Assembly (NCBI GenBank): GCA_024679065.1
Contig: JAGIQG010000040.1
Location: 10,292,001-10,356,000, forward strand
Direction of reading: 5' to 3'
DNA length: 64,000 nt
From: Sphyrna mokarran
Taxonomy: Eukaryota
In this document: positions 1 to 64,000 of the stretch, one piece after another
Numbering within the stretch: the first letter of the stretch is position 1
Layout of the letters: each line of letters opens with the position of its first letter
Program-made: the position numbers and the translations under genes
Notes under the pieces: generated by a model
Database searches by the model: none
Told to the model about the DNA's origin: nothing
Seen by the model: the letters and a program-made list of their open reading frames with translations, nothing else

Positions 1-900
1 TACACACACACACACACGAACACATATATACGCATGTACATGCACAATTGACATGCACTTGTACAAACAGGCAGGAAAGCAACATGCGCTCAAATAATCA
101 CGTATACAAAAACATACACATATGGAAATGCAAACACACAAGTACACAAACACACACACACACACACAAAAAAAAAATATGCGAATAAGTACATAGGACC
201 AACTCAAACAGATACATGTATATTCACATTACAGACAGATGCACATGCATGCAGATCCACATACATACAGTTAGATAAACACGTTATCAGGATTATAGGT
301 ATAGAGACACGTAATGTTCTGCACATTAACACTCAAACATGGAAAATACATATAAACACATTAACATCTGCACATAGATGGCCAGAGTCAAACTTCTACA
401 CGCAAAACAAGCTTATACAGAACGCAACACCATAGCACACATGGAAACATAAACATACATCAACACATCGTTATGAAGAGCTAGCAGCAGATATATACAT
501 ACACTAACAAGTTAACAGACATGCATACAATCAGACGGAGGAACAGACGCACAGAGAATGGGAAGAAAACCATCCTCGTGTGACAGAAATTAACACGTTA
601 AATAGGCATGATCACATGCACACATTGTGAGTGGAATTAGTAAATATGCATAGATTTCACACAATGAGAACCATATCGCCACGTTGTCAGCAGAATAAAA
701 TGTACACAGATGCAGACACACAACTACACAATTCAACAAGCACAGGCAAATGAACACATTCATTAACCCTCATACACACACATTAACGCAGGACCAAAGG
801 TTAATGCAGACCACGAGATGCTCATGCATAAGCATACAAACACAAATTGCACCGATAAACACGTTGAAAAACTAAATTTAAGCTAATGATCTACTAACCA
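1..900. repeat. CA-rich low-complexity intronic DNA (CH4-TM intron of the left IgM cluster)
   Basis: CA/ACAC-rich sequence; inverted homolog of ~46500-47450, which lies in the CH4-TM intron of the right cluster. Confidence 0.7.
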
Positions 901-1320
901 TTTCCACCACCAATGAAAAAAGATCAGAAATTACATCCAGCTCTTAAACAGCAGCATTCACAATTTACAGATCAGTCACCATCTGTGAAAACAATCATTG
1001 ATCAGTGAAATTTTCCTGATATCACTCATAAGATTCTGCTATAAGGAATAGTGGCAAACAGTTCAAAAATGAACTGACACTCAAGAAAACATCTTCAATG
1101 TTTTTGACATGGACTGTCCAAGGAATGTACATAAAGATCAGGTGTGAAATTACGGAGATCGGTTATTGAGTGCCCTGAATTTAACAGTAGATATACAATG
1201 AAAATTATACAACAGAATAAATTAACCGTTTATGAAGGAGAACGGGGAAAGAAAAGTAACAATAAGATTCCCTGGATAAATAAAGCAATCTAATTTCATT
1301 TCCCGGCCTCCCTCCTCTAG

Positions 1321-1457
1321 ACTCTATCGACCCCAACTGGATTAACGACAATGAGGATGATAACAGCAACACCTGGACAACTGCTTCCACATTCATCGTC
1401 CTGTTCTTCCTGAGCATTTTGTACAGTACTGCCGTCACTCTGGTGAAGGTGAAATGA
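1321..1457 (+). CDS. ighm: IgM-type heavy chain transmembrane/cytoplasmic exon of a neighbouring cluster (rest lies left of the window)
   Basis: Acceptor cctccctcctctag|; phase-1 translation [45 protein letters not shown], with the conserved antigen-receptor TM motif and KVK tail. Confidence 0.92.
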
Positions 1458-2070
1458 TCCAATTTACTCACATTTCAATCTGGCAGAATGAATTTGAAAA
1501 ATCTCAGAATCTTTCACTGATTAAGAACCCTAACTTTAATGTCCCGCATCATCAGCATCTGCTTCATTCTTGTATCTTTCTTTTACAGGTCAAGTAATGA
1601 ATTGATTTCTGGACGCTGTAGATTCACCACATCTGATAATCCAAACCTCAGAATGACACAAATACAATATCTACTCTTGGTGACTCTATTAGAAAAATTC
1701 TCTCAGTTTTTCGTTCTGAATCTGTAACTGGTGCATTATAGACGTTATTTCAGTTTTCAGTGTAAAATGTAAAATGAGGCATGTTTTTGTTATAATGTAA
1801 TTGTGGTTAATAGTTTGCCCCTAGTTTACATATCATGTATTAATAAGAAACCTTTATCATTCCTTATTCACATTTGTTAATTCCTCGTTCTAATAAGATT
1901 CTGTTTTCTCTTCCTCGTGTATGTAACAGATGTACAAATATTGACGGATTCCCTGTACGTGTTCTGTTCTCAATGTGAAGCTCGATCGTTATGTCACTTT
2001 TCTAACTTTAAAAAATAATTTCGCTGTAAAATATTCTCTGATTTTTTAAAATATATATATATATATATAG

Positions 2071-2076
2071 AATAAA
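2071..2076 (+). terminator. polyadenylation signal of the left membrane-IgM transcript
   Basis: AATAAA ~610 nt after the stop codon; conserved at the equivalent position in the paralog (44416-44421). Confidence 0.65.
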
Positions 2077-3049
2077 ACTTCAACCATCTCTAGCTTGGTT
2101 TAATTCCGTTCTCCAAATCCCATCCACTCCACTCCATTTTCCCGATTGTACGGTTTCCCCCCTTTTCCCAGTCATGTGTGAAATGTGGTCGGACGCAAGG
2201 CCGTTCAGTGAAAGAGTCACTCTGTCATCCAGTGGCCAATCTGTGTAAAGACACTTTCATCTCAGCGTTTTTCTGATAAAACCCAGAGACAGAATGAGTG
2301 AAGAATGAGGAGAATCTCGGTGATTTCACTCATAAACTAGTCTGCCGCTGACCGAGTTTCAGCTAACTCTAAACAGCTAAGATTTTTGCTTCATCAGAGG
2401 CCGACGCAGGGTACTGTGAGGCAGCAGATATTTTCCTTTACACTGCCCCTTTAAAACACTATCAGAATCGCTGCAGCGTGGGTTAACAGTGTGAATCTCT
2501 ACATTTCGTCCGATGAAATACGTATAAGGCAGGAATACTACAAGATAGAAAACACATACAGAACAGAGATGCAAACCATGAAGTGAAACCAACAGACTGA
2601 TGTGTATTTTACATAAGTGCATAATAGATTACAAATTTCCAAATTATGACTAGTGTTATGGGATAATTTGAGGTGACCAATACTGTCTTTAACTACAGAC
2701 AATATAAAACTCACGAGGCAGATATTTCTGTGTAAGGACGGAACATTTATTTAAAACCTAAACACAACAAGCGGCTGCTTGGAGTTGACAAAAAGGGTTA
2801 AGTGGCTCTGGGAATACAGCGGCAGGTCCTTTCCATTGAATCTAATGTGTACAATCAATAACAGATCAATTACAGATTTTCTTATCGATCATTCCCGCCT
2901 CATATTAGTTTAAAAACCAATTACGTTCAGTAAGCATACATCAGTAGTAATTGCTGACAGGTTTCTCAGCCAATGGATCTCCTTCATCCATTTAAATCGG
3001 AGGCTGACTCATCTGTAATCAGTACCTGGGAGAATCAGGAAGATGAAAT

Positions 3050-3345
3050 AGAGTCAGAATTACAGAGGTTTATAGCATGGAAGCAGGCCCTTCGGCTCAA
3101 CATGTCTATGCCGGCCTTTTTAAATTAATAAACTTTTCGTCCCAATTGCCCACTTTTGGCCCATAATACTCAATAGTTATCTTACACATGTAACTCTCTA
3201 AGCGCTTTTGTTAAGACAAAATCGCATCCTCCTCTGCTACTACTTCTGGCAGCTTGTTCGAGACACTCACGACCATTTGTGTGAAAAAAATGTCTCTCTG
3301 GATCCTTTTATGCCTCTCTCCTCGCACCTTAAACTAGTTTAAACT
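3050..3345 (-). mobile_element. CR1/HER1-like LINE 3' fragment shared with the paralogous copy at ~42700-43408
   Basis: LINE 3'-tail motif (gaagcaggcccttcggc) at the same position in both halves of the inverted duplication. Confidence 0.55.
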
Positions 3346-3726
3346 CCACTGCATTTGATCACAACAATTTAAATTCCCTTTGTTTTGCTATTTATATGTG
3401 ACACCTCTGTCACTCACTCCACACTCACACCCCTCACCAGTGCATTCTAAATATCGTCCTAATTTCTTTGGCTTCAGCTCTGACCAATGGTCATCCAGAC
3501 ATCAAACGTAAACTCTATTCACTGTTTACAGGTGTTTTCAGGCTTGTTGAGATTTTCCAGCATTTTTTATTCTTGTTTCAGATTCCATAACAGCAGTAAA
3601 TTTCATTATATCAAGAGACACTTATCAGACAGACTTGTCCCTGGTTTACAAAAAAAAACCCGCTGAAGTAGAAACAGAATCCCAAATTCGCATGGCTAGA
3701 TTGGACTAAAGTTTTTGCAAGCAGTT

Positions 3727-3783
3727 TCTCTGGTGTTTTTTAATCGGCGCTTTTATGCAGCAGTTCGATTCCCGGTCAGGGAA
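3727..3783 (+). pseudogene. decayed tRNA-Glu
   Basis: 5' tctctggtg, tcggcgcttt and 3' gttcgattcccggtcagggaa match tRNA-Glu; internal deletions. Confidence 0.55.
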
Positions 3784-3949
3784 ATATTGTTTTGTTGCAG
3801 CACATGGTTGAAGTGGAGTTGGAATTACTTTCTGATCGAAAACATGAGTGACATTGCTGTCAGTTTGAAGAGCAGGGAGAAAAAATACATTCTATAATCC
3901 CGTCAATTACACACTTCAATGTATATTTGCGTCGGCTCTTTTGATTCCT

Positions 3950-4235
3950 CCAGAAGGAGGCCGTTCGGTCCATCGAGTCCGCACTGACAACAATCCCACC
4001 CACGCCCTATTCCCGAAAACCCACATATTTTCCCTGCTATTCCTGCTGGTACTTGGGTCAATTTAGCATGGCCAAACAACCTAACCCACACATCTTTAGA
4101 ACGGAAACGGGGAGCACCAGGAGAAAACCAATTCAGGCACGGTGAGAACGTGCAAACTGTGCACAGACGGTGACCCGAGAAATTTAACCTTATTCCTGGC
4201 GCTGTGAGGTATCAGTACTAACCACTATGCTGCCC
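3950..4235 (-). mobile_element. HE1-like tRNA-derived SINE
   Basis: tRNA-like head (taaccact...ctgtgagg), body gtgcaaact/ggagcacc and CR1-type tail (aggccgttcggtcc). Confidence 0.65.
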
Positions 4236-5760
4236 TTTCTACTGCATTCAATTTTGCTGCAGCTTACTGTGTCTGAAGAACAATGTTACTATCAGCCTGT
4301 GATAAACCATCTTGTGGCAATTCTGCTGAACAATATTAAATTATCACCGTTAATGGATAGTTCCAATTTGGGTGTCGTTGCTTTTAAACTTTGCTGCATT
4401 TCTGGTGAAATCCAGCTCTCTCCATGTCTCTTATCATAGGAAGGAATTCAACTGGAGGGGAGGGAACTGATCACCAGTAGCCCAGCGATCCAATACTTTC
4501 TACTCAATCATCAATAACACCATTCACAGTTGCATCTCATTTCAAATACTGTGATCCATTTCCCTCTGGATTTGTTCCAAGATTTAATATTTTTTCTTGC
4601 ATTCTTCTAATTTCGACGTAAGATTCGCTTCAATATACAACACAGGTGTATATACAACATAAATGGAAGTACAAACCTGAGGCTAACCGTGGGAAACAAG
4701 TCACTGGATAACACAAATCCATGCTGCTCATTTCCAGATTCACAACACTCAGCTTTCAATCTGATTGTACAACTTACCCCGAACATCAAAATTTAAAGCA
4801 TTCGTCTTGCAAATATCTAAGGGAGCAATGATTTCCAACCATTCCATGATTCTCGTCTTCCTTCGAATAATCTCAATCAGTTGTACTCAGTAATAAAAAC
4901 AAATTACTACGGATGCCGGAACCGGCAACGAAAAAAGGAAAACTCTGGCATGTCTCGCAAGGTCTGGCAGTATCTATAAGGAGGGAAAGGAGCTAAAGTT
5001 TCGAGTCGAGATGACATTTTGTCAAAACTCATTGTACAATCGTACTCAGTATTTGTTTCACTATTTAGTATCAATATATTATTTAACACATTATTAAATG
5101 GCTTATGTCTAGAATTGAACATCACAGAATTGCAAACGTAACTGACCAACAAAATGAATCGAGTCACCGGGTAATACAGATCGCAATTTTATGACTGAAC
5201 AGTCAGCTTTTTTTAAGTCAACTAGATCAAAATGGAAGTGATTTAAGAATTATCTGTTGGTGACCCTTGAGCCTTTTTTGTTATGGACGTGAAACATTCA
5301 GGCACATAAATTCCTTTATAGGAACATCAAGTAGGTCCGCACTGAGTATCGAATACCTCATCTGTCAGAATGGTTTTTCCTGTTTCTTAGTGGTGAAAAA
5401 AGAGATTTACAAAAGATTTTTATTAGAAATGTGCGTTATTTCCTCCAGTTCAATTATAGTATCACTTGTATCTGTCTGTTTGAGCACACTCTACTATCAG
5501 ATATTTCAGATGGTGATTAACCATATTAGTCTGCACCCATAAACCCAATAAATTCTGTTGTAGACTGAACGAGGTGCGAAGATGTGATCGGTGTCAAAAT
5601 CGAACTTTCCTGTTAAATAAAACATCAAATAAAAAGTGTTCATTATTTCATAGAAATCATTTGAGGGTGAAGTCAGAGAAAAGGTAATATGCCTTTAACA
5701 TCGAGGTTCGGATAACGTTGAGCAACAAACAGATTTCTCGACATGAGAAAGCCTAATGCA

Positions 5761-5833
5761 TGTTTCTGCCTGGTTTCGAACCAGGGACCTTTCGCGTGTT
5801 AGGCGAACGTGATAACCACTACACTACAGAAAC
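5761..5833 (-). tRNA. trnav-aac: tRNA-Val(AAC)
   Basis: GTTTCTGTAGTGTAGTGGTTATCACGTTCGCCT-AAC-ACGCGAAAGGTCCCTGGTTCGAAACCAGGCAGAAACA; 73 nt with intact stems. Confidence 0.93.
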
Positions 5834-6129
5834 AGCTTGAAGTACGTTGCAGCGAATCTGGTTGTCTGCAATATTCAACAACGCTGTGTTGCTGCAGGTT
5901 CCCATGGTTAGACTGAGAGCCCCTGTCAGTGAATTCAGGAAGATAACCGTTACTTTCAATCGGATTGCACGCCTTATCCCGAACATGAAAATTTAAAAGT
6001 GTTCGTCTCCAAAATATCTGAGGGAGCAATGATTTCTGCCCATTCATTAATGGATCATTCTGATCTTACTCTGAATAATCTCAATCAATTGTACTCAGTA
6101 ATAAAAGCAAACTACTGCGTGTACTAGAA

Positions 6130-6193
6130 ACACTTTTGAACCAGGAAACTTTCGCGTGTTGGGAGAAAGTGATAACCACTTCATTACAGAGAC
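6130..6193 (-). pseudogene. decayed tRNA-Val(AAC) in a tandem duplicate
   Basis: Many substitutions, 3' acceptor strand lost; shares flank with 5761-5833. Confidence 0.7.
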
Positions 6194-6407
6194 AGCTGGA
6201 AGCAAGAAACAGCAACCCTGCCTACCTGCAATGTTCAACTGCGCTGTGTTGCTGCAGGTTCCAATGATTAGACTGAGAGCCCATGTCACTTAATTCAGGA
6301 AGATAATCGTTATTTTCAATCTGATTGAACATCAAAATTTAAAAGCGTTGGCCTGGCAAATATCTAAGGGAACAATGATGTTTGCCCCTTCATTAACGCG
6401 TCATTTT

Positions 6408-6815
6408 CATCAGCGCACTCACACTAAGAGAAGCCATTCATCTATCCCCAGTGTGGGAAGCGATTCACTCAGTCTTTAAGCTGCTGACACATCAGCAGAT
6501 TCACACTGAGAACAGACTATTCATCTGCTCTGAATATGGAAAGGGATTTGCGCGACCGTTCCACCTGCTGACACACAAGTGCGTTCACACTGGGGAAAAG
6601 CTATTCACCTGCCCTGAGTGTGGAAAGGGATTTATTGATCATCCCCATGTGCTGATACATCAGTGAGTTCACACCAATGAGAGACCCTTCTCCTGCTCCG
6701 AATGTGGGAAGGGATTTATTAATTCATCTACTCTGAAGGCAAACCAGCAAATTAACACCGTGGAGAAATCTTTCACATGCTCCACATGTGGAAAGTGCTT
6801 TGTACGATCATAAAG
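6408..6815 (+). pseudogene. C2H2 (Kruppel-type) zinc-finger gene relic
   Basis: [16 protein letters not shown]-type repeats, in-frame TGA at 6664-6666, frameshift at the start, truncated by a LINE. Confidence 0.8.
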
Positions 6816-6835
6816 TATTTTGTTCGATCATAAAG

Positions 6836-8612
6836 AATGGCCAGGGTGAGGTTAGGGCCAGTCAAAGATAGTAGTGGGAACTTGTGCATGGAGTCAGAAG
6901 AGATAATTGAGGTGTTGAATGAATACTGTTCTTCAGTGTTCACTAAGGAAAGCAGCCATATTTTTGAGGAAGAATGTGTGATACAGGCTGATAGGATGGA
7001 AGAGATATATATTCTGAGGGAAGATGTATTCGCAATTTTGAAAAGCCCGAGGGACGATAAGTCCCTTGGATCAGATGGGTTACATCTTAGGATACTTTGG
7101 GAGGCAAAGAATGAGATTGCAGAGACTTTAGCTTTGATCTTTGGTCCTCACTGTTCACATTGATAGTGCTAGAGGACCGGAGAGTGGCAAATGTTGTTCC
7201 GCTTTTCAAGAAAGGAAATGGGAATTACCCTGGTAATTATAGGCCAATTAGTCTTACTTCTGCAGTTGGTAAGTTAATGGAAAGTGTCCTTAGAGATAGA
7301 ATTTATGACCATATGGAAAGATTCAGTTTAATCCAGGATAGTCAGCACGGTGTCGTGAGGAATAAGTCCTGTCTCACAAATTTGATTGAATTCTTTAAGG
7401 AGGTAACTAAGTGTGTGGACGAAGGTAGAGCTGTTGATGTTATTTACATGGATTTTAGTAAGACGTTTGATAAGTTTCCTCATGGTAGGCTCATGAAGAA
7501 GATACGGAGGTGTTGGATAGGAGGAACTTTGGCCAATTGAACAAGTAACTGGTTGTAACATAGAAGACAGAGGGTGGTGGTGGAGGGAAAGTTTTCAAAC
7601 TGGAGGCCAGTTACTTGCAGTGTACCACAGGGATCAGTCCTGTGTCCTCTGTTTTCCTGTGATTTTTACCAATGACTTGGAAGAAGAGACTCAAGGGTGG
7701 GTTAGTAAATTTGCTGACGACACCAAGATTGATGGAATTATGGATGAGATGGAGGGCTCTTGCCGGCTGCAAAGAGATATTGATGGAATGTAGAGCTGGG
7801 CTGAAAAGTGGCAGATTCAGTTTAAACCTGATAAGAGTGAGGTGATTAATTTTGGTAGGACAAACTGGAATGCAGATTACAGGGTCAACAGCAGGGTTCT
7901 AAGGAATGTGGAGGAACAGAATGATCTTGGGATTCATATCTACAGATCACTGAAAGTTGCCAATGAAATGAATAGAGCTGTAAAGAAGGCTTACAGTGTG
8001 TTAGTGTTTATTAACCGGGGGGGTTGAGTTTAAGAGCCATGGGGTTATGCTGCAACTATACCGGACGTTGGTGACACCACATTTGGAGTATTGTGTGCAG
8101 TTCTGGACACCTCATTATAAGAAGGATGCGGAAGCATTGGAGAGAATGCAGCGGAGATTTACCAGGATGCTGCCTAGTTTGGAGGATGGGTTTTATGAGG
8201 AAAGGTTGATGGAGCTGGGACTTTTCTCTTTGGACTGGTGGAGGCGACTTACTGGAGGTTTATAAGATGATGAGAGGGATTGATAGAGTAGACGTGCAGA
8301 GAATACTTCCTCGCGTCAATGTAGCGTGTTACTAGAATTCATAAACATAAGGTTCAAATATGGTGGGAGATATAGGAGGGATGTCCGAGGTACATTCTTT
8401 ACTCAGAGAATGATTGGGACGTGGAATAGGCTGCCTGCTATGATCGTGCAGTCGGATACTTTAGGAACTTCCAAGAGGATATTGGATAGGCAAATGGAGC
8501 ACTCCAGAATTATAAGGAGGAAATAGCTTGACCTTCTATCCGGACATAGAACGGCACAACGTTGAGGGCCGAAAGGCCTGTACTCTGCTGTAATGTTCTT
8601 TGTTTCTATGTT
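6836..8612 (+). mobile_element. degraded CR1/HER1-like LINE (RT domain to 3' tail)
   Basis: NYRPISLTS, VIYMDFSK, FADDT and LEYCVQFW motifs across frameshifted ORFs; tgttct tail. Confidence 0.9.
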
Positions 8613-8793
8613 TGCCGATGGTGCAATGTGGAGGTACCAAACAATGAACGAATCTGTTTGTTCACCGGCCTGTAACTAAGGTATAGGTTCCAACTTAATT
8701 AAACCTCTGGAGACACTCACTTAGAATAAATGTGGGACACAATGAAATCACCGCTAAACTCAGGTTAAACTTCATTTCAATTGTTGGGAGAGG

Positions 8794-8863
8794 ATGCATG
8801 GACCAGCAAAAGGTATCTTCTTCGCCATTTCTTATCCCATTCTCGCTGTCATTGGTGTTCCTG
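8794..8863 (+). CDS. GPR139-like GPCR gene A, exon 1
   Basis: MHGPAKGIFFAISYPILAVIGVP, matching exon 1 of paralogs B and C; donor is G|GCAGGT rather than GT. Confidence 0.7.
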
Positions 8864-10074
8864 GCAGGTGAAAAATCCCAAATCATTCTCATGACTTGAA
8901 GTGTATGGCGTTGCATAAACATTAACATTTTATTGTTGAACATTCAGTTTTATTCCAATGTAGTAAAATGCGATCCAGTGTTTTCAGTATTGTGCAGAAT
9001 AAAGTCTATAATGTGGCCTGTATTTCATCCACTAAGTATGCACAGTCTCAGAAAAATAAGTTATTGCAATCTAATAATTCAATTAGATGCATTGACATAG
9101 AGCTTACATTTAGTGGTTACATGAAACGATGTTGCGAACTCCAGCAGTTTATAATTGTTGATCTGTAGTGAGGTGGCAATGAGCTGCCCACATTGTTACT
9201 GAGATTTTAAAAATTAAGAATCAATTATTGAAACTTTTGAAAAAAGGTGAGGGGGTTATGCATATGCATTTTGTCTTCTGTTAGTAAGACTGGTAAATTT
9301 CCAGTAATTATATTTTTAATCACTAGATGTAGATATGGCAAGGCGAATATATCTTATCCATGTCCAGCTTTCATTTGAGAAGGCGATGAGGTGTTTGTTT
9401 CTTCAGATATCCGGATAAATAGAATGGGGACACTTCACAAGGCTTTCCAAATTAACTTTATACTGACAGACAAAATGTCTTTGAATTTTTCAACGAATTT
9501 ATTTTCTGAAGATCGTCCTGAAGCACAAGGGAAAGTTTAGTCTTTGAAAGAAGGGCTACCAGAGGTTAGAGTCTTAGCAGGAAAGGCAAATTGAAAATCG
9601 GGGCATTGAAGTCCACACTTAGAGATATGGTGTGACCTCAGTTAGTTGTAGCATGTTACCAACATCTGGAACGGCGAGATGTTGGAGGGGTTTAAAATTT
9701 GAAGGGCGAGATTATAAAAACAGACGCTGCCTGAAGGAGGGCTGATAGGGCTGATAGGGCTGATGGATGGATGGGATTAGTACGAAGAAGAATAGTGAGA
9801 GTATATTTTGGGAGAATCTGAAATTTGATAGTTATCAGAGGGGATCAACTCAGTGACCAGAGCGCAGAGATAAAATTTGGCCTGATTGCCCCTAATCTAA
9901 AATAACTTTAATCCAGTTTTGAATTTAGTGCCATTGCCAAACTTTGCAGTCAATGGAGAGTGGAGTTGGGAACATGAAAGATGGGGTCGTTCTCAGTAAC
10001 TGATTGGATAGAGCAGCAGTTGGTGTTTACAGGCCTCTCAGTAACACCTCTCTCTGTTTCTTTCTATCTCACAG

Positions 10075-10964
10075 CCAACTTGGTGACGATCGTAATCTTA
10101 TCCCGAGGACGGTGCGGGCTGTCACGGTGCATCATCTACTATCTTATCGCAATGGCATTGACTGATTTCCTTGTCATCATCACTGCCGCAATCCTCAACA
10201 GGATTGGCCGCATCTACTTTCAGAACAGCGTCCTGTCTCACATCTCCGGATGTACATTCAGCAATCTGCTGGTCTATTTTACCCGGGATGCGTCCGTCTG
10301 GTTGACAGTGGCTTTCACCATCGACCGTTTTGTGGCCATCTGCTGCCAGAGGCTAAAGACCAGATACTGTACCGAGAAAACAGCATTGCTGGTTATAGGA
10401 ATAGTCTGCATCCTGAGCTGTGTCAGGAATGTCCCTTTCTACTTCGCTTACCAGCCCTTGTACACCCTGGACGGGGTTCCCTGGTTCTGTGTTTTTAAGT
10501 TCAGTTATTACATACTGCCCGCCTGGCAGGCCTATGACTGGCTGGATAGCATCTTTACTCCATTTCTCCCGTTCCTCCTCATCCTGCTTCTTAACGCTCT
10601 GACCGTTAAACACATCTTAGCGGCCAGCAGAGCTCGCAGGAGACTCCAGGGCACGGAGAGTCACGGAGATCCAGAGATGGCCAACTGCAAGAGGTCTATC
10701 ATCCTGCTCTTCGTCATCGCCCTCAGCTTCCTCCTCCTCTGGGTCACCTACGTCATACACTTCCTCTGTGTGTGGATTACAGGTGAGGGTTACCACACCA
10801 GCCTGGATTTCAAAGACCCACGGTACATCTTTCAGGAAAGAGCAAACATGCTTCAGGTAGTCAGTTCCTGTAACAATGTCTTCATCTACGCAGTCACCCA
10901 GACCAAGTTCCGAGAGGACATGAAGAAGGTTCTGCTATGGCCCTTCAGCAAGTTCACTGGCTAA
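10075..10964 (+). CDS. GPR139-like class A GPCR gene A, exon 2
   Basis: Acceptor ctcacag|; ANLVTIVILSRGRCGLS, WLTVAFTIDRFVAIC, SSCNNVFIY; open to stop; 319 aa when joined to exon 1. Confidence 0.9.
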
Positions 10965-11169
10965 GAAAGACATCAGCACGTTCTTGGGTTTCATCAACTT
11001 GTACTCCGTCTCTCTGAAATCAGAAACTATTGGGCTTTATATACAGGACTTAAGAGATATAAGGCCCATAATGCAGTGCTCACAGCCCCAGTTATTGCTC
11101 TGAACGAATGCTGAGTTATCACAGCTGCAAACTTCCTAGAAGAGATAATGTAGTGATGGAGACTTTCAG

Positions 11170-12060
11170 CATTGAAAGAGGCCCTTCCGCCATTTAACAC
11201 CAATCTAATCAAATCCCATTTTGCATCAATTGGTTCTCTTCCTTGCATGCTATAACGGTTCAAGTGTTCATTTAAATGCTTCTTAAACGTGAGGGTTCTT
11301 CGCCCTGCTATACGTTAAGGCAGCGAGTTCCCGATTCCCACCACCCTCTTGATGAGGTTTTTTTTTGTCTCTCTGCAAATCCCCTGTCCATATCATGCTC
11401 CTTTCCTTAGACCTATGCCTCTGGTTCTTGACACCCGTACTAAGCGGAATGGTTATTCTCATCTGGCTTATTTTTATCCCTCATAGTTTGGTACAAATCA
11501 GTGAGGTGCCTCTCATCCTTCTCCACTTTAAGGAAAACAATCCCAGCCTATCTGGCCTCTTTTCATCACTGCAAACTTCAGCCCAGGCATCATCCTGTTG
11601 AATATCTTTAATATCCTTTCTAATAGAACCACATCTGTATGTGTAGTGAACCGAATCCTCGAATGTGTGGTGAACCGAAACTATTCTCCTTGTTAAAGTA
11701 GTTCAGCACCAGTATCACCCTAATGAATCTGTACATGGTACACTAACCGTGGCATCATGGGAGTTTATACAGCTCCAGCATAACTTCTGTGTTCTATTTA
11801 TCAATGCCTCTGCTAATAAAGGATTATTGGAGAGCATTCTTCAAGAAGGATCTATTCCCATGTGGAAAAAAGTGGACGTATTAGAACATAGAATATAGAA
11901 TACTACAACACAGGCTCTTCGGCCCACAAATTGTGCCGATCATATTCCTACCTACCAGGCCTATTTATAACCCTCAATCCCTTTAAGTCACATGTACTTA
12001 TCGATAAGTCTTTTAAAAGTCCCCAATGAGTTTGCTCATCCAGAAGTATCTTAAAAGAGC
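11170..12060 (-). mobile_element. old CR1-like LINE fragments
   Basis: Reverse-strand LINE 3' region and an (agaacat)n tail near 11882. Confidence 0.55.
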
Positions 12061-12099
12061 CCAACGAGTTCACATTCGTGATCGGCATCATGAGTTTGT

Positions 12100-13345
12100 G
12101 CAAGGGGAGATCGGTGTTCCACTAACTTCGTCGAGTTTATCGAATAATATGCAAATGAGAGTAAGATAGTGGATGTTATCCACCTGGACTTCAGTAAGGT
12201 CTTTACATGGTCCTTCACAACAAACTGGTGCAGACATGAAGTCACATGGATAAGAGGTGAGCTGACAAGGTGGGTACAAAACTGTCATCGGTCAAACAAG
12301 ACCGAGTGTCGCATTGGGAGAAGTATGTCTTTGAATGAGAGTTTATGACAAGTGGCATTCCTCAGGATAGAGCTGGGAACTTTGCTACACCAGGAAGGGT
12401 TTCTTAGGGGATTCATCTTGTTGCTCTTTGTAACATTGCGTATGACACAAAGGTATAAGTTTGCGGACAATTCAAAAATTGGTAGATTAGCAGGTAGCCC
12501 TGAGGACTATAAGAGGATACAGGAAGGTATAGATCGATTTGAGACTTGGGTGGAGAGGTGACAAATGGAGTTTAATCAGATAAATGTGAGGCAATGCATT
12601 TTGGACAGCCTAATACAGATAGTAAATATAGTAAATGGCAGATTCCTCAAGATAGGCAAAGGGACCTGATGTACAGGTGCAGAGGTCACTGAAAGTGGCA
12701 ATGCAGGTGGAGAAAATAGTCAAAAAGACATTTGGCATGCTTGTCTTCATGGGCCGGGGCATTGAGTTTAAAAATTGGCAAGCAATGTTGCAGCTTTATA
12801 GAGCCTTATTTAGGCTGCACTTAGAACACATTGCTCAATTCTGGTCACCACACTATCAGGAAGATGTGGAAGCCTTGGAAAAGGTGCAGAAAAGATGTAC
12901 TAGCTTGTTGTCTCGTGGGGAGGGCATCAGATATAAGGAGGGATTGGAAAAACGTAATTTGATCTCACTGGAATGACCGAGTTTGAGGGCTGACCTGATA
13001 GATGTCTATAAGGTTATTAGAGGGATGGACAGAATGGATAATCAGAAGCTTTTTTCTCGGGGTATAAGAGTCAATTGTTCGGGGGCACAGGTTCAAGGTG
13101 CGAGGGCAAAGTTTAAAGGAGATGTACGAGGCAGATTTTTTACAAACAGGGTGCTGCGTGCCTGGAACCCGTTGCCGAGGAAAGTAGTGGAAGTGGATAC
13201 GAAAGTCACTTTTAAGAGCGTCTTGACAACTACATGAATAGGATGGAAATGGAGGGTATGGGTTTTATTTCAATCGTGGCAGCATGATCAGTGCAGGCCT
13301 GGAGGGACGAAAGGGCCCGTTCCTGTGCTGTCATTTTCTTTGTTT
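12100..13345 (+). mobile_element. degraded CR1-like LINE
   Basis: KFADNSKIG, QFWSPHYQEDVEALEK and RGRFFT fragments; 3' tail. Confidence 0.85.
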
Positions 13346-14016
13346 TTACTCGAAAGCCTGAATAACAAATGGTGAATGATTTTGGCGCTTAATTAATCAT
13401 TTCACGAATTTATTGGCGGAAGTGAATGGCAGAAAGTTCAATGAAGAATTGTATCCTTACAGTAATATTTAGGGGTATATCCTGATATAAAACAAATAGA
13501 TTTATGTTAAAGTTTGAAGGAAACTATGTTGAAACCAACAATATTTGTGCATTGTGAGGCACACTCAAGTCCCAACATTTAAACATTAACGTTGATCTTA
13601 AAAGAAAAAAATATACCATGATAATTCCAATGCGGGTAAGATAGTCTGTTGGTTATTCGGTGCAGATTCAATGGGTCATATGACCTTCTTCTGCACTGCC
13701 ATGTCTGCCTACCCATTATTTCCAACTTTCCATACTTCCTTGAATCTCAACACCCCATCTAGACTGTAAATTTTGGATATAAAAAGTGTTGGATTGAAGG
13801 GGGTTAAGTGAAGTTGTTTGTTTAGTGACTGTAATTGACATGAATCTCCATGGATCCTGTTAGTGTGCCTGGAGGGATTTCCCTCTTCTATTAATAGAGG
13901 ATTCCATTCAATGTGTTGACCTATTGAGTGAGCGGGAGAGCAACATCTCCTATATAACAGAGATCAGCGGCTGTGGAGAGAGAGGGAGGGAGAAGAGAGA
14001 TCAGAATCTGGGAGCA

Positions 14017-26428: not shown

Positions 26429-28277
26429 ATTGCACAACATTTATTCTGTCATCTTGTATCCAATTACAGCGAAAAAAAAACACTTCTTCCCTTTTGTTCA
26501 AATCCTTTCACCTGCTGGTATAAAACAACTTCTATTTTCACAATGCTCTGATTGTAGAAACGTTTGTCATCGAGCCCGAGTCCTTGTGGGGAAAGCATTG
26601 ACTCTGAATCACCAGACCACACGGGCTCCCCCATCACCAGCTCAAAAAGATCACGAGAAACTAATGTGGATGCCGGAATCTGAAATACAAACACAAAATG
26701 CTGGAGAAACTCAGCAGGGCAGAAAGAATCTGTGGAAGAACGTTTCAACCTTGACTCTGTTCTCTCTCCACAGATGCTGTCTGACCTGCTACTCCAGCAC
26801 TTGCTGTTTAGCATCACCAGCTCAATGTTGCCTTGTCCACCATTCCTGGTGACAATGAACCATCCTCCCTTGCTCCCTATCACACACCTTCCTTTTCGAG
26901 AAATTTGCCTAGCGACTCCTAAGTTTAAAATTACAAAATGCAGAAAATTTTAATTTAATGTTAATGTTGGTGGCAAATCCTGAAATTTGAACAACTTCGA
27001 AATTCAAAGCATTTGGAGACGGATATTATAATCATTAAACCATGGATACACGGTGATAGTCCTACTTGAAGCAAATTCGGATTCCTGGAGGACATATTAA
27101 ACTGGCTCCACAAGCTCGATTCTTACGCACATAAATTTATATCCGCATTGCCCCCGCTGCTTCCTCCTGTTAAAATGAGCAATGACACATTCTATTCTTT
27201 TTTTTGCTGACTTGAACAATGAAATATATCCCATTAAACTTTAAAATAATTTAACATTTGGCAATGATGTGATTCGAGCATAGTCTTCCTCAGTTATTGC
27301 TGTGCTGAATTTAGTGACATAAACTTGTCATCACTGCTACCAGAGGAAGCAATTAGTGTCATATCTGGTGCTGCCCAGAAACTGATTAAATGGAGTGAGA
27401 CAAAGTCATAAATCCCGTTCAGTTTCCTCCACCATTTAACAAGATCATGGCAAATAAAGTCACCATAATCTCACTTGAACATAAGTTGTTATTTATTCAC
27501 CTGATAAGAAAAGAAAAATACTGCGGTTATTGGAAATCTGAAATAAAAAAGGCTGGATCAACTCAACAAGTCTGGAGAGAAACAGAGTTAAAGCTTCAGA
27601 TCGAAATCATCATCCTCCAGGGATCTTCACCTTATTTGTGTTACTTCAGATGAAGATGTTATGGAAAGGTAAACGGAACAGATTCAATTTGAGGACATTT
27701 CTTATTGAGCAGCTGAGAATGCTCAAGGGGTCAAATGGCCCACTTATATCCATATTTCCCATATTCTAATCAGTGCTGGCAATCACAATGGTTATGGTGA
27801 TGTGAATGTGCCATGTGGCTGGACGAGCGGAATATTTCAGCCTCTGGTGTCAGTGCTGATTCGGTCTCAGTTCCTGCCTCTGCCAAGTTTCCAACCGGTT
27901 TGCTCCTTGAGGCGTGCGTGTTTCTCCTGAGGCCTCTCTCACTCAGTGTGTGTGACAAGGTGATTCAGCTCACCGATGTGAACAAACTCATTTTTCCAAC
28001 ACAAACCTGATTCCCGTTAGTTCAGAAGTTCATGTCAAAATGTTTCTGACATCAACAATTAAGGAGAAAGATGCAAGAGGAGTTTGTAATGTTGCAACAA
28101 AGAAGAGGAAGATGCCAATGATGTTAATGATGATAGACAGGGATGCATTGTAACCTTGGCAATTTTGTAGATTGGATACTTTATATACTTTGGAATCAGA
28201 ACAACACGAGATACCAGATGGAAAATGGCATTGGTTGTTCGCATAGTTCAGAACTTGGATTAATGTTGACCAAATGT

Positions 28278-28350
28278 GCCTGGCTAGCTCAATCAGTAGA
28301 GCATGAGACTCTTAATCTTAGGGTCGTGGGTTCGAGCCCCACGTTGGGCG
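28278..28350 (+). tRNA. trnak-cuu: tRNA-Lys(CTT), D-loop variant
   Basis: GCCTGGCTAGCTCAATCAGTAGAGCATGAGACT-CTT-AATCTTAGGGTCGTGGGTTCGAGCCCCACGTTGGGCG followed by TTTT. Confidence 0.85.
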
Positions 28351-29328
28351 CGTTGTTTTAAAACTTTGCTGCTTTCTCGGGTGAGCTCCAGCTCTCCATT
28401 CCTCCGGCAGTGTCACTGGTCAAAATGAATCTTTCTCCATGCCGATTTGTTCATCCCTCAGTTCCTGGTTTCTGAATGAAAACTGCCTCCACTTCTTTGG
28501 AAGTCAGAGAGTTGAGTGCTTAATTCAGTGGGACGTTTTATGTAATCATTTAGCACCAGATTTGGACCCAGATCTGGGAAATATCTGTGTCAGTGGAAAA
28601 GATAAAATCTACCCATTATTAGTCTGGTTTTACCTTGTATCATCATCTCTATCACCAGGCTTTGCAGCCTATCACGTCCTTTTCCTGTTGCTGATTTTCT
28701 GAACATGACATTTTAATAAACCTTTTAATGTCTCTGATCAGTTATTTTGACTGTCAACAGCAGAGTCAATGACCCAGAGTGTTAAAAAAGAGAAAGTGTC
28801 TTGACTGTTTCTACTCAGTCAGAAAGTTCATTCTTCATTCTCCCCCTGATTCCCATTCCCAAAGAGTTTCTAAGGACTCACAAAGCTGGAGACTGGGTTT
28901 ATCTGGTTTGGCTCCTTCTCCATTTCCCCCATCTGCAACTGGCAATGTTTTCCAAAAACTCTTCTCAATCCCTGCCTTGCATCATGTCCAGAGATGAGGA
29001 AATTCAATTTCATTGGGAGATTATCGTTTTCGGGATTCTTCTCCTTAGCGCTAATAAGTCTAAACTGGGATTTCATGGAGTTGTTGAATAATTTTCTGTC
29101 TGGCGACAAATAGTTTGATGGAGCAGATAACGACATTTTTTTTCCTATTGACGAGAGTCAGTAAGGAGAGGACTAGGTTAAGATAGTCAAGGAAATACAT
29201 ATTTGCATTGATGCAGGGCTTTTTCTCAACAGCCCAACATAATTACCAAACCATTTTAGGCTAATCATGTTCTTCTGCAGTGCAGCATTCTTACAAAAGG
29301 AAGAAGGCGAAAAGGTCAGACCTTGTCA

Positions 29329-29400
29329 AGGGGGCACTCGGATTTGAACCGAGGACCTCTTGATCTGCAGTCAAATGCTCTACCACTGAGCTACACCCCC
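29329..29400 (-). tRNA. trnac-gca: tRNA-Cys(GCA)
   Basis: GGGGGTGTAGCTCAGTGGTAGAGCATTTGACT-GCA-GATCAAGAGGTCCTCGGTTCAAATCCGAGTGCCCCCT. Confidence 0.93.
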
Positions 29401-30079
29401 TTACCCACAAAGTGTGAAAAAATTCTTTCTCAGCGTCATACCCATGGTCATAGACTCACTCCAGCCTTCCATACAATCACAAGACATTTGGTCACCCTCC
29501 GTATTTCCCCGACTGTGTACTTGTGAGCAAACAATTAAGTGTCTAAACTCTTCTGAAGCATTCACTTTACTTCCCTTTACATATAAGCTTTTTGAACGCT
29601 GTTCTTCGAAAATGTTCGGTTTTGAGGTGGAATTTGCAGCATCTATAGTGCCTTGCTTTTGGGTCACAATGGATTATTTTCCTGCTCGCAACCTCAACTG
29701 CCTTAAAAGTGAAAGGACAGAGATGTAAAACAACAAAAACACAAGGAATGGCACCTTGTTCCACAACAAATAAAACAAAATGTGAATTAGTTTTTTTTTC
29801 ATCCATTTATGGGTCGTGAGCGTTGCTGGCCGGGTGAACATTTGCAGCTTATCTCTAATTGTCATTCAACTCACTAGCTTGTTCAGTCCATTCAGGAGAA
29901 ACTTAATAATAATCACGTTTCTGTGGATTTGGAGTCACGAGTTGGCCAGACCAGTTGAGGATGGTGGATCCCACTCTGCAGCTTTTCCAGTGCGATCACA
30001 TCTCTCCTGTAATGTGAGTTTCGAAACTGCACACAATACACCAGCTATTGCCTAATTAAAGGTTGATATAGTTAGAACA

Positions 30080-30720
30080 TTAGCAGATTCACCACTCTCT
30101 GGCTGAAAAAAAATCTTCTTCATCGCTGTTGTAAAGATTCGTTCATTTGGCCAGAGGTTCTTCCTTCTGGTTCGAGCGTTTCTTACTAGTGGAAAGATCA
30201 TCTCCACATTCAATATATCCAGGCCTTCCAGTATCACATAAATTGCAATCAGGTCCACACTCATCCTTCCAAACTCCAGATGAGTACATAACCAGAGTCC
30301 TCAACCGTTCCTCAAACGACAAAATCTTCATTGAAGAGATGATTCTTGAGAACATTCTCTGTACTTTTTCCAAGGCCAGTATGTCATTCCTTACAAAAGG
30401 GCACAAAACGTCTCACAATATTCCTATGGGGTCTGACCAGAGCCTTTTACAACATCAGAAGTACTTCCCTGCTTTTGTATTCCAGCCCTCTCGACATGAA
30501 TGCTAACCCTCCCAACCTCAAACTGAAACTGCACGTTAATATTAAGAGAATGTTGAACTAGGATTCCCAAGTCCCTTCGTTCTTCTGATTTGCTAAACAT
30601 TTCCCCAATTAGGAAATAGTCAATATCTTCATTCCTCCTTCCAAAGTGCATAACCTCACAAATCTCCTCACGGTACTTCATCTCCAACTTTTTCCCCATC
30701 TCTCCTAACCTGTCCAGACA
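30080..30720 (-). mobile_element. old CR1-like LINE fragment
   Basis: CEVMHFGRRN and ALEKVQRMFSR fragments. Confidence 0.75.
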
Positions 30721-30761
30721 GAAGTATTGAACCACAATTTTCAGGATATTACTACGTGTTG

Positions 30762-30833
30762 GGTTCCGTGGTGTAACGGTGAGCATTCTGGACTTTGAAT
30801 CCAGAGATCCGAGTTCAAATCTCGGCGGGACTT
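30762..30833 (+). tRNA. trnaq-uug: tRNA-Gln(TTG)
   Basis: GGTTCCGTGGTGTAACGGTGAGCATTCTGGACT-TTG-AATCCAGAGATCCGAGTTCAAATCTCGGCGGGACTT followed by TTTT. Confidence 0.88.
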
Positions 30834-31713
30834 CGTTTTCATATGCAGATGGTTGATTTGCTGAAGAGCGTTTCGTTTGAATTTATTACAAAGCACCAAA
30901 GGAGAGCATAATTTGTCAGCCAGTTCAACTGGTATGAGAATGCATAGTATGATAATCCTCTGGTGCTAGATGCGTGCAACGTCAGCGTTTTTCGTATTTT
31001 CGCTGCTCTTTAACTCCTCATACACCCAACACAAGCTCAGCAAAACGCAGCTAATTATTGTATACTCTTATCTTTTAGTGATTTAAAGATTTGTCTATTT
31101 TCTCATCCAGACATTACCAAATAAAATTTCATTATAATTGGACATATATCTCTTTTTCGCTGGATTTTGTATTCTTCGGTGCTCATTTTCCTTTCCCTTA
31201 AACTATCAGCTAAACAGAACATTTTACTCATCATGTGATCCGTTTCTGGAGGTGAGTTTGAAAGCAAAGGAAGAGTATATCATTTACTGCAGACGATAGA
31301 ATAACTGTGTGACTATATCTGTAGTGTCAGTGACCTGGGATGAAGCAATGGAGACCATAAAGATGGTCAATGAGATACAAATCTCAGATATCAGAGCAGA
31401 GCTGTAAAAAGCTAATGTTGTTCAGCAGATTTCCCACAAGAAGCTATAGAAGAGGCAGAGGCTACGAATCATCTTTGAATGTGGTGAACTACAGTGAAAT
31501 GTAGTGGAATAGGATGTATTATTATTCATTTTAACAAGAGGAAGCAGCAAGCGGAACGTAAATATAAATTTCTGGGATTGGGCCAGTGGGATTATTTTAT
31601 TTTTCCAGGTAGTTCAAACTGGCACCATGATCACTCCTGGAACCATGATAACATCAGGAAGGAATTCCAGCCCCTTCTAAATCTTGTGCTGGTTGGTAGC
31701 GATAAAGTCTACA

Positions 31714-31785
31714 TTCCCTGACTGGGAATTGAATCCGGGCCGTGGAGGTGAAAGCGCCGAATCCTAACCACTAGACCACCAGGGA
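31714..31785 (-). tRNA. trnae-uuc: tRNA-Glu(TTC), variant
   Basis: 72-nt Glu body; substitutions in the anticodon stem and T arm. Confidence 0.72.
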
Positions 31786-32518
31786 AGATACAAACAGCTG
31801 CCTTAATCTGACTGATACATTGTAGCGTTTTTCAAATTCTCAAGAAAAACTTTGTTGGGAAAAAAGACCCTCATGTTTAGATAGAACAGGAATGACTGTT
31901 TCAGCCAACAGCAAATTACTGCAGATGAAGAACTTAAAAAGACAACTTAAAATGCTGGAAATTCTCAACAGGCATGATGGCATCTCTGGAGAGAGAATAG
32001 AGCCAACATTTCAAATCTGTATGACCAGTCATCAAAGCTGAAGGCATGAAAAGAGAACGAGATTTACACTTTAAGTGTGGGAGATGCGGGGGTTGAGGGT
32101 GGGAACCGTGAGTAAGAGTTGACAAAGTTGTGATAGAAAAAAAATCAAACGGAATGTAAGTGGTGACGGGAAAATAAATGCCATTGATGAGAATGCTGGT
32201 TCCTGAAACAAAAACGGAGAATGCTGGAACATCGCAGCAAGTCTGACAGCATCTATGGAGAGAAAATAGAGACAACGGTGTCGAATTTGGGTGTCCCTCC
32301 GCCAGAGATCTGTAAATCCCCTGTTAATGAGGATATTGAAGGTACAGAGGGAGATATTTTTGGAACTTAAGAGAATGAAGAGCCAGCGGGATGTATTTGG
32401 AAATTGATGCTGTGTCCTCGGATTGGTCATTATCTCCTTTGGTTGTGGAGCAGACCCTGTGTCATGTCCTTCTCTATCTGTCTTTTTCCACAGTTAATAT
32501 CAGCTAAATTTTACCTCG

Positions 32519-32591
32519 AGGCTCTAACAAGAATTGAACTCGCGACCCCTGGTTTACAAGACCAGTGCTCTAACCACTGAGCTATAGAGCC
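32519..32591 (-). tRNA. trnat-ugu: tRNA-Thr(TGT)
   Basis: GGCTCTATAGCTCAGTGGTTAGAGCACTGGTCT-TGT-AAACCAGGGGTCGCGAGTTCAATTCTTGTTAGAGCCT. Confidence 0.87.
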
Positions 32592-33520
32592 AAATGCTGC
32601 CAGCTCACTCCGGGACGAGTAGTGTTATCAGTGGGCTGTGGAACAGGATAGAGTTTGAGGTTGGAGATTTTTGATGAATGTGGAAATGTCTGAGGTGGAG
32701 AGCAGGAGGTTAAAAGACACAACTTGATAGTGACATGATTTGATATGTGTGATATTCCTCTGAAGGCGGAAGGGCAGGTTCATAGGTGGTGAAAAAATAG
32801 GAGACATACTCGACTTTATCAATCGGGGTTTAGAGTGCAAAAGCAGAGAGGTGATGATGGAATTGTATTGACATTGACAACAGAATCACAAATGTTGCAT
32901 GGTCACAACATGCTGATACATGATGTAGAATAGAAGTGGAGTTGAGGCTACAGTTGTGTTAGCGGGAGAACTCAGGGTTCATTTTCCTGTCCAGTAACGG
33001 TGAAATTGATACTGACCTGCCAGCAAATAAATTTATTTAATCCATGGCCTCGTTCATTATTTTGGCATGTTTGCATCACGGGTACAGGGAAGAGACCCGT
33101 CAGAAAATTGGGGAAGTTGGAACGACACGGCAGGACGAACAGCGTTCAACGTGGAAGACTGACCTCATTTATGGAAGAAGCTCACTTATTAGAGAATTTG
33201 GCGCCTTGTTTATATGAAAAAAAACATTATAGGCACAGGAAGAAATTTCACAATACCAGGCTAAAGTCAACAGGTTTATTTGGCAGCATGAAATTTCGGA
33301 GTACCGCTCCTTCCTCACCACTCACCTGATGAATAAGACATGATAAAGATACATTTACTTTCTTATTTCTACACTTTGATGAGTGGTGATTACATTAGAG
33401 GTAATAATTCTCAGACATTGACATTAATTAAAGATGAATAATTTTTATTTTCAAGCCTGAACTGGTAAGAGGTGAAACCAATGTTTAGTTTTACTGAAGA
33501 ATTGTAACTACTAGAATGCA

Positions 33521-34431
33521 TTATTTTCTCGGAATAATTATTTTAGTAATAAGGTTCAGTGAACATTGGAGAGCATATTTCAGCTCTTCTCTGAATTTCT
33601 TCTGAATGGCTGCGTAAATAAAGGTGTTAGTGCAGGAACTAAGAAGCTGCAGCATGTTCCCGGCTTCCTGGAGAATAAATTTGGGATCACTGAAGCTTTT
33701 AATGTTATAATCGTTGGTGATTCGTACATGCAGGAACTGTATAACATACGTCATCCACAACAGGATGAAACTGCCAGAGATTGTGAAGAGTAAAATGATG
33801 GACTTTCTCCGGCTCTCCATCTCGGTGTCAGTCTGATTCTCTCTGCCTGTTTCAGTACGGAGTCTCCTCCTGGCTCGGCTGGCTGCTAGAATGTGTCTGA
33901 CGGTCAGAACATTTAACAGGAGAATCAGAAGGAAGGGAGCACACGGGGTCAATATACGGTCAAACCAGTCGTATGCTGTCCAGAACAGCGAAGTATACCG
34001 GATGTCCTTCAGTCTGCAATACCAGGGCACATTGTCAACCACGTAAATAGGCTCGTGGATAAAGTACCACGGAATATTTGTTAAACAGCCCAGCGCACAC
34101 ACTGTCCCTATCACAATCGCCGCAGTTTTCTCGGTGCAGTATTTTATTTTCAGCTTCTGGCAGCATATTGCCACAAAGCGATCAAAGGTAAACATGACTG
34201 TTAACCAGACAGAACTCACTCTGGCTGCATAAGTTAGGGCAATGCTCAGACTACAGATTGGGGTGATGGACAAGACGCTGCCTGGAAAATAAATGCCACT
34301 GATGCGATTTAATATCACAGCGGTGATAATGACCAGTAGATCTGTCACATTCATGGAGATAAGGTATCGAGTGATACATCCCGACAGACCACATTTGCCT
34401 CTTGACAGAATCACAATCGCCACTAAATTAG
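33521..34431 (-). CDS. GPR139-like class A GPCR gene C, exon 2
   Basis: Acceptor ttaatgcag|; ANLVAIVILSRGKCGLS, FTFDRFVAICC, SSCTNTFIY; open to stop. Confidence 0.92.
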
Positions 34432-36129
34432 CTGCATTAAAGAGAACGAGAATTAATTTGCACGGGAAAACCACACTAAAATAATCTCATTGACCAAAAT
34501 GTATGGACTCTTATTTTCTGCGTCTGAAGAGAATTTTTGGGACTGAAGAAAGAAAAGCTGGTTTAATAATGTGAAGATGGAAGACATCACGGATGGAAGA
34601 AGTATATTCTTAATCATCAAAATTGATTATCCGTTTCTCCAATTTCCCCCATCGTTTTCCCCTGTCACCGCACACATTTCCTAATCACATGATGAGTCAT
34701 AAAATGGGGACAATTAGAAAAACTGAACTGATCTTGCAGGAAAAAAGAACTTCTGTGCTGCAACAATTCGAATATAAACGTGAACATAGAACACACATGT
34801 TATTGTAAGAATTGGAATAAAATCACAGATAAACCCTGTATCGTATATTGGCACAGTGTGAATGCTATAATACCTGTAGAGCATGGGATTAGCATTTTCC
34901 ACAGTTTAGCTCACTTAGTTAAACTGATGCAATCTTTCTAATTTTATTCTTTCATCTGCACTGATTAGGATATAACTTATCTTTGTCAAGACATTTTGAT
35001 GGGTGATTTTTTACACTGCATCTTCGCAGCCAATTATATTTCGGGTCAATCGTTGAAGTGCCAACAGAATCCTAGCAAGAAACGAACACTCATACTCTAT
35101 GATTTCTAATGGTTTCTCTTATGTTTGCATTCTGTGTATTGTAGCTCCGCCAATTTCGCAGAATGGCAGAATTATTACAGCTCAGCACGATGCCATTTAT
35201 CACAAACACCAGCCACTCGCAGTGTAAACAGCATTTCCTTAAATCAATTTTGCTGGTTTCATGAATGCTGTTCCCTATATTGTGCGATGTTTTTGCTAGT
35301 GGAAACAACTTCTCCACAACCAATACATCCAGAACGGTTATGACATTGAAATTTATTCCCAAACATTTATGAAGCTTTACTTCAATTCCAGAACCTTTAA
35401 CTTGACGTGTTATGCACTGTTAGGACTCTAAGCAAGTTTTTTTTGGTAAACTCCATAACAAATAACTCCTATAGATATTAAAAGTGCATTACTGCGGATG
35501 CTGGAACCAGAAACCAGAAGAGAGCACACTGAAAAATTTCAGCACGTCTGGCAGCATCTGTATGACGAGAAAAGAGCTGAGGTTTCGAGTTCAGATGACA
35601 ATTTGTCAAAGCTTTTTTTTTTATCAAAACAAACTCTTTACCGATAAATATCCCCGTCTCCAGCCCCTTAGCCGCTGCTTCATTAAATCAAATGAGGTTT
35701 GTCTGGGATGACTTAACGCTTTAGGAAATCATGTTCTGAGTTAATTCACCTCTTCTGCCCCTTGCTCTGGGCATCTCCACTAAAATGAACTGTTTCTTCC
35801 CCACAGATCTTTCAAACCTTTACTAATTTTTATCAAAGCCGTTAACTAGTTCTTTGATCTTATCTATGGAATATACAACAAATGAGATTTAAGTAACCGT
35901 TCCTGAGAATTTACTATCGAAGCCTTGGTATCGTTATGGCGAATTTACGTTCCAACATTTTTGAATGCCAAGTCTATCCTTCATACGGTGACTTGGCAGA
36001 AAAAGAATATATTGCTCTGAACGGGCCCAACCAGAGTTGAATAGAATGTCAGATATCTTATATCCTTTTGTGCACAGTATCCTTGAGTTGCATTCAGTAG
36101 ACAACGAAGAATTAATTTTGATGCATTAC

Positions 36130-36199
36130 CTGGGACCGCGATGACAGCAAGTGTAGTGTAGTAAATGGCATATGGTAGGCCAGTAGGCGGAGCGTGCAT
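36130..36199 (-). CDS. GPR139-like gene C, exon 1 (326-aa intact product with exon 2)
   Basis: MHAPPTGLPYAIYYTTLAVIAVP with G|gtaat donor; phase 1 matches exon 2. Confidence 0.85.
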
Positions 36200-36729
36200 C
36201 TTCCGTGAAATAGCAATGTCTTTCTGAGAATCACTTGGGCTCTGCTCGACTTCAAAGATTACTCTTATTATATCTGATTTTATCCTCCATAGGCGCAATT
36301 AGGTAACATTACCGATAATATTACTTACACTCACTGAACAAACATCATTAATTAAACAATGAAACATGCTGGATTGTAGTCGTTGTGCAAGCACTTTAAT
36401 ATGTTTTTTTTTAGCTTCGGTGTTGATGTCATAGATTGAACACAATTACAAATATGTGATTTTAAATGAAAATGCATATATTTTAACAGAAATGACTTGC
36501 TGATTTTCACACTTAAATGCACCTTCAATCCATCAATGAAGTTGTTTCTTACTAACTGATATTCTAATTAGGCCAGCATCAATTTCATCTGTATGAAAAG
36601 CCTGGAATTGAATAATGGTATGAAAATAAAGGCGGCCTATCCACAAAAAAACTTGTGCAAATGACCATGAAAATCAAAGAAACATCAAAACGTCACCTAC
36701 AATTATGATCGCAGACTCCAGAACGTAGA

Positions 36730-37520
36730 CTCATAGAAGCATGCAATACAGAAGAGACCCTTTGGCACATTGATTTCGCATCAGCGAAAATACTTCAAAT
36801 CTAAACTAATCCCACTTTACAGCACTTGACCCATTGTCTTGAATGTTATGAAATTTCATGTGCTCATCAATGTGCTTTTCAAAGTTTGCATGCATTCGTT
36901 CCTCTCCAATCTTACCAGGCAGCTCATCCCGGGCTTTCAACTCTCTCTGTTAAAAAGAAGAATGTTTCCTTAAATACCCTCTAAACCGCCTGTATCTCAC
37001 CTGGAAATTATGTCCCTTTTCTACTGATCCTTCAACAATGGGGAACAGCATTTATCTCTCCATAAACTTCTTGACCTTATGCAATCCAATTAGGTTCCCT
37101 TTCTGCCTCCTTTGCTCGAAACAACACGATCTTATGCACCCTCACTTCATATCTGAAACTGTGTATATCAGCCACCACTCCGGTGAATTCTGTCTTCAGC
37201 CTGGCCAATTAAATCACGTACTCCTAAAATGGATCGACAAGGTCTGCACACAGGACTTCCAGCTTTTGCCTATTCAGAGTCTCATACAGTTCCAACGTAT
37301 CCTATCTGCTCATGTAATCTATTACACGATAGAGAAGTTCTGTATGCTTTCTTAACTATTATATTACTCTGTCCTGCCTTTTCAGCAATCAATGGAGAAA
37401 TATCCTAAGATAATTTTGCTCCTCTGAGCTTCCTTATGTTCTTGCATCCATCGCATTCTCTTTTGCCATGTTGCCCTTTCCAAAGTGTATAATTTAGCAC
37501 ATTACAGTTTTATGCTCCCG
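36730..37520 (-). mobile_element. old CR1-like LINE remnants
   Basis: Degenerate reverse-strand LINE 3' region. Confidence 0.45.
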
Positions 37521-38372
37521 ATCAACCGCAAACGGCTGCTCAAAGAAACATAGGAGTCTTGGAATTATATGCAAAACTCGGCAACTTCAGCCCTTCGATC
37601 ATGCCCCACCATTCAATCAGATCAAGGCTAATCTTGTCTTGTTTCAAATCCACCATCTCATCTCCTCCCCATGCCCCTCTTTCTATTTTGTTACCGGAAT
37701 TGTATCTGTCTCCCTGCCGAAACCATTCAGACTCCATCGTGCAGTGGGATAGCCAGTTACATAATCCATCAACCTTTGCGAGAAATAGTTCCTCCTCATC
37801 TCAGTATTTAATCCATGGCCTCTCAATGTATATATGTGACCTCTTTTTTCAGACTGCCCCGTCAGAGAAAACTCTACCTCGTCAATCTCATTTATAATTT
37901 GATATATTCCAGTCAGAATCTGTCATCTCTATCTTCCTGCAACCCGGATTGTTTTTTCCTTTCGCTGCTATCGACGCTGGCTTTCTTTTTTCATCACCCT
38001 TAGACTTCCTTATCATCCATCCACTTTCTCATCTGGATAGTACCAGAAAAAATATCTCATTTAGGCATGAACTCTCTCTGACAAAACCATCCTAAATATC
38101 CCTGATCAAAACTTATCTCTTCTTCAGAATGTTGTCCAATGGTTTCCTTATGAATCACTTAAGTTTCACTGGACTTCAATGCCCTCGTGGATAAATACTA
38201 CACTTTAAGGTTAGTAGAAACATATAACCATCCTACAATCATTTGTTACACTTCCTGTCTCCAGGGGGAATTACAAATTTGTGTAAAAACCATTATAATT
38301 TCTTTCCTGCCGTCCAACAGCAGCCTGGGATACAATTTCATCTGGATCTGGGAATTTGTCAACACTAAACAC

Positions 38373-39184
38373 TGGACGGAGAAGTGGCAGATGGACTTCA
38401 ATGCAAATAAAGGTGTAGTGGTCCATTTTGGCAGGAATAACGGGATGAAGGAGTACAATAAAAGGGGTAGGAGCCTTAGCTGTGTTATAGAGCAGTAGGA
38501 TCTCGGGGTCCGGGTCCATAGGACTCTTAAATCAGCCTCGCAGTGGAGGAAGTGGTCAAGAAGGCGTCCGGTGTACTGGCCTTCATTAATCGAGGAATAG
38601 AGCTTAGGAGTCAGGAGGTAATGATGCAGCTCTATAAGACTCTTGTCAGACCCCAGTTGGAGTATTGTGTGCAGTTCTGGTCGCCCCATTATAGGAAAGA
38701 TGTAAAGGCTATTGAGAGGGTTCAGAGGAGATTTACAAGGATGCTGCCTGGATTGGGAGGCAGGCCTTATGAAGATAGGTTGAGGGAGCGGGGACTCTTC
38801 TCACTGGAGAGACATAGGTTGAGAGGCGACCTGATAGAGGTTTATAAAATGTTGAGAGGAATAGATAGGGTGGACTATCAGAGACTATTTCCCCGAGCTG
38901 AAATGGTCAGTATGAGAGGACACAGATTTAAGGTGCAGGGAAGCAAATACAAAGGAGATGTCAGGGGTAGGTTTTTCACTCAGAGGTTGGTGAGTGAATG
39001 GAACCGACTGCCGTCAGAGGTTGTTGAGGCAAACTCACTGGGGTCTTTTAAGAGACTCCTGGATGAGTATATGGAAAAGAATAGGATAGGGGGTTATAGA
39101 TAGGTCTGTGGATTGGTAGATGTGATCGGCGCAACTCGTGGGCTGAAGGGCCTGTTTGTGCTGTATTTTTCTATGTTCTATGTT
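38373..39184 (+). mobile_element. 5'-truncated CR1-like LINE
   Basis: 186-aa ORF with LEYCVQFWSPHYRKDVKAIERVQRRFTR; tgttcta tail. Confidence 0.9.
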
Positions 39185-42100
39185 AAAGCCAACTAAACTC
39201 CGAATGCCTGCTAACTCACTATACAAGAACCTCAACATGGATACTGCCTGGGTTATCCACGATCCTGAAAACAATTAGCTGGGAAAATCATAAGCTTGTG
39301 TCTCTGTTCTCATCTGTTCTTGGATACACAGAAGCAAGTTTTACAGAGACTTTTTTTTTACAGAAATCTTAATATTACAAAGTTCATTAACCCGTTCCCT
39401 GCTTCAACTGGTACATAAGAAGGAGGATAGCTTTAGTTCACTGGAGGATAGAACTGGCTGGCCAGCTGAGCTGATCTATTGCAAACGGCTTCAGCTGCTG
39501 AGTTGCTGCATCAACCCTTTCATTTATGCAGGGCCCCAGAGCAAATTCAGGGAAAAGTTAAAGAATGGGGTGAAATATCCTTTGTTTCTAATTGGTAAAT
39601 TATATAAGAGATGAAAAGAATAAAATCAAACATCATTTTAACATTGTAGTCCCCCTGGTCTGATTTGTGTCCATGGACTCACTTCCTATATGCATGTTCT
39701 CTCTCTCTATAATCCTGACTAACACAGCGAATTCATGAATGTTTAATAATATTGTGCCCAAAGCATATTGTCCATTCTCAATTATTTTCAAGTTCAGTTG
39801 TTCATGATGAGTTTGGTCTTGTGCTTTCCCATCGGTTTTGGTTTGCCTCTGAATTTTTCATTCATATGAGGAACGTAGAACAGGACCTCTGATGAGCAAG
39901 TGGATGTCAAATTTAAATGTTTATTAATTCCACTTAGTTCCTTCCAAGGAACAGTTTGGACATTCAGTGCATGGCAGACTCGAAACAATCACTCCCTGAA
40001 AACGTTTGGATAATAATGCTGATTTTTGGAAGAATATTCTTTATAAAACAAAACATTACCAAAAATAAATATTATACAAGCATAATACTATATTCAATGT
40101 TGGCTGCACACGCCAGAATTTTGTCTTATCGCATCCTCAGCGTTTGATTAGACTGTTGTCCGAAAACCAACCATTCAGCAACAGGCCGATAGGTTAGACA
40201 AGATTCACTCCAGTGGTGGAGAATGTTTGGAACCATTGGACCAAATTCAAATGCTATCTCCCTCCCCAAACAAAGATGTACGTGTCACATTTCATGTCTC
40301 CAATTCCACACACAATATTTCCCAGAAGTCTGTGCTTTAAAGTAATGTTTAATTTGAATGGTCAGTATCAATTTTAAAGATCTCCTCTCTGTTACTCACA
40401 AATAACTATTGATTTCACATCATGGCATGTGAATTTCCCACGAGAAGGTTGCGTGCATCCTCCAGATCACTTAACAGGGAAATTTTGCATATTTTTACCA
40501 CAGTTCGTCCAATTAGATAGAACAAAGAACAAAGAACAAAACAGAACGGGAAACAGGCCCTTCGGCCCAATGAGCCCGGGCCGCCACCACGATGTTCCCA
40601 TCTCTACCCGCGATCTCTGTCCATGTTTATAAATCTATGGATTAAAAACCAAATTTGAGACAATTGAGGGAGAATTTGTTTTGCCAATTAGCCTAAGAGC
40701 ACATCTTCGGGATGTGGGAGGAAACCGGAGCTCCCGGAGAAAACCCACGCAAGCACGGGGAGAATGCGCAAACTCCCACAGATATTGCAAAATGGAGAGT
40801 AAACTATCATTGCACCTTCCTTGCTGTCAGGAGAACTGGTGCAATGTGTATTATTTGCCTTTAGATACGAGTCAAATCTCTCCCCTAAGCTATGTGTTGC
40901 GTTTTATTCTGTCTTCAGTTAGGAGCTATAATCTTCTGCAATTTACAGAATTGAACACATTAATTTCAGTTCCATTGCTGAAGTAACTTATAACATGGCA
41001 TAATTACGTCATTTTACAGTCTCAATGTTGTCATTTGACTGCACCACAACGTCAGATGTCCATATTTATTGTAATGACTTACTGTCAATCAGAAACCATT
41101 GATGCCTCATTTTTCCTGAAAATTACCTTTTCTTTGTCTCCTATGACTTGTTTCAGAATTATTGATTGCATGTGACATGACAAGCGCTTCTGCACATTTA
41201 ATAGAATCAGTCCCTGATCTGTCCAATTTCTAAGTGTTTTTTTTCTCTCTGTTTCGTTTTATGCTTTCAGTATCGTGATCTATCATCTCCGGTATGTTTT
41301 CTTGCTATACCTGCGATTGTCCTTTCGTGATCTACCCCGGAACAATTAGTTGCTGGACATTAATAGCGCATTTAATTTATTCTCTATTTTTGAGACACAT
41401 AGCACACAAATAATAATTCTTCCTTCCATAGTTGTATATTTTGATATCAATTAAATCACCTTTACATTGTGTGTTATCTCCGAGTAGTGTCAGCATACTT
41501 AGATAGGCAACTCTCTATTTCTTCACCACACGACACGCCTTTTTCAACTGAATGCATTTAATTCGTTTCCATTGCCTCCAGCGTGCTAAGTCTTTTGTTT
41601 GTTTGTCATTATCACCCTGGCAACCACTATACAAGCTAACGGCAGATATCCACCTATCTAACTGTTTTCGTCCTTGAACGCTGTAGTTGTTGTTAGAAGC
41701 ACAAGTTCATTGACAACACGGGGCAGTTTATGACTAACTCTTAATGGTCGTCTATCACTCATTCATATATGACTTAAATTCATAAAATGAATTTGGACTC
41801 AATTTAACACAATGGACTGAACTTAACACATACATGCTCTGCCGAGGAGAAAAATTAGAAAAGTGAACAAGTGTTCAAATCAGGACCAAAGAGCATTGCG
41901 AAGAAAAAGAGTAATGAAATGAACAAGTATATTGTAACACATCCGTTCTCGATGGGGATTGGCCTCCAATACTGATTAGATAAAAACACAAAAAGGCAAC
42001 AGCATAACTGCACGAATACGAAATATGTAAGTGGCGTGAGTATTCGTTATTGGAACAAACCAGGTTGTCATGATATGAAAAGGTGGAAGGAAAATATCAA

Positions 42101-42699
42101 GTTAAATAACTTAAAGTACAAAGCCATACATTTACGAATGAAATTTGAAGTAATCAGGGATCTGCTCCAATTGGTTTCCTCTGTGAATTTTATAATCATC
42201 CAGCAAAGAGATAGATAAACATTGCTGCTTTCCCGGGTGAACTCCAGCATCACAGCTCAAATTGAGACTTCCTCTATCCCGCTTAGTTAATCTCACAATG
42301 AAGTCAGATAGTTTAGCGTCTGATTCAGTGAGAAGTTTTCTTGACACTTAACCCGAGAGTTTTATCCAGAAATGAATAATATTTCTGTCAGTTTACACCG
42401 TTAAATCTGACCCATTACTGCGCAGATTTTACCTTGTATCACCAGCTCCACTGTTGCCACTTTGCATCTTTCACTGTCTGTGTTTGTTCCCATCCTCTTG
42501 CCCCTGTGACATTTCAAGTTCAGAAGAATACCTACATATTTTATTCCACTGATGCTGACAGAGTTGCTTTCGACCAGGAAGTATTTCAGGATTACTTATC
42601 AAAAATATTTTTTTTAACTTATCAAAACCAGACAGCAAGCCTGCAAGAGCCAAACACGAATCACTGGAGCACCAAGCTGGCAGGGAGTTTAGGAAAGTT

Positions 42700-43408
42700 G
42701 TAGAACATCGAGGTCTAGGGCAACATGGTCAGAGCTCATTGAAAATGGAGTCACAGGTGGACATGTTGTTGAAGAAGCCATTCGACATGTTTAGTTTCAT
42801 TGGCCAAAACATTGAATGCAGGGGTTCTACAAGACATTGGAATACTGTGCCATGGTATAACTCTGATAGTATTTTTACGGACGGTATGTTCTGGTCACCC
42901 TATTATAGAAAGGATATTATTAAACTAGAAGGAGTGCAGAAAATGCTTCCAGGATTTTCCTGGAAGCGAGGATGCTTCCAGGACTTGATGGTTTGAGTTA
43001 TAAGGACAGGTTGAAGAGACTGTTTTTTTTTCCCTGAGCATAGAGGGCTTCGGGATTATCTTATTGGCGTCTATGAAATAGTGTGAGGCATAAATCAGCT
43101 GGATAGTCAATATTTTTCCCGATTGTAGGGGAGTCTAAAACATAGGCTTAAGGCGAGAGAGAGAGATACAAAAAAGATCCAGAGGGGCTCTTTTCACACA
43201 AAAGTGTGAGTGTCTGGAACAATCTGCCAGAGGTATTAATAGAGGCGGGCACAATTTTGCATTAAAATCTCTTAGGCAGTCACATGAGTAAGATGGCTAT
43301 GGAAAGATACGGACCAAGGGCGGACAGTTGGGACTAGTGGGAAAAAGGCGTTATGGACATGGTCGGCCGAAAGGCCTGCTTCCATTCTGTAGACCTCTGT
43401 GACTCTAC
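42700..43408 (+). mobile_element. degraded CR1-like LINE
   Basis: FWSPYYRKDIIKLEGVQK fragment and 3' tail. Confidence 0.75.
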
Positions 43409-44415
43409 CAGATACTGATTACAAATGGGTCAGCCTCCGATTTAAATGGATAAAGGAAATATCATTATGCTGGGTTATAAAATGCGATTGACTGAGCAAC
43501 TTGTCTGGAATTATGATTGTGGAATATTTACTGAATGTAATTTATTTTTTAAACTAATATGAGCCGGGTATGATCGATAAGAAAATCTAGAGAATGAAAG
43601 AAAATGATAAGAAAATCTATAATTGATCTGTTATTGATTGTACACGTTAAATTCACTGGAAAAGTCCTGCCGCTCTGTTCCAGAGCCACTTATCCCTTTT
43701 GGTCATCTCTAAGCAACTGCTTGTTGTGTTTTTGTTTTAAATAAACCTTACATCTTTACTCAGATATATCTGCCTCGTTAGTTTTATATGTTCTGCAATT
43801 AAAGACAGTATTGGTGATTTCAAATTATCCCATAATACTCGCCATAATTTGGAAATGTGTAATTTATTATGTACTTACGTCAAAAACACCTCAGTCTCTT
43901 GGTTTCCCGTCATGATTTGCACCTCTGCTCTGTATATGTTCTCTTGCTTGTGGTATGCTTGTCTTTCATGTATTTCAACGGACGAAATATAGGGAGATTC
44001 ACACTGTTAACCCACACTGCAGCGACTCTAATCGTGTTTTTTTTAAAGGGGCAGTATAAATTAAACTATCTTCTGCCATACACTATCCTGCATCGGCCTC
44101 TGATGGAGCAAAACCTTTGCTTTTTAGAATTACCTGCAACTGGGTCAATGACAGAATAATTTATGAGAGAAATCACCAAGGTTTTCCTTATTCTTCATTC
44201 GTTTTGTCTCTGGATTTTATCAGAAACAAAGCAGAGATGAATGTGCATTTACACGGACGGCTCACCTGGTAGCGCAGTGACTCTTCCACTAAAGGCGGGG
44301 GGAACATGCCTGCCTGGGAAAGGAGGGGTGGTGGGGGGCGGGGTAATAGGGAAAATTGAGCAGAGGTGATAGATTTTGGAGAACGGAATTAAGCCAAGCC
44401 AGACTTGGTTAAAGT

Positions 44416-44421
44416 TTTATT
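44416..44421 (-). terminator. polyadenylation signal of the right membrane-IgM transcript
   Basis: AATAAA at the position equivalent to 2071-2076. Confidence 0.6.
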
Positions 44422-44970
44422 CGATATTTATTTTAAAAAATTCAGAGAAAATTTTACAGGGATTTTTTTTTTAAAGTTCGGAAGATGAATACAACGATCC
44501 AGAGAACAGAACACATGCAGAGGGAATCCATCAATATTTGTACATCTGTTACATACATCAGAAAGAGAAAATAGGACCCTGAGAGAAAGAGGAATTAATA
44601 AATGGTATAAAGAATGAAAGAAAATCTTATTTATACAAGATATTTAAACTAGAAGAAAAGTAATAACCGCAATTACATTATAACACAGAAATACTTCGTA
44701 CTTTTCACACTGAAAACTGAAATAACGCCTATAAATAGACTCAGTTACAGGTTTAGAAGATAAACTGACATAATTTTACTGACAGAATGACCGAGAGCTG
44801 ATATTGCATTTGAGCCATACAGAGATATTGATAATCAGCTGAGGGAAATCTGCAGGGTCCAAAATTCAATCCATCATTTGATCTGTAAAAGAAAGGTACA
44901 ATATTGAAGCAGATATCTATGATGCCGGACATTAACGTTAGAGTTTTTAATCAGAGAAACATTGAGAGAT

Positions 44971-45920
44971 AGAACATAGAACATAGAACATTACAGCGCA
45001 GAACAGGCCCTTCGGCCTTCGATGTTGCGCCGACCAATTATGAAAAAAGCAATGACCCTCCAAACTAAACCATTCCCTTCTCTTCCATAAACTTATCAAC
45101 GAACCTCTTAAACGCCACCAAACTTGGCGCATCTACAACTGCCGCAGGCAGGGCATTCCACTCCCTAACCACCCTCTGGGTAAAGAACCTCCCTCTGATA
45201 TCCGTCCTATAACTATCACCCCTTAATTTAAAGCTGTGTCCCCTCGTGCTAGCTTTCTCCATCCTAGGAAAAAGGCTATCACTATCCATCCTATCTAAAC
45301 CTCTAATCATCTGATATGTTTCGATAAGGTCTCCTCTTAGCCGCCTCCTTTCTAACGAAAACAACCTCAAATCCCTCAGCCTCTCTTCATAAGACCTGCC
45401 CTCCATACCAGGCAACATCCTGGTAAACCTCCTCTGTACCCTCTCCAATGCCTCCACATCTTTCTTATAATGTGGGGACCAGAACGCACACAATACTCCA
45501 AGTGCGGCCGCACTAGAGTTTTGTACAGTTGCAACATGACGTTGCGGCTCCGAAATTCAATCCCCCTACCAATAAAAGCTAAGAATCCGTATGCCTTCTT
45601 AACAACCTTATCGACTTGATTGCCAACTTTCAGGGATCTATGCACATATACACCAAGATCCCTCTGTTCTTCAACACTATTAAGAGTCCTACCATTAGCC
45701 CTATACTCTACACATTTGTTATTCCTGCCAAAGTGAATTACCTCACACGTTTCCACATTAAACTCCATTTGCCACCTCTCAGCCCAGCTCTGCAACTTGT
45801 CCAAGTCTCTCTGCAAACTATAACGCCCCTCTTCACTATCTACCACTCCACTGACTTTAGTGTCATCCGCAAACTTACTAATCCATCCGTCCAATCCAAA
45901 CTTACTAATCCAATCCATCC
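44971..45920 (-). mobile_element. young CR1/HER1-like LINE inserted in the TM-exon 3' UTR
   Basis: FADDTK and C-terminal motifs; absent from the paralogous UTR at ~1500; ATC on both flanks. Confidence 0.93.
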
Positions 45921-45965
45921 GATTTTCACATCCGTTCTGTCAGTTTGAAATGTGAGTGGATTGAA

Positions 45966-46102
45966 TCATCTCACCTTCACCAGAGTGACCGCAGTGCTGT
46001 AGAAAATGCTCAGGAAGAACAGGACGATGAATGTGGAAGCAGTTGTCCAGATGTTGCTGTTATCATCCTCATTGTCTTCAATCCAGATGTGGTTGGTGGA
46101 GT
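45966..46102 (-). CDS. ighm: IgM heavy chain transmembrane/cytoplasmic exon
   Basis: Acceptor ccccctag|; [45 protein letters not shown]. Confidence 0.92.
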
Positions 46103-48547
46103 CTAGGGGGTGGAGAACAGGCATTGAAATTAGATTACTTTATTTATCCAGGGAATCGTATTGTTACTTTTCTTTTCCTGTTCTCCTTCATAAGCTGTTA
46201 ATTTATTCTCTTGTATAATTTCCAATGTATATTTACTGTTAAGTTCAGAACACTCAGTAACCGATCTCTATAACTCTTTTCTCACTTGATCTTTGTTGAC
46301 ATTCTTGGGCAAACCATGTCAGAAATCACTGATGATGTTGTCTTGAGTATTAGTTCATACTGAACTATTTGCCACTAACCTTTATTAAAGGATATTATGA
46401 CTGATGGGGAGGAACCCTCACTGATCAATGACTGTTTCCACAGATGGTTACTGATCTGTAAATTGTGAATGTTGCTTTTTAAGAGATGGATGTAATTTCT
46501 GATCTTTTCCCATTCTTGGTGGAAATGGCCAATAGATCATCAGCATAAATGCAGTTTCTCAACGTGTTTGTCAATGCAATTTGCGTTTGTGTGCGTATGC
46601 ATGAGCATCTCGTGGCCTGCAACAAGTTTTGGTCCTGAATTAATACGTGTCTTTGAGGGTTAATGAACGTGTTCATTTGTCTGTGTTTGTTGATTTGCGT
46701 ATGTTTGTTGTGTGTGCGCGTCTGTGTACATTTTATTTTTCTGACAATGTGGATGTATTGATCTTATTGTGTGTAGCCTATGCATGTTTTGTATTGACAC
46801 TCACAATGTGTGCATACATTCATATCTATTTCAATGTGTTAATTTCTGTCACACGAGTATGGTTTCCTTCACATTCTGTGTACGTCTATTCCTCCGTCTG
46901 TTTGTATGAGTGTCTGTTAACATGTTAGTGCATGCATATCCGTGTTGATTGTTCTTCATATGTACATTTGTATTTCCGTGTATAGCAATGTGTTCTGTTT
47001 TGTATGAACATGCTAAAAAACATAAAGTTTTGCGTATAAACGTGTTGCTCTCTGTTCATCTGTGTGCTTTTAACGAATTGTGCATGCATATTTGCGTGTT
47101 CGAGTGTGAATGTGAAGGACATTTTGTGTCTCTGTATCTATATTCCTTCAGCGTGAGCGTGTGATAATATATTTATTTATTTGTGTGCATGTGTGTGTGT
47201 GTGTGTGGATCTGCATGCATGTGCATCTGTCTGCAATGTATGTAGTCATGTATCTGTTTGAGCTTTGGTCTGTCTACCTATTTGTGTGTGCATACATGTG
47301 TGTGTGAACTTGTGTGTGTTTTTTTCTATATGTCTGTGTTTGTACATATTGGATTATTTGTGTGCATGCTGTTTTCTTTCTGCTTGTTTGTACATATGTC
47401 CGTATTTGTGTACGCGTGTATGTGTGTGTGTGCATGCCTATATGCGTATTTATAATTATGGCACTTCTGCGCAGTATTGTCAGAGTGTGTATATTTTGTC
47501 TGTTGCTCCAATCACCGTAATCATTAACTGAACATCATCCAGTCAATCCGAATAATGGAGGACATTTTCAAAGTTTTACTGTATTAACTTATTTTATGTG
47601 AGAGGCATGGTGATATCAGGAGAGCGAATGAAATAATTCAATGATCCATCTCAGAAACATCAGGGACAGAACAGTGAAAACCGGGGAGAATTCTACCAGT
47701 TGTTTAAATTTGTATTATGGGAAATCAATGCCAGCACACGATTAAAAGGAACAGGAGTGTTGAAACTTTAAAAAAAAATATGTTGAGTAAGTAAATACAT
47801 ATAAAGATAATGATAATTCAAAATCCACCAAGCAACCCAGAAGCTAATTTGGACTGTTGGCAACTGAGTCCTTATAGTGGCGAGCTGATCCCTTCCAAAC
47901 ACTCTACTTGGGAGAGGGAAGAGAATGAGCTCAGAGTTTCCTCTCTCGACACGGTGAAGCAATGTCTCTGATGATTTTAACCACTGAGGAGGGGGAGGTA
48001 CAATGGATTAAATAATGACATTCCTCCTCTTTTCATTGAAGAAGTGGTGGTACATGGGTTAGTTATCGCTCCCCCCCTCTCTTTGTTGAGTGAGTAGGAA
48101 TCCGGTATGTTAACAATTTCACTCTCCCTCTCTCTGATGGGAGAAATTATTGCTCCATGTTTCTGTGTGCTCCTCATTTCAGTTCCCAATGGATGTGATG
48201 TGGCAGGTTAAAGCTGGCATCAATGGATAAAGACATGGGCAATGAGAGAAGCAGAAACAACAGAACTAAGTGTTGTGTTTGTCAGAAATGTTGAAATTGT
48301 CGGAATTTTCCTCAGAGGGAGGAAATTCGGTGAATTTGTTTTACAGAATCCTGTCATGAATGTGCTCTACTCTATCCCTAACCCAGCGTGTATCTGAGCT
48401 GTGCGCACTGGTTTATTAAAAATTAGGTCCAAGACCTAAAAATATCTGACTCAAACCAAAGATATGCAATGGAAGTAAAACTGAAAAAAAAACACAGTCA
48501 ATTAAGCGATTGGGTATTTCATTTATCGTTCGAGGAAAAATATTATT

Positions 48548-48553
48548 TTTATT
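48548..48553 (-). terminator. polyadenylation signal of the secretory form
   Basis: AATAAA ~28 nt after the secretory stop codon. Confidence 0.7.
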
Positions 48554-48580
48554 GAAGTATTTAATGTAACCGAGTGATTC

Positions 48581-48972
48581 TCATTGACATGAATTAACGG
48601 TGTCCATCAGCGCAAGGGAAATGTTCACAAAACTGGGTTTACCGCTGGATTTGTCAACTGTTCTGTTGATGATCTTCAAGGGGATGACTTCATGTCCCAC
48701 CACACAGGAGTAAGAAGCGCCGCTGGACCATTCCTCTGCTGCAATGGATAACAGGCTGTACATGAAGAAGGAGTTATTGCCGTTCTCCGCCACCACGTCG
48801 GTGTTCCTGTAGTTCCCGGGATTCACCGGCTTGTCGTTGACGGTCCACTTGACGAAGATCTCTCGCGGGGAGAAACCTTTCACCAAGCAACTGAGGGAGA
48901 CGAATCTCTGAGCGGAGACTTCTTCTGCCGAGGGCAGGAGGACAGAGACGAACGGCTCCCGTGGATTTGGAT
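48581..48972 (-). CDS. ighm: IgM CH4 exon plus secretory tail (internal donor G|GTAAAC at 48643 for the TM splice)
   Basis: ttctgcag|; [15 protein letters not shown]...[17 protein letters not shown]...YSCVVGHE...[24 protein letters not shown], with NxS sequon and penultimate Cys. Confidence 0.95.
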
Positions 48973-49414
48973 CTGCAGAAAATGTACAATAAATGTCATT
49001 AAACTGGAGAATTCTGAAGACAACGAAACCGCTTGTTAGATATCAGGAAAGTGTGCTTCGCTTTCGATTTTAAATGTTTCCTTTTTTTTTTACTTCCAGC
49101 TTGGACGAGAGGTGAACACAATTGTTTTCTATTGCTATTTGACCCAACTACTATGTTTTTCTTTAATTTGCCTTCATTAAATATGATCGTCCTTTTTTAA
49201 AAAAAAATCTAAACCCAATAACACCGCCTTCAGTTCACTTTTCATTCACCAAAAACATCACATTTCCGCGTAAAAATAACTACCGGCCCAGATTCTTTTA
49301 GTTAGTAGAGTTTCCACTCAGGGGAGACCATTAATGCACTGAACACTAAATATTGACAACTATACTTACAAATAGAGACAGTAACACATTTATTGTTTCA
49401 ATGTCTCAGCTCAC

Positions 49415-49723
49415 CTGTTTCCTTGTGGATGGATGTTCTTAAAGGAGTCGGCAGATCCTGATGGCTCACCACGCATTCAAACACAACCGTGCTCAGCCAG
49501 GCTTGTGTCGAGGTGTTTAATTTGCTGATCACGCTGTCAGGTTCGGCTCCAGGCTTTTCGGCAATCTCCGATTTCAAATACTTCCCCTCTCGGATCCAGG
49601 ACACGTTAACTCCATAAGGAGCATTGGAAATGATGCAGGTTAAAGTCACGGTTGCCTCCAGTAAGACCTGCTCTATTGATGGGGGTTGTATCTTCACTGT
49701 GGCATCATGGCACTGGGAAGGAT
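49415..49723 (-). CDS. ighm: IgM CH3 exon
   Basis: ttcacag|[16 protein letters not shown]...LTC...VSW...[13 protein letters not shown]...|gtgag. Confidence 0.93.
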
Positions 49724-50164
49724 CTGTGAATGAAAAATGAAAATCAACCTTAGATCCGTCTTCAGAGCCAGGACAGCAATCTTCAGCCTGAAGAAGATGA
49801 AGTCGCCTGCAATATATCAATCTCTAACTATCACCTTTCAATTTCAATGGATTACGAAAAACCAGCTTGCTCTATTAAATTATTCAATTTATTAAAGTAT
49901 TGTAGCAGTATCATTTTCATGAATCAGCATTGCAGGATTTCCAAAGAAATACACCATCCTGAACTCAGGGAAAAAAATATACTGGTCATTGATTTATAAA
50001 TATGGTGGATGCCCTTTCCAAAATTTTACCCCTAAGCTATGAGCTGTGAAACAGTCTGAAACCTACTATCTCTCCAAATCTTACCAGCTGTCTCAGGAAA
50101 AGGTGACATCAAGGCCGCCTCACTCACTATATTACTTCAAACCGGAAGGAAACTCTCTTTCAAG

Positions 50165-50440
50165 GGGAGACAATGGCATATGGTATTCTCAATGACTTGT
50201 AACCTAGGACAGGAATCTAGAGGCATAGATTCGAATCTCATCATTGCAAATATGAAAACTGAATTCTATAAAAGTCTATAATTAAAAGTTCAAATGATTA
50301 TCATGAAGCTATTGCTGTAAAATCTCTCCAAGTTCACAAATCCTCTTCAGCAAAGTAAATCGCTGCCCTTATCTGGCCTGGCATGCATGTGATTCCATAT
50401 TCACAACAACGTGGTTGACACTTAAGTGCCCTCAGGTTTG
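50165..50440 (+). mobile_element. DeuSINE (SacSINE1-like) in the CH2-CH3 intron
   Basis: Similar to 18945-19230 (cacaacaacgtggttgacacttaagtgccctc). Confidence 0.5.
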
Positions 50441-50637
50441 GCAAATAAATGCACATTTCATGACAGAATAAGGAACAATTGCTTTTCTGGTGAAATGCTG
50501 AACGAAGGATTGTCCTAATGCAGCAAACGACATGACAATAACTTAGAAATTGTTCTATTGTTTGTACCACTTTAATAGATCCCTAATTCCGATTAACATC
50601 GGAATGATATATTTCGTCCTCTATTTGAGCCTCTTAC

Positions 50638-50943
50638 CCACAGATCCACTGATGTTCTGACTCTGGGTGAATCCTTGATGAGTGACCTGGCAGGCATAGA
50701 CCGCATTGCTGAACCATTCCCGAGCGGAGACTGTGAGCCGACTGCTGGCCGAGAAGTTTCTGTTCACTTGACAGGCAGGAGAGGTGACAATTCCTGAATC
50801 TATGGGTTGTCCATTCTTCAGCCACTTCACCGTCATTGACGCTGGCTGGAAATCAATGATTGAACAGACGATAGTTGCTAATTTCCTGCTTGTGATTTCT
50901 TCACTGGAACTCACGGTGAGGATAACGGTTGGTGGGATGTCAC
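50638..50943 (-). CDS. ighm: IgM CH2 exon
   Basis: gttgaag|..[12 protein letters not shown]...[10 protein letters not shown]...VKWLKNG...YACQVTH...|gtaag. Confidence 0.92.
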
Positions 50944-51224
50944 CTTCAACAAATACATGTTTAGACGTTACTTGAAGATTCAATTAACAACAATTCAAAT
51001 TAGTTATTCTATTTCAGCACCAAAACTGCCGATTTTGGAATTATATCCATGGTTTTGTTGAACTGTTGGGGACATGCGAGTGGAATTAAACCGTCAAAAG
51101 TGTCACACAATGCGTTTGTGGCAGGTAAACAAAACAAGGAAATATTCAATAAAGCAGAAGGTTGAGACAGATTGAGGAAATGCAAGACCTTGTAGTGCAT
51201 GTCCACAGTTGCTTGTAGATGGTA

Positions 51225-51760
51225 GGGCAACTGGACAAGATGATCAGGAAGCATTTCGGATTAATTCCTCCAATGTGTGAGGTATTGAACACAAAATCAG
51301 TGATGCAATGGTGGAGCTGTATAGAACACTAGTTAAGCCATGTTTGGAGTTTACTGCACAATTCTGGCCACCACAGGAATGACGTAATGACTCTGGAGAG
51401 CGACGAGGTTTACAAAAATGTTGCCATGGGCTGAAAATTGCAGCCATGAGGCAGGACTGGATAGGCAGGGGTTGTTCTCACTAGAAAAAGAGGAGGCTGA
51501 GGCGTGACGTAATTATGATTCACAAAATTATAAGGGACGTAGGTAGAAATCATTCATTCTCCAAATGCCAGGTTCAATTATTGGGGGGCATGCTCATTTC
51601 AAAAATATCTGGATCTGCATCTCAAGTGCACCTGCAAGGCTACGAAACAAGGACTAGAAAGTGGGCTTAAAATGCATGGCTAATGAATTTGTTCTTCCTT
51701 CTGGCCAGCACAGATATAATGGGCTAAATGTTCTCTTTCTGCACCGCAACATTTCAATGG
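51225..51760 (+). mobile_element. old CR1-like LINE fragment in the CH1-CH2 intron
   Basis: Degenerate LYRTLV/QFW nucleotide motifs and tail. Confidence 0.55.
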
Positions 51761-51914
51761 TTCTCTGATGTTGAGCAACTTTTCAGTCAGTAGACATTTA
51801 CTTGGATTTTGCACAGTTTATTTTTTTTTCAGAATGCTACGACTCTGTTATAGCTAAGGCTTTATACAGTCCAACCACAGCGCCCCTCTCTTACCAAGGT
51901 TTCACAACACTTAC

Positions 51915-52214
51915 ATGGCATTTCAACGCTCTTGACTGAGTCACGGTGTCGAACTTCACAGTCAATTTTGGGGCATTCTCCCTCTGAATCGCTGATGGTT
52001 AACTGGCTGCTCAGGGTATAGGTTCCCTTCGTGTTTCTCACTGATGGGAAAGTCTTAAACCCAGTGTTGATCTGCTGCCCATCTTTCTTCCAGGTCAGTT
52101 TGGAGACATCTGGAGAGTAATCCATCGCCAAACATCCGTAGGTGACGGAGCCGTCGGAGTTCTGTTGTTGACAGGAGGAGACCAGGCCTTAGAGAGTGGG
52201 CGGAGATGGTGTCA
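51915..52214 (-). pseudogene. ighm: IgM CH1 exon with premature TAA at codon 9 (52189-52191)
   Basis: tttcccag|[45 protein letters not shown]...YTLSSQL...DCEVRH...MP|gtaagt. Confidence 0.88.
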
Positions 52215-53129
52215 CTGGGAAAGAATAGGCGATTGAACAAGTTAGACTCTTGTTTCTGTTTATTAAATCATCAAACATGTTGACTCATTTTTTTTATGTT
52301 AGATATAGCTCTTGGTGTTGAAGGGATCAAGGGGTATTGGTAGTAGGTGTGATCAAAGTGAATGGAGAAGTAGTCTCAAAGGGCCGAATGATCTATTCCT
52401 GCTTTTCTTCGATGCTTCTATCTCAAACATTGACAAGAATTATGAACTTATCCTATTATTCGCCGATTAAAACCTACATCCTCCTTTAAGATAATGTTAC
52501 TTCTATCATTTGAGAATTGTCATCTCTGTAGAAACTCAAATCCCTGTCTCCACCTCTATCAGATTAAAAAGAAAAAAATTCTGGTTTCCTCAAAATGACA
52601 TATCATTCATTGGATTAACAGAGAAGAGCAAATATTTTCTTCATTATTGCTGCCACTATTTCATTCACAAACAACAGAACCTTGTGTTGAAGAAGTTTTC
52701 TCTTCATTCATATCATCCACTCACCTGAAGAAGGAGTTTTAAAAGCTTGCAACTCCAAATAAACCTGTTAAACTTTAACCCGATGTTGTGAGAAACCTTA
52801 TTGTGTCCACACCAAACTAACGCCGGCATCTCCACACTAGTTTTGGAAATTGCTTGCGTTCAAACTGATTGATGCCCCTTCCTCGCTCCAACTCACTGCC
52901 TCTCACTCCACAAAACGAAGATTAGTGACTTTGCTTCAAAAATACCTTCGGAATGAATACTCACTGAATGATCAGGAAACTCTAAATGTGATTAAAGCTT
53001 CAAATAAATGTAACATTGACTAATTGAAGGATCACACATTAATAACAAGAGTTGGCCTTTCGGGCCCTGAAGTCTCCTCCATCATTCACTGAGATTACAT
53101 ATGAGCTGATCGTGCTATTCGCTCTATTT

Positions 53130-53610
53130 TGACCCTCCTCATTCAGCCTGTCGATCACCCACTCTCTGCTCATTTTCCCCGGCTCTTTGCCCTTACCCCT
53201 GGCTTTCTGACTTCCCACCTGCCCATATCCCTGGACAGTGTTCTTTTCGTCTTTCATCCTGGTCACTGTATTTCCACCTGGCTCTCCAAAATTTCCTCCA
53301 GCTCTATGCCCTCTCCCCTGGCTCCCTGCCTTATCTCCTACCTCGCTGCCCTTTTTCCTGGCACTCTTCCCTTTTCTTACTTTCTCTGTCCTTTCCCACG
53401 GCTCTCTGCCCTTTGTGCTGTCTCCTCGTACTTTTTCCTGGCTTTCTGCCCTGTTCTCCGGCGGGGTTTCGTTTCCCCTGCTCGCTGCCCTTTCCCTCGG
53501 CTGTGAACCCTTTCCCCCCTGACCCTCCCCCACCCCTCTGTTCTTTCCTGGCTCTTTGGCATTGTCCCCTCCCCGAGCCCTCGGCAATTCCTTCCAGTTT
53601 TCTGCACTCC
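53130..53610. repeat. degenerate tandem repeat (plus-strand core YYCCTGGCTYY) in the J-C intron
   Basis: About ten recurrences of ttttcctggctct/ccctggct-like units, roughly 40-60 nt apart. Confidence 0.6.
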
Positions 53611-53964
53611 CAGAGCAGCTTTCACATTTAAACACCAAACTGCTACTTGAGATCTTTTCTCTCTCTCATTGCAGAACACCCCCCACCCACTCTCCGACAC
53701 AGATTCAGTGAGTGTGAGTGAGAGAATGTGAGTGCATGATGGTGAATGATTGAATGAGTGACAATGAGAAGGAGTGGAACAGTTGGAGTGGTAATTCAGT
53801 GAAGACAGCTCATAGGTAAGAAGGATTTTTACTTCGCCTTTTCTCAGAATTTTATTCTCTGAGCCGGGAGTGTAAAACCGGAAGTAGGCTCCAGTAAGAA
53901 CTGGGAATTTTATTTTTTCTTTTAACCTTAGAGCGTTCAATAATCTCATTGTTTCCAGAGGAGC

Positions 53965-54230
53965 AGTTGGAGTGGGGAGGGGAGGGGGTGTGGGTGAGTG
54001 AGTGAGCGAGAGAGAGAGAGAGTAGATGAATTGTGTGGGTGGATGAGTGAGTAGTGGTGGGTGGGTGGGTGAGTGCGGGTGGGGGAGTAAGTGAGTGAGT
54101 GAGTAGAGGTGGGTGTGGATGTGGGGGTGGGTGAATGAGTGAGAGAGTGAGGGTGGGTGGGTGATTGAGTGAGTGAAATTAAGTGGGTGTGTGAGTGAGT
54201 GGGGGTGGGTGGGTAGTTGCGGAGTGAGTG
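53965..54230. repeat. GGGT/GAGT-rich tract
   Basis: Visible gggt/gagt repeats. Confidence 0.75.
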
Positions 54231-54823
54231 TCAGTGGACCACCTCTTCCTCCTCCTCTGCATCGATCTTTTTCCGATTCTCTACTTTGATCAGCTTTCAG
54301 CAAAAGGGCTGTGTAAAGTCAGGGATCAGTGTAGATCACCGGGCAGCTGTTTTAATGTCGGTGCCTTTCTTTAAGAAACAGTGAACAAATAGACAGACTG
54401 AGGGAGCTGGAAGGGAAGCTTACAGTAAAACTAGGGTCACACAGGAATCAAACACCAAGTTTACACCAGTATTGGGAGCCAGACGGACTTAGTCTCAGGC
54501 AAGTTCCTTCTTGTTTATTGTGTTTATACGTCCGGTGTAACACATGGAAATCTCCACTTCTGACCTCAAGTTGGATAAAATGACTCATTGATGAAGCAAT
54601 AGAAGATTGTTGGTCCCAGAACAATTGGTCCTGCCGAGCTCCTGCAGTGATATCTCAACTTAGATGTTTGACTTCCAACAACCAATACCATCTTGCTTTG
54701 CGTTAAATATGAATCCAAACACAGAAGAATTTCCCGGTGAAAATTATTCACTTGAGTTTTACTCGAACTCGTCATTCGGACTCTCATTCAAATTCAAATG
54801 GCGGTGATTGGGGGGGAGATCAT

Positions 54824-55135
54824 GGGCACGGTGTCACAGTGATTAGCTCTACTGCCTCACAGTTCAATTCCCATATGGGTTATCATGTGCGGAGTTAGTA
54901 AGTTCACCTCGTATCTCCTTGGTTTCTGTCGGGTGCTCCTCTTACCTCCCACAGTCCAAAGATGTGCGGGTTCGATGGACTGGTCATGCTACATTGCCCC
55001 TTAGTTTGAGGGGCACTAGTTAGAGTCAATACATGTGGTTGTGGGGATAGGGCTTTGTCGGGATCGCTGTTGATGCAGACTCAATGGGCTAAATGGCCTC
55101 CTTCTGCACTATCGGATCCTCTAATTCTATCCTAT
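54824..55135 (+). mobile_element. HE1-like SINE
   Basis: ggcacggtg...ctgcctcacag head, cccacagtccaaagatgtgcggg body, aatggcctccttctgcact tail. Confidence 0.7.
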
Positions 55136-55169
55136 GATGTTAAGGACAGCCACTCTGACGTACGTGAGA

Positions 55170-56620
55170 TGGAAAGTGTGTGAGATCGCATTTATGTGTG
55201 TTTGTGTGCGCGCGAGAGACAGAGAGGGTGAATGTGTGTGTGGGTGTGCCTGTGTGGGTAGTTTGTGTTTGTACATGTGTGAGACAATGGGCTGAGTTTG
55301 CAAGAGGGGACAGTGTGTCTATTAGAAAGCAAAATAATGTGTTCGTGAGTGAGTGGAAGTGTGCATGGGATTATGTGTGAGTGTAAAAGATATGGGCAAT
55401 GTGTGTAGGTGATAGAAGTAATATGTGTGTGTGCGTGTGTGTCAGAGAGTTTTCGTGGTTGAGTGTGAGAGAGGCGCTGTGAATGAGACAGTGTCAGACA
55501 CATGAGTACTTTTGCAAGTGTGTGAGTCACTGATCTGTGTCTACAAGAGGAGAGAGTGTGCATGAGAGACAGGATATGTGAGATAGAGAATGTATGTGTA
55601 TGTGTGTGAGAAAGAGTGTTTGAAGAGTTATTGTTGATGTGTGCGCGTGTGTGTCTCTTCTTCAAATTGTTTCTGTGCGTGTGTGTGTGTGGGGGGGGTG
55701 GGGGTGGCGGGGAGAGAGTGTGCGAGCGAGAAAAAGTGTGAAAATTAGACAGTGACTGCGTGAGTATGTGTGAATATTAATTGTTGAGAGAACACGTGTC
55801 TGTGATAGGTGGAGTCCTTAAGAGTGTTTACATGTGTATTCGTGTGAAAGAGACGGAGAGACTGTGTGCGTAAAAGAGCAGGGTGTTTGTGAGAGAGAGT
55901 GATTGAGAGCAAGATTGTGCATGTGTGAAGCAATGTGTGGAGGAGAGAGGGTGTATGAGCGAATGTGCTTGTATGAGCGAATCCGCCTGCAAGTATGAGA
56001 GAGAGCATGTGAATGAGCGGGAGACAGAGTAAGAATACAGATGAGAGATTGTGAAAGGCATAGTGCGCGCGTATGTGTGTGCGTGTGTGCATGAGAGAGA
56101 GAGAGAATGTGTGCGCGAGTTTGTGCCTATGTGAGAGACTGTCTGTGTGTAATAGTGTGTTAGAGTGTGTGTATGGATCTATGTTTCTGAGAAAGTGTGA
56201 GAGAGCTAGTGTGTGAGAGCAAGAATGTACAGGTGCAAGATAGTGTGTGCAAGAGAGATAGAAGTAAATGCGTGAGAGAGAGATGCTGTTCAAGAAGAAC
56301 TGTGAATGTGTGTGAATAACTGAGATATCTTGAGTGTGTGTGACAGAGCGTGTGCGAAACCGTGAGGCTATGCTTATGTGAGTGTATGTGTCTGCGTGTA
56401 AGAGCGAATGTGTGTGGGACTGTGCGCGTGTGAGTGCTTTTGTGTATGATGGTATGAGAAGCTAGTTGAGAGAGCGAGAACGTGTATATATTTATATTTG
56501 AGGGGATGAATGTAGACCATGAGAGAAAAAGTAAGTGTGTACATGTGTGTGTACATGTGTGAGAGGATATGAGAGTATATATGAGTGTATTTGCGTGTGA
56601 GAGAGTGTATAATATATGTA
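55170..56620. repeat. GT/GA-rich low-complexity tract
   Basis: 1.4 kb of degenerate gtgt/gaga sequence. Confidence 0.8.
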
Positions 56621-56809
56621 AGACTCTATCTGTCTGATTCAGCCTGGAAAAGCACACTCACTGCACACATACTCACCCACTCACACAGTAAGTGGGAGTG
56701 ACAAGTGAGCACAATACGGACTCCGGTGCAAGGGTTGGGAAAAAAAAAATTAAATCTTTCACAAGTCAGTCACAATTGAATGATTTCCTCTTTCCTCACT
56801 GAGCAAAAC

Positions 56810-57240
56810 TTGTAAAATCTCACGAAATTTGACACAATCCAGGACAAAGCCATCCACAAGATTACCCGCCCTCTCATTCACCCTCCTCAACATCTCCATC
56901 ACTAACAAGCAGTGCGAGCAGTGTATATTATATACAACATGCACTGCAGCAACTCACCAAGGCTCCATAGAATACACTGTCCAAACCCGCTGATTTTACA
57001 TCCCAACAAGGCAAGGGCAGCAGCCACATATAAACACGATATAAACCTGCAAGCTCCCCTCCAAATCACAAGCCATCCTGACTTTAAACAATATCTCAGT
57101 TCATTCATAACCGCTGGGTCAAAATCCTGGAACTTGCTCCTTAACAGCAGGGTGGATGCCTGCAATCATTCAAGGATGTTTCATATCAACACTTTCTGAA
57201 GGAACAATTAGGGATAATTAAACATTCTGGCTGAGCAAAT
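56810..57240 (+). mobile_element. L2-like LINE 3' fragment
   Basis: atccaggacaaagc...atgcactgcagcaactcaccaagg...gggtcaaaatcctggaac motifs typical of elasmobranch L2 ends. Confidence 0.5.
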
Positions 57241-60200
57241 GACTCGAAAATGTCTTTAGAAGATTAAAAATAAGCTGCAAATAAATTTGACCCTTTAATT
57301 GTCATACTAAACAGGTCAGGAACACACAGGAATACTATATTATGCGGAGCACAATATAGTAAGTCTCACTTTACATTTGATCATCGAACATTCCCAAGAC
57401 CGGTACATCACTGCTTAAAAATCACCCAATTCTCCCTCTACAGGCTGAAGTTTCGGCTCCCTCTGATGGTCACAATATGCTTTAGTGATTTCATTTCTGA
57501 GACGCTGAGTCAAACATCCAATCAAACTATCACATTTTTCACAGATACAAGTTTCTTAAAGACATAAATCAAATTTCATTCCCGAAACACAGCAGAAGGA
57601 ACCAGAAGATTTACAACCAGTCAGGCAGATTCCTGGCCCCAAAATAGTGGCCACACGCATAGAAACAGAACAGATACAAACGGTGCAGCTGCTGTTTGCC
57701 CGGCAGATCTATCTATTCAAATTTATTAATTCAATTTAAACGTTGGATTCTAATTTATCAACAGTCAACTTACAGCAACAGAAGATCAATCACCTATTTT
57801 AAGTTAACCTGATATGCAATTCAATTTCAGTGTCTGACTTCTCGAAAACAATGTAAGAATGTAATTTCGCTGAAAATGAGCAATCAAAAATAGCAGATTC
57901 AGGACAGTTCAATATCCCAAACAGAGATGCAGCAACGCAGTAACAGTTCAATGTCCCTAACAGAGATGCAATGACACAGTGACAATTAAACACACCAAGA
58001 AACCGTTACGGAGAAAATCATTAACGGATTCGAGTTAATTTCTTAATTAAGTGTAATCAAAATAATCAAGGCAAAATACTTTATCAAGCTGACTATAGCT
58101 GAGTAAATAAATGTACTGCTTCAGAATTCATTTTAATACAGTTAAATACTCTAAAACGGATAATATTTTGCACGTCAGTGCAATATTCAAGGTCTTTAAT
58201 TTTGTATTAATCAGCATCAATATTATATCCAAAATTATTGTTCATTGCTAGTTAGCTTTCCCGTGAGCTGATTTTTTTTCTCTCTGTAATAAAATGAGTT
58301 TTCAGTCATTCAAAACGTGTTCCTGCCTCCAAAAATTTTTAAATAATTTGGGGACAATTCAATCTTAGACAATATTAAATAATAATTACAAATTACTGAA
58401 TGGAAACATTCAGAAATCTGTCATTCATTCACTTAAATCTAATCACATTGTAATATTTCATTTTCACTACAAATGTTTTATCAAAACCTACAAAGGTGAT
58501 AAAAATACATACTTCTGAGTTTGTCTAGACTGTAATGGCCTGGCCGTTATTTGAAATCATAATACTGCTTCGCAGATTTTATTTAATTAAATAAGATCTG
58601 AATTAAACAGTGCCACACAAAGAAGACAATTGGTTCAATCCTCTATAGCACTAAAACATAATGCAGAAATAAATCCAGACTTTTTCTTCATGGTAATATT
58701 TAATAAGAATTCAACATAAGTTTCAGATAGAAACGTTTGTTCTATTCTGTCATCGGTTCTTCCATAATCCTATACTGTGTTCAGCAGTAATGGGAGACAT
58801 AATATTATACTATTTCTATAGTATTTATTTTAAAACTTTTATATAAAATAATCTTTTTTGAATTTCAAACATTAACTTGTCAATCTCCAGCGAGTTTCTG
58901 TTGACACTTTACTACAACTCAAACATAATTATATGAACAATTACTTGAGTGTCAGCGAATTCCATCTGTCAGAAAACTCTGTTCGCTCTTTCGAATTTAT
59001 TTAAACTGTTTGATTCTAATTGGCCAAAGGTCAAATTGAAAAGCAAAATAATCAGTAAAAGTTTTAAATTAACCTGATGATCATTTTAAAATTCCTTTTG
59101 CCTTTTAACAATTTTCCCTGTCAGTCTCAAATCCCCAAAACAAAGCAAAAATGTATTTTTTTCCGAAAATATAACAGATACGTGGTAGTGTGCTGTCTCT
59201 AACAGAGATACAATGACAGTGAGAATTGCAATTCATGATTTATTTCAACATTCAAGTATTAGTTAACACGAATAAAAGCTGTAGAACAATGTTTGGTGAA
59301 TATGGAGTTATATTAACGATCAATAATGTTTGATTTTTTTTTATTTTATGATCGAATTTGTTATTGAGAAGTTTGTAAATACAGAAACGATTTAGTGTCG
59401 AAATGAACTTTGTACGTTATGATTTATTTAAAATTGTAAACATTAAAGTTTATAAAATTATGATATATTTATTTCACTTTTTTCGCAAAACCTGCCTGTT
59501 TTGTATGACATGGACTTTTAAACTTATAAATTCTTTGCATGCAACCAGAAAACGTGTAACCGCTCAGTGCCACCGAGTTTAAACAATGCAGCAACAATGT
59601 CAAAACATTAAATCACTTCGCAAATTTTAAACTTTCATTGTGGCTGAACCACAGAACCTCCTGAACAGAAACACACCAAAGCACATCACTGAGAGAATGA
59701 TTCCGTTTCTTGGAGAAACAGCTCAATTATTCATTCAGTATAATCCAATGTAACATTGCAATCTCAATATCGAATCCAGCAAAACAGCTCGTTACCAAAT
59801 GTTTAAGTTATTAAACAAAACAGAAATCCGGAATAATAGCAATAGCATAGTGAAGAAATAGAATACATTCAAGAAATTAATATGGAAACTTTTACCGCGT
59901 TTATTTCATATTGGATCATATTTAAAACATTATTTAAACGTGTGGATGATAAAAGCTGCAGCAATCACTGAGATTAAACATTGCAGGTAATCCAAATAGT
60001 GAATGCAGTGGCAAACTATATTCTGAACAAACGGCGTAAACTGTGATTTAGTTTCACCTGCAATTATCAGTTATGACTTTCAGAAACACCAACGGGATAA
60101 AGCCTGCCTGATTTCAGCCTATTATCATGCGTCAAGCAGTTTCAGACACGAAGGCTGTTTGTATTCAATCACAAAATGTACAACGGCTCAGTGTCACAGA

Positions 60201-60909
60201 GTTTTAATATTGCAGAATCGCAAAACCATTTCAAACATTTTACTAATGCAAAGTCATTCAGTTCCACAATCTCCTCAACAGAGAGAAAAAATACATTACT
60301 GAACTCCGCGTCATGCAGGAGCAGCTCAATTCTGCAAACATTTCCAACAGAATCAAAAGTAATATTGACAGAAAATCTCAAACTTAATTCCAGCCAATCC
60401 AACTCATCACAAACTAATCAATAATTAAAACGAACAGAAATATGTCAGAACCACGCCAGCATTGCGAGTAAGCGGAATATGATCACACAATTAATACAGA
60501 AAGTTGAACACATTTTGTCAATATTGGGTTAGATTGTAAATGTGTGTGCAATAGCTGGTACAACCCGCAGCCACTAGATGTCACCGCGTTTATACGTTGC
60601 AGTAACGTCGAACTGTTTAACAAAAGTTAGACAGTAACTTTGAAAGTAAATCAGCCACACAATATCTTCAGCAATAAACACCAAAATACAACAACCAAGG
60701 ATTGAATCCCTTAGCATCACCTTTTGCCAATTAATGGCAGATTTGTATAACCCCCATATTAAGCAGAATCACATGAAAGATTTGTTAAGATTTTTCGCAC
60801 AACATTCACCAAATCTCATTTCAGTAAACGAATGAATTAATAAAATCGATAAAAAACATAAAACAAAAGCTCAAATAAAACAGTCACTACATAATTGCAT
60901 GGTGCTTAC

Positions 60910-60948
60910 CTGCAGTCACCGTCACCATGGTCCCTTGTCCCCAGTAGT
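60910..60948 (-). CDS. ighj: JH segment
   Basis: ACTACTGGGGACAAGGGACCATGGTGACGGTGACTGCAG|gtaagc = YWGQGTMVTVTA. Confidence 0.95.
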
Positions 60949-60987
60949 CACAGTATCACATTCCCTTGGCTGGGTCAGACAATAACT
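60949..60987 (-). promoter_or_regulatory. JH 23-RSS
   Basis: Plus-strand CACAGTA-23 nt-ACAATAACT. Confidence 0.88.
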
Positions 60988-61313
60988 GGCCCTGCAAAAC
61001 ATAGACAGAAAAACTGCCATTATTTTAAATATTCACAAACCAGTGGAAAAGCAAAGTCAATTAATATTCATGAAATTATTATTGTAGTTGTGGATACGGT
61101 TCGCTCTACATAAATACCCATAATATTTTATATTTCACAGTGTATCACATGAACGTGTTATTGGAAACAGCAAATTATAATTCAATAGTTATCATAACTT
61201 TTCCCATTTGATTCTCGTTATTGTGCAATGCTGGACACAAATAATACAGCACTGTAAATAATGTTGGACTGTAAAACAGAGCACGGATCCAGACTCGGTC
61301 AATTAGCACTGAG

Positions 61314-61381
61314 GGCTTTTGTATTGACAGTAACTGTTGTGCTATCCAGTTATCACAGTGAGTTACAGCATGACAGATACT
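61314..61381 (-). other. DH2 segment (coding 61342-61353, ATAACTGGATAG) with 12/12 RSS
   Basis: Plus-strand GGCTTTTGT-12-TGTTGTG | D | CACAGTG-12-ACAGATACT. Confidence 0.88.
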
Positions 61382-61698
61382 GTGCCTGACTGCTATCTGT
61401 AAAATACAGAGATTTAATTTCACCGTTCTCTCAGAAATCTCATTCTGCGTCATATAAGAGCGAATGAGTGAGATATTGTAGCTTGTCCTAGTCATTATAT
61501 TTACAAAGTGCATCGGAATACTTTTAAACCCTCTATTTAGATTTGGCATATCGTTCAACCCAGATTTTACGGTATTTAAGATTTCTATACTTTTTCACAA
61601 ATAGGTATTACTTCTACACATTATTTCATTGAAGCCTTGTTTACTTTGAAAATCCTGCTGTGGTACTGATCACCAATTTGAACAATCGCCTTCTCTGA

Positions 61699-61776
61699 GG
61701 TTTTTGTATGAGGATGTCTCTGTACTCAGCACTGTGACCCCATAGTTACACAGTGACCCACACCCGCACAAAAACT
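61699..61776 (-). other. DH1 segment (coding 61737-61748, TAACTATGGGGT) with 12/22 RSS
   Basis: Plus-strand GGTTTTTGT-22-CACTGTG | D | CACAGTG-12-ACAAAAACT. Confidence 0.93.
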
Positions 61777-62125
61777 GCACTTACTCTCTGTTCAATATTG
61801 CCGCTCAAAATCTACTTCAAATATTCCTGATGTTATTTACAATTTATGCAACAGTTTACAAAGCGCAATCTGGAAACGTCTCCAAGTATCAGAAATATTA
61901 AAACTAACATTATATCCAGGTCTGTAATTGCTGAATCTGTTAGCAGTGAATATAAACAGAGTGAAAGGCACGATTACCTCTGTGGGTTTGCTCAATTTAA
62001 TGTTTAATTTTCTCTAAGTTTGTCAGAAGCGGTTTGCATTTTGATTCTGATCACTGTCGTTAATATATTTAAAACAGGTAGTTACCTTCAGGTTATATTG
62101 GAAGTTGCTGAATTCTCTCACAAGC

Positions 62126-62164
62126 TGTTCTTGTCCGGGTCCGGCCCAGATTTCTCTCGCTGTG
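62126..62164 (-). promoter_or_regulatory. VH 23-RSS
   Basis: CACAGCG-23 nt-ACAAGAACA directly after YYCARD. Confidence 0.9.
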
Positions 62165-62469
62165 GTCTCTTGCACAGTAATAGACGGCGGTGTCTTCGAT
62201 CTTTAGTCCCGTAATGTGCAAAGCGAAGATATTATTTGAAAGGTCTTTGGATGGAGGAAATCGGCCCTGAATCCCTGGGGCGTAATTATTGCTCGATGAA
62301 CTTTTGTACTCTAGGAGCCATTCGAGCCCCTGTCCGGGAACCTGCCGGATCCATTGCAGCCAGTCACTGTCAAGATTGAAGCCGCTAGTTTTACAGGTCA
62401 GTTTCAGGGAGCCTCCGGGACGCCCGGTCTCTGCCTCTGGCTGGGTCAACACAATCTCCGACTGGACAC
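62165..62469 (-). CDS. ighv: VH exon (unrearranged, open reading frame)
   Basis: ttacag|[53 protein letters not shown]...[11 protein letters not shown]. Confidence 0.96.
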
Positions 62470-62599
62470 CTGTAAAAATATATCAAAAACCCAAAGGGTT
62501 ATTCGCGATGCATTGATTTCTGATTCTGAAACATTCCAGAGATAAACTGACACTGAGATAGTAACAGTGAGAGATTTCGTCAATAAATAAACTACTCAC

Positions 62600-62645
62600 C
62601 AAATAAGAAACTCAACAACAAACTGAGAGAAATCACCGACCTCAT
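62600..62645 (-). CDS. ighv: VH leader exon
   Basis: ATG...MRSVISLSLLLSFLF G|gtgagt, phase 1. Confidence 0.9.
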
Positions 62646-62732
62646 CTTTCTGGTGAGTTGGGGGAAATGGTTGTGTCAGGAACTCAGTGAACAAACCAAC
62701 TCCCAGACTGTTGGATTCCGGTCCCAGTGAGC

Positions 62733-62809
62733 GGTATTTAAATACCCGGCAGAAGGGGGCGGCTTTCCAGGCGCCGCCTGTTGATTCCCTGCTGGAGGCG
62801 GCGCCTGGA
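62733..62809 (-). promoter_or_regulatory. VH promoter: palindromic TATA-like box and GC-rich inverted repeat
   Basis: GGTATTTAAATACC ~90 nt upstream of ATG; 14-bp inverted repeat at 62766-62779/62796-62809. Confidence 0.55.
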
Positions 62810-64000
62810 TCCACGTCCCACCTTCCACACCCCCAACAGAATGGACTCCGAGATTTACAATATGTTTGTTTGGCTCCATTATCAATGATGATGATATTAC
62901 AGTTCAGCATTCCTTTATTTAAAAATCTAATTCCATTATAAGTATAGTGATGTTATTACCACGCACCTAACAAGAAGACGGATCTAAATATGACTAAACA
63001 ACATTTTCAGAAAAGTAAAAAGACTGTCAGTCAGTTTTGCAACATTTGCTGGTCTCTGTCACATTACAATAATAAAGCAACACTTAACAAATGAATTGTT
63101 ATCGATTTCTGTAACTAAATGCGGGGGATGAACAAAGTGATTCGATTTGCTATCACTGTACATTTTGGGTTTGGAGATGAGAAGAAACTCACACACAATA
63201 CAATGTTTCTCCTTATATTTGTCAAACTGCCCCAATCTCGAAGTCAGTTCTTTAAAAATAACACGACTCCCGCCCTCCTGTTAATTAAATAGTGAAATGA
63301 CAGAGAAACATGAAATTAAATCGGCATTTGACAGAGAAGTTAATGAACCGGAACGGGCACTGACATCATTAAAGTTCTCCTTCAGCATCTAAATCATTGC
63401 AGCTCACTCTATTGGCCAAGGGTTGTCTAACATTCGCTGGTATTGTGAACATAGGATATCAGAACTTTGTGGCACATTGCACTGTATCACAAGACTTAAT
63501 GTTTTATTTTCCATTGAATCAGGTTATGAGCTGATCATTTCTCCACTCATTGGCAACTATGAGAAGAACTCTTCAATAACAGAAATCCGATTAGACTGTA
63601 CAATAGAACACGGTGTAAATCAGGGATAAGAGACCCTTGTGTTTAAATGGGGTGCAGAACTTTCACAATATTACAGGAACCCCACTGTTCATGTCAGTTT
63701 CATGATGTTCTAATATCATTTCGATACATTTTTGCATCGCTCTGATCTCAATTGGCAGAATTGGGAGAATCAACATCTCTCACATTTCATGAAGTCGTTA
63801 ATAAACAGAATTTCATTACTGGAAGGGCAATTACTTGAAGGTTATACAAATGGAAAAAAAATCCCATCACTTTATTGTTTTGCGATACTATTTATTCACA
63901 TAATAAACAGGACATTGAATGGAAATATTTGATTAGAATGATTACGATTTAAAATGTGTCTTTCTTCTGGGAACGAAACATTAATTGTTCAAATAGCTGA

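Follow-up and report, generated by a model that had tools for sequence, protein, structure and literature searches.

Two complete IgM miniclusters facing tail-to-tail in a mixed-orientation array of the shark Sphyrna mokarran

The window analyzed here, 64,000 nucleotides of Sphyrna mokarran DNA, covers the ground separating a pair of complete IgM miniclusters of the shark type, which point toward each other tail-to-tail, the left one intact and the right one carrying a stop codon in CH1. An initial annotation had seen in this arrangement a geometry for switching between clusters by inversion. The geometry is valid and the left cluster is no orphan, but the pair is not singled out by it, as the same holds for 50 of the 105 pairs of complete clusters in the array. 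The two miniclusters belong to an IgM array of mixed orientation, in which facing pairs likely arose from inverted segmental duplication and rearrangement and not from selection for switching. The layout recurs in the array; the left/right pair is one ordinary case of it and offers no evidence for a mechanism.

How do the two clusters face each other? Self-BLAST of the window aligned positions 60-1500 with 47394-45923 (77% identity, 1506 columns) and 1501-3353 with 44970-43124 (74% identity, 1931 columns), each match being to the minus strand. The left end of the window (60-3353, plus strand), which takes in the left cluster from its CH4-TM intron through the TM exon and UTR to the 3' flank, is thus an inverted homolog of 43124-47394, much as first annotated. 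The window contains no N, and the gap list has no entry within the two clusters or in the DNA that separates them; the opposite orientation is therefore not a scaffolding artefact. Positionally matching AATAAA motifs at 2071 (2071-2076, plus strand) and at 44416/44427 (44416-44432, minus strand) are candidate polyA signals for the left and right membrane forms, respectively. Their spacing of about 42.3 kb agrees with the ~42 kb proposed between polyA sites, but the distance relevant to switching, from J-C intron to J-C intron, is 59-76 kb. The LINE said to be shared by the two clusters is present as the end of the homology (3060-3353), in a stretch that resembles a LINE end; however, it adjoins TM in 8 of 16 clusters and is hence inherited cluster flank, not a mark of this pair. 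A LINE 3' fragment (~950 bp; 44970-45920, minus strand) is inserted directly after the right TM stop and is absent from the left copy. Elsewhere in the window are further LINE copies that match it at 93-94% identity, including one with PF00078.

Is the left TM exon (1321-1457, plus strand), which is intact and ends in VTLVKVK-stop, an orphan? Annotation of the DNA left of the window ruled this out by recovering a whole IgM cluster on the plus strand, with leader, V, D1, D2, J, and CH1-CH4 at window-relative positions -16591 to -1670 (contig C994 10275409-10290330). None of the 8 exons checked contains a stop, a frameshift, or a broken splice site, and the reading frame is open throughout, as in a functional IgM minicluster. 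The right cluster lies entirely on the minus strand, from 62645 to 45966. Its leader exon (62600-62645) is followed by an open VH with a 23-spacer RSS (62165-62469) and the CDR1 region NLDSDWLQ, then by D1 (61737-61748, 12/22 RSS), D2 (61342-61353, 12/12 RSS), and JH (60910-60948, 23-spacer RSS). Compared with most others, the J has lost 9 bp without a change of frame, a shortening that two paralogs share. A J-C intron of 8.7 kb (52215-60909) leads to CH1 (51915-52214), CH2 (50638-50943), CH3 (49415-49723), CH4 with a secretory tailpiece ending in NSCQ-stop and an internal donor for TM at 48642 (48581-48972), and an intact TM exon (45966-46102).

Both clusters therefore follow the plan of elasmobranch IgM miniclusters, with a single V, two D, and a single J in the same orientation (RSSs of 23, 12-22, 12-12, and 23), four C1-set exons, a secretory tailpiece with a penultimate Cys, and a TM exon. 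A protein search with CH4 returned seven matches, all Ig C-like and few of them named. Cmu chains lead the named matches for CH4, the top match being an IgG1/IgG4 hybrid. The anatomy agrees with the V-D-D-J-Cmu1-4-sec-TM order described in PMC5192425, PMC4279169, and PMC12227049, and here too the clusters are linked and numerous, with pseudogenes and one joined copy among them. Thirty-seven IgM clusters are given for the bamboo shark (excerpt of PMC8692893), and some nurse-shark clusters are placed >120 kb apart (section of PMC4279169), compared with 76 kb from J to J for the pair described here.

The defect claimed for the right CH1 is real in this assembly: codon 9 is TAA (52191-52189), a change private to 1 of the 30 CH1 copies, the other 29 reading TAC, and it breaks a frame that is clean in the other seven of eight exons. 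We looked for RSS defects as a further lesion and found none, the J heptamer being off at its last base only. The right cluster is probably still able to rearrange V-D-D-J, but CH1 would bring its message to a premature end. We infer that it is a young pseudogene. Among the rows listed, one presumed RNA run of 4 contig runs aligned to CH1-CH4 yielded IgM contigs with spliced joints, but these are paralogs at 90% likeness, assignable to neither cluster.

Could the stop be a sequencing error or a single allele, leaving a normal functional IgM gene in need of no rescue? That it is a single-base, private change among otherwise clean exons would fit such a reading; however, stops or frameshifts are frequent in the array, affecting 6 of the 15 complete clusters, as is expected of young pseudogenes, and the LINE that was inserted after the right TM is also found at a 99.5% copy, so the other private features of the right cluster are real. 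That copy is 35 kb long (C994 at 9,821,193) and may be a young duplication, one allele of an inversion polymorphism, or a duplicate made by the assembly. We regard an error or allele as improbable. It is less probable still that the right VDJ bypasses the stop by splicing from J to CH2, giving a CH1-less heavy chain from unchanged DNA. All junctions are of phase 1, so that the phases are compatible, and another CH1 stop is common to six of the eight amplified clusters of contig C1082, but the CH1 splice sites are intact and the right VH keeps GLEW, the ordinary motif on the side of the light chain.

How exceptional is the facing layout? We surveyed 1.46 Mb of array with 15 complete clusters. 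Five pairs of complete clusters stand tail-to-tail, with TM-TM distances of 23, 45 (the left/right pair), 62, 78, and 146 kb; one pair is thus tighter than that described here, and four of the five have no gap between partners. The 50 oppositely oriented pairs include head-to-head ones. Between 8.72 and 10.35 Mb, all six plus-strand clusters have a minus-strand cluster next (shuffle P = 0.037), and 11 of 16 neighbors overall are opposite in orientation (shuffle P = 0.057), which together amount to a slight excess of facing pairs in a test whose units are not independent: clusters arise by duplication, 2 of the 17 clusters counted are partial, searches alone covered 0.29 Mb inside the array, and c06, c09, and c15 share 98-99% identity, so that some of this set may be duplicates created in assembly.

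The spacer does not set the pair apart either. The stretch at 3354-43123 holds three rhodopsin-family GPCR-like loci, among them open frames with PF00001 profile matches at 9978-10964 (plus strand) and 33521-34486 (minus strand), together with 11 tRNA genes and LINE fragments. All of these are multicopy in the array, which contains 42 GPCR-like loci and 117 tRNAs, so the GPCR/tRNA block is redundant and gives the pair no distinction.

What, then, produced the facing pairs? Inverted duplication is visible at several scales. On C1082, eight clusters alternate strictly in orientation, and in the 160 kb read (four of the eight clusters) the inverted arms match one another at 96-98% identity. On C994, inverted duplicates are formed by c03 and c04 (90-91%), by c07 and c08 (26.7 kb, 97%), and by the 5' parts of c15 and the left cluster (16 kb, 95%). 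The left/right pair itself is not an inverted duplicate, which suggests an origin by later rearrangement. In all nine parts compared, the right cluster ranks 5th to 11th of 13-14 among the relatives of the left one, and their 3' homology runs at 75-89% throughout, with no near-identical patch along it; the two are distant paralogs whose sequences bear no germline trace of mutual exchange. Cluster parts in the array are mosaic in ancestry. Trees of VDJ, CH1-2, and CH3-4 are mutually rejected (AU p < 0.001), mosaic parts mostly have their best match in a cluster that is not a neighbor (e.g., c11/c13 TM at 97% and the polyA flank of c12 and the right cluster at 100%), and mosaic breaks elsewhere in the array fall in several introns, not in the J-C intron alone. 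A candidate V/C chimera break in the left J-C intron was rejected, since homology to c15 stops there at a repeat insertion with no clear crossover. Duplication with rearrangement would involve IgM clusters copied in inverted blocks, ectopic germline exchange that shuffles their parts, and point lesions that remove clusters, in a process of birth and death.

Where does this leave switching? When two clusters lie in opposite orientation on one chromatid, their J-C introns can be joined productively only if the DNA between is inverted, and to that extent the initial reasoning holds: an inversional swap of C regions at this pair is a valid but generic prediction. The stronger proposal is that AID breaks in both J-C introns invert 59-76 kb, swap the C regions, and put the right VDJ on the intact left C, the layout being kept for that purpose. 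In its favor are the real opposite orientation, the intact left cluster, and right V, D, J, and RSSs that appear usable. Inter-cluster switching in the nurse shark (Zhu et al. 2012, as cited in portions of PMC4279169, PMC4588147, PMC8201067, and PMC5192425) joins the VDJ of one cluster to the C region of another without switch regions and concurrently with hypermutation, and could be a candidate process here; it is reported to be two-way, and how it is directed is described as open (PMC4279169, in part). Work on engineered mouse cells found more inversional joins when transcription was opposite and the distance shorter (PMC13066422). Three of the five facing pairs combine an intact with a broken cluster, the pattern expected under rescue, but this is near the base rate of 6 in 15. 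Against the proposal stand the 50 of 105 pairs with the same geometry, the redundant spacer, and the missing germline trace; moreover, a reciprocal swap would hand the broken CH1 to the left VDJ, so intact VDJ-C units cannot increase. By established B-cell logic, a cell at the AID stage would already rely on another heavy chain, so that rescue would cost it its specificity or add a second chain. An intact partner on the same strand also lies 148 kb from the right VDJ, which could reach it by deletion. Switching is reportedly, in the work of Zhu and colleagues, independent of the linkage of the partners and partly between chromosomes, in which case local geometry would be a minor factor. We therefore hold rescue by inversion to be unlikely, if slightly less so than a sequencing error or allele, and duplication with rearrangement remains our preferred explanation of the layout.

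The introns themselves do not resemble switch regions. AGCT occurs at 3.34/kb in the right J-C intron and 2.63/kb in the left, against a background of 3.15/kb, and AGCT and WGCW are both near background; the right intron has a G-rich tract (about 53100-53620) that the left one lacks. Inversional class switching to an inverted IgA gene is already known in birds and reptiles (passages in PMC13066422, PMC3315531, and PMC4279169), where donor and acceptor are transcribed in opposite directions and can be joined only by inversion. The left/right pair shares this feature, its donor and acceptor C regions being oppositely oriented on one chromosome. However, the bird and reptile loci combine one VDJ with several C genes and switch regions, whereas here each cluster has its own VDJ, both are whole IgM units of the same isotype, and no switch region was seen; neither cluster is an acceptor C gene of another isotype lacking a VDJ. 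Teleost light-chain clusters, as outlined in part of PMC5192425, offer another likeness, being closely linked and of mixed orientation, with inversional V-J rearrangement, nondeleting exchange, and receptor revision, but there inversion is RAG-mediated at RSSs and here it would be AID-mediated in J-C introns. Our literature search, with most subscription journals outside it, found neither a paper on how shark IgM clusters are oriented relative to one another nor one on inter-cluster switching by inversion. Orientation may be visible in supplementary cluster maps of PMC12227049 or PMC8692893.

What would the array mean for switching in sharks? If AID-driven switching of the nurse-shark type operates here, any join linking two oppositely oriented clusters would be an inversion, as would apply to about half of the pairs in the array. 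Whether in mixed-orientation shark IgM arrays roughly half of the same-chromosome switch partners can be joined only by inversion, so that switching is largely reciprocal, nondeleting, and repeatable, is a speculative idea that we put at no better than one chance among several. The map of cluster order and orientation makes the direction of switching a matter of counting: junctions could be scored as inversion, deletion, or trans-chromosomal, by partner and distance, and the right cluster, with its private CH1 stop and distinct V, is a convenient marker. Germline mosaicism is a practical warning, because a "foreign" C region in a transcript can stem from a hybrid already present in the germline; claims of switching therefore require the complete array from that same animal. 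If the idea is true, inversion-based switching could explain the reported two-way character of shark switching, clusters whose C region is dead (5 of 15 here) could have their V genes expressed, and the germline V/C mosaic could be a long-term record of similar exchanges.

Is the facing geometry of these two IgM clusters particular to them? The left cluster (LEFT) lies on the plus strand, mostly outside the window, and the right cluster (RIGHT) lies on the minus strand inside it. The window contains 0 N, and self-BLAST bore out the inverted homology between two of its stretches proposed in the initial annotation: 60-1500 matches 47394-45923 (77%) and 1501-3353 matches 44970-43124 (74%), both inverted, the right copy alone being split by a ~950-bp LINE piece. 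Matching AATAAA sites of the two clusters are about 42.3 kb apart. The membrane (TM) exon of LEFT (1321-1457, +; reading [10 protein letters not shown]) is not an orphan without CH exons, since leader, V, D1, D2, J and CH1-CH4 are present on the plus strand left of the window, and 8/8 checked exons are open with canonical splice sites.

RIGHT, all on the minus strand, comprises a leader (62645-62600), V (62469-62165; Pfam V-set), D1 and D2 between V and J, J (60948-60910), CH1 (52214-51915; C1-set), CH2, CH3 and CH4 plus tailpiece between CH1 and TM (Pfam C1-set), and TM (46102-45966). The best matches to CH4 among solved structures include Cmu chains. Its CH1, earlier called defective, indeed carries TAA at codon 9 in the assembled sequence—a position that is TAC in 29 of the 30 CH1 copies compared (from 34 genome matches)—and the other seven exons are without lesion. 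Contigs matched to CH1-CH4 stem from many paralogs. The recombination signal sequences keep the spacers and CAC ends of paralogs, which suggests that rearrangement is probably possible. The array also has a V fragment upstream of RIGHT, as well as a number of TM exons that are orphan or doubled (contig JAGIQG010000040.1, hereafter C994: 10368316, -; 10384192, +; 10119115, +; 9251841, -).

The primary paper on nurse-shark switching is said to have found it independent of linkage. According to reviews, a nurse-shark VDJ can be expressed on the C region of a different cluster; this works in either direction, involves no switch regions and accompanies hypermutation (PMC4279169, PMC4588147, PMC8201067, PMC5192425). 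If switching of this type acts here, a productive LEFT-RIGHT join would have to invert 59-76 kb. The proposal that such a join inverts rather than deletes holds geometrically but is not special to this pair: 50 of the 105 pairs of complete clusters are oppositely oriented, head-to-head included. RIGHT has an intact same-strand partner at 148 kb. A reciprocal swap would, as suggested, free the right VDJ from its CH1, but the LEFT VDJ would then inherit the stop. Published work reports that inversional switching is a requirement in some birds and reptiles (PMC13066422, PMC3315531) and that, in engineered mouse cells, joining by inversion becomes more frequent with opposite transcription and short distance (PMC13066422); the prediction is therefore reasonable, not new in kind. 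LEFT-RIGHT inversional switching is, on sequence grounds, a partly supported and valid geometric prediction, generic to opposite pairs. We found no description of the relative orientation of shark IgM clusters in a literature search that covered the field's main journals poorly.

AID motifs are not enriched in the J-C intron of LEFT or RIGHT. At 53100-53620 (-), ~1 kb before CH1, lies a G-rich repeat with a decayed unit of ~20 bases, its sense strand being 40-46% G, and with no AGCT excess; it occurs in 9/15 J-C introns, is absent from LEFT, and matches 26 places in the genome, 25 of them at IgM clusters.

An inversion would also keep the intervening GPCR/tRNA block, as claimed. The spacer content is redundant: it holds 3 of the 42 GPCR-like loci and 11 of the 117 tRNA genes in the region read, and a 35.4-kb inverted copy covering the greater part of it (12421-47825), at 99.5% identity, lies 0.5 Mb away (C994:9821193-9856592). 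That copy also carries the RIGHT TM, LINE and polyA; its start is a sharp break within the RIGHT CH4-TM intron, and an assembly gap cuts it off at the end. Possible explanations are a duplication of very recent date, an allele left uncollapsed, or one junction of a heterozygous ~0.5-Mb inversion breaking inside an IgM intron. The spacer also contains a frameshifted GPCR-like gene (17079-18031, +) and a decayed fragment (6397-6801, +), labelled zinc-finger-like by eye from its translation.

How common are facing clusters? Searches with TM (40 of 124 candidates scored), V, CH1 and D-J found about 25 IgM clusters in both orientations on C994, 8 on a second contig (C1082) and a few more elsewhere in the genome. 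The stretches read (C994 8.70-9.50 and 9.79-10.446 Mb; 1.456 Mb in total) hold 17 clusters, 15 of them complete, ordered + - + - + - - + - - - - - + - + -; the 0.29 Mb between them gave no match in those searches. Stops or frameshifts affect six of the complete clusters and are absent from the other nine. Five tail-to-tail pairs of complete clusters occur (TM-TM 23, 45, 62, 78 and 146 kb), four gap-free between partners, and LEFT/RIGHT is the second closest. The next cluster after a plus one is minus in 6/6 cases (shuffle P = 0.037), and 11/16 neighbours are opposite (P = 0.057); these counts are non-independent because of duplication and possible assembly duplicates (c06, c09 and c15, 98-99% identical). 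This slight excess of facing pairs counts against reading the array as ordinary. Separately, in a divergent IgM-like cluster (C994:7404755-7419309) a mere 40 bases or so separate V from J, and its VDJ is therefore likely germline-joined.

Large inverted duplications link c03 to c04, c07 to c08 (97% over 26.7 kb) and, in their 5' parts, c15 to LEFT (95% over 16 kb). On C1082 (1-436136), the eight clusters strictly alternate, facing arms are 96-98% identical (160 kb read) and six share one CH1 stop codon, a layout that reflects either a palindromic amplification of recent date or an effect of the assembly. LEFT and RIGHT as a fresh inverted duplicate are ruled out: across nine parts compared, 13-14 relatives of LEFT could be ranked, and RIGHT came between 5th and 11th, and their 3' homology, 75-89% in 200-column windows, contains no near-identical patch. 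Trees of VDJ, CH1-2 and CH3-4 from the 15 complete clusters (two partial ones left out) reject each other (AU p < 0.001), which indicates germline exchange of cluster parts, with breaks in several introns and mostly among non-neighbours. Mosaic clusters (C994:8.72-10.36 Mb) include c08, with c04-type VDJ and CH3-4 and RIGHT/c12-type CH1-2; c12, a c13-type VDJ joined to a RIGHT-type C; and c11, with RIGHT-type VDJ-CH1 and a c13-type TM.

We consider it quite probable that the window belongs to an IgM array of the ordinary birth-and-death type, whose facing pairs would have come from inverted duplications followed by rearrangement, with RIGHT a young pseudogene. More speculatively, and in our view doubtfully, mixed orientation across the array would mean that switching in sharks often proceeds by inversion and can be repeated.

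Follow-up and report, generated by a model that had tools for sequence, protein, structure and literature searches.

A premature stop codon with an in-phase candidate splice acceptor in the CH1 exon of an IgM cluster from Sphyrna mokarran

Can a premature stop codon in a shark immunoglobulin gene undo itself by supplying the splice acceptor that removes it? The question is raised by a window of 64,000 nucleotides (the whole stretch of DNA analysed here) from Sphyrna mokarran, in which the CH1 exon of an IgM heavy-chain gene contains a stop codon that overlaps a new AG. Nonsense changes that at the same time create a splice site able to excise the stop and keep the frame are described as manufactured splice rescue by Haque et al. 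(PMC10853237), and splice-site-creating nonsense variants are treated in PMC11718197.

The gene is a complete IgM minilocus on the minus strand, running from 62645 to 44874 through leader, VH, D1, D2, JH, CH1 to CH4, secretory tail, TM1 and TM2 (Table 1). The V, two D and J elements are packed into ~2 kb (62469-60910) with 12/23-type signals, which is the layout of the elasmobranch IgM minilocus, and the four C1-set exons, the secretory tail and the TM exons are homologous to shark mu. An intron of 8.7 kb separates CH1 from JH, which ends in phase 1 (...ACTGCAG/gt, with the slash marking the exon boundary). Splice sites are GT-AG throughout, there are no frameshifts in the exons, and every exon is open except for one TAA in CH1. 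The closest named match to CH1 was the IgM heavy chain of Triakis scyllium (BAJ20180.1, P0001), with 87% identity over the CH1 query, followed by Mustelus with 84%; in CH4 the identity to the Triakis protein is 95%. The window gene shares segment order, signals and exons with Triakis IgM and the elasmobranch minilocus, but differs in having the TAA at the CH1 Tyr, then Gly instead of Ser, and further in a Pro-Pro in VH FR3 and a short JH.

Table 1. Features of the IgM minilocus in the window; all lie on the minus strand
Feature	Position	Strand	Description
Leader exon	62600..62645	-	46 nt, phase 1, GT donor
VH exon	62165..62469	-	open
V recombination signal	62126..62164	-	CACAGCG-23-ACAAGAACA
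D1 (61748-61737) with signals	61699..61776	-	near-consensus 12- and 22-spacer signals
D2 (61353-61342) with signals	61314..61381	-	two 12-spacer signals
J signal (23 spacer) and JH (60948-60910)	60910..60987	-	phase 1 end, GTAAG donor
Canonical CH1 acceptor	52215..52246	-	TCTAAC branch motif (A at -28), 12/16 pyrimidines (7 T), CAG
CH1 exon	51915..52214	-	300 nt, phase 1-1, C1-set domain; donor GTAAGT
Premature TAA, CH1 codon 9	52189..52191	-	Tyr in relatives; CH1 donor 274 nt downstream, more junctions after
Candidate alternative acceptor	52188..52214	-	GTGAC branch motif (A at 52212, -25), 13/16 pyrimidines (4 T), AAG/G; exon start would be 52187
CH2 exon	50638..50943	-	open, AAG acceptor
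CH3 exon	49415..49723	-	open
CH4 and secretory tail	48581..48972	-	open; AATAAA at 48553
TM1 exon	45975..46102	-	open
TM2 exon	44874..44882	-	Ile-Lys-stop

Elsewhere in the window, the 3′ tail of a second IgM cluster (60-3353, plus strand) faces the studied cluster tail to tail; it is 74-77% identical to 43124-47394, and its TM1 (1321-1448) is open. Between the two clusters lie rhodopsin-family 7TM receptor frames (Pfam 7tm_1) at 9978-10964 (plus strand) and 33521-34486 (minus strand), and a frame resembling both, at 17079-18031 (plus strand), is split across two frames. A repeat of ~900 bp is present in three copies that are 93-97% alike, at 44969-45891 (inside the TM1-TM2 intron), 15580-16458 and 25510-26430; the frames within it resemble the ends of LINE reverse transcriptases.

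The last base of the canonical CH1 acceptor (...attctttcccAG) is 52215, and the first base of the exon is 52214. Spliced in this way, the frame of CH1 is closed by the TAA, the sole stop interrupting the gene (the translation reads TVTA-VTPSPPTL*GLVSSC), and in this the cluster departs from a functional minilocus. The sequence-only reading of this locus had proposed that the nonsense mutation itself creates an in-frame acceptor, and the arithmetic of that proposal proved correct: TAA followed by GGC places an AG at 52189-52188, and an exon opening at 52187 would keep the phase and begin 27 nt beyond the normal acceptor. The final G of J joined to GC encodes Gly, as had been predicted, so that a splice at 52187 would read TVTA-GLVSSC, remain open up to the secretory stop and give a product nine residues shorter that retains the cysteine of SSC. 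The pyrimidine-rich run reported before the new AG is indeed there, as a C-rich tract, and the CH2 acceptor does use AAG (...gttgaAG/GT, a boundary that we set by homology to Triakis IgM). The branch motif of the new site, with no AG between it and the splice point, had been overlooked. The geometry is that of a manufactured splice rescue, with the stop removed, the frame kept and a loss from the coding sequence that stays below 10% (27 nt, nine residues).

The origin of the AG depends on the parent codon. The earlier claim was that a TAY > TAA change made the AG; the AG does lie across TAA/G, but a one-change origin would need a TAY-GGC parent. In named carcharhiniform proteins the residue following the CH1 Tyr was Gly in 0/9 cases (Ser in six, Ala in two and Asn in one), and Ser also follows Tyr in P0032, a shark-type sequence under a bacterial name; Tyr-Gly is present in nurse, bamboo and horn shark proteins. 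The bacterial entry of P0032 is a Salmonella hypothetical protein from a contig of 480 bases; the sequence itself is shark IgM J-CH1-CH2 in spliced form, and is likely a contamination of that assembly. The occurrence of Ser alongside Asn and Gly in this column suggests an AGY codon, as far as proteins can indicate. If the parent was AGY, working relatives would have a YAG shifted downstream by one base, out of frame and preceded by the same tract, which they evidently tolerate, and the window gene would therefore have needed two changes, in either order. From a Tyr-Ser (AGY) parent the stop may have come first, followed by a compensatory A>G change that slid the AG from +28 to +27 and revived a dead cluster; with the AAG used and the rival message removed by NMD, the cluster would give IgM that pairs with light chain and has an elbow nine residues shorter, an acceptor-side splice rescue occurring naturally in the germline of an antibody gene. 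We consider this scenario highly improbable.

How far does the pairing of a stop with an acceptor exceed chance? Leaving out the existing stop, six of the 161 possible single-base nonsense changes in CH1-CH4 yield an in-phase AG; the proportion is 3/9 for TAY > TAA changes in the same exons and 0/12 for nonsense changes lying no more than 45 nt from an exon start. The shared phase is uninformative, because TAA or TGA followed by G in a phase-1 exon sets the AG over codon positions 3 and 1, and the resulting acceptor is always phase 1. Of the gene's 1078 other AGs, only nine share the tract and branch features of the new site (at least 13/16 pyrimidines behind a TNAY branch motif with no intervening AG, thresholds that were set after seeing the site). 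The pyrimidine run encodes the Pro, Thr, Ser and Leu codons of a T-P-S-P-P-T-L motif conserved across shark IgM, and was therefore probably not shaped for splicing. We regard the stop with its in-phase AG as a coincidence at the few-percent level or somewhat lower, arising within a many-copy family, and thus only modestly more than chance.

The strengths of the two acceptors were compared using a simple heuristic devised for this analysis, in 12 settings. The upstream CAG, which had been judged the stronger from the outset, outscored the new AAG in ten settings, tied in one and lost in one; it is intact and is the first AG past its branch motif. As described in the available text of PMC2018619, the proximal AG is favoured, with a preference of CAG>TAG>AAG>GAG. 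The new AAG equalled or exceeded the CH2 AAG acceptor in 9/12 settings, the CH2 site being the gene's weakest in most of them, and its tract equals that of the TM1 acceptor of the same gene in pyrimidines and in T content. The parts of PMC1636351 available to us describe de novo acceptors as mostly intronic, with authentic partners that are intrinsically weak, and report that A at -3 occurs six times as often in the aberrant acceptors that are used in vivo as in authentic ones.

Sequencing runs of relatives mark the normal boundary. J letters were joined at the canonical acceptor (52214) in at least three contigs, one from X19 and two from X21, among the matches listed (the best 20 of 475 for loose ends and the best 40 of 867 for base differences); these runs, RNA by guess and mostly 80-95% alike, are silent on the new boundary, with no listed row falling at 52187-52191. 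X1 was considered as the source of the studied copy and rejected, all X1 contigs differing from the window at several exon positions. The best match in the search of sequencing runs reached 0.49 of words, and the matches listed included no RNA run, a result uninformative on expression. The short-protein homologue search gave one match, P0032, which has the normal junction, and a metagenome scan with P0032 gave 372 pattern matches and no relatives among them. The idea of self-rescue is upheld in part: the AAG is a plausible minor acceptor with the right arithmetic, but the intact CAG is stronger in most heuristic settings and conserved residues would be deleted. Detectable use of the candidate site at 52187 is conceivable, although we rather doubt it.

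The shortened chain would lose V-T-P-S-P-P-T-L-(Y), which aligns with A-S-T-K-G-P-S-V-F of human IgG1 in an alignment made with the Triakis sequence; the counterpart of this segment is retained in all shark relatives examined. The last residue of the aligned human segment is, we take it, Phe126 by IgG numbering. According to the portion of PMC4622537 available, Phe126 faces the light chain, close enough to its Ser121 for a disulfide to be engineered between the two. In a set of 20 shark heavy chains, four columns of this region reach a conservation of at least 90%: Pro, Leu and Tyr within the deletion, among them the counterpart of IgG Phe126, and the next Leu just outside it. Splicing at 52187 would shorten the spacing from the J Trp to the first C-domain Cys from 38 to 29 residues, against a natural range of 32-39 in 92/92 junctions from 90 proteins; these are pattern matches in 90 of 178 fetched proteins, with a bias towards intact spacing from a similarity query that included this segment. 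The sequence-only reading had placed the loss at the start of CH1 strand A, which holds for two of the nine residues (Leu-Tyr, in strand by DSSP in a P0032 model of mean pLDDT 68), while the linker would be lost too. The full-length AlphaFold model was set aside as too poor at the elbow (pLDDT <50 at 133-149), and the available text of PMC7555362 did not settle the CH1 strand boundaries.

With this segment removed, VH strand G and CH1 strand A would be rivals for one set of residues, and the shortened chain is unlikely to fold or to pair with a light chain. Unpaired CH1 is retained by BiP (PMC5113765, in the text available), and ER retention is therefore the likely fate of such a chain; the evidence for BiP retention and for NMD comes from chicken and mouse rather than from sharks. 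A full rescue would need the AAG at 52187 to be used enough, and the nine-residue-short chain to fold and pair with a light chain, giving IgM with a short VH-CH1 elbow. The frame from 52187 is in phase and open to the end, the site has a branch motif of its own in a combination that few decoys reproduce, the SSC cysteine is retained, and there is human precedent, with 201/559 apparent nonsense splice-creating variants escaping truncation in the available account (PMC11718197); however, the upstream CAG is intact and stronger, the spacing of 29 falls outside all 92 natural junctions, and the Phe126 counterpart is lost along with conserved Pro and Leu. We consider rescue of this kind very unlikely, and put a working antibody made via 52187 far below detectable use of the site.

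Skipping of the whole CH1 exon would also avoid the stop; the product, VH-CH2-CH3-CH4, would be a heavy-chain-only IgM not subject to ER retention. Joining J to CH2 keeps the frame and leaves it open. In light-chain-knockout chickens, IgM lacking CH1 is secreted and sustains B cells (PMC5113765), and Ig genes are known to skip exons in association with stops (PMC7072976). However, the CH1 donor and acceptor are intact, the CH2 acceptor to which J would have to be joined is a weak one, and FR2 of VH keeps the light-chain-facing motif QVPGQGLEW as in ordinary shark VH, so the gene does not have the marks of a heavy-chain-only antibody gene; we find this route quite unlikely. CH1-less antibodies of camelids and of IgL-knockout chickens (PMC5113765, as available) likewise splice around CH1 to express a heavy chain, but those chains drop the entire domain and escape BiP, whereas the 27-nt shift would leave a damaged CH1 with its splice sites intact.

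The state of the rest of the gene bears on its age as a damaged copy. With one stop, and the other exons and splice sites intact, the damage is probably recent. FR3 of VH reads RFPPSK, the codons CCT CCA (62257-62252, minus strand) encoding Pro-Pro where 10/10 homologues have Thr at the first position and Ala, Val or Ser at the second (Pro in 0/10); this is a possible second lesion. The 3′ heptamer of D2, CACAACA, has three departures from consensus, and JH, with just 5 nt ahead of the Trp codon, may have lost ~9 nt in frame. Private changes at otherwise invariant columns number 7/169 in C (the stop included), against 7/169 in the Triakis IgM protein, and 3/39 in V, against one to four in six of seven others. 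The slight decay, the Pro-Pro and the D2 heptamer fit a recently disabled copy, short of proof; against the view of a dead copy, broad decay of the gene is absent and the new site is far from poor as an acceptor in comparison with the CH2 and TM1 sites. An assembly error in an otherwise ordinary functional IgM cluster would also account for a gene with a single stop that is known from the assembly alone, but no exon contains a frameshift, base accuracy appears to be high, and the FR3 prolines are among further changes private to this copy. We hold this to be the least probable of the explanations.

It is also conceivable that the C region is dead while the VDJ remains useful, through expression with the constant exons of another cluster. 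The leader and the V, D1, D2 and J segments are all open, and their signals can be recognised; switching between clusters is reported for nurse shark (PMC4279169), and the tail of the second IgM cluster lies within the same window. However, switching comes after activation, and a B cell would presumably need a working receptor first; the V segment may already be compromised by its FR3 prolines and by the weak heptamer of D2. We judge this donation of the VDJ unlikely.

Taken together, these results indicate that this is probably a recently disabled IgM cluster, in which splicing would go mainly to the intact CAG, the stop-bearing mRNA would be degraded, and the AAG would be a by-product of codon geometry with low or no use. 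The first AG past the branch point, the canonical CAG, would win, and the stop-bearing canonical messages would be removed by NMD; in the mouse IgH gene a CH1 stop triggers strong NMD (PMC7072976, from the text available). The 27-nt-shorter message may look enriched among NMD survivors. Its product would join VH strand G straight to the middle of CH1 strand A, misfold or stay unpaired, and be held in the ER, so that the cluster itself would contribute no working IgM, a loss covered by other clusters. What probability remains we assign to mixtures of these explanations and to a segregating null allele.

TP53 Y126*, judged by its exon position, presumably acts via an acceptor. It is a Tyr-to-stop example of splice rescue, giving Y126del (PMC10853237, PMC11718197, both in their available text). 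The available text of Haque et al. (PMC10853237) covers donors only, with 0 matches to 'acceptor', whereas the window candidate is an acceptor; and the human registry cases, in the text available from PMC11718197, rest on RNA evidence, whereas the window case is read from DNA alone in a multi-copy shark germline gene. No report of a shark IgM premature stop with an alternative splice acceptor was found in the literature by title or abstract start. The mechanism is already known from human genes, and the feature in the window is most likely a shark IgM look-alike by chance. IgM genes occur in many copies in sharks, and pseudogenes are known among them (PMC5192425, PMC2435157); the nurse shark pseudogenes described there (Groups 6-8 and G2C) are likewise non-functional clusters beside functional ones, whereas the window copy has one stop and little decay.

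If the young null copy is the right reading, the locus is of little import, being another young pseudogene in the multi-copy shark IgM family. It does offer a caution: whenever a stop in a phase-1 Ig exon is TAA-G or TGA-G, it will look 'rescuable'. Were rescue true, CH1 would tolerate the loss of the elbow and of the start of strand A, at a spacing unseen in the natural junctions, and expression would be possible from Ig clusters whose annotation as pseudogenes rests on a single stop, which would change the counts of functional shark IgM genes.
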